Positions 1-64,000 of a DNA stretch of 64,000 nt are shown in pieces. The DNA is taken from positions 142,166,001 through 142,230,000 of the forward strand of contig OZ038378.1 in assembly GCA_964036045.1 (NCBI GenBank), read 5' to 3'. The DNA is from Eutreptiella sp. 'Long Island Sound 2002' (taxonomy: Eukaryota > Protista > Euglenida). The position numbers and the translations under genes were made by a program. Every line of letters starts with the position of its first letter. Positions within the stretch are counted from its first letter, which is position 1. The notes below the pieces were generated by a model, which did not search any database, was not told the DNA's origin, and saw only the letters and a list, made by a program, of their open reading frames with translations.

Positions 1-1181
1 GCCGAACCGCAAGATCTGCTCAATCACCTTTGGCACACCCAAACAAAGGGGGACAGAATCAGAAGCCAAAACCTCCGCTAGAGGTCACTATGATGCCCCT
101 AGGGGCCCCTAGTATCTCAAAGTATGGGTCTCTAGTACGGCCGGACGCCCAAATAGTTGCACTGCGCGCGCACTGCGCGCGCACTGCGCTTAAGGCTCCC
201 CCCTAGGGGCACCCCACCGGACGAATCATCCACATTCCTGAGGCGAACCCTGCAAAACAAGGCACAAAGCAAAGAACGGTAGAGAATGCCAACAAGACCG
301 GAGCAGATGGCTGAGCACTTGCAGAACGTGCTTTTGCAGTAAACAGTACATTACGTGAAGATGATGTAACCCACTTGATGGCGTCGGGACATGCCACTGT
401 GCAACTGATGCACAAGACGCCTTCCTTGTGGAGAAGGGCTAAAATGCCGTGGATTTTTGGAAATGCCAAACAAATACAGAAGCAGCATCCCTCCCTGTGT
501 GCACCTCAAGATATTTGAAACGAGCAAAACTTGAGCATGAAATTATGGGCAAAATTGTGCACCCACTGAGTAGTGGTTGAAAACAAGCTCTACGAGGCAA
601 TGCCACTCGGCTTTGTGCGCCGAATAATGCCTCTAAACAAAGTTTGAGCAAGCAATCTGAACGTTGGGACTGACTGGGCAGACAACAAAGGCTGCAAAAA
701 ATGAGCATATAATGCAGGAACGGATGTGTTGAATGCAGGGTTCTCAGGAGTTGATCACTATGGCTGGCAGACACTGCAGCACAGGCACGTGGGTGGCACA
801 ATGCACTGCAGAAGAAATGCGCAAAAAAAAACTGTGAAAAAACCTCCCTGTAAACAAAATCTGAGCAAGGAATCTGGAACTGGGGACTGACTGGGCAGAC
901 TGCCAAAGCTCCAGAAAGTGAGCATACAATGCAGGAACGGATGTGTTGGGATGCAAATGTCCCAGGAGTTGATGACTATGGCTGTTAGACACTGCAGCAA
1001 TGTACAGGAAGGTGGGTGGCACTTTGCAGTGCAGAAGAAATGAGCAGAAAAAACCTGGCTGGATCACTCTGCGTCTGAAAAGAGGTCCCCACTCAGCAAC
1101 CACGACACACTGCTTGTGTGGACAGGCAAACAGTGGGGATCACTGTCATTCTTCTTCCATGTACTGACCACACACAATCTG

Positions 1182-2785
1182 CATTGCAAAGCTCCCAGAA
1201 GTTGATCACTATGGCTGTCAAATGCTGCAGCAAAGCAGGGGCAGCTGGGTGGCACAATGCACTCCAGAAGAAATGAGCAGAAACAACCTGGCTGGATGTA
1301 GTCCCTTCCTCAAACCCGAGACCTTGGTTCCCCGGAAACATGCAATTGTGCACATGGGCTCTGGCCAACATGGCCAAGTACTCGGCTTTACAAAATGCAG
1401 GCATGACCTACCAGACAATCTCAGTCTGCTCCATAGGAGACTTGGAACATTTTGAGAAATGAAAATCTACATTGAAAACCAAACACATGACACCAAGGAT
1501 GGTGCCCATCACATGCCATTGCACACTCAGGAAACTAGGCAAAAAAGGGCAATTTTGTGCGATTTGGTGAAAAAATCTCGGGGGGGGGGGGATGTTTCTT
1601 CCTTTGAGAGGGGGTAGCCAGGGGGGCCATGTTTCTTCTTTCGAGACGGGGGGGGGGGCATTGGCATGGCGGGTCCATTGGCATGGGGGGTCCATTGGCA
1701 TGGGGGGGGGGGGGGGCGTTGTTGTCCTGCACCTGAATAGCTGTCCTACATCCACCAGAACCATCAAAAACCCATTACCCTGGAAAAAGAAGGTGATGTG
1801 GAAATGACCCCAGGCCTGGTTCAAAATGTTTCAGCACCATATACTTTATGTGGCAGTCGATGAAGCTGACGAGCGTGGCCTGCATTGGATCGCAACATAC
1901 CACTGGGTCCAGATGTGGCACTGATCAGGGAAGCATTGTGGAAACCAGGCACACAACAGAGCTGAAAGTGGTGGCCCCAGGCCTGCTTGAAAAAATTCAG
2001 CTCTGTGAAGTGCGCAATAAAAATTTTATCAAATAGACATGAATCCCATGCAACTGCAATTGGCTGAATGACAGAATGAATCATGGCACTTTGACCTGAG
2101 CGAAACATGCTGAAATCTGTGGCCCCACACCTGCTTGAAAAAATTTCAGCACTGTGAACCTGGCTGGATCACTCTGCGTTGCAAAGCTCCCAGAAGTTGA
2201 TCACTATGGCTGTCAAATGCTGCAGCAAAGCAGGGGCAGCTGGGTGGCACAATGCACTCCAGAAGAAATGAGCAGAAACAACCTGGCTGGATGTAGTCCC
2301 TTCCTCAAACCCGAGACCTTGGTTCCCCGGAAACATGCAATTGTGCACATGGGCTCTGGCCAACATGGCCAAGTACTCGGCTTTACAAAATGCAGGCATG
2401 ACCTACCAGACAATCTCAGTCTGCTCCATAGGGGACTTGGAACATTTTGAGAAATGAAAATCTACATTGAAAACCAAACACATGACACCAAGGATGGTGC
2501 CCATCACATGCCATTGCACACTCAGGAAACTAGGCAAAAAAGGGCAATTTGTGTGCGATTTGGTGAAAAAATCTCGGGGGGGGGATGTTTCTTCCTTCGA
2601 GAGGGGGTAGCTAGGGGGGCCATGTTTCTTCTTTCGAGACGGGGGGGGGGGCATTGGCATGGGGGGTCCATTGGCATGGGGGGAGGGGGGGGGGGCGTTG
2701 TTGTCCTGCACACCTGAATAGCTGTCCTACATCCACCAGAACCATCAAAAACCCATTACCCTGGAAAAAGAAGGTGATGTGGAAA
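1182..2785. repeat. Direct duplication of a ~620-bp segment (1182-1803 and 2177-2785)
   Basis: Near-identical sequence; gives the duplicated ORFs 1222..1455 and 2154..2450. Confidence 0.85.
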
Positions 2786-2856
2786 ATTCGACCGTGGAAC
2801 CAGGGGGCGGTTCTTGCGCAAGGTGGTTCCTAGGCATGGGAGGGGGGGGGGGGGTA
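2709..2856. mobile_element. Solo right end of the pogo-like family
   Basis: Matches 38554-38696, including a diverged subterminal motif and a TIR-like end finishing in GGGTA. Confidence 0.65.
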
Positions 2857-4144
2857 CCTAGTAAAATTTTTTTTTGAAAAAACGTTTACTAGGTTTTACT
2901 ACAGACCCGCTTGGCAGGCGCAAGCAGATTTTTGGGAACCTATTTCCCTTCGGGAATGTCCCTTGTAAAATACAACTTGTTCCCAAAACTGCGTCCAACG
3001 ACCTGTGCCAAAACAGGTTCCCCCGCAGAGCGGATGAACATCACATTTGTCCCAGGGAGAAACATGGCTGTGCTGTCAAGTTCCATTCAGCGAAAGTGAG
3101 CAAAATGTCCTGCCATGAGTACAAAGGATACAAGTGGCAGTACCCCACAACACAGTCACGCACACAACAACACAATGAGCCGTAACGAAAAATTTTGGGT
3201 TGACCAAGTGACGGTCCCCCAGCCCCCCCCGGGGAACGACAAGGGGTGGGGAACGACAAGGGGGGGGGGGGGGGGCGGAAGGAAAGGAGGGCGGGGGGGT
3301 AGGAGTGAGACATTTGTTCCAGCTACCAGCATGTAGTCCCTTCCTCGATCTTGAGACGTCGGTTCCGCTGAGACTTGAAATTGTGCCCCTGGGCTCTGGC
3401 CAACATGGTTGAGTGCCCTACTTCACAAAATCCAAGCATTACCTATGATCCGTTCAAATGACCTCTCTGCATAGGTCCCCCAGCGAAGGGAAACCCCTGT
3501 TCTCTGAGCAGATGAAATTGTGCACATGGGCTCTGGCCACGGTGGCTGAGTACCCTACTTTACAACATTCAGGCATTACCTGTGATCCTCTCCGATGAAC
3601 TCTCTGCATAGGCCCCCCAGCTCCAAAGGGACACCCCTGTTGTGAAACACAAGTTCTGCGTAATGCACCCAAAACCTTCCACATTCATGACATCCCTGCA
3701 TAGGGTACCTCCTCACCGCATGGAGCAGGCAACAAGGAAAGAGGGCCACTGGGTGCATATTGGGTCAGTCCCGAAACCCAGGTTCCCCTACTGTATGAAG
3801 TTGTGAACATGGGCAGGGGTTGGCTTGATGCAGTAGCACTCCTTGTAACCCCCCCGTGCAACTTTTTGGGACATACATGATGATCATGTAAAAATCTTTT
3901 TTTTTAGCGCGCAATCTTTTTTTTTAGGTCGGAATCTTTTTTTTTAGCGCGAAATCTTTTTTTTTATGCTAAAAAATAAGATAAGTGCTAAAAATTAAGA
4001 TTTCGCATCTAAAAAAAAAGCTTGGACCCACTGTGCGGGGCGGACCTTTTTTGGTACAAACCCTCAGCAGGGCACTGCCTGGTAACCCCAATCACCAAAA
4101 TATGTTCAGAGTCTATACCACCAAGAACCCACAAGGTACCACAG

Positions 4145-4215
4145 ACATGTCATACCCAAGTTGGTAGATGTATGCGCTCGCAACCGGGGAGTCCTGAATT
4201 CGATTCTTGCTACAG
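4145..4215 (+). other. Degenerate tRNA-like head followed by tandem repeats
   Basis: AAGTTGGTAGA...CTCGCAA...GAATTCGATTC. The loop resembles that of the 39050-39515 head. Followed by TTTCTGGCGC-rich tandem units to ~4445. Confidence 0.3.
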
Positions 4216-5169
4216 GCACTTTTTTCTGGTGCTTTTTCTGGCGCTTTTTCAGCAGTACAGGTGCACATGACATGCATTGAACACAATCACAAACAACAAG
4301 AAAAAAGCTTGGTACTTTTCTGGCGCTTCTGGCGCTTTTGCTGGCGCTTTTTCTGGCGCTTCTGGCGCTTTTTCTGGCGCTTTTTCAGCATTACAAGTGC
4401 ACATGACATGCATTGAACACAATCACAAACAACAACAAAAAAGCTGGGGACCACAAATCTTTGAATCCAGCCACTCGCCGGCTGGGTAGTGTACCCTGAG
4501 GCACACGGTCATCCACGGTGATGGTCTTCAATGTCTTCTCTTTCTTTGCCTTGCGTAAAGGTTTCACTGGTTTCACTGGTACAGCACGTGTGGCAGTAGT
4601 AGTGGCTGAACTTGTTGCAGTATCAGTAGCGTTAGTAGCAGCGGTAGTAGTACTGGTTGAAGTAGCGGACCGACTAGACGTTGACCCAAAAAAAGGGGTT
4701 GGGCGGGCTTGGCGGACACACAGCTCACAAATAACCCAATCTTCAGCACAATCAGAATGCTTCTGTCGAAGGGTACAACGATCCGACTCGGCCAAAGACA
4801 AAAAAGCAACAGTTTCAGCATTCTTGGAGTGGCATACATTACAAGGCATAGTCTGGTCAAGAGCATAGGGGAGGGCAGGAAAAAGAGACAAATGGGTGCC
4901 TAATATTGCCTATTTCTGTGCTATGGTTCTGAGAACCCACTGTACGGGCCACTGTTCGGGGCTGTACGGGAAATACGGGATTCCCGTACGGGGGGGGGGG
5001 GGGGGTTGCTTTTGTGATACCGTTTTCCCTTTTCAGGGGCGGGGGGGCGATTGCTCCTTTGCTTTTCCTGGTGCTTTCACCCCTACAATGCTCATTTACT
5101 CCGATTTCCAACCCTTCATTTTCCAGTTCCGTTTCACTTTCGGTCGGGTGGGGTCGGGGGGGGCGGGGG

Positions 5170-7174
5170 TTACGGCGCACACTGGTCCACTACCTCCTTG
5201 GCGCTGAGGCCGGGGCAGTACATGGCGCCGCAGCCCTCCAGCTGCCGGCACTGCCCGGCGCTCAGCAGCGCCTGCATGCGGGGGCATTCCATGTACCCAA
5301 ACTGACCGGCATCCGCCACCGTGGGGCAGGCCTGCGGCGATATCAGCTCCACCTCCACGGACATGCCGTGGATGGCCGCAATGCGGAGCTGCGTGTCCGC
5401 CCCCTCCGTCGCGAGCGTGACATTCGGCGCGTCGCCGGCGATGTGCGGGGTGGGGCTCCCCGCGACGCGTTCGAGGGCCCAGTGCCCCTTCAGAGTCAGG
5501 ACCGTCTCCTGCGGGAGGGCGTAGAGGCGGTACAGCAGCCAGGACTGCGAGGAGTGGGCCTTGTCCAGGTCGAGGATCCCATTCCCGACGGGGTGCCCCG
5601 GGTCGGCCCAGCCCAGCGCGGGGTTCGCAACCGCCACCGCCAGCCGCCCCTCCCCGCGGTCGGTCGCCAGCACCGCGCAGGGCCGGCTGGCGGCGATGAC
5701 AGGCTCAGCGGTCAGCTCATCGCTGGTCCCCGCCGTGCCGCGAAAGAACACGTACCCCGTCTTGTTCGTGGGCCGGTGCTCCACGGCGTGCACTGCGGCA
5801 GACTGCGCCACGACGCGGTACGCGGCCGCCCGCCCGAACGACCCCAAGTCCGCAGCGGTGGTGTTGACGAGGACCGCGTAGTGGTACGCCGGCGGGCTGG
5901 CGAAGGGGGGCGTGCCGTGGTCCAGGTAGGCCGTGGCCCAGGCGCCGCTGGTGCGGGTGTCGCCGCCCCGGCCGACGGACGACTGGTTCCGCCGCTGCAC
6001 CTCCAGGCGGGCCCCGGGGCCGGACTGCACTATGTACCCGTTGCCGGCCGGGTCCCGGACCCGGACCTCGCCGTCGTCCGCAGTGAAGCTGAAGGGCAGG
6101 CCCGCCGCCGCCACACCGTCGACCCAGACGGGGGTGCTCGCCCCCCCCAGGGGCGCCCGCCAGCGCGAACTGGAAGAGGGTCGTGTGCACCGGCGCGTCC
6201 GCCGCGAGGGAGCGGAAGCCGGCGCCGAGGGCCACGATCAGGTCCCCGAACATGAAGTAGGACTTGGAGCCGGCCAGGGCCTTGGTCGGGTCGAGCTCCT
6301 GCATGTCCTCCATGTGGAACCCGAACGCGCCGTCACCGCGGGAGTCCGCCACGCCCCCGGCGAAGGCGTCGGGGCCGTCGGCGTAGAGGCCGCGGCCCCA
6401 GCCGTCCTTGAAGCCCGGCGCCGCCTCCCGGTGCGGGGCGGTGGTGCCCGGCACGTGGTACCAGTCGTAGCCGTCCACCGCCCAGCCCGAGGCCGCCGCC
6501 GAGACCACGGGGTCCCCCGCGGTGAACAGCGTGAGCGAGCCGGCCCCCTGGTACCGGCCGTACCGGTTCTGCTTGCCCCACCCCTCGAAGCTGTCCTTGA
6601 CCTCGGCGCTGAACCCTTTGACGAACGCCATCCAGCGGCCCCGGCGGTGGACCTGCGCCGCCGCGAAGGGCAGCGGGAAGCTGCCCGCGGTCGGCGGGGC
6701 CTCCGGCGTGGCGGCCGCCTGCAGCCGCGCGTACAGCCGCATGGGCTCCGGGTCGTTGCCCCGGAGGCTGCCCCGCAGCCGGGCAAGCCGGACCGCGACG
6801 CCCGCGGGGTCGTACTGGGCCAGGCCCGGGTAGTCCGCGGCCAGGGCCCCGAGGAGGATGAACGTCTCCCAGAAGTCCTTCAGGATGTCCACAACCTCCA
6901 GGATGCGCCCCCCGATCGCCCGCGGGCAGCTGAAGTCCGCCGCGTAGAGCTGCATGACCCACAGCCCCTTCCCCAGGCTCTGCACGCTCGCCGCGGGGAG
7001 GGCGTAGGGGGAGCCGCGCAGGACGTAGGCCATGGGCGCGGCGTACCGCAGCAGGTGGACGCTGTAGGCGTTGCCGTAGTGCATCTGGTGGTGGTAGGCC
7101 GTCCCGTCCGGCTTGAGGGCGTCCGTGCGGAGGCTGTGCTCGGCCAGGGCCATCTGGGTCCACCGCAGGAGGAC
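5170..7174 (-). CDS. Exon 2 of PL8 chondroitinase ABC-like lyase, with an apparent +1 frameshift in the G8 run at 6141-6148
   Basis: C-rich tract then CAG|GTC acceptor at 7175. Motifs ALKPDGTAYHHQMHYGNAYS, AIGGR, VHRRGRWMAFVKGF, NRYGRYQGAG, DGYDWYHVPGTT and KSYFMFGDLIVALG match PL8/chondroitinase ABC. Removing one G joins the 7282-frame ORF to the 6114-frame ORF, which ends at TAA 5172-5170. Confidence 0.85.
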
Positions 7175-7883
7175 CTGGCGAGGGGGCGCAGGGGGTGTTG
7201 GCGGGACGGGGGATGCCGAGGGAGGGGAAAAGGTCAGGGGATCAATGATCGTTATCGATCGGCGGATCCCCGCCATCAACACTTTCAGTCATTAGTTCAG
7301 AGGTTCTTGCACAATGGCATGGGTCCCCTTCTTGGTTGGGGTGCTCCACGATCATATGTGCGTACGAAAGTAGTAGGCTTCGGGCGGTGTTTCCGGTGGG
7401 TGTTGTTGCACTGTGCTCACAACCTGCTGTCCATTCTGCTGTCAATGGAACCCCGAAAGATCAACACTGAGGGCCTCACTGTACTACCACTGGAGTCGGG
7501 ACTGATTAACATGAACACAGTCAGGCACGTATCTCTCTGAGGCTGTGTGGATGGTCCTAAAGGCTGGAGAGGGAGGTGGTGTCAGGTCAGAAGGGGGGGG
7601 GGGTCCGGAAAAGGGGGCCCTTTGGGTCCAACCGACGGCGGTTGGTCCCTAATTGGCAGGTGCTTTCCCCCTTCGTGCGCGGACCCTTGAACCCTATCAG
7701 TGGGGGGGGGGGGGGGGGCTAAATGAATCCTACCCGTTCCAGAGTAGTAGAAGAGGGTAAGAAGCCATTGTTTGATGTGCTGTTGGCTTCTGAGGGGACG
7801 TGTGCTGTGATTGCACCGAGCAGCATCCCCAAAAAAGCAATCATACGCTACAAATACGTGCAATCAGAGGCGGAGGGGGGCAC

Positions 7884-9005
7884 CTCCATGTGCTGCGCCT
7901 GCGTGCCCTGGTCATCGCCGTCCGCATCGAGCGCGAGGACGTAGGCGAAGCGGTCGTTGACCATGATCCGCGCTTGGTCCGACCCGTGGCCCGGGTACGC
8001 CATCCACGCCGTGTCAAGGAGGCTGGCGCCGTGCTCCCACCAGCCGGTCCAGACCCGCAGCGGGGCCATGACCTCCGCCAGGAGCCCGGCCTCCTGCAGC
8101 TCCCGCCGCAGCAGCAACACCGTCTTGCCCCAGCCCCCCTCCATGCGGAGGAAGTAGTGGGCGGAGGTCCCCCCGTAGCTCATCCGCCCCTCGAGGTCCC
8201 ACTCGCCGAACTGCATCCCGGCGTCCTCCACCGGGCGCATGTCCTTGTTGATGCCCCTCTGCAGCAGCCACCGGAACACGCTCAGGGTCCCGTTGAGGAG
8301 CGCCGCCCGGTTGGCGTCCGCCGTCAGGTAACCCAGGGCCAGGCAGGGGAGGTACTGCCGCACCAGCTCTTCGAACACGGCCGCATCGGCGTCGGAGTTG
8401 AAGTCGAACCGGGTCGTGTTGCCCCAGTCCACGTTGGCCCGGACCCAGTCCAGGCAGCCCGCGGCCGACCGGGACCGGGTGTCGTTCAGCTGCAGGAGGT
8501 CGGACCGCGCCACCAGCTGGTCCCAGTTGCCGCACCGCTTCTCGTAGTGCGTCCACCCGTTGTCTGCGGGGTCTACCCCCTTCATCTGGAACAGCGGCCG
8601 GAACTTGAACCCCCCGCTCCCGTCGGCGGTCTTCGAGTACGCCGCGCAGTCCGGGTCCGCCGCGCACCGCGACTGCATCGTCGCCTCCGTTATCCCCGAG
8701 ATCAGCCCCTGGCCAGAGCTGCCGGTGCAGAGCGCGGACGCCCGGTCCTGGTAGGGGCAGGCGCCGCACGTCCCGCACCGGCGGGTGGGGCCGCCGCCGC
8801 CCAGCACAAGGCCCTCTCCGAGAGGGAGGTAGGCGCAGGTGCTGGGGTCCGCAGGGTCGACCACCAGAGTCGTGTTGCTGAAGTACCGCACGTATTGGAC
8901 TCGGAGGGCCTCGAAGTCGGAGGCGGGGGCCACAGGGGCCCACAGCAAGAGGAGGGCCCACAGCACCCCCTCCCAGGCGGCGTGCCGGCCGGGGCCACAG
9001 GCCAT
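7884..9005 (-). CDS. Exon 1 of secreted polysaccharide lyase family 8 (chondroitinase ABC-like) gene
   Basis: ATG at 9005 followed by a signal-peptide-like stretch (WEGVLWALLLLWAPVAPAS). GC-rich open frame of 374 codons. Ends at GAG|GTGCCC donor (7883), phase 0. Confidence 0.85.
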
Positions 9006-12000
9006 CGTCGTGATCAGTGGTATACTGTTCAGGCTGCCCCCAGAACAGGAACACACCCTGTGCGCTTTCAGCAGCTCATTGAGCTTGTAGCCCGCACCCC
9101 TTGTCCTGTAAACACAAAAGTACCAAATGAATATGGTCCGAATCCCGAGTGCTCAGAGGACAAGATCGTTCCGATTGCACGCAGGGGCCCCAAGGGCTGC
9201 CCACATGGTACCCTCTACTTTCAGGGTGCTGAACCCGGTCTGTGCGTGGGGTGCGCATTCAAGAAGGCGTGGACTCAACACACTGCCTGCCTCAACCCGT
9301 CTTTGATTTTATCCTGACTTCTGTGCACCACTTTGACAAAACAATGGACAGCGGACAAATGGTACCGCATTGAAATAGGTGCCAAATTAATACAGTCCGG
9401 ACACCTGGTGTTCGCGCGACAAGACTGTTCGCAGGACACGGGAGCGGGAGGGTGGCACAAAGGCAGCCAGGCAAAGCAGCACAGTGACATTAAAGGCTTA
9501 CCATCATCAGACAGATGATGTCCGTCTGGCGCGCGGCCCTGGGCACCTCGGGATTGTCATCAGGGCTTAGGGCTTGAGGGTGTTGTGGCCTTCAGGTAGG
9601 GCCTTGGATAGCACAACGGTGGCAGGGTAGAAGGATAGGCCGGTAGGTGCGCACAGCACGGAAAGGAATACATTCCTCCTGTAACCCCTGTGTATCACTT
9701 GCGGGGCATTCAAAACGCTTCCAAATGATGGCATACTCAGCCAAGGAGTGACACAGGAGTGGCAGAAAGGATTGTGATGGTTGTGATGGATGTGAGGACG
9801 GGGGTCCGTGTACTGCGGCAGCGGCGGCTGTGGATGAGGGTGGCACGGTCTGGTGCACAGTTGTCTGGATGCAGATTGTTGACAGACATAGTTCACCAGT
9901 GTTTGGGAGACAGTTGTATGGGGGCTGAGGCAAAAGGGGACCCAATTGGAGCATCTGGGTTGAGGCGGGACCGGGGCAGGGGCAAGGTGAGCAACTTGGA
10001 ACGGACTGCTCAGCTTGGCTTGGGCACCAGAGAAATTTACCACGTCAGCAAATTGCAGGAATACGGCCCTCATCACCTCCCCCACTTATCAGACCGCCTG
10101 CCTGTCCCGCCCGCCCACCCATCTGTGTCCTTGAAACTTTCTCCCGGGCAAAAAGGCCAAACAACACGGTGCCACAAAATTGAGCTGTCATTATGGAAAA
10201 CAATCCTCGCCAGCAGTTGAAATACCACCAAAGATGTCGATGAGACCCCACCTGTAGAGACGAAGAGTGCGTTAGCCTGGCTGTCTCGTCAATTCAGGTG
10301 CATCATAATTAATGCGGGCTTTGCCCTCAAGAAAAGTCTGAGGAAAATCCGGAACCCGGGTCATCTCATCTAAGTACTTTGTGGCCTTGAAGGGGCTCAG
10401 GTACGCCCCCAACCTGTCGAACAGTCCTCCCACACTTGTCCTGTGAACACAAAATACCAAATTAACGCAGCCCCTTCTGTGACCTGTTGCTGGCTGGCCC
10501 CGTCTGGTGAGAACCTCTGCAAATACAAGCTAGGTGCCACAGGTGGAGGAGCACCCCTGCTATGACGGCGTTGAGTCGAGTGTGTGTGAGATTCTTTCTC
10601 CCGCTGGATGTGCTCTCTGGAATCGGTGCACTCAACACAATGCCGCTGTTTGTACACAAATTGGCCAGACCATTTCTTGGTTTGCCTGTGGATGCATGGT
10701 CCCGCTGCTGTGCCGTTTGTACCGTCTGTGTGCGTGTACCAGACCATATGAATTCGCGATGCAGGCATCTTCTTGACAGAAATGGCGGGGGCGGGATGTC
10801 CGTATTCATATGTGCTCTGGCTCTGTGTTCGTCAAGGGGATGCATTCCGAGGGACCAGAGTCCATGTGTGATATGCCCTGAGGTGCGTGTGCACGGCTGT
10901 GGGCCTGACCCAGCCAGGCGCTTGGTGCACGGCCCACATAACAGTCCTACGTTCGACAGTCCAGCAGACCTCAAACCGCGGGCATACGAGTGAGGGAGGA
11001 CCATGTAAAGCCCCAGCACCGTCACAGACGTTAAGTGTGCCCTCCCCCCCCGGCCCACTGGCTGCTGCACTGCCAGCATTACCCCAACCCCCTTGTAATC
11101 CCCCAAATGTCAGGCCGGTCCCCAACATGGGGGGGGGGGGGTTCATGAAATGACGGTCCCCCATTGGGGGGGGGGGGGGGGCTGGATTTGCACCACACAA
11201 TGGCAGCACTAAAACTGCAGCAGTTCCAATATAAGCTAAGAAAATTTTTCCTTGTATTTCCTATACTTTTTCGTCAAAATGATCGTCCCCTCCATGGGGG
11301 GGGGGGCGGGGCTTGCAAACCAGCACAGTGACCGGCGGCTCCAGTGACATAGCCAGGGCACGCCAACCCTGTACCCCTGCTCCCCCTTGTGCAACGACCC
11401 GCACTGTTTCACTGTTTGGCCGCAGGGTAGCGCTAGATGGTGTTTGGAGGCAAAAAGGCGCCGTTTGAAGGGGCCGGTCATTGCGCAGGGTGGTCGTAGC
11501 ACAACGCGGGGGGGGGGCAGTGGTACATACATGGAGGCTGCCACTGTTGCGTCAGTGTGCCGAGGAGACTGCTGATCACTTTGCTTACATCCCGGACAAC
11601 TAGCAATGGGCCTGTCACTTGGACCGCCTCAGCCCCAATGCCAACAAATTCATGGTCGCCCTTGACGCCCTGTCAAATGGGCGCAAAGCACCCCAAGCAC
11701 CACACCCTCTTCCAAGTGTGCTGGAGCCTCATGCCGTGCATGTCTATACTCACCCCCTGAGGATTGCCCATATGAACTTGCCCCCGTGCTTCCCCACTAC
11801 TGGCTGGGGTTGGGGGGGGGGGTTGCCCCCCCCCCCCCCATTCCCCGGGTCTTCTGTGTGGAGTGTGAAATGTAGGTTTGATGGAGGAATTGTGGATTGT
11901 TGGCAGCAATGCTGGCTGTAGCTTGCTGAGGGCTGTCGGCCCAGAGGATAGGTTGTTGGCTACGTGCTGCAGCGGCTGTGCAGCCGGCCGCTGCCCTGAA

Positions 12001-12269
12001 GACGCCCGTTCGAATCCCCGAGAGGGGAATACGAGGAGGAGATGCGGCTCCCGTCGGCCGGCGGTGCCGGTGGCAGGGCGCGCTGCTGTAGGTGTGCGGT
12101 GCCTAGTGCCTCATTTTCTACTTGCAACGTATCATGTCATAGATTGTGTTGACCAAAAAACTACGAGGACGAGACACGCCACCCATCCACCGGCGGTACC
12201 GATGGTGGAGGGGGATGCTGAAGGGGGCGGTGGCGGGGACCTCGCCAACGGGCCCCTAGACGGACGGAC

Positions 12270-12335
12270 GAACCGGGGCTCGAACCCCCGACGCCGACGA
12301 ACGCCGGCCCATGGCACATACCACTATAGACCGTC
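12270..12335 (-). other. tRNA-like (Pol III box) head, probable SINE remnant
   Basis: GGTCTATAGTGGTA...GGGGGTTCGAGCCCC, with no complete cloverleaf. Confidence 0.35.
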
Positions 12336-12559
12336 CATGCCTCTTGCTTTATATAGCGTGAAAGTGTTACAAATCCAGCGGATAGACTCGTCAGAGGGGA
12401 AGCAAAACAGATAGCGAAACAGGGCCTGTCGCCAACGTGTGGCTGCCATGGCAGGAAGGACAGCCCAAGCAAATCCAGAAAAAATCATGTGCTCACAAGT
12501 AGTGCTGGGAGGGGGCCGTAGGCCTAGCCCCTGTGGTTTAAGCGGGCCCATTGTGCCCA

Positions 12560-15210
12560 TCAGTGTGAAGTTCACACGAGCAGTCTGTAGAGAGCTACGG
12601 TCACTATCGACACTGTCACGCGGGGACCTAGGCATGGGCTGCATGCCCAGAGCGTTCCACAATTCATGCATGCCGTCGCACGGCACTAGGGACAGCTCGG
12701 GAGACAAAATGGCAAAGAACGAAAAGTCTAGGATTTTGGGTAGTAGTGGCGTGTGGGGGGCCTCGGGGAGGGGTGTATCTTCTTTGAAGGCGCGATGTAC
12801 GCCAGGCAGGAGGACTTCGCCCAACAGCCTGGCCATACAGCCGGTGGAGACCAATCATTTATAGGCAATGCCTGATACTGCCGCAATGCTTACGGGTAAA
12901 TGGGTGGCCATAAGCGTGAGATGAATTGTGCATGTGAGTTGCTGTCAAACAGATGCGCCACCGTCAATACTCCCTGTCTGATGAGGTGCGGGGCAAAATA
13001 CGTGTGATGATGCTTGTTACAAAAGGTTGTGGAGTGCCACAGTGGCAGGTCTTTTAACGGAAGGGATAGCTTGATTTTGGTGCCCTTGCGCGCTAGGGAA
13101 TACGCTTTATAACTGTGTGCGAGGTAACCCGCTCCTTTCATGGGGACGGGCCCCGATTGTGTCACCGCGAGTACCTTGTGGTTGGCGGGGATTCCATAAT
13201 GAGTGCAGAATTTAACGAATGCCTACAATACATACATCGGCATAATCGGGGGGGAGGTCAGTGCTGCAATTGTTGCTGTCCCGCCTTGGGCAGCAAGCCA
13301 TGTTTGGGGCAAGGGTACCGAGTACCCTCCTTGGTCCATGTGTTGGGAAAGTTGATGGGTTGTGATTCCCCAACTATCAAAACAAAAGAGTATGTTGTAA
13401 ACAGTGTTTGGTGCCACGACCACGGACCGATCGGCAACGTAAGTCCGGGCCGTCAGCAACAACGCGGGAAGGATCCACGTTTTCGGAAGTGTGATTTTCT
13501 CCGTAATGGACAGGGCGATGGTGGCTGCAATTCGCGCTCTGCGGTACGCCTCTCGCAGGGGACCCACAAAGGCTTCTGTCACCGACACGTGCCCCATCTG
13601 CACTCCAAGGTACCGGACCTTTGTTTCGTGTTGTAGGCCCGAATCTTGCATGAACTGCAGAGCCTCTGGCTGTAGCGTACCCATTGTGATATACGCCGAC
13701 TTGCCTACGTTTTGTTGCTGTTGAAAAACACTAGAGCTCACGAAACACCTGCTTGAGCAGCTGTGTCGTGGTCTCCTGACCAAACGTGATGAGAAAATCA
13801 TCTACGTAGAGGTACATGCCAATTTTAACGCGCAGCCGGAGCGGGTGAATGTTGATTGCCGCGCAAAAAGAGAAGAACTGGGTTGAAAACGGGTAACCCT
13901 AACCAATGCCTGCTTCCTGATAGAAGATCACCTCCCTGATGGCCGCACTGCCCACCAGGAAGTGGTATTGCGATCTTAGCGAAGACATGACTAGGCTCAC
14001 AAAAGTGGGCGGGAAAGAAAAGAATGTGAGAGTTGCTCTGATAAAATTATGCGAGAGCGTGGGGAAAGTGTTGCGGTAGTCGATGGTGAGAAGCATCATG
14101 GACTCCATTGTGGCCCATTCCCCTCTGACTCCCCAAATGTGATGCTGCGTTTGTCTGTGTTTAATGCATCCCACTTGTTGGGGGGGGGGGGTGATCTAGC
14201 GCAGGATGTCTTCTACCTGGATGAGTAGGGTTGTCCTGAACCATTTATTTTTAAATTGCTGCAATGCAATGGGACGCAGGTTCTCAACTGTGGAAGCCCC
14301 TATTCTTTTTGAGATGCACTTGATCAGGCCTTTGTTCCAGGCTTCCGGGAAATTTCCATCTTCTTGTGCATGCTGCACGATTTCCAGCATACCTACAGAG
14401 AAGAATTCATGAAATTCTTGATATATGTTAAGGCACATCCATCAATGCCTAGAGAGGCTCCAGGGACTTGCCTCTTGAGCGCCTCCTGAACCAGTTCCAG
14501 CGACAACGTCTTGAAAAGTGCTGGGGCCAGCCTTTTCAGCGATGTTGGGATCGGGAGGGATTGCATGCATTCGGCACAAGTTCACACGAGCAGTTAGTAG
14601 ACCAGCTACAGTCACTATGGACACTGTCACGCGGGGACCTAGGCATGGGCTGCATGCCCAGAGCGTTCCACAATTCATGCATGCTTTCGCACGGCACTAG
14701 GGACAGCTCGGGAGACGAAATGGCAAAGAACAAAAAGTCTAGGATTTTGGGTAGTAGTGGCGTGTGGGGGGCCTTGGGGAGGGGTTCATTCTTGGCCCTT
14801 TTCACTTTAGGGGTGGCAGGTGTGGTAATGACTTGCAGTGCCGGTGTGGCCTTTGTTGGAAAAAGGGGTTGGGACATGCGTCCCACTTTTGAGAGTCTGT
14901 CAGCATCCTCATTGCCAGGGACGTCGACGTGTACGTAGACGTGACGGCACCTTGACCCGGAGGATTTCCCTGTCGGGGTTGGATAACTCCTGCAGGAGGG
15001 TTTGCAAGAGATCAACACAGGCCACCTTGCCGCTGGCTGGAAACCTCGGCATTGCCACCTTTTGGACGCCCCCTGGGCACCGAGTAGGACATACTCATAG
15101 TCTGTGCAAATGGCAAATTTGGTGTTTGCTAAAATTTGTAGTGCTCGGACAGCCGCGTAGAGCTCTTCCGCATTATTGATTTGGCGGAGATGCTGCAGTG
15201 GTCTCATTCG
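12560..15210 (-). mobile_element. Degenerate non-LTR retrotransposon, copy 1 (RNase H - RT - post-RT region), plus an extra pre-RT fragment at 12560-12775
   Basis: RNase H motifs NNAEELYAA and PGNEDADRLSK. RT motifs ENLRPIAL, IDYRNTF, MYLYVDD and KVRYLGV. Several stops and frameshifts. Confidence 0.85.
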
Positions 15211-16299
15211 AGGTTTTCAAACGCTCCCCTCGGCCCCTCAAAGCTGGGATCGTAGCCACTGCAGTGTTGCGGAGATTCTTGGAGTTCAATATGTACAGTC
15301 AGAGGTGCATAAGTGCTGGCTCTGTGGCGGCCTGCTCTGCCCTGCTTGGGATCTGTTCCGTCCTGCTGCCTCCCCCTACTTGTCCCCACGTACCCTCGCT
15401 GAACCTAAACTGTCAAACAGCAGATAGGGCCCGCGAAGGCAGGCCCTAAACTGCTTATGCTCTCATCATGCTCTCATCTGCCTGGCAAAACAGGTTATCT
15501 GCCCTGGGCGATAAGACACCTTGAGCTGCGCCTGTGACAAAACACGCGGCTTTTCCACTAATGCTGCCTAACTGATGGGAGAGTCAGCAACAACGTGTAG
15601 AGAAAACATGTCGCATCCCTTGAAATGGGGTCACTGGTATGGTATAATGTTTGCTGAAAGTGCCTTAGCACTTCTGGCATCCTTGCAAACAAGATGTAAT
15701 AATAATCCCCGGACCTGCCGGCTGAGGTGCACATTGGCCGGCGGCGCCCTGCTGCAATGGGTACCATCAAAATGGCCTCCCAATTGAAGGTGTCCATCTG
15801 GTCTTCTCTTTTCCGGGTGCAATTGATGCGCATATTTTCACAAACATGCTGTTTAAGCATCCGGTACAAGCCACCATCATCGAAAACAGCTCGTGATGCG
15901 ACATTTGTTCTGGTGTGCCGAGTATTGTTACGATTTCAACCATCATGCAGGATGGTCCTTGGATCTACAACCTGATCCACACTTGTTGGTTTCGACGCCA
16001 TTGGATGGCGTCATGGGTGAAGTTGAGGAACCCAGGGCCTCATGTTCAACCTCCTGCGGTTTTTTGAGTGCTTGCACTTTGAATCGCTGGCGTGTTTCTT
16101 GTGGTGTAAGCGGTCTGGGCGGTCTCAGCCGTCTAGGCTGTTGCCCTCCCCCACGTTTTGTGTGCCAACCTCCCCGCGTCATGAGCCCCCGTGCCCCCGT
16201 GACAGGACACAGGCCAATGTGGTTGTAGCAATCTAAGTGCAATGGGACAAGAGTAGGCACCGCATTGTGTCGCACTGGGTGTGGTGGGGGCCTAGCTGG

Positions 16300-19200
16300 G
16301 AGTTATGGCGAAGACTGTCCACTCTTCAGCTTAGCCCTCTCCTTCCTATCTTTACAGGTGTCACTAGCATCAGTGCTGCACTCATCTGAGTCGGCAAGGA
16401 GGCATCCTTCTACCGAATCTTGGGGCTCAGGGTCCGGTAGGGCTGATGCAGGCAAGTACATTGGTTGGAACGTCGGCGACGAGGCCTCTTTATCCCGAGA
16501 GGGAAGGCATGTGTCGGACATCGGTTCCAGTCCCAAACCCCTCCACACCGCCAGGGGGGAGGGGGTTGCATAGGGAGGGGGTGAACCCAACAGCGCACTC
16601 ACCACAGAGTGTGGTGTTCGAAAGTCATCTGTTTCTTGGTCGTCTGAGGTGGCCTGCGAAGGTGTGTTGAATAGGGTCATGGCCAAGGCTGTTTCCATTT
16701 CGGAGTCGCCGTCAAACAAAAATTGTGTACGCGCCTTGACTGGGGCCGCCGGGCTTGGTGTGTGGGAGATCTCTTGTTTGTCTGGGGAAGGAAACCTGAG
16801 GAGAGGGTGGTCTTGCCTCCCCTTCTCGGCTAGGGTGTCCGCCCTTTCATTGCCTGGTATGCCGTGGTGCGATCGGGACCAGGCCCACCTAATTAGGTGC
16901 TGCGCCATGTCAATGGCGAGTAGCAGGGCTTCCCACACGTCCGAGTAGGGCACAGGACCTGTGGGCAGGCACCATTGCAGTCGCCGCCAAGTATAGGCCT
17001 TGCCGGCCACGCCATTCAGCACATAACTAGAGTCCCCGAAAATTACTGTCTTTTGTGAGACTTTCACTACTGCCCAAATTTCCGCTTTCAACTCCGCCCT
17101 GTTGTTGGTTTGTTTTTCGAGCGTGTCCAGGGGGGAGGAGGATTCCCAGTGCCCTTGGTGGCAACTGCGACAAACCCCCACCCAACCGGCCTTGGGGTAG
17201 TATTTGGCTGAGCCATCAAAATGAAAGATATGCCATCCCTCAACCAGGTAAACTTGTTGGATGGCAATGACTTGCTGTGCCATTGTGACTTTGCGTCCAA
17301 CAACAATCCTAAACCGCAAAAACACAATGAACAATGTGTTTTTGCGGTTTAGGATTGTTGTGCAAGGTTGAGTGTGCGTCATGCACTCGACGGGTGCGCC
17401 AATTGACGTGCACTGCCTTAAAAGTACCCTCCTGTGTGAAATGCATGAGCAAGTTGAAGAACTTCTGGACCCCACCACAGTGACCTTTCAGTAGTTCCAA
17501 GATAAGTAACGTTTTCAGCTCTTGGAGCCACCGGTGGACATATTGTTCAAATGTGCGTTCGGTGTTCGGTGTAGCCGAGCAGCGCGTTGCCTAGTGTGCC
17601 TTGCGGGCTGCCAAAAGGATGAGCCGTGGTGTGGTGTTGAACGTGTGTTCAAGTGGGAAGTGCATCCAGCACCCTGTTTTACCATTCGGCCTCCGTTACC
17701 CAAAGCACTCCACCATGAATCACGTGCGCCCATAGAATGCGCAGTTGTGCAAGGCGTGAAACACAGTCTCCCACGCCCCACACATGGGGCAGGCAGAGGT
17801 TTTTTGCCATGGTTCCAGGCGGTGCCGTACCTTTAGTTTGTGCCATATGCATTGATTGCAAAGTCTTTTAAGCTGGGCGGTAGTTTGGCTAGCCAGAAGG
17901 CCTTCCCAGCTTCGGGCTTCGCGCGGTGGTGTATCTTCTTTGAAGGCGCGATGTACGCCAGGCAGGAGGACTTTGCCCAACAGCCTGGCCATACAGCCGG
18001 TGGAGACCAATCATTTATAGGCAATGCCTGATACCGCCGCAATGCTTACTGGTAAATGGGTGGCCATAAGCGTGAGATGAATTGTGCATGTGAGTTGCTG
18101 TCAAACAGATGCGCCACCGTCAATACTCCCTGTCTGATGAGGTGCGGAGCAAAATACGTGTGATGATGCTTGTTACAAAAGGTTGTGGAGTGCCACAGTG
18201 GCAGGTCTTTTAACGGAAGGGATAGCTTGATTTTGGTGCCCTTGCGCGCTAGGGAATACGCTTTATAGCTGTGTGCGAGGTAACCCGCTCCTTTCATGGG
18301 GACGGGCCCCGATTGTGTCACCGCGAGTACCTTGTGGTTGGAGGGGATTCCATAATGAGTGCAGAATTTAACGAATGCCTACAATACATACATCGGCATA
18401 ATCGGGGGGGAGGTCAGTGCTGCAATTGTTGCTGTCCCGCCTTGGGCGGCAAGCCATGTTTGGGGCAAGGGTACCGAGTACCCTCCTTGGTCCATGTGTT
18501 GGGAAAGGTGATGGGTTGTGATTCCCCAACTATCAAAACAAAAGAGTATGTTGTAAACAGTGTTTGGTGCCAAGACCACGGACCGATCGGCAACGTAAGT
18601 CCGGGCCGTCAGCAACAACGCGGGAAGGATCCACGTTTTCGGAAGTGTGATTTTCTCCGGTATGGACAGGGCGATGGTGGCTGCAATTCGCGCTCTGCGG
18701 TACGCCTCTCGCAAGGGACCCACAAAGGCTTCTGTCACCGACACGTGCCCCATCTGCACTCCAAGGTACCGGACCTTTGTTTCGTGCTGTAGGCCCGAAT
18801 CTTGCATGAACTGCAGAGCCTCTGGCTCCAACGTACCCATTGTGACATACGCCGACTTGCCTACGTTTTGTTGCTGCTGAAAAACGCTCGAGCTCACGAA
18901 ACACCTGCTTGAGCTGCTATTCCGTGGTCTCCTGACCAAACGTGATGAGAAAATCATCTACGTAGAGGTACATGCTCATTTTAACGCGCACCTGTTGGAG
19001 CGGAAAAATGTTGATTGCTGCGCAAAAGGAGAAGAGCTGGGGTGAAAAGGGGTCACCCCCTTTTTCCGACAAAGGCCACACCGGCACTGCAAGTCATTAC
19101 CACATGTGCCACCCCTAAAGTGAAAAGGGCCAAACATGAACCCCTCCTTGAGTCCCGCCACACGCCACTACTACCCAAAATCCTAGACTTTTCGTTCTTT

Positions 19201-20600
19201 GCCATTTTGTCTCCCGAGCCGTCCCTAGTGCCGTGCGACAGCATGCATGAATTGTGGAACGCTCTGGGCATGCAGCCCATGCCTAGGTCCCCGCGTGACA
19301 GTGTCCATAGTGACTGTAGCTACTCTACTAACTGCTCGTGTGAACTTGTGCCGAATACATGCAATCCCTCCCGATCCCAACATCGCTGAAAAGGCTGTCC
19401 CCGGCACTTTTCAAGACGTTGTCTTTGGAACTGGTTCAGGAGGCGCTCAAGAGGCAAGTCCCTGGAGCCTCTCCAGGCATTGATGGATGTGCCTTAAACA
19501 TATATCAAGAATTTCATGAATTCTTCTCTGTAGGTATGCTGGAAATCCTGCAGCATGCACAAGAAGATGGAAATTTCCCGGAAGCCTGGAACAAAGGCCT
19601 GATCAAGTGCATCCCAAAAACAGCAGCGGCTTCCACAGTTGAGAACCTGCGTCCCATTGCACTGCAGCAATTAAAAAAGAAATGGTTTATGATAGCCCTA
19701 CTCATCAAGGTAGAAGACATCCTGCGCTAGATCACCCCCCCCCCCAACAAGTGGGATGCATTAAACACAGACAAACGCACCATCACATTTGGGGAGTCAG
19801 AGGGGAATGGGCCACAATGGAGTCCATGATGCTTCTCACCATCGACTACCGCAACACGTTCCCCGAGCTCTCGCATAATTTTATCAGAGCAACTCTCACA
19901 TTCTTTTCTTTCCCGCCCACTTTTGTGAGCCGAGTCATGTCTTCGCTAAGATCGCAATACCACTTCCTGGTGGGCAGTGCGGCCATCAGGGAGGTGATCT
20001 TCTATCAAGCAGCAGGCATTGGTTAGGGTGTCCCACTTTTGAGAGTCTGTGAACCTCCTCATTGCCAGGGATGTCGACGTGTACGTAGACGTGACGGCAC
20101 CTTGACCCGGAGGATTTCCCTGTCGGGGTTGGATAACTCCTGCAGGAGGGTTTGCCAGAGATCAGCATAGGCCACCTTGCCGCTGGCTCCCCTCCATCCT
20201 CGGCATTGCCACTTTTTGGCCCCCCTTGGCACCGTGTAGGACATAATCAGAGTTTGTGCAAATGGCAAATTTGGTGTTTGGTAAAAATTGTAGTGCTCGG
20301 ACAGCCGCGTAGAGCTCTTCCGCATTATTGGTTTGGCAAAGATGCAGTGGCATATAATTGGTCACTCGAACGCCACTTTCTGTGGCAATACTATATCCAG
20401 CGATACGACCCACTCTGGGCTCATCTTCCGAGGAGCCATTGGTGAAAATGAACAGATATCCCTGTGCCCGGAGCTCGGCGAGCTCCGTGTACAGTTCCTC
20501 CGCTCTCTTCCAAGTCATTAGCGTTATTACCCCTAACCCCCCATGAAGTTCACCCCTACCACTCCAAGGAGCGGAGGTATCATCCTTCATGAAAGTATGT
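16300..20600 (-). mobile_element. Degenerate non-LTR retrotransposon, copy 2 (RNase H - RT - zf-RVT - RNase H), with internal inversion at ~19050-20030
   Basis: N-terminal RNase H (FTNGSS...TNNAEEL...TNSDYV...PGNEE). RT N-terminal half reads on the + strand (19359-20026). YVDD near 18960, YLG thumb motif, CPMCGAWETVFHALHNC, then a second RNase H (FDGSA...TNNRAEL...GDSSYV...PGNERAD). Confidence 0.88.
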
Positions 20601-21749
20601 GCCGAAATAAACTAGGCACTTCATGCCTTTTCCTTTGAGAGTTAAGCCCAGTGGTCTCCCACCAAAGAACCTTGATACTCCGAATTTCTATCTACTTATT
20701 TTGGCTCTACTTTGTAACTCTTTCTGAATTCATTTGGTTTGCCAAGCTGGCCAAGCCATATATTGTGTAGACTTGACCCATGGCGCCCCTGAGTCCCATT
20801 CGGTTGCAGGTACAGTTGCTAACTCAGCAAAATTGTGCCCATCAAGTGATGATTTCAGGCTATCTTTCCATATTGCTGCCATTTTGGATCTACTTTGTTT
20901 ATAAAAGAATCTCATGCTTGCGGCCCCTTTTTGCTACTCATGCTTTGATTTGGAAGGTTGCATCACAACTATCCTGATTTCGAGCCATTTGTGGCGGTGC
21001 CACTGCTTGCATTCCTGCTTGAGCTTACTACAATGGATTTCACAAAAGCAGTGGGTTTTTTTCAGATTACTCAAGTGGCAACTAAATAGTCTTTCTCGGA
21101 TTGGATCTCTATGAAACACGACTAGTGTAGCGCTGCGGCTGGTGGCAAATCATGCTTTCTAGACAATGTATTCCGGCTCACTGTAGAGTAGAATTTGTGG
21201 TGATCGTCCGCAATGCACATGCGGAAAGATGATTTGGAATAGATTTGACATTACAAAACACATGACCGTATATTCCCTTGGTGCTCTAAAACATTTTGCT
21301 GAACAGCCCCGAAGGACTGCGGATCCCAAGGAATACCCCAACAAAAAGAATGCTGATCAAACTCGCTTTGCGGACAGTTAGCACCACGTTTTTCCAAGTA
21401 TCAGCAAGAAAACACCTAGAGGTCAAAGTCAATGGTGGTGCATGGGGGTAAACTAGGATTGCTTCCTTCTATTCTCTTTCCTAATATTTCGCAGCCATTC
21501 GCCTCCTTGATTTGTTAGCTAGAGCCCCACCGCGATGTTCATATAACAACACCCAGTAGAGCTGTTGTGTGCGTAATGCAGCACGCCCTGTCCCGAGCGC
21601 CATTGCTCCGCTACTGAGGAGATATTTTTGAGGTGTGTATGTGCAGTGCATCTTGCACGCCTGTTCATATGGGTGAGTAGTAATTAGCCGTTCTCGAAAA
21701 AAATAGAACAATGAGTTTCAGGTCACTGCTGCAGATATGGCCCTCACGG

Positions 21750-22528
21750 GTACATACTCAAGCTAGTACCCATCCTTAGGGGAGGCTTGCTCGCGTAGGC
21801 CATCGTGTTCAAGGGATCTGCATGTGATGTAGGCGTGTAGTGAAGCAAAACTGGGACGAAAACCACTCCCACTGGCCACGTAGTCAGTGGCCCCCTGTGG
21901 CCTTGGACTCTGCGAGCAAATGCAGTAACTCCCTTCTTGGCTGCTTCTCGTGCCAGCCTGCCGGGTACAGCGAGTTGGTCCCTGGAGCGCAGTGTGTGGC
22001 CCAGCTCGTTGTGCCCTTCTGTGTCCATGATGTGACTGTGAGCCTTTGTTGTGGCTAGGTGGGTGGTGCAAGTGCAAGCGGGACGGTCTGTATTCCAATC
22101 TGCGGAGGTGGAGAGCTTGCTGAAAACTGTCTGCACTGAGTGCGGACTGGACCGAACGACTCTGGCTAGTTTTTTGACCTTTTCCCACGCGCGCATCTTC
22201 GTGGTCCGCAAAATTCTGCGCATAATGCACAAGACGGCTGTTTTCTGTGTGGGCGTGCAGTTTGGTATAGTGACGCAGGCACCATGCAGCATCGGGATGT
22301 CCAGGGAGCCCGAGAGACCAGTCAATTCTGCCTGCATGCTCTTTACCCGCGTAGTCTCTGTCCCACTGTGCCGGTCGGATCTCTTTAATGAGGCGGAGTA
22401 CACACTGGTTGAGCCAGTGGTTCTGCCTGATCGTTCCTGGCTGGGAATACCTGGGGGAACATCATTACATGCCCAGTGGCGGAGTCGGTACCACCAGCCC
22501 TGTTCCCGTACCCCTGTCCACCACACAT

Positions 22529-22572
<44 letters not shown>

Positions 22573-23240
22573 CACACACAATTGCGAGACAAACGGGCAC
22601 AACTCAGGTTACGAGGGTCAGAATCCTTGTCAGTTGGAACGTCAAACAAGACAGGGCATGTCCGACGCCAACAGGCGCCTTTTTGCAGTACAGGGGACAA
22701 GACGGGTACATCCTGGACCAGGGTCAGCAAGTTGATGGAGCCTCTGCCAGCGTCACTGCAGCAGAGGCCTGCGGCAAACAAGGATGGCTTTTGCCTCCAG
22801 TCCAGACTACCCTCCCTTCATCAGACCAGACCCATCCCTGTTCCCTGTTCTGCTTTAGCGTCAACGAGGCCTGTGCATTGACCGTTAACGACAAACCAGC
22901 GCATCTGTTTGGTACGGGGGGGGCGGGGAAAGGAGGCCTTGGGGAGAGAGAACACCACAGTGAACGGAGTCAACATGCACCATCATTGGTGCATTACACA
23001 CACACATTGCCTGTAGCCTCGTCGTTGCATGCACATGTGGCCTGTGTGCAGGGCTGTTGCAGCCGGACCAGGTTTTCTGCATCCCAGCACCAGGCGCCAT
23101 TGATACTGTTAACGGTGAGGCTGTCTGGGAGCCTCCATGAGCTGTATGTATCCGCCGCCCAGAAAGCATGTTTATTCAGCCACCGTTTAATGACTGATAC
23201 AACGACACAACGCTTCACAGGCATATGGTATGACACATGA
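21750..23240 (-). mobile_element. Relic of a second, diverged Penelope-like family member
   Basis: WWYRLRHWACNDVPPG matches WWFVFKKWACNDVPPG of the neighbouring element. WAADTYSSWRLPDSLTVNSINGAW matches WVVDQYSSWALPPHLRVSGVSGAW. RT core is missing. Confidence 0.7.
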
Positions 23241-23243
23241 TGA

Positions 23244-23760
23244 CACACACTTGTGCAGGAACCAACAAGAAAACCACTGACCGCGAGCGCAGTGGAGAAC
23301 GACGTTAGCACCAGGAACACCTCGTCAGGCCAGTGAGCATCAAAACAAGAACAAAGCAGAAAGCATTGAGAATGTCATGATGTCAAGGCTAGGCGCCTTT
23401 CTGAAGTGAAGTGATAGAGGAGACAGTCGTGTTATCTTCCTGGCACAGTGCTGGAGTCATATACGACACTACTCTAGGCACCCACTGACCATGGGGAGGG
23501 GAAACAATCGCATGTTCGCACTACGCAGCAGTCCTTTCATGCCCACGAGATATCCCTGTCCGTACTTAACGCGTGCCATCGCGCGGAGGAAAGGCGGGGA
23601 CAAGGAGTAGGCCTGTATTACCAAACCCATCGGTGTTGACGCCAGAAGCCGGTGGCTGGTAGTGCCTGGCCCCTGGCCTACAGGAGAAAGGAATAAACAG
23701 ACAGGGGGGGAACAAGAAGAAACATGGAGCCGGGTGTAACCACCCGCTCACACACACACA
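23244..23760 (-). repeat. Pseudo-LTR (3-prime copy) of the Penelope-like element
   Basis: Near-identical direct repeat of 29068-29580 (offset ~5824), with only a few substitutions seen. Confidence 0.9.
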
Positions 23761-26700
23761 ATGACTGAACTGGGATGGCTGCTCGGAGCGGGGGGAGGGG
23801 GGGGGGGAAGGGGGGGAAGGGGAAGGGGGGGTGGCAGGGGGGACAGAGGGGAGGGAGGGAGGTGGGTGGCGGCACTCATCGGAACATTGGTGACCCGGGG
23901 GGGATATTGACTGGCGGTGATAATCCAGCGCATGCCAGTCTCCATTCCAGGCGCCCGAGACTCCCGACACGCGCAAATGAGGCGGCAAAGCCCAGCTGCT
24001 GTATTGGTCGACCACCCATATTGCCCGGTGGCGGAGCCATTGGAGACAGAGGTGGAGGATGCAACAACGGCGTCTTGGGAGGTGGGGCAGGAGGTAGTAC
24101 ATGAAGTGGACGGTCTATGAAAAATCATGTTGGCTTGCGGACAAACCCCTGGCGATCGCGGAGTGCGCTGCTCTGCGTATCAGCGCTAGTGGCCATCCGG
24201 ACAGGACCGCCACCTAGAGCCAAGCCGCCACCGACAATAACTCCCCCGCCCACGTCACGCACCATCGTTTGCTATTACTGAGGACGCCGGTTAAAAGGCA
24301 CGGGAGGTAAGAGGGGTGGGCCAGGGCAGGGGATAGAAGAGGGGGGCCGAGTTTCAGGAACCAGGATGAATCCAGGGCACTAGGGTGGGTGTAACAGGAG
24401 CCCTGTCCCTCGAGGCCACGGACAAGGCAATAACCGAGGGCCTGGGTGGAGTGGTGGTGGCAACGAAAAAGACAAGCATCTGAGTGTTCCGTGGCACACT
24501 CACAGAGAACACGCAATCTCCAGCATTGGCGTAAAATATTGCAGATTGTCTGAATTAGTTGCACCTGGGGGGAGTCAGGGTAGCTGGAGGCTACGAGGAT
24601 GTTGTCTCTGAATTGCTGCAGCGAAACTCGCCCGTGGCTGTTCTCCTAGTACGGAAACCCCGAGTCGGTGACGCGGAGAGTACCCAGGCGGCGAAAAAGG
24701 CCCCTGTGGATGTATACGGACCACAGGCTGTGGAGGTCTGCAGCCTGTGCTGAAAAAGAACCCCCCATCGGTATACAACCATGCCTGCACCAGAGATTTC
24801 CTGCGCTGAGAATGAAGTTGTTGTATTTCATCTCCCACGTCACAGTGTCCTCTAGGGCGCCCTGGGTAGTATACCAAAACTTGGTTGAATTCCCCCTTCC
24901 CGCTCTGTCAAGTTTTTTACTCTCTTTATGCACAGACCACACGACCTCAGACATGCGCCATCGCTTCTTTTTTACGAGCCACTTGCAGGCAGAGGTGAGA
25001 TGTGAGATGACGTCTTCGGGTTTGATGTTATTGAATTGGTCTTTGCAGTCCACTTCACTAATATACCGGCAACCCAGGGAATTAAGATCATGAAACCATG
25101 ATGAAACATCGTTGATGCTGTGGGCCAGAAAGGGGCAGGGGAGTTCATCGCAGGAAAGTGGTCTTGGCCCTGGCGGCAACTTTGAGATTTCGTTTGGGGA
25201 GGAAGGGGTGGGGCAGGGCGGTGATTCCACGCCAGAGCCAGGTACCTTTGGTGAGGCTTTTGGCTTTCCCTATAAGGTACAGTATGGCCAATTGGCCCGC
25301 CTCGTTCATTTCCCAGCCGCGGCGCATGATGTCGCTGCGAATGGCGGACACAGTCGACGAGGGGTCCCCGGGGGCAGGTGTGTAGCCTTCATTGGCAAGA
25401 AACTTCTGTAAGACCCCCCACACCCAGTGGCGGCAGAATCCCCACATGACCCCAACCCCCTTATCCACAATTCGGACATAGAAATGTTTTGTGACTTGGT
25501 CTGCAAGTTGCACAACCGACCGGAGGCGAGCTCCGGACTCAGGCCATAGAGCACGAGGCAAGTATGTGAGGGGAGGGGGGAGGGTAGCACCGATCTGTTG
25601 AGCCATAGTGGTTAAGTCCTGAAGGAGTTGCTGGCGGACTTTGTGACCGTTGAGGGGGAGGGGGTCATTGGGGCGACCCGTAGAGCCGTCGTAGTAGGGG
25701 ATGGCGATGGGGCAGGGGGCAACATGACCATTGATGATTATGCGTGTGCCCGGTATGTTAGATGCCTGGTGGCAGGAACAAGGCGGCTGAGCCTGCAGTT
25801 TATCGTATTGCCGCGCCTTTCTCTCAAAAACTCTTCGGACCGTTTGAGGTGTACTTCTGGTGATGCGGATCGCTTTGTTTAACGCTTGTTTTTCCCACGC
25901 TGCACCGACAACGGATCCTACTAGTTTCCTACAAACACGGTGGATGGCTGCCTTTTGGTTGGGAGTCAAGTTGGGAACCACGACAGTACCAACTACATAC
26001 AAGGGAACGCTGAGTTTGGAGGCCAAATCCCGTAGATCGTGCTGAAGCCATTTCAACCTGGCAAAATCCCTGATTCGTTTGGCGTCTCTAATACCCTGCA
26101 GGATTGCCAATACCCTCTGGTTGAGCCAACCTCTCGACCTCTGGGGGCTGTCTGGGGAGCAGATCCCCGGTGGTACGTCGTTACAAGCCCATTTCTTAAA
26201 CACGAACCACCAGTGCCTTTCCCTTACACTGGCATACCAGGGGTCGAGAACGTACTGCAAGGGGAGAAGCCCCCACCCCCCCCATATCTACTTGGAGCAT
26301 GAGACGATGGAGGGTAGCGCAGTCTTGGTGGCTCGTGGCATCTGTCATATGTTTTCTCAACCGAGAAACTAAGGCGGACGTGGTAACCCCTATATAAATT
26401 AGGTGAAGAGCCAGGTGAAAAACGCAGTAGATAATTGACCCTGGGGGTGTGATAGCCACATACCATGTGTGGACGTGACTGAGGCGTCGAGCCATACGGA
26501 GGGCGGGGTGAGAGGCAAATGGCAGGTGGGCCATGCACTGCTGAAGCAAAGAGGCCCAGGCGCCCAGGTTTTTGTGATCCAGGGCCACCCCGGTTTGTGT
26601 GGCCAGGGCCCGTAGGACGAGGTGGGACTGGGGGTGGGACTCGGGGGACAGTTGGCTGGTACCCTCGTGTTGGAGGAGGACGTGTAACCGCAATATTTGT

Positions 26701-29067
26701 GTGTGTTCACATGCATGGAGGGCGGAGGGAGAACACATGAGGTGGATTGGGTCCCGGCGGTTATACCAGCCTATAGTGTTGAGGTCCGGATACACAAAAC
26801 GGACGTGCAGGACCTCGGATGCCGGGGCCCACATCCATACATGGGGTAAGGACGGGTGTATTTCTGGTTGGTTGTGGAGACTGGAAGCACCATCTGTCCA
26901 TTGCACGCAAGCGTGGGGGGAGGAGTTAATGAGGCACCGGGATCTATCACACAGGGATATGTGGCAGGCGGTTAGCCAGCAACATGGATGACACCAAGCT
27001 GTGGTAGCGGAGAGGGTGTGGGCAACGCGCCGAAACAACCATCCAGGGACTGCGGTAGGATCGTGAGAATCTGAGACTGATGGTGGGCCGCAGGCCACGT
27101 GGGGGATTGTATCCGAATTACCCCACCTCCCCCCCATGTTATCCGCTTGGCGGCAGTCGGTGAGACGGGCCTCATCAGACTGGGATGAGAGATGTGAAAA
27201 ACACGGGATGCGACGGATGGTATTGGTATGGGAGTCGCTGGTGTGGGTGATGTCTAAAGGAAAATAAGCATGTTGATGGATGGAGTCGATGAATGCCGCT
27301 GTCTGGGTCAGGACATGTTTTGCTAGTCCCAACTTTTGTTGGATGAATTGGATGGACAGCATTGTGGATAGGACATGGTTGGCAAATGTGTGGGAGTCGG
27401 CGGGTGGGGGGGGCGGATGCGGATCAACTTGCAGGACATTTGGTGAATCTGGGGAAGGGGGCGAGGGGGTAGATGATAGGGAGGGGGACATCTCGGGGCT
27501 CCGCTAGGCGGCAACGTTGACAAACACGCGCACTGGCGTGCGGCAACCCTCTAGTACGGAAGATAACCCTTTCCTCTTTTCGGTATTCATGGGAGACCGC
27601 ACAAGGGCATCAACAGTGGCTCTCATTTCTGGTGTGCTGTGTTTTGAGGCCCATTGTTGGAGGCGGGCATCCATATGGGGAGACCACTCGTTGAAAAGGA
27701 GGTCCAGAGCCTCAGGGACCCATTGACTCGTAGCATCAGGGGACATGTGTAGCCATGGATGCTGGGGGGGGGGGGCGGTGGCAAAAGCATCTGCACCAGG
27801 GGTGGAGGGGGGCTTTGACCTTGGGGCAGGGGAGGGAAGGAGGGAGGAGGTGGATGAACTGGGGGAGGCGACTGCTCCTTTAGCTGCTGACCCCGACGGC
27901 GTGTGAGCCCGCTTGGCTGCTCGGGCCTTTGCTGTCTCCGCCGGGCTCCCGTGGTCACCGTCCTCCAACTCTGTTGCACCCCTGGCAACACCGGTAACCC
28001 GTGCGGGAGCCATAGCGGAATCAGACTCCGACGAGAAACCCGCAGCGGACATGGCGACCACATAATCCTCAAAGGTCGCACGGGGAACGGCCTTGGACGT
28101 TACTTTTTCAAGGGGATCGAAACGAGACGAGACAAAAGACTCGAATGCTGACCGAGGAAGAGCCTGAACAGCACGTTGCTCTATCTCCGCAAACCGAGAC
28201 TGTACGAAACTATCAAATCGAGACTGGGACACTGCTTGAGAGATCGACGAGGTGGCGTCCGCTTGCCACGTTTCCAAATCGTGAAGACGATGATCGTGCA
28301 GAGACTGCTGTTTAAGAAGATCTGACATTTGAGATTGAAGACCATCTACCTTTTCAGACAGGCCACTGGGATCGCCAATGCTCTTTTCCAGAGCATCAAA
28401 TCGGGATGTCAAAGCTGTGAGAGAAGACCGGTTTTCCTCCGCCTGTATCGGCGCTCGCCTCATGCACTCGCGCAAATTGTGGCCTCGAATCGCACACCAC
28501 TCACAGATGTCAGCAAGATCTTCTTTATCTTGGCCAGCAGGGAAGATGATGGGGGGACTGATAGAGGAGCAATCGCATGTCGGGTGTTGGTCTTTTGTAC
28601 CGCAGCGCAAGCACCATGACCGATTAGCTCGACGGGGACCGGTAGAGAAATATGTTGTTTCGGGTTCTTAGCTGTATGCTTCTCGGGGATGTATTTATCG
28701 CAGCCCTTCTTCCAGTGGTGTTTGCTACCACATAGTGTGCATTCCCGATTCTTGGGGCGCTTAGCAGCAACCGGACACTCATCGCCCCAATGAAGGGCGT
28801 CCGCACCAGGAATGAGTTCGCATGTCCAACAAGGGGCTGGGGGTGGGCCACGGGCACCGCGAGAGGAAGCATTGCCCGAGGGGGCCTCAGGACACTGGGG
28901 AGCCCTGTGACCCGACTTGTGACAACGGCCGCAAATGACGATATCAAACATGGTAGTGTAGTGGACAGGAGGGCAAGGGATACAACTGGACGAAGGATTG
29001 CCAAGCGACGCAATGCGCGAACGAAACGATAACTGCCGAGCGGTCACTGAGCGTGCCAACGACAGAC

Positions 29068-30195
<1,128 letters not shown>

Positions 30196-30478
30196 CCTGT
30201 CACCCACATTGACCGATTTACCAGTCTTACAGCCCACACAAAGTGACAAACCACATTGTCTTATCATGGGAACCGCAAAAACCGTGGCTCCAAAAAGGCC
30301 CCCAAAAGTTTCGTCCCACAGGGTCGCCATGTTAGGACAAGGGCGTGCTACGCCAAGGAGGGGGGGGTAAGATGCTGGAAGGCAGGTGGGCTACCACGGG
30401 CTTATCGTGCACTTCGTGTACATAGGCCAGGCACGGCCAGCCCCCCCCACACCCGAGCGTCTGCCCCACATTGGGGCA

Positions 30479-30970
30479 TCAATCAACAATAGGAGATGTT
30501 CTCTGTCGCTTTGCTTTTCTTTCGACGTCAGAATAGCGAAGGCTTTGGTCCAACCAATCTGGCATTTTTGCTTCCGTGTTCCGCTCAAGAGCCTTCTTCA
30601 GATCCTCCCAAGAAAATTTTGTTTCGTCATCTTCTGCCTCGGGATCGATCGGCCGCCGGAGGTGGTCCTGCATCTCAGGGCAGACGGTGCAATCCCACAG
30701 CGTCCTGACCCTTTGTGCCCAATTCTCTGCCGCATGGCCCATGTGCATGAGCCGTGTGTGGCCTATATTCGGGAGCTGCAGGCCGTCGCGCTCCCGGAGC
30801 CGCTGACACCGTCTGCGGCATGCCCAGAGCACCTGCAAGGCCTCCTTGCCGCCCTCGGTCACCAGGCCATGCCCTTTCATCCACCGCAGGAGAATGTGGA
30901 AGTGGTCTTCCTCTTCGAGGTTCACAAAGGCAAACCGCCGCCGCAAAGCAGCGTCCAATTCAGTGCGGCC
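30479..30970 (-). CDS. AAA domain 2, terminal exon
   Basis: CAG|GGC acceptor. Contains ELDAALRRRFAFVNL, IGHTRLM and TLWDCTVCPEMQDHL. Stop TGA at 30481-30479. Confidence 0.85.
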   Translation of the reverse strand, partial: GRTELDAALRRRFAFVNLEEEDHFHILLRWMKGHGLVTEGGKEALQVLWACRRRCQRLRERDGLQLPNIGHTRLMHMGHAAENWAQRVRTLWDCTVCPEMQDHLRRPIDPEAEDDETKFSWEDLKKALERNTEAKMPDWLDQSLRYSDVERKAKRQRTSPIVD

Positions 30971-31507
30971 CTGCCAAGAGGCGGGGGTGGCAGAGGCAGT
31001 GGGTAGTGCGCGGCGAGTTGAGGCACGATGCCCACATGTGCCGGGGGGGGGGGGGGGTTCGTCTGGGTACAGTTTCGTGAGGGGAAAATTGCACATCTCC
31101 ATTTTTGGTGCAGGGCCATCAGACACGGGGAACTTCGACACCCCCAACCCTCAGTACCTTGTGGACGATCAGTTGTGTGAGACTGTGGCAGGCCCACAAT
31201 TTGAACAATACCCATCAGAGATAAAAGAAGAAGCCATTTGCAAAGAAGATGGACCAACTGCCGACAACAGCGCCACGATACCCGGCGACCGCCGCCACGG
31301 AGGATGCACAAGCAGCAGCAAGTGCCCCAAATTGCGCAATAAATTTCGCGGGGAAATTTTCGACACCAAAACTGAAAAACGAAATTGTCCCCTGTCCTCC
31401 AACCGCCTATCCAACCGCCTCTGGGACCGCCTTCGAGGTCCCTTCCCCCCTCATGCATCCCTGGTCTTGGTCCTGTGCGCTACACCACAACGGAGGCTGC
31501 GCAGCAC

Positions 31508-31723
31508 CTGCTGATTGATGATGAGGATAATGTGTAGCCCTTTATCAAGACTAAACTCGTGGGTGCGGCCTGGCAAATATATGGCCTGGTCCCGATACTC
31601 CATCAAAAAGAACAACTCGCCGAGGACGCTGGGGATCCGGCCCTGGTCCCGCTGCTCAACGTACAGCACCAACACGTGCTCCTTCCCCTTGTTCCGCGCG
31701 GAGAACTCCAGCAGAGGTCCATC
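31508..31723 (-). CDS. AAA domain 2, exon with degenerate Walker B and NxxD
   Basis: CAG|GAT acceptor. Encodes DGPLLEF...VLVLYVEQRDQGRIPSVLGELFFLMEYR...LHIILIINQQ. Donor CAG|GTGCTG. 72 codons. Confidence 0.85.
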
Positions 31724-33547
31724 CTGAAGACGAGAGGCACCGGCAGAGGAAGGGCGCGGCATGAGGCGCACTGTAGCGACCTCATTGCGTGGGCGGAAAT
31801 TGGCGTCCATGTGGGGGTAGTGGGGTGGTTCGAGCCCCCCTTCAGGGCTCCCATGACGGGAGGCTGTAAACGGCCCTGGAGGGTGGCAAAAAGCTCTGGA
31901 ACTAAAGGCTGGGTTTATATGCCGGTTGATACTTCCGGGTGTATGTAGTTGTTGATGTGGGGGAGTCATAAAGGCTGAGTTAATGTACCGGAATCCTCCA
32001 CGCATGGGTGTCTCAAAGGGGGGGGACGAAACAGTGGTGGTGCCTATGTCCCGCCATTTCCGGCGATCATCATGGCCGATCCACTACAGCACAGCCCCCT
32101 GAGTCATGAGCACACGCTTCAAACTACCAACAGCACACTGCCCATTCACCTAAACTGCTGATAACCCATCTACCCTTCGAATCCTGTCAGTTGCACGAGG
32201 GTTCTGTCACGAGAGGCCCTTTCCCAGACCACCCCACCCCTCCTCCTTCTGCCCCCCCCCCCCCCCCACCCCCGTTTGGGCTTGGGTGGTAGGGCCCTGA
32301 CGCGGTGCTTGCCCTGACAGACTGCCCGGTGCCGCGCGGCGACCCCCCTATGCCGCCACCTGGTCCCTGGCATTGGGCCCCTGCACAAACCAGACTGCGC
32401 TCACGGAATCCCTCGGACACCAACAGCAATCGGACCACTTTGTGCGGGGTGGGCGGGCTTTCAATTTTTGGGGCAGAGGGGCGGAGGTCGATACAACCCT
32501 CTGGCTAGACGCCCACCCCCCCCCCCCCAAAAGAAGGGCCCAATTGACGGGACCCCCAAAATCGTACCGAGACTGACCCCCGGGCCCTGGAGGTGACCCG
32601 GACATCGGGAAAAAATGAAAATGGGGTTTTTGGAATCAATGCTCAAAAAAATTGTCGGCACCTTCGGCTCCACAGTTCAGAATAACTGATTCATGGTCTT
32701 GTGAAACGAGCCCCTTTCCCGAACCCCCCGCCCTGATTTGGGGGGCTCTATTGAACCCCCCCCCCCCCCCCCTCGAAGGTGAAAACCCAACCTCCCACGT
32801 CGGCAGCAAAACATGGGGGGGGGGGCGGGGGGACCGCCGGGGGACGTCCAGGACACAGAGACATGCCCCTGATCCGAATGAGGGGGGTAACAAATGGCTG
32901 TGGGACCATTTGAGGCACTCGTGGCGTATGGGGCGTGTTGTGCCCCAAATGTCGACGGTGGACAGCACCGCCCCACGGTCCGCTCTCCTTTTGCCGTGGG
33001 AACGCAACCTGAGGCAAAGAGGTGATGCGGGCCCATGTGCTCCACCCTCCACGCGGCGGGTCAATGCACATTCCTGATGCCCCCCTCCATGGCTACGCAC
33101 GCGTACTTTCCATGGCTACGCACGCGTACTTTCCATGGCTACGCACCCTTACGCACGCGTACGCCCCAACACTCCGCACGCTTGTGTACGCTTGGGCTCG
33201 GGGACACGGAGGTGGGCATCTTGTATAGTCACGCACTGCTTCTGTGCGGAAATGCAATTGGTGCTGGTGGAATGTCTGTTGAAGGGCGTGTGCCCGATCA
33301 GTAGACCCCGATATCGGACGCGACCGGCACTTAAGGGGCTTTGCGGCGAAAACAAAATTCGCACGTGGGGACAGGGAGATGACGCCCGCTTACGCCCCAA
33401 CACCGCACACGCCTGCGCACGCTCAGCCCTGGTCTTTGCGCACGCTTGTGACCACAGGTCTGCCGCAGACCACCGCCGCAGCCCCAGTGAAGCGGGAGGG
33501 GACATGCAAAGTGCGGGCCACGAGATGCGGAGGGATGCGCCCGGGAC

Positions 33548-34189
33548 CTTCATCTCAAACGCACCGCTCGCCGTCGGGCGGTAGCCACACACAAACTCTT
33601 CGTAGCTGAGGTTTGCGTGCAGCCGCACGAACAGGAGCCGCTCGTCCGACGCCGCGCCGTCCGCCTCAGCAGACTCAGGGCGAGAGGGCATGGCCGCCTC
33701 TGGTCCCGGCGAAGGCCTCACAAAGCGGTTGAGATGGGGAGCGGCCTCGTCCTCCTTCGGGGGAGGCCTCTCCCCCCGGATGCCTTCGTCAGCCTCGTCC
33801 TGCGTGTCTGCCTCGTCGTTCGGGGCGCGTCCCTCGCTGCGGTCGGGGCCAAGGAGCAGCCGGGCCAAGTCCTGGGCGATGAACTTCTTGCCGCTGTTGG
33901 GGGGCCCGATGATGGCCAGTTGCTTCTTCCGTTTCAGTAGCCACAGGTCTTCCATAAAATTCCCTTGCGGCGCAGTGCGCGGTGCTGCCAGTCTGAGGTC
34001 ACTGTCGGTGGGGGTGTCAAAGGGCACCTTTTCTTTGGTCTGGCCGGCGTTGTCAAGGATGTCGACGTGACGACCTTCGAATTCGCCCTTCATTTGGCCC
34101 CAGAGAGTCTTGAACCGGAACTCCTTTGCCCGCTCCGCATCGCGGAAGAGGTCCTCGACATATGGCACGACTTGACTGTCCCACAGAAT
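33548..34189 (-). CDS. End of AAA domain 1 and start of degenerate McrB-like AAA domain 2
   Basis: T-rich tract then GAG|ATT acceptor. Contains ILWDSQVVPYVEDLF, then KKQLAIIGPPNSGKK and VRLHANLSYEEFVCGYRP. Donor AAG|GTCCCG. 214 codons. Confidence 0.88.
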
Positions 34190-34722
34190 CTCGAAAAAAA
34201 AACAAGGCAAACTTGGCGGCGTTGAGTCAGTGGCCGAGCTGTGGGGGGGTTTACGGTGACGCCACGGAGCACGGCACAGGCAACAAGCACCGGACCTTCG
34301 GTGTCACAAACACAAATGGCATCAAGCGAACGGTCATTATTTTGGAAAGTAGTGGTAATATGTAGCACTTGTAAACCCCCTGCTACGCATCTTAGAGATA
34401 GAACAACCTTTGACACAAAGGCCGTTCAGTTTGACAATTTGAAGCAATGACACGTGACAATTAGCCGATGCCGTATCCTGACTGCCTACATGACAGTGGT
34501 GTGCAATGTGCTGTGGCCTGCTGCGGCATGCTGTAGCATGTGGTGGGTGTAGTGTGGCATTTGCAGTGTTGTGAGACATGCCACACCAGCTGGCCGTTGC
34601 AAGGGTTCTGCATTAGCGTCCTGCTGGGACTTTGCCAAGAGCAACACAGAGTCGCCACGGGCCACCGCACCAACCTCCCAATCCTCCATTTCGCAGTGGC
34701 ATTGCACACGTCCCCGACGCAC

Positions 34723-35268
34723 CTGTAGCTCCGCCCAGCCCTCTTCGAAGCACTTCACCCCAAGCACGTGACTTGGGCCAATGTACCCCGCGGTGCCCTT
34801 CAACTTGTCGTTGGCCATCTCCAACAAGCGGTCAGCCACTTCCCCTAGCGACACCGCACGGGCCTTGAGCTCGTCCGGGAGCCGCAGGCTGTCCTGCCGA
34901 AACTTGCGCCGGACGACATGTCGCAGCGGCGAGTCCGGCAGCCGCGGATCCATCGCCACGAATGCAAAGCTCTGTCGTAGCTCCGCGCCGATGCGCACGA
35001 GGGACCGATCGAATGTGTTCATCGTGCCCAGAATCACCAGGTTTTCCGGAAGCTGACTGACGATGTCACCCGAATACTGCAGCTGCACGCGCAGCCGTCG
35101 AGGGTTCGAGGGACCTGGTTCTTGTGTGGCATGGCGGCGGTACAGGAGGTCCACAAGGTCACCCATGACCTTCGATAGAAGGCAGCGGTTGACTTCGTCG
35201 ATCACCAGCACCACCGTGCCCGACGCGTGACGCTTCGCTGCTTTCACGGCCTCCAGGAATGGCCCGTC
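34723..35268 (-). CDS. McrB-like AAA+ domain 1, exon with Walker B and NxxD
   Basis: AAG|GAC acceptor. Contains DGPFLEA, VLVIDEVNR, LPENLVILGTMNTFDRS, LRQSFAFV and YIGPSHVL. Donor CAG|GTGCGT. 182 codons. Confidence 0.88.
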
Positions 35269-36607
35269 CTTGACAGAGGGCAAGGGTTGGGGTTTTGAGG
35301 GGTTGATAAGGGTTGGAAAGGGAGAGGGACGGGAAAAAATGACCGCGGGGGGGGACCGGGCGGTCAACTGCTGAGACCGGGTCGATAGACCTGCCGAGAT
35401 GCCCCCCCCCCCCCAATACAAAAAATGGGGTGGGGGTTAATTGACGGGGCCCCCACAATCCAACTGGGACCAACCCCCAGGCCCCCGGAGGTGACCTGAA
35501 GCCAAAAGTCGGGCAAAAGGAAAATGGTACTTTTGGCATCAGCGCGTTGAGAGTTCCGAAGGGTCATCAGTTGTCTTGCACTTTGGATGCTAAAACAAGG
35601 GATCATTCTCAACACCCAAAAAGTGTTCTCGCCGCCTTCAGTGCTGGATTTCACAGTGACTGATCACCGGCCCCGTCATGTGCCCCCCCCCCCCCCCTAT
35701 CCGTCAGGTTTCGGAAGCTCTATTGACCCCCCACACCGAGCAGCTGTGTGCCCGACTTCCCGAGTGTGTGTTTGGCGGTGGAGTGGGGGTCGCAAGGAGG
35801 CTGAGGCCGGAATCAGATGGCAAAGGGTGGTGGACTAGAAAATGGGATTCTGTGGTGTGGACCGGGCCATAGTGTGGGAGAGGGCGCTTGGAGAAGTTTT
35901 GCAGTGCTCCCTGCCATCGCGCTGAGGGCGTTCTTGCAGCTGCAGACTCCAGCACATTGGGGTGGTGTAAAAACACTTTTTTGCAAACGATTGTTGGGCT
36001 GCCGCAGGGTAACTCTGATGGCTATTGTATTTGTGTCATCGTCGGCCCCTCCTTTCATTCGCGGCACATCTTGTAGTCCTTTGTGTGCATACAACCAGCA
36101 GTGGGGCAGAGACTTGCCCCATGTGCCCTGCTGTGCGGACATGGGGAGCCTGATGACCAGTGATGGCCATAAGACGGTTCGCCCCCCCCCCCCACCCTAT
36201 CCCGTCCATGGGTAGGTGTCTGTGGATGGGTCCATGGGTCTGCAGGTCCGGCATCAATGCAATACTCCGTTGCACGCCCTGTGATGGTGGGGGGGACCAC
36301 TATCAGGCCATTTTCCAGGCATGGGGCTGTAAAAAAGGGAACAACAGGAAGTACACAACTTTACTGAAAAAACAGAGAACCGCAGGAACTACTCAACAAC
36401 AGTGACAAGTCCTCATCCACAGCATCCATGTGCAGCTTTGGCAAACAGTTTTGTCTGGTAAAGGACCAATATTTTGTAGTGACGGCACAGAAAAATGCTC
36501 CAGCGGGAGTGGGGCAGCGTGCATGTACGTGGAGTGAAGACGTGTCCTAGGGCAGAATTGGGTACACTGAAGGGCGGGCGTAGGGCAGGAAGTGGAGGAG
36601 ATAATGT

Positions 36608-36621
36608 GGGTGTGTGTGTGT

Positions 36622-36685
<64 letters not shown>
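36608..36685. repeat. (TG)n microsatellite, left flank of the pogo-like insertion; continues at 38697-38770
   Basis: Directly visible on both sides of the element. Confidence 0.9.
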
Positions 36686-36686
<1 letters not shown>

Positions 36687-36687
<1 letters not shown>

Positions 36688-38694
36688 CCTCCCCCCCCCG
36701 TGCCCAAGAACCAGCAATGTTTGACCGCGGAACCAGGGGTTGGTTCTTGCGCACACTTTTCCCCCTAAATTTGACCGCGGAACCAGGGGTTGGTTCTTGC
36801 GCACAGCCGTGGGCAACCCCGTACCGCGGAAAAAAAAAAATTTCCGGCGCGTTGCGCCGGGACATGCGTGCCCTCTCCTTTCCCACAGTTAACCACGTTG
36901 ACAAATGAACACCAAAGGAGTGAATCGCAGCTGACTGGGCTGTAGTGTGCCTTCCAACGTGCATGGGATGATCTACTGTTCAACTGGCTGAGACGTGAAA
37001 CCCTTCTTCCTGTGATACACCATCCTGAATTCCTGTCTGTGCTGCCCCTTGGGGCCAGGCTTCGGTGCTACACTCGCCTTTGGAGCTGGCTTCGGCTTAG
37101 GCTTAGGCTTGGGGTCTGGGACATTAAAATGCATGGGGACTGCATCATCATCCATGATGTCCCTTGTGAAAAACAGCTTGTTGTTGAACACATGTGCCAA
37201 GCCCCAGACACCCCTGGCTGCCTTTGCCCAGATGATATCCTCTTGTTGCACGCGACCATTGGGTTTACCCTTCCACACAATGGTGGGTCTTCCACGCAAA
37301 ATATCAGTGAGGGCCAGTGCGGGATCACCGTCGGCATCGGTGGTGTGCTCCACACGGACCATGAAATGAAGATACACGGTCCGATCCACTGATATCGGCG
37401 ATCTCTAAGGCTACGGTGGATGTTGGCCCTGCAAATGGCTGCACGCGGGACGAAAATGGACACATACGGACCTGTAGTGCTTTAGTAAAGGTGCCAGCAA
37501 TTCGTCATCCACGCGGCGGTATGACGATACTTTCTTCATCGTCAGTCTCCTCCGGCGCCGAAATCCAGACCACCAATTGGCCAAACGATCACCCTTGAGC
37601 TGTGCTATTTCTGTACTCATCTTGTACGCCTTTGCTAGCACCATTCGTTTCGTCACGCAAATGCGTCGTGCACGTCGCTTGACAATCCACGCTCGGAGCT
37701 CCCCCTCCACCTCATGAAACCGTGATTGCTTGCCGGGGTGAAGAGTCTTTGCCGTGCCCTTTTTTTTCGCCAATTTTTCCAACGCCTTGCGCTTGTCGTC
37801 CCACTTACACACCGAACCGTGGCTCCCCACTTTGTAGATGCGTGCTGCCTCGCGTGGCCCGTGCTTGTCAGAGTACGCCAAACAACGCAATTTGCGACGT
37901 ACATCGTAATGCACACGCTTTGGCGCCCTGTCGCTTTCAGCTCGTGACCGCTTGCGCTTGCGAACTGCCGGCTCCGCGCGGACAACGATTGTGGGTGCAG
38001 TGTCCTGTGCAGAACTGCTACTGGTGGGGAGTGAAGCATTAGGCCCAAAAAAGTTGGTGATCTCCGTTTGCTTCTGGACAGGCGCCGCAGAAAAGAAATT
38101 GGTAATCTCTGGTTGAATCTGGACAGGTCGCACACTGGGGGGCGCAGAATGCCGTGGGCGTCGTTTGGCAGATCGTTCCATTGGTCGTGTCCTTGGGGGT
38201 GGGGATGGGGACCGACTTGGTGCACTGTCCCATTCCGGAGAATCGGGGATCGTGGGAATGGGACGCGAGAGGTTGGCAATTAAAGCAGCTGGGTGCCTCA
38301 CCAGACGCTCATTGCGTTTGTACTCAATCTGCACTGTCTCAGACTGGGCACCAGGACCCAACACAGTGGCTGGAACAAGAGAGCCATCAGATCGCCGATA
38401 GAAGACAGACTCACCGGCAGTGTACATGGGAACGTCTGTGGTACAGAACAAGGAATGGAAGAGGTGGTGCAAAAGCAAACATGAGCCTGTGAGTGACTGA
38501 TAGGGTCCCCCCTGATGGGGGGACCCATAGTAACACACATGAAATGATGTCCTGCACACCTGAATAGCTGTCCTACATCCACCAGAAACATGAAAAACCC
38601 ACTACCCTGGTAAAAAAAGTGATGTGAGAATTTGACCGCGGAACCAGGGGTTGGTTCTTGCGCAAGGTGGTTCTTGGGCACGGGGGGGGGAGGG
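36687..38694 (-). mobile_element. pogo/Tigger-like (Tc1/mariner superfamily) DNA transposon, internally truncated
   Basis: 27-bp perfect TIRs (CCCTCCCCCCCCCGTGCCCAAGAACCA), TA on both sides (36685-86 and 38695-96), and a 33-bp subterminal motif repeated three times. ORF has CENP-B-type HTHs (EVEGELRAWIVKRR...W..GFRRR) and a partial DDE region (DRTVY...RPTIVWKGK). Confidence 0.88.
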
Positions 38695-38734
38695 TATGTG
38701 CGTGTGTTTGTGTGTGCGTGTGTGTGTGCGTGTG

Positions 38735-38771
<37 letters not shown>

Positions 38772-38971
38772 CAAAGGTGCTGTTACCAGAAGGCAATGGC
38801 CGGGATTGCTTACGGGCATAGCAAAACGGGAGGGCTGTGTGTGTTGCGTGCTTACTGTGCGTTGTGTGTGTCCGCTGGTCCTCGCTGCCCTGCCATTTTG
38901 TGGCGGTTGTGTGTGTGGGGGGGGGGGGTATTGCCATTTTTACCAGGTCTCCTGGATTAGCCCGTATGGCC

Positions 38972-39013
<42 letters not shown>

Positions 39014-39018
39014 CGTGG

Positions 39019-39049
<31 letters not shown>

Positions 39050-39051
<2 letters not shown>

Positions 39052-39515
39052 GTGTTGCCATTTTTACCAGTATGGCCACTCTGGCGTCCTCGGGTCGGGT
39101 CACTCCCATCGAAGCAGGCCCACTGTACGGGCTCAGGGTGCGTCCCTGTGTTACCCCTCGACCAGTGTGATATGCACTCTGGACCAGAACCTGGCTCGCT
39201 GCCCCAGGACCACCCTGGAAGTGAGGGTGGTAGCTCCGTGGCTTCCGCCGGGCCAGCTCCACGGTAATAGTTCAACGAGCCCGTCATGGCCATGTTGCCC
39301 CGTGTGTTGTGTGTGTGATGGGGCAATCACAGCTGGTGGTGCTTGCGGCAGCGAGGCGGCGTCCATGCCTACTCATTCAGCGATTTTCTCAGAAAGGGTG
39401 CCCTTGACGCACGGCTTCCGCCGCCCGCCCCCAGGCACGCCCACTCCGGGAATCGAACCCACGATCTCTCGGGTGCGAGTCCTACGCTTAGCCTGGTTGA
39501 GTTAGCCGGGGATCC
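39050..39515 (-). mobile_element. tRNA-derived SINE-like element
   Basis: 5-prime head has an A-box-like TAACTCAACCAGG and a B-box GGTTCGATTCC, but no intact acceptor stem. Bounded by (CA)n/(TG)n tracts. The 3-prime boundary is approximate. Confidence 0.55.
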
Positions 39516-39549
<34 letters not shown>

Positions 39550-42396
39550 TGCCAATTGCCAATTGCCCCACCACGGGGGTGATTTCATCGCCTTCAGTTC
39601 TCGCCTGTGGCAGTTCTTTGATGTCCATTGATTGTCCTTATCCACGTGTGTGTGTGTGTGCGTGTGTGTGTGCATGTTTGCACTTGCGTCTGCCTCTTGC
39701 AATAATTGCCTTGCCCGGCACCCCAGGCGCAGGGTTGCAGGCCTACTACTACACACCCCGCTGCCGTGCTTCCCTGTGATGCCTCACAGGTGCCGCTTGC
39801 TGCATGTGTACCAGCGCAGCAGAACAGGGAGAGCGACCTGTACACAGCACTGAGAGAACAGTCCGTCGCGGCCAGTCACCCAATGACCGGGGCACAAAGT
39901 GGGGCACGACAGGGGCTTCCAGCACAGGACGAAATCCCTCAAAGCCAAAACCATATGGACGGACCAGTGTGTGCCCCCTGCCCACCATCCAGTGCCGTAC
40001 TGCAAGTAGCCGCCTCTCTGGTCTAGGAGAGGGGAAGGGAGGGCGGCTTACCCCGAGGCAGGCGTCCAAAGAGGGGTCAAGGATGTCGTCCGGGAGACAT
40101 CATCAGTACACAGTCGCAGGTGAAAATCTTTCTTTCGCCGTTCGAAACATTTCCGGGCGCCATGACGGAGATTGTCCAGCACAGAATTCTGAAAATAAAA
40201 AAAAGGGGGAGGTTGTTTACCCTTTGCGGCGGAAAATGTTTTTGGTTGTGTGGGTCATTGTTGGTGACCTCAAACGTGCGAACATGAGTGTCTCCGCATT
40301 TGATAGTCATGCCCACACAAATTCTTGTCCCTCCATCATGGGGCCACCTTGGTGGAAATCTCGGCCATCTCGGTAGGAATTGGAGTCATCATGTACAGCC
40401 ATGTGGCAAAAACAACATGCTTCAAATGGCGTAAACACCCAGCTACCGAAAAAAGGGGAGGGGCTATGCGTAACCCTCATGACGTGCCTCCCGTAAAAGT
40501 CGCCCCCCCCCCCCCCCTTCTTGGGCCAGGCGGCCAAATAGTTGTTGCACTGCAAGCGCGCTGCGCGAAGGGCACCCCCAAATAGAAACAAATGCAGAAA
40601 AATTGCTAAATGAGGCAATGCATTCCGCAGTCTGAGTTGAGTGCACGGGGCGCAGCGCTACACAAGGGGGAGGGAAGGGAACCACGGGGAAAGGGAGGAG
40701 GGGTACCAAGTGGCCAGGCCGCCGAACGAGCAATCTGGAACGCCACATCGGCAAAACCCCCTTCCCCACGAGGGAACACCGCTGACACGCCACCGGTAGC
40801 GGCGCCCCGAACCAGAGAGAGAGCGCCTCTCACATGGGTGGAGAAAGGGCCCTGACCAGCGCTCCACAGGGGACGGCACCAGGGGACGCAGAGGGGGCCA
40901 CTCCGGCAGGGGGCTTGGACCCGCCAGTGGACTGGCTGGCCCCAAGAAGAGCAGCCCGGGAAAACCAGAAGAAGAGCACGAGAAGAAGGGGAGAGGGGCA
41001 GCAGAGTGGACCGCGGGGCCAAACCAGAACAACCCCCCCCCCCCCCCCGCGTACGAGGCAAAATCTTTCCACTGTCCGGGGGCACTGCACGGGTTGGTGG
41101 TTTGTTTGGGTAACGAACCACAACCCCTCAGCCCCTGGACTTTGACATCAAAGATAACATGCACTGGACGCAGTCGCAAACACAAAAACCAGTTGGGCAT
41201 CAAAAGACTTTGTATCCAACCCAACCCAACACCCAACCACCCGCCTGTGTGACATTTCGTTTCTCGCTGGTTTCCTTACAGGGCCCTGGGCAGCCACCCG
41301 TCCTTCCCTTCGAAGAGTGCGTTGCGTCCTTCTTGCATCTTATCCGTGTGAGTGGGGTCTCCGGCCTCCCCTGCGTCGAGCCACATGAGCCAACAGTGTT
41401 TGTCGGGGCAATTGCTTCGCGACGCAGCGGGTGGTGGCTGTTTGGCTGTGACATACTACGCCATGGGCCATAAAGGAGGTGGATAGCCCCTTCTCCCCCG
41501 AGTGTTGGGCTTCAGAACTAAGCTGAACCGCCCGGCCAATGCTTTCACAACCCGACAACAACAACTCTTGGCTGGCCACAAGTCCTGGCTCACGGTTCAC
41601 AGTATGAACCAGCCTGCATGCAGCCCCGGGTGTGCAGAGTGGTGAGGCACACTATCCTGCTCCTTTCCGGCAGTGAGTCCTACTGTCGGCCCTCAAATCT
41701 AAATGCAAATATTTGCCTGCACACAACCCCTCCGCCCTCACGTGCCGCGGTTCAGTCCGCAGTACGCCAAGTAGACCCCCAAACTGGCTCCCATGCTCCC
41801 AGCCGCCCCCCCCGCCCTCCCCACACACACAGACAAAGCCACACTCACCAACCCACCAACACACACTCACTCACTCACTCAATCACTAACATGACAAGGA
41901 CAATAACCCGAAGACAACATCCGGCGTCCTCCGATTAGCACCCGGGGGCATACCACATTCAGCCCACAGACAAGCCGTGCCACCAGAATCCGGTCTCGGG
42001 GTCGCTATTGACCCCCTGGAGCCCCCACTATTGGCGCGCCCAGATGACAGAGGAATGCATGGGTGATAGAGCGATGGAACGGGCCAATATTTGGAGGGCG
42101 GGGGCTGACGGGTGGTTGCACGTCAGCCCATCAGCTCTCTGTAACAACATGGCGGGCAGTCCTGGAAAGGGCGTCGGAGGGGCTGCCATAAAGACTGAGT
42201 GAATATGCCGGTTGGTACTGCCGAATGTATGTAGTTGTTCACTGTTTTGAGAGGGGAAGGGAAGCATTCACGTGTGGATGGGTGGGTGGCGTGGGTGGTG
42301 GGGATATTTGGATGGGTGGGCGTCGGGCAGGTGGTGGGGACTATATTGGAGAGGCGCTGGATTCTCGTGAACAGATGGAGAAGTAGAAAGCAATGC

Positions 42397-42755
42397 CTGC
42401 AGCTTGTAAGAAGCGCCGCCGCCGCCGCCGCCTCCACCGCTACTGAGGTCACTGTCCGAGACATTCGCGCCATTAGGGGCCACCGGGCGGTATCCACAAA
42501 CGAAGTCTTCGTAGCTGTACGCCGGATGGAACTGCACAAGGAACACACGGCCGCGGGCGCCCGCCAAGTGCCGCGCGTACTGCTGCACGGTCCATGACTT
42601 GCCGGTGCCCGGGGGGCCACAAAAGATAACGTTGCGCATGCTCTTCAACAAGAGGCTCCACTGCTCGAGTACGTTGGCATCTACCAGCGTCGCGCTATGC
42701 ACCCTCGAGATCTCCGGAGCGATTGCGTGTTGGGGTCCAAATATGAAATCCAGGC
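42397..42755 (-). CDS. McrB-like AAA+ domain 1, N-terminal exon (Walker A)
   Basis: RNVIFCGPPGTGKS and VQFHPAYSYEDFVCGYRP are McrB signatures. Phase-1 acceptor TCGTCAG|GC at 42756; an alternative phase-0 acceptor exists at 42856. Donor CAG|GCATTG (GC) is inferred from alignment with domain 2. Confidence 0.8.
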
Positions 42756-43831
42756 CTGACGACGCGAGGGTGGCGCAGAAGCAGCTGATTGGATGGCAGG
42801 CACTCTGCGAGAGGGTCCGACAAACGGGGCTGCGCAGGGCCACGTCAGACGGGCTCTGCAGAATAAGAACCCTTCGAAGAACAAAAAACACACATTAGAC
42901 AGTGTCCTATGCGCACAAACAGAGCAGCCGCAGTACTGTGCACAGGCTGGAAGCCCACTGCCACAGCCCCTACCCATGCCCCCCCCTGCAGTGTGGCAGT
43001 GCACTATAGGATGCCACTGCCCACTGCCGTGCGCGGTGTGGTGGTGCGATGACAAATGCCACTGCCCTTTGTGCAGAGGGGTAGCACACCAAGGGCAGCC
43101 AGTAGGGCACTGCCACATTGAAGGCGGCAGTGGACAACGGCACCTTCTGTACACACCGTATGACATACAAGCAAGTCCAACATGTGTTAGCGTATGGTAG
43201 AGGAAGAATGCGAAAAGTGTGGATGGAACCTCCTACAGACGTCCCCGATTTAACAAAGCTACCCACCAGGTGCTGACTGGAATCGACGCGATCGAAGGTA
43301 CATAATTGGATAACACAGCAGAACCCCGTCGACTGCCTGCCAATGGCTTCACAGGAGTGGCAACTCAGTAAGAAAAGGCGACTGGGACAGTACTCAGGGA
43401 TACGCGGGTGAGGAGGGTGGTAAACACAGGGGCGGGCATTGAGGTTCCCAGAGTCAAATTGAAAAAAGAGGCATGGATATCAAGACCCAGAAATGTAAAG
43501 CACCGCAGATTACATAAGACAGTGATAACATGACCGAGTGTACAGGGAGTTTTATCGGTATCAACACACAGCAAACCAAAAGGCAAATCATAAACTCCCC
43601 CTGCAACACACGCACACACGCACACACGTACATGCGTGCCCACCCCATCGCCACGCATGCACCACGCACACACGTGGGCACACATGAAGACGATACACCG
43701 CAGTGCCAGTGTAATTGATTTTCATGAATGGCATTGTTACTGCTTTGCGGAATCGACTGGCGGCACTGGGCTCAAGGGCAGCGACTGACGGAGAGGAGAG
43801 AGCACTGGAACGTGGAAGGAAATACGTGTAC

Positions 43832-43897
43832 CTTTCCTGTTCCGCGTCAGCAGCCCTGTGATCTGGTTGTGCACAGAGTCACTGTCGCCTGGATTGC
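43832..43897 (-). CDS. Putative LRR C-cap/linker exon (66 nt)
   Basis: CACAG|GC acceptor and G|GTACAC donor, phase 1-1. Continues the last LRR as ...LDVR-GNPGDSDSVHNQITGLLTRNRK, which resembles the usual GN...I..LL.RN cap of RI-like LRR arrays. Confidence 0.6.
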
Positions 43898-45700
43898 CTG
43901 TGCACACCATGATGTGGTGTAGCAAAAATGGCCCAAAAACCATCAGAATAACAGGATACGAAAAAAACAAATCATTGGAAAAATTTCGGATTTCAAGAAG
44001 GCAACGAATAACGAGCCGCTATCCTAATCGTTCACATCATGCCGACCACTCCACCCTGGCTTGGAACAACGATTTAGGTATGATTGCTGTCAGTAGAGAT
44101 GATTCGTCAGTGGACCGGAATCCGAATGGTGACGACTCGGCCGAAGCGACCGAGTATGGTACCGGTGAAGAACACAACAGGAATGTATCGAACACATCAT
44201 CCTGGTCAGAAAACTCATTCAGCCCCACCAAAAAGATTACTGGCTAAGAAGTCAAACGATACCAGAGACCAACACCTGGATTGGATGAGAAAGACCTAAA
44301 CGATTGAATATTGTTTGCCACGTTGCGAGGCCACAACTATCCAGAGTGTCTACCACTCAATGTTAGAGTGGCGCCTCAAGGTATCTCAAGCATGGTGTTG
44401 TCACGAGACAATCAGAGAGATGTATAAAAGACGAGGCACCATTGAGGGATGTTGCCGACAGGTGAGGACGCTCGTTCAAAAATGAGCTCATAACGCAAGA
44501 GGGTGTGTAGCGAAGTTTGCATTGCGGTACTAGAGTTCGACCACGGGGAACTGATGGGCCGGCCAATCATGTCTCAGAGAAATGAATCGACATGGTTTTG
44601 TGAAGAACAAGGATTATTGGGTGGAGTATGCATTGTGCCTGGCATCGATCAACTGATCTTCCAGTGGCAAGAATTTACTGACCATACAGACATCCAGAAC
44701 AATCAGCTCCAAGAGCTTGAGTTTTGGAGGCCATTGCACATTTCAAATGTCCAATCCTCGGCAAGGCAATTGCTATACAAGGGCTGGCAGATTCCTAGGC
44801 TTGTCGGTTTTGAGGAGGTATGTCGGACAACTACTACTGGAGACATTAGAAATGGATGTCGAGCACACCAGGAAATCAATTGCTTTACGAATGGCCCAGG
44901 GATTCTCAGACCCACAAGGGAAGGGGGGGGGGGGTATGGGAGCCCCCTAGCTGGACGCCCCACATAAACAGGCTCCCGTGACGGGACCCAGGGGATTAGA
45001 ATGGGGGGGGGGGGTTAGTTATGGTGTGAGTACACCTAGGTCAAACCTAACCCTAATTGAGAGAGGATATTGGGCCTGAGATGGTGGGGGAGGGAACATC
45101 GGGTACACTACTAAACGGGGCCAAATAAGTACGCATGTGGAGGGAAACAAAGAATGATTCAGGCCATTGCCCGACTATACCCCCTCTGAAACCCTTCCAC
45201 ACTCGCTTTGCTCGCTCGAGAGGCAGCCGCGAATGGGTGTCTGTCTGATGGCCCACCTCCTCTGCGCTGGTGACCGGCGATGGTGCGTGAGCCTTTCAGT
45301 CGCTTGCGATATATGCGGTAACGCCCCATGTCCCACAATGTTCGCAGGCAGACCTGTACCTTGTGGTGCCCGTCAGTGGGTATCCCGTGATGAGGCTGCG
45401 TTATAGCGGTCGTGACTCCCCAACCGCCCTCCTGGTACTTCACCCCAAATCCCTCAAAGCACCACAGGGAACGCAGGAATGCAAAAGCCCTTACTTTTCA
45501 CCCACCCGAGTGCCCTCTTCAGGGGACCCTCTCGGCACCGGGATGGATTGAACTGTGGTCAGGAACAATCTTACACTTGACTTTGCCAGAAGAATGCGGC
45601 GAGATGGGCGTTAATGCAGGTGCGGGTGCAGGACGGGGCGCGGGGGAGGGGTCCTGGAATGAACCCGCGCCTTGTGTCTGCGTACAAGGACATCACATAC

Positions 45701-45784
45701 CCCTAACATCGAGGGTTTGCAACGTAGAGTTCTTCTCCAGGGCCTTGCCCAGCGCAGCCCCTCCTTCGCTTCCGATTTTGTTGT
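45701..45784 (-). CDS. LRR exon (28 aa), type A, last full repeat
   Basis: CAG|84 nt|GTATGT. Encodes xNKIGSEGGAALGKALEKNSTLQTLDVR. Confidence 0.85.
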
Positions 45785-48633
45785 CTGCATGTGTGCGTGT
45801 GGCTGTGCACACGCAGGTCCCCACAAACGCGCCCCGCTGCACTCCACCAACACACGACCAACGGTGTCACCACCGGTCAGCCCATTCCACGCAATGCTCA
45901 GCGTTTCGCCCACTCAACACAACACCATTCCTTATGTTGTGGGGCATGCCACAAAACAGTGTACGCCCACAACGCCCTTTACACACCCTTCACACGCCCG
46001 TTGGACAGCTCCATCCAACAACCCAACACCGCGGCTTGTGAGGGAGCGGCCGGCATGTGCATGGCTACGGGGAGGGGGGGGGGGGGGGGGCTGCGTAGCA
46101 GAGGGACGGTCCGTTCCAGCCCCCTCCCCAGTGCTCGACCAATGCCAGAAACAACGAGACGGTAGAAATGGATGTCGAGCACATCAGGAAATCGATTGCT
46201 TTGTGAATGTCCCAGGCAATGGCCGTGTGCTCCTGGTGCTACTTCGCACTGTGTCGCCAGCGCAAGGGCAGAGGCTGTACTCCCCATCGGCCCACACTAC
46301 GCATGGAACCCGAGGGCACACACCACGGCCACGGCCATGTGCCAAGGGGCCTGCCCATCCCCCATTCCCTCATCACACCCCTCCACAATCCAGTCCTCGT
46401 CCGCCGCCGCCAACGCCGCGGGGACTCCACAGCTGGTCCCAGTGCTACGCTGTGCCCGTCCCACAAAACCATGAATCGCAAAACGGGGGGATGAAGGATG
46501 AAGGGGGTCAGGCTGCAGTGCCTCACAAACAAAAGCGGACAAAAGCACATCCAGCTCAACGGTGCTATGGAGGGCTCGAGAAGATGCACAACCGCAGCAC
46601 AACACAAACCCACTGGTGTGTGAAATGCATATAACACGTCTTCGCTCTACGCGGCGGACGCCTCAACGCCTCCTAAATCCACCGCACTCCTCTGCTGTGG
46701 CAACCGTCACCGTACACTGTGTCGCCTGCACCTGCCAGAACCACTGCACATGTGTTTGCCGATCGAATCACTGCAAGGGCTTGTTCCGTCTGTCCACACT
46801 GACCACGGCACAGCGTACAATTCCTTTGCAGAGTAGCGAAGGCGCACGCATGTGCGCATGTCGGAAGCACCAGGCCTTTGCTAATTCCTTGGTGAACCAT
46901 CGAGGCTGCCTACCAGCCAAGTTCAGCCCTCGGAGACCACCCGCACACCAGGACATAAAATTCGATTCACCCACTGGCCGCCATGTGGCGCATTCTCGAT
47001 CGATGACCAGTTCTACCCCCAGGCGCTCCACTACTGCTAGACCCTTCACATACCTCCGCCCCCATGCGTGTGGTGTGCAGGGGCACCACCAGTCCCCAGG
47101 CCCGCAGGAGTAAATGTTGAGTTCTTGCATTTGGCCCATGCCATTTCACAAAAGCATTGACTTGTGGTTTACAATGCGGTTTTTCGGTTTGAAAAATCGA
47201 CATGCAAAAACGACATGCCCATACCCCATCAAGTGAAGCCCCATTCTGTGGCATAGGTTTTGGTGTTGTCAAAATATACACGCACAGTACCCCCACGGCC
47301 CATGCCCCAATATCCCCACACCCCCAAATCGTTCGTAATACCTAAGCAATCCCTGGCACCTCCGAGTAGCAGAAAGGGTATCTGAAGGGGGGTATCTGAC
47401 AGCGTACCCATTGGTACGCTCCTGGTGTGGGTGAGGGGCTTTGCATGCTTTTTGGGCAGGCACTGCACAGGGCGTCGGAGTGACAGAAGCAGTCGGCGTT
47501 AGTTTAATGGTTCACGTGTTTGATGGGGTGCTGGTTGGTGTGCCTGTGGAAGTGTGCGTTGGGATGGCTGTAGAACTCTCTGTGGATGTGCCGGTTGGTG
47601 GGTCTGTTGAGGATCCGGTTGAGAGGACTTTCAGGATATTCGTCGGGCTGGTTGTTTGGGTCGGAAAAGCAGTGTTCGTTGAAGTGGCAGTCGCACTTCG
47701 AGCCTGGGGATACCCACTGACACGCACCACAACGTACAGGTCTGCCTGCGAGTCTTGTGAGACATGGGGCCAGACCGCATGTGTCGCAAGCGACTGAAAG
47801 GCTCACGCACCATCGCCCGTCACCAGCGCAGAGGAGGTGGGCCATCAGACAGATACGACTGTCGTACACCAGAAGTAACAAACAGCACATCCCCGTCATT
47901 CTGATGGCCGACCCCGTCACACGCCATTCCCATTGCAAGGACAGCAGTACACAGCATTGCCCCACTCGCGTGTCTCATGCAACCAACACGTTGTGTGTGA
48001 GAGGAAACCCCTACACTTGGCAATTCCCAATCTCAGTCCATTATGCCACCACATCTCATGGCCTCCCCAGGGCAGTGTAACGGCATCCTCCATTAGCCCC
48101 AAAGTACTATTTCCCGGGCCCCTTGGCGCGCTTAGCACGCACAACGACACACGCTGCTCGTGGCGGGGTCCCCATATCGCGGGCGCCGAAGGCCACACCG
48201 GTCCTGTTCCTGGCACCATGTCGCCCCTCCCCCCTCTGACCTGCAGCGCACTGCAAACACCAGCCCCTGGGGACTGCAAAGCGGTACGGCAGCCTGACTG
48301 CAGGAGAGGCTTCGGGGGGGGGGGGGTAAGTGGGGGAGGGGGGAGGGTTGTGGGGGTTCCACTTTCAGGTTGTGATGCGCCTGTGAACAGTTGAGTGACC
48401 TGCACTGTAAGTTTAGTGGGATGCCTTGTAGTACACCTGGTGTCCATTGCAGGTGCGGGTGCAGGACGGGGCGCGGGGGAGGGGTCCTGGAATCAACCTT
48501 TGACGCTTTTGTTCCGGGGCTAAGCTGCTTATGTTGCCACAGGCATTGTTCTGCACCCCGTCAACTGCACTGCGCCAACCAGAACACAGGAACGAACCCG
48601 CGCCTTGTGTCTGCGTACGAGCACATCACATAC

Positions 48634-48717
48634 CGTAAACATCGAGGGTTTGCAACGTAGAGTTCGTCTCCAGGGCCTTGACCAGCGCAGCCCCTCCTTT
48701 ATTTCCGATGGCGTTCA
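48634..48717 (-). CDS. LRR exon (28 aa), type B
   Basis: CAG|84 nt|GTATGT. Encodes xNAIGNKGGAALVKALETNSTLQTLDVY. Confidence 0.85.
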
Positions 48718-50429
48718 CTGCATGTGTGCGTGTGGCTGTGCACACGCAGGTCCCCACAAACGCGCCCCGCTGCACTCCACCAACACACGACCAACGGCGT
48801 CACCACCGGTCAGCCCATTCCACGCAATGCTCAGCGTTTCGCCCACTCAACACAACACCATTCCTTATGTTGTGGGGCATGCCACAGAACAGTGTACGCC
48901 CACAACGCCCTTTACACACCCTTCACACACCCGTCGGACAGCTCCATCCAACAACCCAACACCGCGGCTTGTGAGGGAGCGGCCGGCATGTGCATGGCTA
49001 CGGGGCGCGGGGGGGCTGTGCGGCAGAGGGACGGTCCGTTCCAGCCCCATCCCCAGTGCTCGACCAATGCCAGAAACAACGACCGGGCGGCAGTGCAGTC
49101 GCAGGAGGTGTTCGAGCCGCATTCTGCACCAGCACAGCACACACGCAAACGCAATGACAGGGCAACGCCACAACACAGTGATTGGGTCACAAGTTCAGAG
49201 GGAGGGAGACTGTTAGGCAGTCAGAGGCTGCTTGCGCTAACCGTTGATGGCTGAGACGCAAACAACCACCGGGCGGCAGATTCCCGTGCTTCTCAGTTTT
49301 GAGGAGGAATGTCGGACAACAATACAAATGGAGACGGTAAAAATGGATGTCGAGCACATCAGGAAATCGATTGCTTGTCCCAGGCAATGGCCGTGTGGTC
49401 CTGGTGCTACTTCGCACTGTGTCGCCAGCGCAAGGGCAGAGGCTGTACTCCCCATCAGCCCACACTACGCATGGAACCCGAGGGCACACACCACGGCCAC
49501 GGCCATGTGCCAAGGGGCCTGCCCATCCCCCATTCCCTCATCACACCCCTCCACACTCCAGTCCTCGTCCGCCGCCGCCAACGCCGCGGGGACTCCACAG
49601 CTGGTCCCAGTGCTACGCCGTGCCCGTCCCACAAAACCATGAATCGAAAAACGGGGGGATGAAGGATGAAGGGGGTCAGGCTGCAGTGCCTCACAAACAA
49701 AAGCGGACAAAAGCACATCCAGCTCAACGGTGCTATGGACGGCTCGAGAAGATGCACAACCGCAGCACAACACAAACCCACTGGTGTGTGAAATGCATAT
49801 AACACGTCTTCGCTCTACACGGCGGACGCCTCAACGCCTCCTAAATCCACCGCACTCCTCTGCTGTGGCAACCGTCACCGTACACTGTGTCGCCTGCACC
49901 TGCCAGAACCACTGCACATGTGTTTGCCGATCGAATCACTGCAAGGCCTTGTTCCGTCTGTCCACACTGACCACAGCACAGCGTACAATTCCTTTGCAGA
50001 GTAGCGAAGGCGCACGCATGTGCGCATGTCGGAAGCACCAGGCCTTTGCTAATTCCTTGGTGAACCATCGAGGCTGCCTACCAGCCAAGTTCAGCCCTCG
50101 GAGACCACCCGCACACCAGGACATAAAATTCGATTCACCCACTGGCCGCCATGTGGCGCATTCTCGATCGATGACCAGTTCTACCCCCCAGGCGCTCCAC
50201 TACTGCTAGACCCTTCACATACCTCCGCCGAGATGGGCGTTAATGCAGGTGCGGGTGCAGGACGGGGCGCGGGGGAGGGGTCCTGGAATGAACCCTTGAC
50301 GCTTTTGTTCCGGGGCTAAGCTGCTTATGTTGCCACAGGCATTGTTCTGCACCCCGTCAACTGCACTGCGCCAACCAGAACACAGGAACGAACCCGCGCC
50401 TTGTGTCTGCGTACGAGCACATCACATAC

Positions 50430-50513
50430 CGCTAACATCGAGGGTTTGCAACGTAGAGTTCTTCTCCAGGGCCTTGCCCAGCGCAGCCCCTCCTTCGCTT
50501 CCGATTTTGTTGT
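50430..50513 (-). CDS. LRR exon (28 aa), type A
   Basis: CAG|84 nt|GTATGT. Encodes xNKIGSEGGAALGKALEKNSTLQTLDVS, also visible in ORF 50422..50715. Confidence 0.85.
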
Positions 50514-52219
50514 CTGCATGTGTGCGTGTGGCTGTGCACACGCAGGTCCCCACAAACGCGCCCCGCTGCACTCCACCAACACACGACCAACGGCGTCTCC
50601 ACCGGTCAGCCCATTCCACGCAATGCTCAGCGTTTCGCCCACTCAACACAACACCATTCCTTATGTTGTGGGGCATGCCACAAAACAGTGTACGCCCACA
50701 ACGCCCTTTACACACCCTTCACACGCCCGTTGGACAGCTCCATCCAACAACCCAACACCGCGGCTTGTGAGGGAGCGGCCAGCATGTGCATGGCTACGGG
50801 GGGCGGGGGGGGGCTGTGCAGCAGAGGGACGGTCCGTTCCAGCCCCCTCCCCAGTGCTCGACCAATGCCAGATACAACGACCGGGCGGCAGTGCAGTCGC
50901 AGGAGGTGTTCGAGCCGCATTCTGCACCAGCACAGCACACACGCAAACGCGATGACAGGGCAACACCACCACACAGTGATTGCGTCACGAGTTCAGAGGG
51001 AGGGAGACTGTTAGGCAGTCAGAGGCTGCTTGCGCTAACCGTTGATGGCTGAGACACAAACAACCACCGGGTTGCAGATTCCCGTGCTTCTCAGTTTTGA
51101 GGAGGAATGTCGGACAACAATACGAATGGAGACGGTAGAAATGGCTGTCGAGCACATCAGGAAATCGATTGCTTTATGAATGTCATAGGCAATGGCCTTG
51201 TGGTCCTGGTGCTACTTCGCACTGTGTCGCCAGCGCAAGGGCAGAGGCGGTACTCCCCAACAGCCCACACTACGCATGGAACCGGAGGCCACACACGACG
51301 GCCACGGCCATGTGCCAAGGGGCCTGCCCATCCCCCATTCCCTCATCACACCCCTCCACACTCCAGTCCTCGTCCGCCACCGCCAACGCCACGGGGACTC
51401 CACAGCTGGTCCCAGTGCTACGCCGTGCACGTCCCACAAAACCATGAATCGGAAAACGGGGGGGTGAAGGATGAAGGGGGTCAGGCTGCAGTGCCTCACA
51501 AACAAAAGCGGACAAAAGCACATCCAGCTCAACGGTGCTATGGACGGCTCGAGAAGATGCACAACCGCAGCACAACACAAACCCACTGGTGTGTGAAATG
51601 CATATAACACGTCTTCGCTCTACACGGCGGACGCCTCAACGCTTCCTAAATCCACCGCACTCCTCTGCTGTGGCAACCGTCACCGTACACTGTGTCGCCT
51701 GCACCTGCCAGAACCACTGCACATGTGTTTGCCAATGGAATCACTGCAAGGCCTTGTTCCGTCTGTCCACATTGACCACACCACAGCGTACAATTCCTTT
51801 GCAGAGTAGCGAAGGCGCACGCATGTGCGCATGTCGGAAGCACCAGGCCTTTGCTAATTCCTTGGTGAACCATCGAGGCTGCCTACCAGCCAAGTTCAGC
51901 CCTCGGAGACCACCCGCACACCAGGACATAAAATTCGATTCACCCAGTGGCCGCCATGTGGCGCATTCTCGATCGATGACCAGTTCTACCCCCAGGCGCT
52001 CCACTATTGCTAGACCCTTCACATACCTCCACCCCCATGCGTGTGGTGTGCGGGGACACCACCAGTCCCCAAGCCCGCAGGAGTAAATGTTGAGTTTTTG
52101 CATTTGGCCCATGCCATTTCACAAAAGCATTGACTTGTGGTTTACAATGCGGTTTTTTGGTTTAAAAAATCGCCTACAAAAACGACATGCCCATACCCCA
52201 TCAAGTGCATCCCCATTCT

Positions 52220-54138
52220 TGCATTGGCAGCAACCATGCAAGCCTTCAAAACAAGGTTCCGATGGACAGGGGCCCAAATTTTGGCAGTGGGGATCTTCTT
52301 TTTCTTACGCAAAAACTTTTCATATAGCTCATGCTTCAAACTTTCATTAATACTAGCATCCTGCCTAGTACTAGTCACGGGGGCATATCTTTTGGCCACC
52401 CGGAGATCCCGTTCCCCTGCCTCATCAGAATATAGCAAGGGGGTCCGCGGGTTAAACCAAGTGTGGGACCACGCATGCATATATAGCGTTGCAGTGCAAC
52501 CTTCTTCCACAACTTCCGGAATGATGTGCACAATATATGTGTACACCAAACCCATAGCTTGCCATGCTGCAGTTGCCAATGTAGTGCAACCGTAGCACAG
52601 GTGTACTATGTGGCAAAAGGCCAGAACCAAAGAATGGAAGGGCAATGGGACCATGGGACCATGCCCCCCGCCAGTCTGCCAATCACAATGCGGGCCTCTC
52701 GGCCACTTAAGCTGATGCCTGCTTGGAACCTTCCTCACACGAGGCGCTAGTGCTCCCTGCTATCAGAAGGCAAAGATCCAGGGTGGTATCTCCTAGCAAC
52801 TTGAGCTATTACCTCCAACAACTCATGCTTGTACGGCCCGGGCACGGTCCGGCCAATAACACCAAGGAGTCTGGAGGCTCCTCCTTTGGTGTTGTGTAAT
52901 ACTGGTTGTATAATATAAACCTTTGCCAGGTTGGATGCACCCTGGAACTTGTGGGAACCACGCACCTCATTTAGACGCCCCCCCTTGTGCAGAAACAGTG
53001 CGGCAACCCCATGCTTATTGACCCGGGGACATGCCACGCACCCCTTTTGCCGACACTCTGACCACAGATGGTGGTGATCTGCAGTCAGGCAACCAAACTA
53101 TAGGTGCAGTGTCGTAGTGTACTCTGCACCACCATACTTCATGCGTTGGTTGAATTTACACAAAGGCAGGGCTTGTAGGGCCTCTGCCCGTTTGGGTAGC
53201 CACTCCCCATCAACAACTTTGGGAAGTTCCATCCAGGTTATCATGTCTGTGCACCTGGCCAGACCTTGGGAACCAGTCTCCCGCAAAATCAATTATACAA
53301 AAACTTAGGGTTTACATTGGGACGCCCCCTGGGCTGGTATCCATCAGCATACAGGCCCAAGGTTAGGGTGGCTTGTTGGGGGGGAGGGTCCCTGTGCCCT
53401 TGTACTGCTAGGGTGCCGGACTTCTGCAGAAGTAGATGGCACAGTTCTAGCGACAGTCTGTTGTTGCTCAGGGAGTACTCCACTACCGGAAGATGTAGTA
53501 GCTCCTGCTGCCGCAATGCCACCAGAGACCACCCGGCACCTGGTTGGAGGCGATCAAGGGTTTGCAGCACTGCTACTGGCACAACATGCTCATGCCGCAG
53601 AAGCATGGCAGCTGGTGCCTGGGGACACTAGGGTACTGGGCTGGCGGGGTTGGGTGGTAAAGGGCCCATTGGGCGCCCCACAACCCGGACTTTACCAGTG
53701 GGGGGCCTTGGCAGGTTGTCTGGCTCCTTGCAGTCCAAAGAAGTGGCCCTAGGGAAGTTCAAGATGAAAGCTGACACCATGAACTAGTTGGCAGGCACAG
53801 TGCATCTGCTGGCAGAAGCCTCCAGTTTGGACACGTCCCCATTGACCCATACAGTAAAATTGTCCACAATGAATTCATGGTGGAACATTGTGCTTTTGCA
53901 AGAGGGTGATAGAGAGCATGAATGGCAGAAATTTTTGTAGTGCCCCGACCTGTAGCTTTCACCGGAACCTTTTTTTGCTCGATTTGGTCACAGTAGCTCA
54001 TAGAACCAGGCCCTCCAAGTGTGCTCGACTATCCGCCCCCAAAAAAGAGATCTCTGTTTCACATTTGTTTCCACCAGCATTTCTATAATGCCCCAACCTG
54101 TAGCTTTCACCAGAACCTGTTTTTGGTCGATTAGGTCT
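52220..54138 (-). mobile_element. Degenerate insertion with coding remnants, possibly a CACTA/CMC-type transposase fragment; copy 1
   Basis: Interrupts CCCCATTCT|GTGGCATAGG, which is uninterrupted at ~47247, ~56484 and ~59598. Broken long ORF includes LTLGLYADGYQP. Family assignment is weak. Confidence 0.4.
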
Positions 54139-54695
54139 GTGGCATAGGTTTTGGTGTTGTCCAAATATACACGCACAGTGCCCCCACGGCCCATGCCCCA
54201 ATATCCCCACACCCCTAAATCGTTCGCAATGCCTAAGCAATCCCTAGCACCTCCAAGTAGCAGAAAGGGAACCTGAAGGGCAGGCATTGCACAGGGCATC
54301 GGAGTGGCAGAAGCAGTGGGCGTTAGTTTGATGGGTCACGTGTTTGATGTGGTGCTGGTTGGTGTGCCTGGGGTGCTGGTTGGTGTGCCTGTGGAAGTGG
54401 GCGGGAGGGTTGTGGGGGTTCCACTTTCAGGTTGTGATGTGCCTGTGAACAGTTGAGTGACCTGCACTGTAAGTTTAGTGGGATGCCTTGTAGTACACCT
54501 GGTGTCCATTGCAGGTGCGGGTGCAGGACGCTGCGCAGGGGAGGGGTCTTGGAATGAACCTTTGACGCTTTTGTTCCGGGGCTAAGCTGCTTATGTTGCC
54601 ACAGGCATTGTTCTGCACCCCGTCAACTGCACTGCGCCAACCAGAACACAGGAACGAACCCGCGCCTTGTGTCTGCGTACGAGCACATCACATAC

Positions 54696-54779
54696 TGCAA
54701 ACATTGAGGGTCTGCAACGCAGAGTTCGTCTCCAGGGCCTTGCCCAGTGCAGCCCCTCCTTCATCTCCGATGGCGTTCG
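54696..54779 (-). CDS. LRR exon (28 aa), type B
   Basis: CAG|84 nt|GTATGT, phase 1-1. Encodes xNAIGDEGGAALGKALETNSALQTLNVC. Confidence 0.85.
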
Positions 54780-57700
54780 CTGCATGTGTGCGTGTGGCTG
54801 TGCACACGCAGGTCCCCACAAACGCGCCCCGCTGCATTCCACCAACACACGACCAACGGTGTCACCACCGGTCAGCCCATTCCACGCAATGCTCAGCGTT
54901 TCGCCCACCCAACACAACACCATTCCTTATGTTGTGGGGCATGCCACAAAACAGTGTACGCCCACAACGCCCTTTACACACCCTTTCACACACCCGTCGG
55001 ACAGCTCCATCCAACAACCCAACACCGCGGCTTGTGAGGGAGCGGCCAGCATGTGCATGGCTACGGGGCGTGGGGGGGCTGTGCGGCAGAGGGACGGTCC
55101 GTTCCAGCCCCCTCCCCAGTGCTCGACCAATGCCAGAAACAACGACCGGGCGGCAGTGCAGTCGCAGGAGGTGTTCGAGCCGCATTCTGCACCAGCACCG
55201 CACACACGCAAACACGATGACAGGGCAACGCCACAACACAGTGATTGGGTCACAAGTTCAAAGGGAGGGAGACTGTTAGGCAGTCAGAGGCTGCTTGCGC
55301 TAACCGTTGATGGCTGAGACACAAACAACCACCGGGCGGCAGATTCCCGTGCTTCTCAGTTTTGAGGAGGAATGTCGGACAACAATACGAATGAAGACGA
55401 TGGAAATGGATGTCGAGCACAACAGGAAATCGATTGTTTTATGAATGTCCCAGGCAATGGCCGTGTGGTCCTGGTGCTACTTCGCACTGTGTCGCCAGCG
55501 CAAGGGCAGAGGCGGTACTCCCCATCAGCCCACACTACGCATGGAACCGGAGGCCACACACGACGGCCACGGCCATGTGCCAAGGGGCCTGCCCATCCCC
55601 CATTCCCTCATCACACCCCTCCACACTCCAGTCCTCGTCCGCCGCCGCCAACGCCGCGGGGACTCCACAGCTGGTCCCAGTGCTACGCCGTGCACGTCCC
55701 ACAAAACCATGCATCGAAAAACGGGGGGATGAAGGATGAAGGGGGTCCGGCTGCAGTGCCTCACAAACAAAAGCGGACAAAAGCACATCCAGCTCAACGG
55801 TGCTATGGAGGGCTCGAGAAGATGCACAACCGCAGCACCACACAAACCCACTGGTGTGTGAAATGCATATAACACGTCTTTGCTCTACACGGCGGACGCC
55901 TCAACGCTTCCTAAATCCACCGCACTCCTCTGCTGTGGCAACCGTCACCGTACACTGTGTCGCCTGCACCTGCCAGAACCACTGCACATGTGTTTGCCAA
56001 TGGAATCACTGCAAGGCCTTGTTCCGTCTGTCCACACTGACCACAGCACAGCGTACAATTCCTTTGCAGAGTAGCGAAGGCGCACGCATGTGCGCATGTC
56101 GGAAGCACCAGGCCTTTGCTAATTCCTTGGTGAACCATCGAGGCTGCCTACCAGCCAAGTTCAGCCCTCGGAGACCACCCGCACACCAGGACATAAAATT
56201 CGATTCACCCACTGGCCGCCATGTGGCGCATTCTCGATCGATGACCAGTTCTACCCCCAGGCGCTCCACTACTGCTAGACCCTTCACATACCTCCGCCCC
56301 CATGCGTGTGGTGTGCAGGGGCACCACCAGTCCCCAGGCCCGCAGGAGTGAATGTTGAGTTTTTGCATTTGGCCCATGCCATTTCACAAAAGCATTGACT
56401 TGTGGTTTACAATGCGGTTTTTCGGTTTAAAAAATCGCCTACAAAAACGACATGCCCATACCCCATCAAGTGCAGCCCCATTCTGTGGCATAGGTTTTGG
56501 TGTTGTCAAAATATACACGCACAGTACCCCCACGGCCCATGCCCCAATATCCCCACACCCCCAAATCGTTTGCAATGCCTAAGCAATCCCTGGCATCTCC
56601 GAGTAGCAGAAAGGGTATCTGAAGGGGGTAGCTTACGGCGTACCCATTGGTACGCTCGTGATGTGGGTGAGGGGCTCTGCATGCTTTTTGGGCAGGCATT
56701 GCACAGGGCATCGGAGTGGCAGAAGCAGTGGGCGGTAGTTTGATGGTTCACGTGTTTGATGGGGTGCTGGTTGGTGGCCGCACAGCCCCCCCACGCCCCG
56801 TAGCCATGCACATGCCGGCCGCTCCCTCACAAGCCGCGGTGTTGGGTTGTTGGATGGAGCTGTCCGACGGGTGTGTGAAGGGCGTGTAAAGGACGTTGTG
56901 GGCGTACACTGTTTTGTGGCATGCCCCACAACATAAGGAATGGTGTTGTGTGAATGAAAACGGTGGAAATGGATGTCGAGCACATCAGGAAATCGATTGT
57001 TTAATGAATCCCAGGCAATGGCCGTGTGCTCCTGGTGCTACTTCGCACTGTGTCGCCTGTACCTGCCTGATCAACTGCACATATGTTTGCCGTCGGAATC
57101 ACTGCACGCTCTTGTTCAGTCCATTCACACTGACCACAGCACAGCGTACCATTCCTCGGCAGAGCAGGGAAACCATCGGGGCTGCCTACCAGCCAAGTTC
57201 AGCAGTTGTAGACCACCCACCCACCAGTACACGGAATTCCATTCACTCACTGGCCCCCATGTGGGTTGCAATCTCGCCCAGGCGCTCCACTACTGCTAGG
57301 TCCGTCACGTATCTCCGCCCCCTTTTGCACTTTGCCACAATACCCAAAAATATGCCACAGAATGGGGCTGCGCTGGATGGGGTTTCGGCATATTAGGTCT
57401 TGCGCAAGATTTCAAACCGGAAAACCGCATTGTAAACCACAAGTCAATGCTTTTGTGCAATGGGAAGGGGGCGTGCACAATGCACATCACAACGTCCCCT
57501 CCCACAATCCGCACGCAGCATCTCCGCCACAGCGTCCCCCCTCGGAAGCGCCCCTTTCCCCTTCCCAAACGCTTGCGCACACCGAACGCCCACAGCCAGC
57601 GCAAGGGCAGAGGCTGTACTCCCCATCGGCCCACACTACGCATGGAACCCGAGGCCCTGCCACGGCCATGTGCCAAGGGGCCTGCCCATCCCCCATTCCC

Positions 57701-60199
57701 TCATCACACCCCTCCACACTCCAGTCCTCGTCCGCCGCCGCCAACGCCGCGGGGACTCCACAGCTGGTCCCAGTGCTACGCCGTGCACGTCCCACAAAAC
57801 CATGCATCGAAAAAACGGGGGGATGAAGGATGAAGGGGGTCCGGCTGCAGTGCCTCACAAACAAAAGCGGACAAAAGCACATCCAGCTCAACGGTGCTAT
57901 GGAGGGCTCGAGAAGATGCACAACCGCAGCACCACACAAACCCACTGGTGTGTGAAATGCATATAACACGTCTTCGCTCTCAGACCTCCTAAGTCTCCGG
58001 CACCGAAGTCACCGGCCTTGTAAAAAACTGTAAAAAACCTGTAAAAAAAAACCTGTAAAAAAGCTGTAAAAAAAACTTGTAAACAACTGCACAAGGGGTT
58101 GTGGGATGCATCCCGTCATTGCCTGATCGTTGCTAAATGGTTTGTGATATTTCCTCCCAGCTTTTGTCAACTTTTTTCGGCCTTTCAATGGTTTGGTACA
58201 CCCAGTACCCCCCCCCCCCCTTGTATAAGCTACGCAAAACTCCCAAATTAATACGGTCCCTACGCCTACTGTAGCTTGGACAAGGCCGTAGACCCGCAGG
58301 TTCAAAAAGAGCAGATTGCGTGGCGAGCTGGTGCAACAAAGGGGAATATAATGCACAAATATCCCCAAAATCAGAGCTATGTGGGTTCAGATGGGCAAAC
58401 AATCACAAAAAATGTGTCCATGAATCTATGTAGCTGGCAAATTTGTCACCAAACCCATGTCTCATGTGGCCGCAGTACATTTGTAGCGGATCAAATTAGG
58501 TACCAAATTAATACAGCCCCGACACTCGCTGTAGCTTGGACGGGCGTAGCTTATACAGAGGAGGGGGGGGGGTACATAACAAACCACACATCAGCACAGC
58601 AGTACGATGCACAAACACAGCTCCTGCATGCCCCTTGTTGTTTCATTTTTCTTATTGTAAATTGCCAGTCACCGCAGTCACCGAGTGTAAAAAAAACTCC
58701 CCAACCAGCAATCACCGAGGGTCACCGAAATCCCCGCTACTTAGGAGCCCTGCCGTCGCCGTCCGCCGCCGCCAACGCCGCGGGGATTCCACAGCTGGTC
58801 CCAGTGCTACGCCGTGCACGTCCCACAAAACCATGAATCGAAAAACGGGGGGATGAAGGATGAAGGGGGGTCAGGCTGCAGTGCCTCACAAACAAAAGCG
58901 GACAAAAGCACATCCAGCTCAGCGGTGCTATGGACGGCTCGAGAAGATGCACAACCGCAGCACAACACAAACCCACTGGTGTGTGAAATGCATATAACAC
59001 GTCTTCGCTCTACACGGCGGACGCCTCAACGCTTCCTAAATCCACCGCACTCCTCTGCTGTGGCAACCGTCACCGTACACTGTGTCGCCTGCACCTGCCA
59101 GAACCACTGCACATGTGATTGCCGATCGAATCGCTGCAAGGCCCTGTTCCGTCTGTCCACATTGACCACACCACAGCGTACAATTCCTTTGCAGAGTAGC
59201 GAAGGCGCACGCATGTGCGCATGTCGGAAGCACCAGGCCTTTGCTAATTCCTTGGTGAACCATCGAGGCTGCCTACCAGCCAAGTTCAGCCCTCGGAGAC
59301 CACCCGCACACCAGGACATAAAATTCGATTCACCCAGTGGCCGCCATGTGGCGCATTCTCGATCGATGACCAGTTCTACCCCCCAGGCGCTCCACTACTG
59401 CTAGACACTTCACATACCTCCACCCCCATGCGTGTGGTGTGCAGGGGCACCACCAGTCCCCAGGCCCGCAGGAGTAAATGTTGAGTTTTTGCATTTGGCC
59501 CATGCCATTTCACAAAAGCATTGACTTGTGGTTTTTCGGTTTAAAAAATCGCTTACAAAAACGACATGCCCATACCCCATCAAGTGCAGCCCCATTCTGT
59601 GGCATAGGTTTTGGTGTTGTCAAAATATACACACAGTACCCCCACGGCCCATGCCCCAATATCCCCACACCCCCAAATCGTTTGCAATGCCTAAGCAATC
59701 CCTGGCATCTCCGAGTAGCAGAAAGGGTATCTGAAGGGGGTAGCTGACGGCGTACCCATTGGTACGCTCGTGATGTGGGTGAGGGGCTCTGCATGCTTTT
59801 TGAGCAGGCATTGCACAGGGCATCGGAATGGCAGAAGCAGTGGGCGTTAGTTTGATGGTTCACGTGTTTGATGGGGTGCTGGTTGCTGTGCCTGTGGAAG
59901 TGTGCGGCAGGGTTTCTAGGGGTTCCACTTTCAGGTTGTGATGCGCCTGTGGACAGTTGAGTGACCTGCACTGTAAGTTTAGTGGGATGCCTTCTAGTAC
60001 ACCTGGTGTCCATTGCAGGTGTGGGTGCAGGACGGGGCGCGGGGGAGGGGTCCTGGAATGAACCTTTGATGCTTTTGTTCCAGGGCTAAGCTGCTTATGT
60101 TGCCACAGGCATTGTTCTGCACCCCGTCAACTGCACTGCGCCAACCAGAACACAGGAACGAACCCGCGCCTTGTGTCTGCGTACGAGCACATCACATAC

Positions 60200-60283
60200 C
60201 GCTAACATCGAGGGTTTGCAACGTAGAGTTCGTCTCCAGGGCCTTGCCCAGCGCATCCCCTCCTTCCTTTCCGATTTTATTGT
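60200..60283 (-). CDS. LRR exon (28 aa, RI/NLRC3-like), type A
   Basis: CAG|84 nt|GTATGT, phase 1-1. Encodes xNKIGKEGGDALGKALETNSTLQTLDVS. Confidence 0.85.
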
Positions 60284-61777
60284 CTGCATGTGTGCGTGTG
60301 GCTGTGCACACGCAGGTCCCCACAAACGCGCCCCGCTGCACTCCACCAACACACGACCAACGGCGTCACCACCGGTCAGCCCATTCCACGCAATGCTCAG
60401 CGTTTCGCCCACCCAACACAACACCATTCCTTATGTTGTGGGGCATGCCACAAAACAGTGTACGCCCACAACGCCCTTTACACACCCTTCACACACCCGT
60501 CGCTCCATCCAACAACCCAACACCGCGGCTTGTGAGGGAGCGGCCGGCATGTGCATGGCTACGGGGGCCGGGGGGGGCTGTGCGGCAGAGGGACGGTCCG
60601 TTCCAGCCCCCTCCCCAGTGCTCGACCAATGCCAGAAACAACGACCGGGCGGCAGTGCAGTCGCAGGAGGTGTTCGAGCCGCATTCTGCACCAGCACAGC
60701 ACACACGCAAACGTGATGACAGGGCAACGCCACAACACAGTGATTGGGTCACGAGTTCAGAGGGAGAGAGACTGTTAGGCAGTCAGAGGCTGCTTGCGTT
60801 AACCGTTGATGGCTGAGACGCAAACAACCACCGGGCGGCAGATTCCCGTGCTTCTCAGTTTTGAGGAGGAATGTCGGACAGCAATACGAATGGAGACGGT
60901 AGAAATGGATGTCGAGCACAACGGGAAATCGATTGTTTTATGAATGTCCCAGGCTATGACCGTGTGGTCCTGCTGCTACGCCGTGCACGTCCCACAAAAC
61001 CATGCATCGAAAAGCGGGGGGGTGAAGGATGAAGGGGGTCAGGCTGCAGTGCCTCACAAACAAAAGCGGACAAAAGCACATCCAGCTCAACGGTGCTATG
61101 GAGGGCTCGAGAAGATGCACAACCGTAGCACAACACAAACCCACTGGTGTGCGAAATGCATATAACACGTCTTCGCTCTACACGGCGGACGCCTCAACGC
61201 TTCCTAAATCCACCGCACTCCTCTGCTGTGGCAACCGTCACCGTACACTGTGTCGCCTGCACCTGCCAGAACCACTGCACATGTGTTTGCCGATCGAATC
61301 ACTGCAAGGCCTTGTTCCGTCTGTCCACACCGACCACACCACAGCGTACAATTCCTTTGCAGAGTAGCGAAGGCGCACGCATGTGCGCATGTCGGAAGCA
61401 CCAGGCCTTTGCTAATTCCTTGGTGAACCATCGAGGCTGCCTACCAGCCAAGTTCAGCCCTCGGAGACCACCCGCACACCAGGACATAAAATTCCATTCA
61501 CCCACTGGCCGCCATGTGGCGCATTCTCGATCGATGACCAGTTCTACCCCCCAGGCGCTCCACTACTGCTAGACCCTTCACATACCTCCACCCCCATGCG
61601 TGTGGTGTGCAAGGGCACCACCAGTCCCCAGGCCCGCAGGAGTAAATGTTGAGTTTTTGCATTTGGCCCATGCCATTTCACAAAAGCATTGACTTGTGGT
61701 TTAATGCGGGTTTTTCGGTTTAAAAAATCGCCTACAAAAACGACATGCCCATACCCCATCAAGTGCATCCCCATTCT

Positions 61778-63522
61778 TGCATTGGCAGCAACCATGCAAG
61801 CCTTCAAAACAAGGTTCCGATGGACAGGGGCCCAAATTTTGGCAGTGGGGATCTTCTTTTTCTTACGCAAAAACTTTTCATATAGCTCATGCTTCAAACT
61901 TTCATTAATACTAGCATCCTGCCTAGTACTAGTCATGGGGGCATTTCTTTTGGCCACCCGGAGATCCCGTTCCCCTGCCTCACCATAATATAGCATGGGG
62001 GTCCGCAGGTTAAACCAAGTGTGGGACCACCCATGCATATATAGGGTTGCAGCGCAACCTTCATCCGCAACTTCCGGAATGATGTGCACAATATATGTGT
62101 ACACCAAACCCATAGCTTGCCATGCTGCAGTTGCCAATGTAGTGCAACCGTAGCACAGGTGTACTATGTGGCAGAAGGCCAGAACCAAAGAATGGAAGGG
62201 CAATGGGAGGACCATGCCCCCCGCCAGTCTGCCAATCACAGTGCGGGCCTCTCGGCCACTTAAGCTGATGCCTGCTTGGAACCTTCCTCGCATGAAGCGC
62301 TAGTGCTCCCTGCTATCAGAAGGCAAAGATCCAGGGTGGTATCTCCTAGCAACTTGAGCTATTACCTCCAACAACTCATGCTTGTACGGCCCGGGTACGG
62401 TCCGGCCAATAACACCAAATAGTCTGGAGGCTCCTCCTTTGGTGTTGTGTAATACTGGTTGTATAATATAAACCTTTGCCAGGTTGGATACACCCTGGAA
62501 CTTGTGGGAACCACGCACCTCATTTAGACGCCCCCCCTTGTGCAGAAACAGTGCGGCAACCCCATGCTTATTGACCCGGGGACATGCCACGCACCCCTTT
62601 TGCCGACACTCTGACCACAGATGGTGGTGATCTGCAGTCAGGCAACCAAACTATAGGTGCAGTGTCGTAGTGTACTCTGCACCACCATACTTCATGCGTT
62701 GGTTGAATTTACATGAAGGCAGGGCTTGTAGGGCCTCTGCCCGTTTGGTTAGCCACTCCCCATCAACAACTTTGGGAAGTTCCATCCAGGTTATCATGTC
62801 TGTGCACCAGTCTCCCGCAAAATCAATTATACAAAAACTTAGGGTTTACATTGGGATGCCCCCTGGGCTGGTATCCATCAGCATACAGGCCCAAGGTTAG
62901 GGTGGCTTGTTGGGGGGGAGGGTCCCTGTGCCCTTGTACTGTTAGGGTGCCGGACTTCTGCAGAAGTAGATGGCACAGTTCTAGCAACAATTTGTTGTTG
63001 CTCAGGGAGTACTCCACTACCGGAAGATGTAGTAGCTCCTGCTGCCGCAATGCCACCAGAGACCACCCGGCACCTGGTTGGAGGCGATCAAGGGTTTGCA
63101 GCACTGCTGCTGGCAGAACATGCTCATTCCGCAGAAGCATGGCAGCTGGTGCCTGGGGACTATGGGATACTGGGCTGGCGGGGTTGGGTGGTAAAGGGCC
63201 CATTGGACGCCGCACGACCTGGACTGTGCCAATGTGGGGCCTTGGCAGGTTGTCTGGCTCCTTGCAGTCCAAAGAAGTGGCCCTAGGAAAGTTCAAGATG
63301 AAAGCTGACACCATGAACTAGTTGGCAGGCAAAGGGCAGATGCCGGCAAACCCCTTGTTTGGACACGTCCCCATTGACCCATACAGTAAAATTGTCCACA
63401 ATGAATTCATGGTGGAACATTGTGCTTTTGCAAGAGGGTGATAGAGAGCATGAATGGCAGACATTTTTGTAACGCCCCAACCTGTAGCTTTCGCTGGAAC
63501 CTTTTTTTGGTCGATTTGGTCT
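61778..63522 (-). mobile_element. Second copy of the same insertion at the homologous site
   Basis: Same junctions and near-identical ORF remnants as 52220-54138. Confidence 0.45.
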
Positions 63523-64000
63523 GTGGCATAGGTTTTGGTGTTGTCAAAATATACACGCAAAGTGGCCCCACGGCCCATGCCCCAATATCTGCACACCCCC
63601 AAATCGTTCCCAATGCCTAAGCAATCCCTGGCACCTCCGAGTAGCAGAAAGGGAACCTGAAGGGCAGGCATTGCACAGGGCATCGGAATGGCAAAAGCAG
63701 TGGGCGTTAGTTTGATGGTTCACGTGTTTGATGGGGTGCTGGTTGCTGTGCCTGTGGAAGTGGGCGGGAGGGTTGTGGGGGTTCCACTTTCAGGTTGTGA
63801 TGTGCCTGTGAACAGTTGAGTGACCTGCACTGTAAGTTTAGTGGGATGCCTTGTAGTACACCCGGTGTCCATTGCAGGTGCGGGTGCAGGACGGGGGGCG
63901 GGGGAGGGGTCCTGGAATGAACCTTTGATGCTTTTGTTCCGGGGCTAAGCTGCTTATGTTGCCACAGGCATTGTTCTGCACCCCGTCAACTGCACTGCGC

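Follow-up and report, generated by a model that had tools for sequence, protein, structure and literature searches.

The question raised by this locus of Eutreptiella sp. 'Long Island Sound 2002' is whether an array of LRR exons and a gene for a tandem McrB-like NTPase, which share a strand, encode a single protein, and whether that protein belongs to a machine of bacterial McrBC type. An earlier note on the window (the whole 64-kb stretch of DNA analysed) had joined eleven minus-strand segments in frame: five LRR exons of 84 nt, a 66-nt segment, and five AAA exons (here A to E). This feature set is real; the LRR exons, the AG/GT-bordered 66-nt segment and the AAA exons are all present, their phases fit, and they can be joined in frame (Table 1).

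Table 1. Features of the locus, in window coordinates; a slash in a sequence marks a splice border.
Feature	Coordinates (strand)	Length	Phase	Sequence or content
LRR exon	60200..60283 (-)	84 nt	1/1	NKIGKEGGDALGKALETNSTLQTLDVS; cassette 12 of 16
LRR exon	54696..54779 (-)	84 nt	1/1	NAIGDEGGAALGKALETNSALQTLNVC
LRR exon	50430..50513 (-)	84 nt	1/1	NKIGSEGGAALGKALEKNSTLQTLDVS; weak Pfam LRR_6
LRR exon	48634..48717 (-)	84 nt	1/1	NAIGNKGGAALVKALETNSTLQTLDVY
LRR exon, last in array	45701..45784 (-)	84 nt		Donor G/gtatgtgatg intact; LRR_6 E 0.0007-0.0025
ATGs in frame with 66-nt segment	43943-43941 and 43910-43908 (-)			Rival independent AAA start (MVFGPFLLHHIMVCTGNPGD..)
Candidate linker exon	43832..43897 (-)	66 nt	1/1	NPGDSDSVHNQITGLLTRNRK
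AAA exon A	42397..42755 (-)		1 (acceptor)	Core N-terminal helix and Walker A GPPGTGKS, FHPAYSYEDFVCGYRP
Exon A motif GPPGTGKS	42618-42595 (-)			
Exon A motif FHPAYSYEDF	42531-42502 (-)			
AAA exon B	34723..35268 (-)			Walker B VLVIDEVNR, NxxD in MNTFDRS, domain 1 lid
Exon B motif VVLVIDEVNR	35214-35185 (-)			
Exon B motif MNTFDRS	35022-35002 (-)			
AAA exon C	33548..34189 (-)			Linker, then domain 2 start (GPPNSGKK, LHANLSYEEFVCGYRP)
AAA exon D	31508..31723 (-)			Domain 2 degenerate Walker B (VLVLYVEQRD), IPSVLGELFFLMEYRD
AAA exon E	30479..30970 (-)			GRTELDAALRRRFAF (arginines kept), domain 2 lid, basic tail KAKRQR, stop 30481-30479

Joining exons A to E gives a protein of 750 aa with no internal stops and two McrB-type AAA+ domains. 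The two domains had been described in the earlier note, and the motifs are indeed located in domain 1, with degenerate counterparts in domain 2 (GPPNSGKK, LHANLSYEEF, VLVLYVEQRD and IINQQGRT). The Walker A, Walker B and NxxD signatures are all needed for McrB GTP hydrolysis (PMC11090510); domain 1 has the three of them (GPPGTGKS, VLVIDE and NTFD) and domain 2 fails at each (GPPNSGKK, LYVEQ and NQQG), so that one of the two domains qualifies by this motif criterion. The RRRF arginines are retained in domain 2 and lost from domain 1. The domains are 27% identical to each other and have an intron position in common.

Pfam AAA_5 matches exon A, where it is the best match (E 6e-9), and exon B, where it is the only one. 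A match to nSTAND3 in exon A is sub-threshold (15.5 bits vs a cut-off of 27.2), the ORFs of exons C to E match no Pfam family, and the Pfam scan of the AAA exons found no NACHT/NB-ARC or Roc-COR NTPase. The NCBIfam McrB model PRK11331 matches exons A, B and C (E 3e-12, 2e-12 and 8e-6, respectively), all well short of its equivalog cut-off. Protein searches with exon A, exon B and the close relative P0018 returned only the window's ORFs, three related metagenome contigs and bacterial McrB, with no paralogue and no transcript-derived protein, of LRR-AAA architecture or otherwise. The next-best matches of exon A and P0018 are bacterial McrB proteins (47–64% local identity, E to 1e-41). Domain 1 is 39% identical to bacterial McrB (E about 1e-54 to 3e-54) and domain 2 33–35% (E 1e-28), and P0018 matches the solved E. 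coli McrB (6HZ4, 6UT6) with an E-value of 4e-31. Exon D is 60% identical to a related locus, L001; JGI metagenomes scanned for peptides of exon D, and for a 40-nt word of exon A, yielded no match.

Transcription was examined in an estuary metatranscriptome, for which a single run (X1) was useful. X1 coverage is of low depth and is confined to the exonic parts of exons A, B and C, with an exact contig over 42407-42623 in exon A, contigs over 34723-34775 and 34773-34923 in exon B, and another over 33812-34118 in exon C; no X1 RNA was seen over exon D. One contig is spliced at exactly the B/C junction (34723/34189), skipping 533 nt with GT..AG on the minus strand, and X1 depth within this intron is zero; the McrB-like gene is thus expressed. 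An X1 allele has an in-frame 18-nt insertion within exon C. We conclude that the tandem NTPase gene is of bacterial McrB ancestry, contains introns, and is transcribed and spliced. The exon joins other than B/C are predicted from sequence. Among these, the A-B intron appears to have a GC donor (CAG/GCATTG), which is supported because homologues read uninterrupted across that point.

Exon A lacks a start codon ahead of the conserved AAA+ N-terminus, and an upstream coding exon is therefore needed. Between the stop at 42894 and the P-loop the sole ATG corresponds to a Met six residues before GPPGTGKS, and ATLVDANVLEQW, which lies ahead of this Met, is kept in relatives (ESLVELRVVQEW). If exon A instead began at an alternative phase-0 start at 42855, input from a phase-1 donor would yield E-P-V-stop. 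The phase-1 donors of the LRR exons are compatible with the phase-1 acceptor of exon A, with or without the 66-nt segment. Our tentative preference, held at a little below an even chance, is that the LRR array is fused in frame to the McrB-like gene, in a nuclear locus derived from a bacterial McrBC-type system. The coding start of exon A would then be supplied from upstream, most likely by the LRR array through the donor at 45701 and the phase-1 acceptor at 42755, and the 66-nt segment may be included or skipped in this splice.

The 66-nt segment is open in the phase of the LRR exons and is bordered by cacag/ and /gtacac, its acceptor being the first AG following a T-rich tract of about 90 nt. 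It has no Pfam match. It was considered as a degenerate LRR and rejected, as it is not significantly similar to the LRR exons (p about 0.44).

The same segment figures in an alternative that we consider rather unlikely, in which there are two or three separate genes, the McrB-like gene starting alone and the LRR array lying in another gene. In that case the first exon of the McrB-like gene would open with the ATG at 43943, or the one at 43910, and close with the donor at 43832; its transcript would either receive a spliced leader or come from a promoter lying still further upstream. The LRR gene would end either where any of its LRR exons, left unspliced, reads GM and then stop, or by a 53-codon read-through of the 66-nt segment (stop 43737). 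Both ATGs are in frame, in the related loci L001-L003 translation could begin at in-frame ATGs close to where the AAA exon starts, and X1 shows AAA exons and no LRR exon, all of which favour separate genes. X1 RNA is absent from the LRR exons (45701-45784 included), from the 66-nt segment and from the beginning of exon A, and the junctions 45701>43897 and 43832>42755 are uncovered by any of its reads or contigs. However, where coding would supposedly start there is a T-rich tract that runs up to its first AG and looks like a 3′ splice site, and the stretch ahead of the 66-nt segment has its first ATG, at 43975, in another frame. Dinoflagellate and euglenid spliced-leader sequences are both absent from the window.

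It counts against the fusion that L001-L003 conserve an in-frame ATG some 20 codons before the acceptor and, after this ATG, have a donor-like CAG/GTAGGAGC; later ATGs could also be usable after spliced-leader addition. In favour of the fusion, L001 is similar in layout to the Eutreptiella locus: 235 nt before its AAA exon lies a phase-1/1 exon that is in frame with it via a strong acceptor. This exon resembles an LRR at the level of pattern only (p about 0.09) and has no Pfam match, so it was not accepted as one; its similarity to the 66-nt segment is not significant, and homology between the two was likewise rejected. The upstream DNA of L001-L003 has no match in the Eutreptiella locus.

The observations support a co-oriented array of LRRs, apparently of RI type, directly upstream of the McrB-like gene. 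The earlier note had the array end at 60283, which is wrong: there are 11 further exons upstream, and the array consists of 16 intact LRR exons spanning 52 kb and reaching window-equivalent 97441. All 16 have the RI-type pattern LxxLxLxxNxIgxxGaxaLaxaLxxN and a 28-residue period; with each exon scanned alone, LRR_6 scores are 12.7–20 bits against a cut-off of 23.4. The acceptor flank is the same over 40 nt (..catgcag/) in the five exons in the window, each of which has the donor /gtatgtgatg, and cassette homology stops about 100 nt past the last of them, at 45597. Over the 12 kb preceding the array, the search for its 5′ exon gave nothing.

Pairwise differences among the 16 cassettes average 11.9% for the exons, against 1.3% for the intron flanks upstream and 7% for those downstream. 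The array is under selection, with a signature of diversifying selection, because 16 of 16 exons are intact, the exons are more variable than the intron flanks, and their differences are evenly distributed across codon positions. These properties bear on two of the alternatives. One is that the cassettes are a non-functional tandem duplication, with the AAA start coming from a small unrecognised exon or a non-AUG codon. We regard this as very improbable: although X1 gave no RNA for the LRR exons and the cassettes recur at other genome loci, DNA depth over them being about 10 times the single-copy level, every exon is open with intact splice sites, and a variability nine times that of the upstream flanks is the opposite of neutral decay. 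The other is that of separate genes, against which we note that the array is under selection, its exons are of internal-exon descent and its last donor is intact, and it thus needs a downstream partner.

That no McrC partner is visible, as the earlier note had it, holds within the window but not beyond it, where there is a McrC-family gene upstream on the same strand. This homologue (PF10117; locus L009) consists of two ORFs about 48 kb past the window end, oriented as the array and the McrB-like gene; 14.45 kb separate them from the first LRR exon and about 69 kb from exon A, both of which lie downstream. The ORFs score 47.4 and 32.8 bits (gathering cut-off 23.9) and match profile positions 64-135 and 133-317; the first 63 positions were not found. 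The catalytic PD..DxK pattern is readable in the translation (EPDIV...GDVKWK), and by sequence the protein has no match to a McrC in the PDB. A linked McrC-family gene strengthens the restriction-system reading of the locus rather than weakening it. It also adds to the case against separate genes, as an unrelated co-oriented 52-kb LRR gene exactly between McrC and McrB homologues would be an odd coincidence.

The order and strand common to all three elements would also suit an arrangement in which the McrC-like gene has the LRR array as its C-terminal part, or in which a single giant transcript encodes McrC, LRRs and McrB. The first LRR exon must be fed by a phase-1 donor upstream; several GT sites in that phase follow the nuclease domain in the last McrC ORF. 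However, this ORF has a stop of its own near window-equivalent 111.9 kb, reached after about 250 further residues that look protein-like, the 14.45-kb gap to the array contains no recognised exon, and in bacteria the specificity domain is on McrB (PMC11090510), and we consider either arrangement improbable.

The locus comprises, in order along some 90 kb of a single strand, an intron-containing gene for a McrC-family PD-(D/E)xK nuclease, the LRR array and the tandem NTPase gene. No N-terminal domain for recognition of modified DNA was found, there being no Pfam domain in the 45 residues before the P-loop or in the 66-nt segment, and the sole candidate module upstream of the McrB-like gene is the LRR array. 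Under the preferred fusion of the array to the McrB-like gene, a variable LRR solenoid would take the place of the DNA-recognition domain of bacterial McrB. Three tandem chains could form a six-domain ring with three active sites, capture of a ligand by the LRRs might control how the ring assembles or hydrolyses GTP, and the effector would be the McrC-like nuclease. A more doubtful proposition is that the full McrBC-type machine has been re-aimed, with a hypervariable 16-LRR solenoid and tandem McrB motor sensing non-self and the McrC-like nuclease acting on it.

Several bacterial defence modules have eukaryotic descendants, and variable repeat sensors of the LRR type are used by animals, plants and brown algae. 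Here both halves of McrBC are present and linked in a protist: the McrB-like gene is expressed, and the McrC-family gene has the same orientation. Should specificity reside in the LRRs, then a restriction motor-nuclease pair can be re-aimed by a variable repeat sensor, and the locus would encode an innate immune system of prokaryotic origin in which LRRs confer specificity. The locus is a defined place to test the idea of a re-aimed McrBC in a euglenid.

One close comparison is with the bacterial type IV McrBC systems (E. coli McrB/McrC; census in PMC11090510), with which the locus shares a McrB-family AAA+ core with intact domain 1 motifs, a linked co-oriented PF10117 gene, and a variable module at the position of the McrB specificity domain. 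It differs in being a eukaryotic nuclear locus with spliceosomal introns, in the distance of about 69 kb between the two genes and their McrC-then-McrB order, and in combining one intact and one degenerate NTPase domain in a single chain; in place of a DNA-binding N-terminal domain, which was not found, the candidate is the LRR array. Two McrB-type AAA_5 domains per chain are also present in tandem McrB-like proteins of prokaryotic metagenomes (P0019-P0023, P0030 and P0053), although these are only 31–37% identical and have neither LRRs nor introns; the context of P0019 is compact and operon-like, with a 394-aa gene 2 nt downstream. McrB-type AAA+ domains occur in eukaryotic proteins of an animal branch (Iyer et al. 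2004, as cited in PMC11090510), which is highly divergent, has no known associated McrC, and was set aside as such in the 2024 McrBC census (PMC11090510). The euglenid gene, in contrast, is near bacterial McrB (39–47% identity) and has a McrC-family neighbour. The candidate pairing of an LRR sensor with an oligomerising P-loop NTPase recalls the NLR/STAND receptors, but there is no NACHT or NB-ARC, the LRRs would be N-terminal, and the NTPase belongs to the AAA+ class that forms rings and would have a nuclease as its partner. The brown algal LRR-ROCO and NB-ARC-TPR genes (PMC3341825) likewise have one LRR per symmetric exon and cassette duplication. Their variable repeats are joined to an NTPase and an immune-receptor role has been proposed for them (PMC3341825), to which the euglenid locus is a candidate parallel, in another lineage, with RI-like LRRs of 84 nt and a McrB AAA+ in place of a ROC GTPase or STAND.

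A gene of the McrB family with two tandem AAA domains, expressed and containing introns, occupies the minus strand of the window. Its five exons (A–E; see table) were placed from splice signals and homology, and when joined encode 750 residues with no internal stop, as the earlier note had proposed in describing about 750 residues with two McrB-type domains. The family assignment follows from the match of Pfam AAA_5 to the gene, of NCBIfam McrB model PRK11331 to exons A, B and C (far under its equivalog score), from AAA_5 plus McrB_lid among the ESM Atlas feature neighbours of exon B, from bacterial McrB family proteins being the next-best matches in protein searches, and from the match of a relative (P0018) to solved E. 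coli McrB structures (E 4e-31). Domain 1 contains GPPGTGKS, FHPAYSYEDFVCGYRP, VLVIDEVNR and MNTFDRS, the last including the NxxD signature that is universal in McrB-like GTPases and needed for hydrolysis (PMC11090510). The domain 2 counterparts are GPPNSGKK, LHANLSYEEFVCGYRP, VLVLYVEQRD and IINQQGRT, and domain 2 keeps ALRRRFAF where domain 1 has ELRQSFAF. One intron position is common to both domains (..KLQ|DGPF, ..EMK|DGPL), yet they are only 27% identical, and each is nearer to bacterial McrB (39% identity, E 3e-54 for domain 1; 33–35%, E 1e-28 for domain 2) than to its partner. Prokaryotic metagenomes also hold tandem two-AAA_5 McrB-like proteins, so the tandem arrangement may have been inherited. 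The A–B intron is 7 kb and requires a GC donor (CAG|GCATTG); its junction, YKLQ|DGPF, aligns with relatives that read straight through (QYKKQPGPF, QYEVRDGPF).

Positions of the exons and linker segment (positions past 64,000 continue the window numbering)
Feature	Position	Strand	Basis or character
LRR exons beyond window	97441, 95146, 92849, 90554, 87364, 85215	minus	
LRR exons beyond window, continued	83595, 79522, 77228, 72462, 64142	minus	
LRR exons in window	60283-60200, 54779-54696, 50513-50430, 48717-48634, 45784-45701	minus	84 nt each, near-identical
66-nt segment	43897-43832	minus	open, phase same as LRR exons; 3' border AAAG|gtacac
Exon A	42755-42397	minus	splice signals and homology
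Exon B	35268-34723	minus	splice signals and homology
Exon C	34189-33548	minus	splice signals and homology
Exon D	31723-31508	minus	splice signals and homology
Exon E	30970-30479	minus	splice signals and homology

Only one RNA data set, an estuary metatranscriptome (X1), contains window DNA; its contigs map to exon A (42407-42623), exon B (34773-34923 and 34723-34775) and exon C (33812-34189). A 151-nt contig runs from 34723 straight into 34189 on the minus strand, skipping 533 nt with GT..AG ends, and depth within this intron is zero; the gene is therefore transcribed, and spliced as modelled at B/C. A second contig has an 18-nt in-frame insertion in exon C at 33945, which adds QRINEW just before the degenerate P-loop of domain 2 and is a natural, frame-preserving allele.

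The window DNA is eukaryotic (GC ~55%) with long CA/TG microsatellites. A (CA)310 tract (29577-30196, 99% pure) starts ~280 nt 3' of the AAA gene stop codon, and the A–B intron holds shorter TG/CA runs (36605-36685, 38697-38770, 38976-39049 and 39516-39551) together with a transposon remnant (37411-38559, minus; weak Tc5-type HTH ORF). Another remnant has an RNase H ORF (16303-17478, minus; E 5e-22). A polysaccharide lyase family 8 ORF (5717-7282, minus; Lyase_8 E 6e-22, Lyase_catalyt E 2e-14) falls where the window is richest in GC (63–68%) and may be a bacterial-type gene in the euglenid genome.

Upstream of the AAA exons, all five of the 84-nt leucine-rich-repeat (LRR) exons noted earlier were recovered, with phase 1 at both borders (two split-codon bases at the start, one at the end). 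All five share the same 40 nt ahead of the acceptor and have the donor G|gtatgtgatg, and each exon encodes one 28-residue RI-type repeat (e.g. NKIGSEGGAALGKALEKNSTLQTLDVR); Pfam LRR_6 matches single exons only under threshold. No position varies more than the codon split at LRR–LRR junctions (D, G, R, V, A or N), which is set by the neighbouring exons, so that exon order itself would alter the residue. Walking along the 504-kb ENA contig that holds the locus (pieces L004–L010; contig plus is window minus), with ORFs as handles, brought the array to 16 intact LRR exons; in the next 12 kb upstream no LRR exon and no Pfam domain was found. Cassettes differ pairwise by a mean of 1.3% over the 100 nt preceding the exon, 11.9% within it and 7.0% over the 100 nt that follow, and exon differences are even across codon positions (390/312/321). 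Introns stay alike whereas exons diverge by amino-acid changes, as is typical of a cassette array under diversifying selection.

The earlier note saw no McrC partner in the window, but beyond it two ORFs on the same strand match the McrC family (PF10117; 47.4 and 32.8 bits, cut-off 23.9), covering profile positions 64-135 and 133-317, with the nuclease pattern EPDIV...GDVKWK visible in translation. About 250 protein-like residues follow the nuclease domain (e.g. IYYEVKVRGTTPSTVVVVDGDRTFQFVDPF; L009:6725-7483, window-equivalent ~112.6-111.9 kb), for which no Pfam or PDB match was found. The first LRR exon lies 14.45 kb downstream of the end of the McrC-like ORF. An McrC-family gene is thus linked to and co-oriented with the McrB-family gene, and the LRR cassette array under selection separates the two: along the transcribed strand the McrC-like gene comes first, then the 16 LRR exons, then the tandem McrB-like gene, ~90 kb in all.

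That the array provides the McrB-like protein with its specificity module at the N-terminus is slightly short of an even call, and we adopt this reading tentatively. The exon A frame is open from a stop at 42894, and its sole in-frame ATG, preceded by an out-of-frame ATG, lies six residues ahead of GPPGTGKS. Upstream of that ATG is ATLVDANVLEQWSLL, which is conserved in relatives as ESLVELRVVQEWDRL and corresponds to the point where the AAA+ core begins in the McrB model (from profile position 190); translation must therefore start in an upstream exon. The exon A start, 42755, is a phase-1 cis-splice acceptor, and similarity to the relatives starts there (GLDFIF in the window, ELGDIL and ELQVIF in relatives). 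All LRR exon ends are phase 1, and the last can be joined to 42755 either directly (G|GC) or by way of the 66-nt segment, the candidate exon of the earlier note, which begins after the first AG past a T-rich tract of roughly 90 nt and is open in the LRR phase. Since the array is functional coding DNA and descends from an internal exon, its last donor needs a downstream acceptor. Counted against fusion is a stronger-looking exon start at 42855, which from a phase-1 donor leads to E-P-V-stop. The main rival, which we consider less likely, has the AAA gene independent, with its start at 43943 or 43910, and the LRR exons in a separate neighbouring gene; both ATGs are in frame with the 66-nt segment, and a possible first exon would overlap it. 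X1 does not cover exons D and E, the first 132 nt of exon A, the 66-nt segment or the LRR exon nearest to it, and as roughly two thirds of the AAA coding sequence likewise lacks cover, the absent LRR signal is only weak evidence against fusion. No spliced-leader copy was found in the window. The earlier note knew of no described protein with an LRR-AAA architecture; our database searches found none, a point against fusion. The interval that separates the 66-nt segment from the last LRR exon holds an extremely abundant short repeat (44994-45120), with a summed DNA-contig depth of ~41,000 against ~26 for single-copy DNA (run X2).

Close relatives were found only on three short ENA metagenome contigs of one study, L001 (P0018), L002 (P0172) and L003 (P0173), which are eukaryotic; a search for a paralogue of exon B found none. 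P0018 shares 55% identity with exon B and 44% with domain 1 over its full length. In the ORFs of these contigs, CAG|GT donors are read through at the B/C position of the window gene, and in L001 also at C/D, and the A–B intron is absent from all three. In L001 a 93-nt exon (59-151, phase 1/1, NAISSDILSEVKAALASNPKEQEMEQKLRK) precedes a strong phase-1 acceptor by 235 nt and is in frame with the AAA exon there, a layout that parallels the window; the LRR likeness of this 93-nt exon is not significant. All three have in-frame ATGs, and some 60 nt before the acceptor they share a conserved ATGGTCCYAG|GTAGGAGC, possibly a very short first exon with a 51-nt phase-1 intron behind it, so these contigs do not decide between fusion and separate genes. 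Ahead of the AAA exon, a 150-nt stretch that includes this motif (L001:264-386, L002, L003) is gap-free and 75–82% identical between the relatives, conserved like coding blocks.

We propose that three tandem chains would assemble into a ring, with domain 2 arginines completing the domain 1 sites, and that the McrC-like nuclease is the putative effector. Domain 1 keeps the NxxD aspartate, which contacts McrC in E. coli (PMC11090510). Full-text literature searches turned up neither an LRR-McrB architecture nor a McrBC pair from a euglenid. Eukaryotic McrB homologues have been described as a divergent animal branch without a reported McrC (PMC11090510). For the one-repeat-per-exon logic of the array, the LRR-ROCO genes of brown algae are a precedent (PMC3341825).

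Follow-up and report, generated by a model that had tools for sequence, protein, structure and literature searches.

The minus strand of the window, the 64,000-nucleotide stretch of Eutreptiella sp. DNA analysed here, most likely holds the 3' portion of a single eukaryotic gene, split by introns, which, judged by its sequence, encodes two McrB-family AAA+ modules per chain, D1 and D2. A six-frame motif search located all eight motifs quoted in a preliminary description of this DNA on that strand, bearing out both its inventory and its coordinates. The motifs do not sit within a single open frame and are instead spread over five exons between 42755 and 30479, the two ends of our exon model and also the limits given in that description. 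The exon joins are predicted from sequence, and sequence searches were run exon by exon. The features are as follows, in the direction of transcription.

42397..42755, minus strand: exon A, encoding the N-terminal half of D1 (helix alpha0, Walker A and on as far as '...YKLQ')
42595..42618, minus strand: D1 Walker A, GPPGTGKS, intact
35269..42396, minus strand: intron in D1, 7.1 kb, phase 0, directly before 'DGPF'
34723..35268, minus strand: exon B, 182 aa, with D1 Walker B, the helix-2 and pre-sensor inserts, the MNTFDRS loop, LRQSF and most of the lid
35185..35205, minus strand: D1 Walker B, VIDEVNR, with Asp, Glu and the subsequent Asn intact
35008..35022, minus strand: D1 consensus loop, MNTFD(RS), intact
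34966..34980, minus strand: D1 LRQSF, aligned beneath LRRRF of TgMcrB and EcMcrB, both trans-acting arginines gone
33548..34189, minus strand: exon C, 214 aa, with the last D1 lid helix, a linker of ~65 aa and the N-terminal half of D2
33884..33907, minus strand: D2 Walker A, GPPNSGKK, degraded (second Gly to Asn, Mg-binding Ser/Thr to Lys), Lys kept
33650..33844, minus strand: acidic, proline-rich insert of ~65 aa, lying between strand beta2 and the helix that follows the D2 P-loop
31508..31723, minus strand: exon D, 72 aa, D2 from 'DGPL' via Walker B to the sensor-1 strand
31652..31666, minus strand: D2 Walker B, LYVEQ, degraded (DE to EQ), with 'EQ' beneath the 'DE' of D1 in the BLASTP alignment
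31508..31519, minus strand: D2 INQQ, Asn kept and the NxxD Asp lost (NQQG once spliced)
30479..30970, minus strand: exon E, 163 aa plus stop (30481-30479), with the D2 finger helix, lid and C-terminal tail
30932..30949, minus strand: D2 ALRRRF, an intact sensor-II/arginine-finger motif

The in-frame part of exon A (42753-42397) is 119 aa long and lies between an AG acceptor and a GC donor. This donor is the sole exception in the exon model, as all other donors are GT and all acceptors AG. Splicing A to B rebuilds '...YKLQ-DGPF...', colinear with orthologues that lack an intron at that point, thereby confirming the junction. The intron preceding exon D in D2 matches the D1 intron in position and phase. 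An 18-bp in-frame indel adjoining the D2 P-loop distinguishes the two assemblies of the species. Within the 7.1 kb intron of D1 are CA/TG microsatellites and, at 37414-38601, an open frame of 396 aa that weakly matches a Tc5/pogo HTH.

By its sequence D1 is a clear McrB-family AAA+ module. Exon B matches TgMcrB (6ut3, E 6.6e-15) and EcMcrB (6hz4, E 1.9e-11), exon A matches E. coli McrB (6ut6, E 7.7e-12), and Pfam AAA_5 spans both exons, with positions 1-60 in exon A (E 6e-9) and 55-138 in exon B. The MNTFDRS loop, which stands in place of sensor 1, aligns beneath MNTADRS of TgMcrB and EcMcrB. What D1 lacks is the trans-acting Arg-Arg of the family motif LRRRF, for which it has LRQSF and its orthologues LRKGF. 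In TgMcrB, Arg425, a trans-acting substitute for sensor II, and Arg426, the arginine finger, act on the GTP of the neighbouring subunit and correspond to the second and third R of LRRRF (Niu et al. 2020, PMC7680126). The premise of the preliminary description, that these arginines act in trans on the neighbour's site, therefore holds for TgMcrB (PMC7680126). In D1 the equivalents of R425 and R426 are Q and S, and the residues missing are thus, from the alignment and the published roles, precisely the two that act in trans.

D2 is, on sequence grounds, a diverged McrB module homologous to D1. Its exon C matches EcMcrB only weakly (E 3.4e-5) and in two blocks, aligned to E. coli McrB residues 28-60 and 62-90, with the acidic insert forming the gap between them. 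BLASTP of D2 against D1 gave E values of 8e-8 and 7e-5, with exon C matching exon A and exon D also aligned to D1. No Pfam match was obtained for any single D2 exon, either with the stop-free frames containing C, D and E or with trimmed D and E. At the D/E junction, NQQG-RT aligns beneath NTFD-RS, and the spacer to LRRRF is two residues shorter. The catalytic set of Walker A, Walker B and NxxD is lost from D2, while the trans-acting Arg-Arg is present, and the exact ALRRRFAF is retained despite the loss of four cis motifs. The P-loop lysine is also retained, and the D2 pocket may on that account bind nucleotide. The reciprocal loss first described between the two domains is thus seen in the exon model, D1 pairing intact cis motifs with LRQSF and D2 pairing degraded ones with ALRRRF. 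The acidic insertion after D2 Walker A is there as well, at ~65 aa compared with the ~70 aa first given.

To what extent is this pattern conserved? Three environmental orthologues of D1 (P0002, P0155 and P0156), 53-54% identical over exon B, retain GPPGTGKS, IDEINR and MNVSDRS but have LRKGF, without the arginine pair. A pattern built on the loop, NxxD[RKQYH][ST], had 284 matches among 270 fetched proteins, and the pair is kept in 275 of them (274 RRR and one HRR). Within that sample, the only genuine McrB domains without the pair are those of this gene and its three orthologues; the remaining five of the 284 are out-of-context chance matches. The complementary pattern is, as judged from these sequences, in excess of chance. 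Because the D1 orthologues keep the cis motifs and lose the pair, and because the pair is invariant in the other McrB domains sampled, selection is favoured over decay. The claim that the reciprocal pattern reflects selection is thus supported for its D1 half, by three orthologues, and not for its D2 half, as D2 is seen in one species only. A word search with exon C matched nothing beyond a second assembly of this species (P0154), one with exon E returned no match, and a scan of JGI metagenomes with the D1 orthologue alignment returned bacterial McrBs only, at no more than 39% identity. Paralogues of exons B, C and E were not found in the same genome. A 44-aa match on contig 14, considered as a paralogue, proved to be an isolated McrB-like fragment with stops.

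The origin of the tandem was approached with a tree of the N-terminal half, which is weak at 92 columns. It places D1 and its orthologues among single-domain McrBs and leaves D2 unplaced. A constraint holding D1, D2 and the orthologues together was not rejected (lnL 6.1 higher, p-AU 0.62), so that a D2 arising by duplication within the lineage is compatible with these sequences. Descent from a bacterial tandem was discarded, as D1 groups with single-domain McrBs instead in this weak tree.

Tandem McrBs do occur in prokaryotes and, behind its orthologues, count among the top database matches to D1. Metagenomic examples are P0003, P0004, P0005, P0007, P0014, P0016, P0017, P0037, P0082, P0128 and P0129; both sites are fully intact in all, and they arose from at least four independent duplications. 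No description of them turned up in the papers that we searched. In the AF2 model of P0005 (pTM 0.68), 446 residues covering both domains superpose on dynein AAA2-AAA3 at 5.1 A (Z 18.6). The model of P0129, which stems from a separate duplication, superposes over 492 residues on the same pair at 5.3 A (Z 17.2) and also fits Mdn1 over 496 residues. Single-module fits of these models cover just 220-280 residues. Each model superposes as one rigid pair of domains on neighbouring ring modules, the order running from N to C. The modelled tandems are ~33-41% identical to D1 exon B, and their alignments are shallow (15 rows), with a possible bias towards dynein-like packing. About 80 aa separate the D1 lid from the D2 P-loop here, compared with ~64-76 aa in the tandems that were modelled. 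In dynein, it is the neighbour on the C-terminal side that donates the arginine finger (PMC4879348). As the tandem models fit neighbouring dynein and Mdn1 modules, D2 would be at the position of the finger donor for the D1 site. Support for the suggestion that D2 supplies arginines to D1 consequently comes by analogy only, from the in-plane packing of two prokaryotic tandems in their AF2 models and from dynein. Scans of GTDB for tandem McrBs returned nothing with a single-protein query and 80 loci, none of them a tandem McrB, with an alignment query. One candidate for a reciprocal tandem (L090) was rejected, being a single McrB in which ~330 aa are inserted between Walker B and NxxD.

A McrC homologue (C1:142278669-142283834; PF10117, E 1.9e-13) lies on the same strand ~50 kb upstream, linked to the tandem McrB gene yet not adjacent to it. 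Its PD...DxK is intact (PD...DVK). An exon-wise search of the 2.28 Gb genome, covering best candidates only, found no other match to Pfam McrBC (PF10117). Two simple regex scans of the upstream region for canonical leucine-rich repeats or 84-nt AG/GT exons returned nothing convincing.

Taking the motifs, the exons, the family of D1, its homology to D2, the arginine loss in orthologues and the nearby McrC as observed, we lean, with somewhat more belief than doubt, towards an arrangement in which D1 and D2 lie side by side in the ring plane and form one complete site within each chain, giving a trimeric ring of alternating live and dead sites. The modules would be placed as in dynein or midasin, with D2 on the side from which D1 would receive its finger. 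Walker A, Walker B and the NxxD loop of D1 would together with Arg-Arg supplied in trans by D2 make an intrachain GTPase site, and the interface between chains, where the degraded pocket of D2 meets a D1 helix that lacks the arginines, would be catalytically dead. Three chains could then make up a pseudo-hexamer in which three live sites alternate with three dead ones. The NxxD aspartate is the residue by which McrC stimulates hydrolysis, and it would be present at the live D1 sites only. The only McrC homologue found in the genome would be the partner. We infer the in-plane geometry from analogy with the prokaryotic tandem models, and the trimer, the use of GTP and the cooperation with McrC are likewise proposals.

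A chain with one composite site and outer faces dead to nucleotide could also act as a GTPase switch complete in itself, for which a closed ring would not be obligatory, its assembly, if any, being set by something other than nucleotide, such as a putative upstream sensor part of the gene or McrC, in an NLR/STAND-like manner. We regard this as unlikely, though deserving of some weight, and it rests on the same motif evidence as the alternating ring. Mutants of McrB in Walker B and in Arg425/Arg426 lose the hexamer, indicating that the hexamer needs nucleotide-site residues (PMC7680126), and every second interface here would have neither the pocket nor the arginines. The prokaryotic tandems argue against a switch, as they probably close rings given that both their sites are intact, and so does McrC, which is known to need the hexamer pore (PMC6624300). 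Drift after bacterial transfer and duplication is a different matter, as it would leave a decaying or non-enzymatic relic whose complementary pattern is coincidental. The heavily degraded D2 with its low-complexity insert, the division of D1 by a transposon-bearing 7 kb intron, the indel polymorphism beside the D2 P-loop and the broken McrB-like fragment elsewhere in the genome would all suit such a relic. We nevertheless consider it quite improbable: the five exons are all open with usable splice sites and junctions that restore colinearity with homologues, the cis motifs of D1 are those of the family consensus and are kept in the orthologues at 53-54% identity with only the arginine pair varying, D2 has ALRRRFAF exactly, and the indel is in frame.

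Homomeric D1 and D2 tiers, stacked as in the type II AAA+ proteins p97, NSF and ClpB, would contain no complete site, so that nucleotide would be bound and barely hydrolysed. Tandem AAA+ proteins of the classic clade do stack, often with one inactive tier, as in CDC48-like proteins (PMC11090510), and a linker of ~65 aa is long enough to permit it. Under stacking, however, every site would be broken, making retention of RRRF in D2 and of the full catalytic set in D1 pointless. Both modelled tandems fit dynein or Mdn1 neighbours over both domains, the concatenated relatives so matched (dynein and midasin/Mdn1) are in-plane, and no stacked AAA+ protein was among the two-domain fits of either model in the best 1000 Foldseek chains. 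We think stacking very improbable.

D1 aligns over the whole AAA+ core of McrB from the McrBC type IV restriction systems of E. coli and Thermococcus gammatolerans (PDB 6hz4, 6ut3-6ut7), sharing Walker A, DExNR, MNxxDRS and the 'G(P/H)S(H/Y)' region of the lid; the alignment of D2 is weak. A McrC homologue is found on the same chromosome arm. Unlike McrB, there are two modules per chain, D1 without the trans Arg-Arg and D2 without functional Walker A, Walker B or NxxD, in a eukaryotic intron-split gene with McrC ~50 kb off and not in an operon. The prokaryotic tandems likewise have two modules per chain at comparable spacing, but their sites are both intact and their duplications separate. Dynein heavy chain and midasin (Rea1/Mdn1) have the AAA_5-type fold in common and form concatenated in-plane rings, and a dynein site combines one module with the arginine finger of the next, live and dead sites being mixed in the ring (PMC4879348). 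They differ in having six modules per chain rather than two, in using ATP and not GTP, in lacking a nuclease partner, and in a dead-site pattern that is not strictly alternating. A trimer-of-dimers ring, here proposed only, is described for Pex1/Pex6 (PMC4490564) and for engineered linked Msp1 dimers, which with one E-to-Q inactive subunit assemble pseudohexamers and keep ATPase activity (PMC12793716). Those proteins belong to another AAA+ clade and are separate chains or artificial fusions, and the division of cis and trans elements between partners, seen in this gene, is not defining for them. Eukaryotes do have McrB-family AAA+ domains, as in the neuron navigators, animal proteins thought to be transferred from bacteria (PMC9877351), which differ by description in their single AAA+ domain, cytoskeletal role and lack of a McrC partner.

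Taken together, the sequence and the tandem models indicate a gene that joins two McrB motor copies with complementary losses and fits a ring with alternate working sites. To our knowledge, no AAA+ motor other than McrB runs on GTP. The number of its six sites that must fire, and the order in which they do so, are still debated on the basis of asymmetric cryo-EM states. A natural McrB with every second site off, through division of the cis and trans halves of a site between two fused domains, would test sequential against probabilistic firing, and would also test McrC's choice of site, the NxxD aspartate being confined to D1. The analysis also uncovers a group of prokaryotic tandem McrBs and adds mechanistic detail to an apparent eukaryotic McrBC locus, with a bearing on how eukaryotes re-use bacterial defence genes. 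Speculatively, and with rather little confidence, we raise the possibility that a eukaryote turned the bacterial McrBC restriction motor into a machine of immune type, its ring a trimer of the tandem with one GTPase site inside each of the three chains and three nucleotide-blind interfaces between them, in which a ligand at a putative upstream sensor array, not GTP, would gate assembly and the licensing of the McrC nuclease. If true, this would be a natural half-site AAA+ ring in which the 'engine' and 'assembly' interfaces are separated.

The window corresponds to C1:142166001-142230000 in a eukaryotic genome of 2.28 Gb and 2317 contigs, and shows no sign of human DNA. Across window positions 30479-42755 there is no bacterial-style long open reading frame. 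A motif search placed all eight motifs of the preliminary description on the minus strand, and from stop-free segments and splice signals we built a five-exon model encoding two McrB-family AAA+ modules, D1 and D2, in one predicted chain:

42755-42397, minus strand, exon A: N-terminal half of D1, with Walker A
35268-34723, minus strand, exon B: D1 Walker B, MNTFDRS, LRQSF and most of the lid
34189-33548, minus strand, exon C: last D1 lid helix, linker and N-terminal half of D2
31723-31508, minus strand, exon D: D2 from Walker B to the sensor-1 strand
30970-30482, minus strand, exon E: D2 finger helix, lid and tail
30481-30479, minus strand, stop codon directly after exon E

The ends of the predicted model are identical to the span originally claimed for the gene. 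Every acceptor is AG and the donors are GT, but GC follows exon A. The GC-AG junction of exons A and B yields '...YKLQ|DGPF...', in exact colinearity with the orthologues, which lack an intron at this point. This intron interrupts D1 over 7.1 kb and contains a transposon-like open frame and microsatellites. CA/TG microsatellites flank the frame (37414-38601, minus strand, 396 aa), which has a weak match to a Tc5/pogo-type HTH (E 0.016, under the Pfam cut-off) and is probably what is left of a transposon. Downstream of the gene, starting about 150 bp past its stop codon, lies a (CA)n/(TG)n microsatellite (29400-30330) of great length, approximately 0.8 kb.

All protein searches were run with separate exons rather than with the joined spliced protein. 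Exons A and B match positions 1-60 and 55-138, respectively, of Pfam AAA_5. Among solved McrB structures, exon A matches 6ut6 (E 7.7e-12), and exon B matches 6ut3 of T. gammatolerans (E 6.6e-15) and 6hz4 of E. coli (E 1.9e-11). D1 has an intact Walker A (GPPGTGKS) and an intact Walker B with the Asn that follows it (VIDEVNR), and MNTFDRS, the loop characteristic of McrB, is intact as well; in the alignment to the McrB structures, its LRQSF stands opposite LRRRF. The residues substituted in D1 are precisely the second and third arginines of LRRRF, which in the TgMcrB numbering of Niu et al. 2020 (PMC7680126) are Arg425, a sensor-II substitute that acts in trans, and Arg426, the arginine finger. 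Judged by its sequence, D1 belongs to the McrB family apart from the absent trans arginines.

D2 is further removed, and none of its exons, searched alone, matched Pfam. The alignment of exon C with E. coli McrB (E 3.4e-5) falls into two blocks: one covers the P-loop region, the other the 'FV.LH...SYEEF..GYRP' strand, and about 65 acidic, proline-rich residues separate them. Homology of D1 and D2 is confirmed by BLASTP, with the 'EQ' of D2 falling under the Walker B 'DE'. The D2 P-loop reads GPPNSGKK, and its sensor loop, after predicted splicing, reads NQQG-RT beneath NTFD-RS of D1, while ALRRRFAF is kept exactly. Judged by its sequence, D2 is a degenerate McrB module. The complementary loss of motifs between the modules, as the preliminary description had it, stands in full by motif search, structure alignments and BLASTP. 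P0154, a protein of this species from a second assembly, agrees at every residue over 345 aa apart from 18 extra in-frame bp ('QRINEW') in exon C, at 33946/33947, just ahead of the D2 P-loop helix. With QRINEW, D2 regains an aromatic residue at position -14 relative to the P-loop. D1, the D1 orthologues and the prokaryotic protein P0005 likewise have Trp or Phe at this position, which is probably the one for base stacking.

Is the reciprocal loss a matter of chance or of constraint? With exon B as the HMMER query against 1.84 billion representatives, we obtained 13,177 McrB-like proteins, of which 270 were fetched. The pattern NxxD[RKQYH][ST] has 284 matches in these 270, and the arginine pair is kept in 275 (274 RRR and one HRR). 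Five others are out-of-context matches arising by chance, leaving four genuine McrB domains that lack the pair: the gene under study and three environmental proteins (P0002, P0155 and P0156). All three are D1 orthologues, with 53-54% identity to exon B, on eukaryote-like genomic fragments, each terminating at '...LQ|V', the position of the intron at the B/C junction. They retain GPPGTGKS, IDEINR and MNVSDRS but have LRKGF in place of LRRRF. Because the orthologues hold the cis motifs and yet read LRKGF, the cis half of the site appears to be constrained in the D1 clade, with the trans arginines free to vary (Q-S here, K-G in the orthologues). The orthologue alignment thus fits the D1 half of the predicted reciprocal pattern. 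The contigs of the three orthologues end shortly past D1, and searches for relatives with the D2 exons found matches in the same species only. Exons B, C and E found no paralogues in the same genome (2.28 Gb in 2317 contigs searched). On another contig, an isolated 44-aa McrB-like fragment ('...HPSLSYEEFVGGYQP...'; C14:6055225-6055356, loci L106 and L109) has 50% identity to D2 and two TGA stops. tblastn of the surrounding 30 kb (C14:6040000-6069999) found no further McrB exons, and the fragment is probably a relic.

Both D1 and D2 have an intron ahead of 'DGP' (ending at 35269 and 31724, respectively), at the same codon boundary and in the same phase, and both contain 'FVCGYRP'. A tree in which D1, D2 and the orthologues were held together was not rejected and scored better than the free search. 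The matching introns, the common motif and the constrained tree are consistent with a tandem that arose by duplication in the eukaryotic lineage. The three D1 orthologues lack the intron before 'DGP' and share with the gene the one after '...LQ'.

Among the best D1 matches after the orthologues are prokaryotic proteins that carry a pair of McrB modules in one chain. In all of those scanned for motifs (P0003-P0005, P0007, P0014, P0016, P0017, P0037, P0082, P0128 and P0129), both GTPase sites are intact. A tree of N-terminal halves indicates at least four separate duplications, and in some families the D1 and D2 of one protein are each other's closest relatives. Two tandems from different duplications were modelled by AlphaFold2, P0005 (pLDDT 71, pTM 0.68; N-terminal 145 residues disordered) and P0129 (pLDDT 70, pTM 0.59), and compared by rigid-body structural alignment. 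P0005 137-695 aligns with dynein-1 2173-2810, presumably AAA2 and AAA3, over 446 residues (5.1 Å, Z 18.6). P0129 247-868 aligns with dynein 2196-2862 over 492 residues (5.3 Å, Z 17.2) and, on the Mdn1 ring, over 496 residues (6.0 Å). A single AAA+ module gives fits of no more than about 220-280 residues. The long fits therefore take in the two domains together, with their N-to-C order preserved. Stacked two-tier AAA+ proteins were absent from the two-domain fits of either model in the best 1000 Foldseek chains. In dynein, the arginine finger of module n+1 completes the site of module n (PMC4879348). By analogy with the predicted structures of these two relatives and with dynein, D2 would be placed at the finger-donor position for the D1 pocket. 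The spacing from D1 lid to D2 P-loop, about 80 residues, is similar in the modelled tandems. We give an in-plane composite site for D1-D2 slightly better than an even chance. Among single-domain McrBs, one in a Poseidoniaceae archaeon MAG (L090:1019-3616) carries an unusually large insert for an AAA+ core, with about 330 residues separating Walker B (DELNR) from the MNTTDRS loop.

In such a composite site, the cis elements of D1 and the Arg-Arg of D2 would form one complete site per chain. The D2 pocket would lie opposite the arginine-less D1 helix of the next chain, giving a dead site, and three chains could close a ring in which live and dead sites alternate. McrC stimulates McrB via the NxxD aspartate (PMC7680126; PMC11090510), which, of the two modules, is found in D1 only. 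The sole genome match to Pfam McrBC (McrC) among the best candidates listed is on the same strand (C1:142277889-142283834, loci L010 and L011), about 50 kb upstream of the gene and about 48-54 kb past the window end. An intron of about 4.4 kb interrupts this McrC homologue, whose PD...DVK nuclease motif is intact. Mutations of Walker B or the arginines in McrB also break the hexamer (PMC7680126), so cohesion of the McrB ring seems to depend on its nucleotide sites. Where interfaces between chains lack a working site, ring assembly may thus be controlled by something other than the nucleotide sites.

Live and dead sites occur together in several well-known rings, those of dynein (PMC4879348), Pex1/Pex6 (PMC4490564) and engineered linked dimers (PMC12793716). 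Like the gene under study, neuron navigators have McrB-family domains in a eukaryote (PMC9877351). The literature searched, including the 2024 McrBC census, yielded no paper describing tandem McrBs. What is new here is a McrB that divides its site between two fused modules, the cis half in one and the trans half in the other.

What the first reader, a model, noticed from the sequence alone, without database searches (positions are those of the whole stretch)
45701..60283. One LRR per 84-nt symmetric exon, with the most variable surface codon split across the splice junction
Seen: all five exons are exactly 84 nt, phase 1-1, with CAG and GTATGT boundaries. The two residues before the conserved Asn are the most variable (S-A, C-N, S-V, Y-D, R-G). 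The second is assembled from the last base of one exon and the first two bases of the next. Most exon-to-exon differences I counted are non-synonymous; for example, 50513 and 45784 differ only by AGC/AGG. Established: these xx positions of LxxLxLxxN lie on the ligand-binding concave face, and one-repeat-per-exon shuffling is described for Ectocarpus ROCO LRRs. Inference: exon skipping, duplication or unequal crossover would change repeat number and create new junction residues, diversifying the receptor combinatorially.
Basis: partly seen in the sequence, partly recalled or inferred. Interest (0 to 1): 0.82.

Follow-up and report, generated by a model that had tools for sequence, protein, structure and literature searches.

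The report
Variable LRR sensor on eukaryotic McrBC
A marine euglenid alga carries an intron-split copy of a bacterial anti-virus DNA-cutting machine (McrBC) whose usual DNA-recognising part is replaced by a fast-varying array of leucine-rich repeats, one per exon, which suggests a previously undescribed kind of eukaryotic immune sensor; expression and activity are untested.

Summary
Observation confirmed. The five 84-nt phase-1 exons end an array of 19 one-LRR exons in a Eutreptiella genome. Flanking introns differ by 2.4%, exons by 11.9%, mostly non-synonymous and clustered in ten codons around the split codon; repeats are recombinant mosaics. dN/dS above 1 is not significant, and no RNA run was available, so exon skipping is untested. 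One-LRR-per-exon arrays with junction codons are known (brown algae, Tetrahymena, NLRs), and the scan noted similar arrays elsewhere in this genome.

The new part is the context. The array is not ROCO. It splices in frame onto two McrB-type GTPase domains with complementary motif loss, an architecture shared with a diverged metagenomic homolog. The only McrC nuclease gene found in the 2.28-Gb genome, spliced and with its catalytic motif intact, ends 5.8 kb upstream on the same strand. Best reading: a bacterial McrBC module domesticated in a eukaryote, with a diversifying LRR sensor replacing the DNA-binding domain. Other notes of the scan saw the fusion and McrC separately; none that I could read linked them. 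Function is inferred, not shown.

The parts
60200..60283 (-). LRR exon 15 of 19 (84 nt, phase 1-1, RI-like 28-aa repeat)
54696..54779 (-). LRR exon 16
50430..50513 (-). LRR exon 17 (identical to exon 7 upstream)
48634..48717 (-). LRR exon 18
45701..45784 (-). LRR exon 19 (identical to exon 6 upstream)
45656..64000 (-). Duplicated intron+exon units, introns about 92-98% identical to each other, with partial and one inverted intron fragment (56777-56951). The locus continues past the window end: LRR exons 1-14 incl. three type-B exons at G000:C1:142230059-142263441; predicted first coding exon at 142272018-142272102; separate four-exon McrC gene (about 640 codons, PD...DxK intact; exons 3-4 match McrC profiles, exons 1-2 predicted from frame and splice sites only) at 142277889-142287708, all minus strand
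   Evidence: beyond the window:
43832..43897 (-). LRR C-cap exon, 66 nt, phase 1-1
   Evidence: a counterpart exon exists in homolog L023
42397..42755 (-). McrB-like GTPase domain 1, first exon (phase-1 acceptor, Walker A intact); followed by a GC-AG or nonconventional 7.1-kb intron that is absent in the homolog
34723..35268 (-). McrB domain 1, second exon: Walker B and MNxxDRS intact, trans arginine pair lost (LRQSF)
33548..34189 (-). Linker and McrB domain 2 start; Walker A ends GKK (degenerate)
31508..31723 (-). McrB domain 2: Walker B and NxxD degenerate
30479..30970 (-). Last exon: trans arginine pair kept (LRRRF), McrB lid, basic NLS-like C-terminus (inference), stop codon

Best explanation
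A bacterial McrBC (type IV restriction) module was transferred into the euglenid nuclear genome, gained spliceosomal introns and was rebuilt as a sensor-motor-nuclease. McrB's DNA-binding domain was replaced by about 19 RI-like LRRs, one per symmetric exon. Unequal crossover and gene conversion between near-identical intron+exon units keep changing repeat number and reshuffle two variable blocks at the exon ends. The 3' block of one exon and the 5' block of the next together form one ligand-facing strand and loop, and selection favours amino-acid change there. The tandem McrB domains likely form a ring in which domain 1 supplies the nucleotide site and domain 2 the trans arginines. Ligand binding by the LRRs (a variable foreign molecule, most plausibly viral) would position or switch on the ring and the neighbouring McrC nuclease, cutting foreign or own DNA. 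Shown: exon anatomy, diversity pattern, recombination, domain identities, motif states, gene adjacency. Inferred: splicing, fusion at RNA level, complex formation, ligand, immune role.
For: Diversity: intron 0.024 vs exon 0.119; 24 of 31 minimum amino-acid-changing steps fall in 10 of 28 codons spanning the junction (P 3e-6; window partly chosen after looking; the 5 split-codon changes counted as non-synonymous); exon middle dN/dS about 0.56, ends about 2.2. An older paralog at 62% identity keeps x7 as S/A only, while these exons at 88% have six residues. McrB identity. Motif roles: PMC7680126. Homolog L023 (about 50% identical) shares the tandem domains, the degenerate motifs, four intron positions inside the McrB part, and an LRR-register exon joined in phase 1 to McrB. 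The only McrC matches in the genome lie 5.8 kb upstream of the predicted LRR start, same strand, in frame across GT-AG introns. Nearest named relatives are bacterial McrB; in the tree the two eukaryotic-type domain-1 sequences group together among those hits.
Against: No RNA run holds the locus and no transcript-derived protein was found. dN/dS above 1 is not significant (P about 0.09 overall, 0.2 in the variable window). Exon synonymous sites are also somewhat above intron level (P 0.02). McrC has Leu at the position of the arginine that stimulates McrB (TgMcrC R263), so canonical coupling may be lost. The homolog contig is too short to show its LRR array or an McrC, and its cap-exon LRR score is modest (P 0.0035). 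Hypervariable LRR arrays occur elsewhere in this genome, so the array need not be tied to McrBC function. No ligand or virus is known.
Confidence: 0.55

Rival explanations
1. The LRR-McrB protein is a real variable-ligand sensor or scaffold but works without nuclease activity, as animal Neuron Navigators use an McrB-clade domain; McrC is a leftover neighbour or has a separate job.
For: McrC lacks the stimulating arginine; gene order is reversed relative to the bacterial operons seen here; McrB-clade domains were repurposed in animals (PMC9877351).
Against: McrC keeps a long intact frame across three introns with its catalytic motif, and stays adjacent in a 2.28-Gb genome.
Confidence: 0.2
2. 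Diversity is made mainly at RNA level by exon skipping (Dscam- or NLRP3-like), so that each cell makes many receptors from one gene.
For: All exons are symmetric with identical splice sites; 74 distinct strand-loop decapeptides are reachable by forward skipping versus 18 in the linear order. Skipping is reported for ROCO and NLRP3.
Against: No RNA data; all mixing seen is in DNA; 3 of 171 skips make a stop; symmetry follows simply from tandem duplication of one unit.
Confidence: 0.2
3. Selfish toxin-antidote or drive element: McrC is a nuclease toxin held in check by the LRR-McrB protein, and the variation reflects genetic conflict rather than pathogens.
For: A bacteria-derived restriction-modification pair in a protist mitochondrion was proposed to act this way (PMC8099122); RI-like LRRs classically inhibit nucleases (general knowledge); the two genes are tightly linked.
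Against: A fixed internal partner would not favour different surfaces in every repeat; single copy, no sign of mobility.
Confidence: 0.1
4. Neutral or decaying locus: recent duplications with patchy gene conversion, not expressed, and the LRR exons belong to a separate gene that ends after the cap exon.
For: No expression seen; a stop follows 20 codons into the intron after the cap exon; dN/dS test not significant.
Against: 19 of 19 exons are stop-free with intact splice sites; framework residues are nearly invariant; variation sits at ligand-facing sites; the phase-1 cap-to-McrB link and the motif pattern are conserved in a homolog about 50% identical.
Confidence: 0.1

Closest known systems
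Brown algal ROCO (LRR-ROC-COR) exon-shuffled receptors (PMC3341825, PMC11378527)
   Same: One LRR per symmetric exon, N-terminal to a GTPase; variable concave x-sites (their 15/17/19/20 are x3, x5, x7, x8).
   Different: 72-nt phase-2 exons with the strand inside one exon, ROC-COR domain, a multigene family, intronic inactive exons. Here 84-nt phase-1 RI-like exons cut the strand, the GTPase is tandem McrB, it is single copy, and a nuclease gene is adjacent.
McrBC type IV restriction systems (PMC7680126, PMC11090510)
   Same: McrB AAA+ GTPase with Walker A/B and MNxxDRS; adjacent McrC with PD-(D/E)xK nuclease.
   Different: Eukaryotic nuclear genes with introns; LRR array instead of a modified-base-binding domain; two McrB domains with complementary loss (the bacterial tandem McrBs found here keep the arginine pair in both domains wherever it could be read); McrC lacks the stimulating Arg; order reversed. 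The 2024 census states that no McrC had been reported with animal McrB homologs and left eukaryotes out.
[quoted passage not shown]
   Same: Tandem intron+exon units, a junction amino acid built from two exons, unequal crossover proposed.
   Different: 90 nt, phase 2, thousands of genes; no McrB fusion seen in the passages read.
Vertebrate NOD/NLRC receptors (PMC6642158)
   Same: 28-aa RI-like LRR per exon, exon border inside the beta strand, frame-preserving.
   Different: NACHT STAND ATPase with C-terminal LRRs; repeats are not near-identical and hypervariable.
Neuron Navigators / UNC-53 (PMC9877351)
   Same: Eukaryotic proteins with an McrB-clade AAA+ domain of probable bacterial origin.
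   Different: CH and coiled-coil domains, single AAA, no LRR, no McrC; the best hits here are bacterial-type McrB.
Katablepharid mitochondrial type II restriction-modification system (PMC8099122)
   Same: Bacteria-derived restriction genes kept together in a protist.
   Different: Organellar, HpaII-like nuclease plus methylase, no variable sensor.

Membership tests
Brown algal ROCO | One LRR per symmetric exon | tested here: met
   19 exons of 84 nt, phase 1-1
Brown algal ROCO | 72-nt phase-2 type I LRR exon | tested here: not met
   84 nt, phase 1, RI-like LRR_6
Brown algal ROCO | ROC-COR tandem domain | tested here: not met
   Downstream exons match AAA_5 / McrB
Brown algal ROCO | Positive selection at concave x-sites | tested here: inconclusive
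   Strong clustering and excess over introns, but dN/dS above 1 not significant; recombination rules out tree-based site models
Brown algal ROCO | Alternative splicing of LRR exons | not testable with these tools
   No RNA run holds the locus
McrBC type IV restriction | McrB AAA+ with Walker A, Walker B and MNxxDRS | tested here: met
   Domain 1 has all three; domain 2 is degenerate
McrBC type IV restriction | Trans sensor-II / arginine-finger pair | tested here: inconclusive
   Lost in domain 1 (also in the homolog), kept in domain 2
McrBC type IV restriction | N-terminal modified-DNA-binding domain on McrB | tested here: not met
   The N-terminus is an LRR array
McrBC type IV restriction | Adjacent McrC with PD-(D/E)xK nuclease | tested here: met
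   PF10117 over cut-off in two exons, motif intact, 5.8 kb upstream
McrBC type IV restriction | McrC basic residue that stimulates McrB (Tg R263 / Ec K157) | tested here: not met
   Leu at the aligned position, read through an intermediate bacterial McrC
McrBC type IV restriction | GTP-dependent cleavage of modified DNA | not testable with these tools
   Needs biochemistry
NLR (NACHT/NB-ARC plus LRR) | STAND-class NTPase N-terminal to the LRRs | tested here: not met
   McrB-type AAA+, C-terminal to the LRRs
NLR (NACHT/NB-ARC plus LRR) | 28-aa RI-like LRR per exon, border in the beta strand | tested here: met
Neuron Navigator / UNC-53 | CH and coiled-coil domains with a single McrB-clade AAA | tested here: not met
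   LRR plus two AAA domains; nearest named hits bacterial

The most novel reading that the evidence does not exclude
A working eukaryotic immune system built from a bacterial McrBC motor-nuclease whose specificity comes from a recombining, exon-cassette LRR array (possibly also combinatorially spliced): an NLR-like protein sensor directly coupled to a restriction nuclease, present in more than one protist lineage.
Probability: 0.4. Interest if true: 0.95.

Novelty: new variant of a known kind. Interest (0 to 1): 0.82.

Why it matters
McrBC with its nuclease partner has been described only from prokaryotes in the papers I could search. A spliced McrB-McrC pair in a eukaryote, retargeted by a variable LRR array, would join bacterial restriction and eukaryotic NLR/ROCO-style sensing in one two-gene locus. 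It is testable with two recombinant proteins and long-read cDNA. It would be a concrete candidate for pathogen defence in euglenids, for which my paper search found nothing. The array also shows how an intron inside the binding strand lets recombination recombine half-sites.

Tried and rejected
RNA evidence: the run finder listed no RNA holder; the four runs laid all covered introns continuously, so they are DNA. Assembly artefact: rejected, since a separate assembly is essentially identical and collapsed-contig depth is roughly 8-15 times unique depth against 12-16 copies (rough only). Bacterial contamination: rejected by introns with positions shared with a homolog. Adenine-directed (DGR-like) mutagenesis: only 19 of 31 variable exon sites involve A against 15 of 39 in introns, and no template was seen; not pursued. 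ROCO and NLR membership: rejected. Relatives in JGI metagenome and viral contigs: none. Single-sequence AlphaFold of the McrC nuclease exon gave pLDDT 39 and was not used. The Atlas gave nothing for the McrC C-terminal extension; McrC exon 2 matched no profile.
Full report
Observation. The five exons are exactly as described: minus strand, 84 nt, CAG before and GTATGT after, phase 1-1, each one RI-like 28-residue LRR. The junction pairs and the single AGC/AGG difference are correct. The window is G000:C1:142166001-142230000 of a 2.28-Gb genome. Plastid rps4 and rpoA from the same assembly are identical to Eutreptiella sp. CCMP1594 proteins, so the host is this marine euglenid or a very close strain. 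The array runs on past the window: 16 near-identical exons plus 3 of a second type, 19 in all, none with a stop or broken splice site. A separate ENA assembly, probably of the same sample, agrees over 40 kb.

How the array varies. The duplicated unit is intron plus exon. Flanking introns have diversity 0.024, exons 0.119. Variation sits in two blocks at the exon ends. The 3' block of one exon and the 5' block of the next make x5, x7, x8 and x10 of LxxLxLxxNxL and the loop after it. 24 of 31 minimum amino-acid-changing steps fall in these 10 of 28 codons (P 3e-6, window partly post hoc), with dN/dS about 2.2 there and 0.56 in the helix part. Overall pN is 0.116 and pS 0.073; pN exceeds the intron rate (bootstrap P 0.0005) but not pS (P 0.09). 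An older 12-exon LRR array on C4 has the same intron position and unrelated introns. It is only 62% identical between exons yet keeps x7 as Ser or Ala, whereas this array has six residues there at 88% identity. So the intron position is ancestral and the hypervariability is specific to this gene. Four-gamete conflicts occur within exons, across introns and between intron sites, and exons 6/19 and 7/17 are identical pairs, which points to unequal crossover and gene conversion. All 18 adjacent strand-loop decapeptides differ; skipping could reach 74, and 3 of 171 skips give a stop. No RNA was available to test this.

What the array belongs to. Downstream are a 66-nt cap exon and five exons encoding two McrB-type AAA+ domains, ending at 30479. 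A phase-1 acceptor at 42755 joins the cap in frame, and a predicted first exon lies at G000:C1:142272018-142272102, giving about 1330 codons. Domain 1 keeps Walker A, Walker B and MNxxDRS but has lost the trans arginine pair; domain 2 has lost the cis motifs but keeps the pair. In McrB the cis motifs and trans arginines come from neighbouring subunits (PMC7680126), so an alternating ring is the natural inference. The large protein search found one close relative (55%). Its 2.7-kb metagenomic contig has the same tandem domains, the same degenerate motifs and four shared intron positions inside the McrB part. It also has an upstream phase 1-1 exon in LRR register, ending in the same residues and joined in phase 1 to McrB. 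A third homolog fragment exists. The other hits that could be placed are bacterial McrB, some in McrBC operons; the donor is unresolved. The gene is single copy by three own-genome searches of limited sensitivity.

McrC. A genome-wide search for the McrC family gave two matches, both exons of one gene (G000:C1:142277889-142287708, minus strand, beyond the window end) that ends 5.8 kb before the predicted LRR start on the same strand. It has four predicted GT-AG exons in frame, about 640 codons, with an intact PD...DxK motif and an unknown C-terminal extension. Exons 1-2 rest on frame and splice sites only. The arginine that stimulates McrB is replaced by leucine. Finding the only McrC within about 70 kb of the only McrB found, in 2.28 Gb, is very unlikely by chance (about 1e-4 or less, simple length ratio).

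Mechanism. Most likely a horizontally acquired McrBC in which the LRR array took over specificity. Recombination among cassettes and selection vary the binding face; the ligand would recruit or trigger the GTPase ring and nuclease against foreign or own DNA. Anatomy, diversity and linkage are shown; splicing, complex formation, ligand and immune role are inferred. Rivals: a nuclease-independent sensor, splicing-level diversification (compatible as an add-on), a toxin-antidote pair, or neutral decay.

Comparison with what is known. One LRR per exon with variable concave sites is known from brown algal ROCOs (PMC3341825, PMC11378527). Junction amino acids and unequal crossover are known from Tetrahymena (PMC6564038), and 28-aa exons cut inside the strand from NOD/NLRC genes (PMC6642158). 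The finding as worded is therefore a new member of a known pattern. The LRR-McrB-McrB fusion beside a spliced McrC was not found in any paper searched. The McrBC census excluded eukaryotes, noting no McrC reported with animal McrB homologs (PMC11090510). It fails membership of ROCO and NLR and departs from canonical McrBC in the sensor domain and the stimulating residue. The paper library is incomplete, so novelty is not proven.

Limits. Earlier scan notes saw the fusion, the motif complementarity and the McrC gene separately, and similar arrays elsewhere in the genome. I tested the first three myself; they are not independent support.

Verdict. Observation confirmed; interpretation partly supported; interest 0.82, driven by the McrBC context; a new variant of a known kind, with a 0.4 chance of being a working, new type of eukaryotic immune system.

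Noticed in passing
window 5717-9056 (-): GC-rich long ORFs; 5720-7282 matches polysaccharide lyase family 8 and lyase catalytic domains, possibly another bacteria-derived gene.
   Followed up: partly
window 12758-20345: Retroelement-like block: RNase H ORF at 16303-17478 (-) flanked by about 1-kb duplicated segments, one direct and one inverted.
   Followed up: no
window 23244-29584: Element bounded by a 517-nt direct repeat (99%), with long minus-strand ORFs, one carrying a weak GIY-YIG match; possibly Penelope-like.
   Followed up: no
window 29577-30196: (CA)310 microsatellite just after the stop codon of the LRR-McrB gene.
   Followed up: no
window 35269-42396 (-): The 7.1-kb intron in McrB domain 1 is absent in the homolog. 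It can be read as GC-AG, or with a donor 6 nt earlier as a euglenid nonconventional intron (CAG at +4..6, CTG at -8..-6; PMC4770533). Both readings keep the frame.
   Followed up: partly
G000:C4:23939943-23961797 (L011-L014): Older 12-exon array of 84-nt phase-1 LRR exons with unrelated introns; one exon lacks an AG acceptor; no McrB nearby; partner domain unknown.
   Followed up: partly
L006 about 5360-7650: Tandem repeat of about 197 nt inside the McrC intron 3.
   Followed up: no
P0049, P0050, P0051, P0053, P0060: Prokaryotic-type tandem McrB proteins whose first domain lacks a canonical Walker B while both keep the arginine pair; a separate origin of tandem McrB.
   Followed up: partly
G000:C514:1-10334: Small contig with dozens of near-identical LRR_6 matches in a roughly 719-nt period; coordinates only.
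   Followed up: no
L019-L021: Plastid rps11 copies with scores identical to the plastid contig lie on chromosomes C7, C8 and C15: recent plastid-to-nucleus insertions.
   Followed up: no
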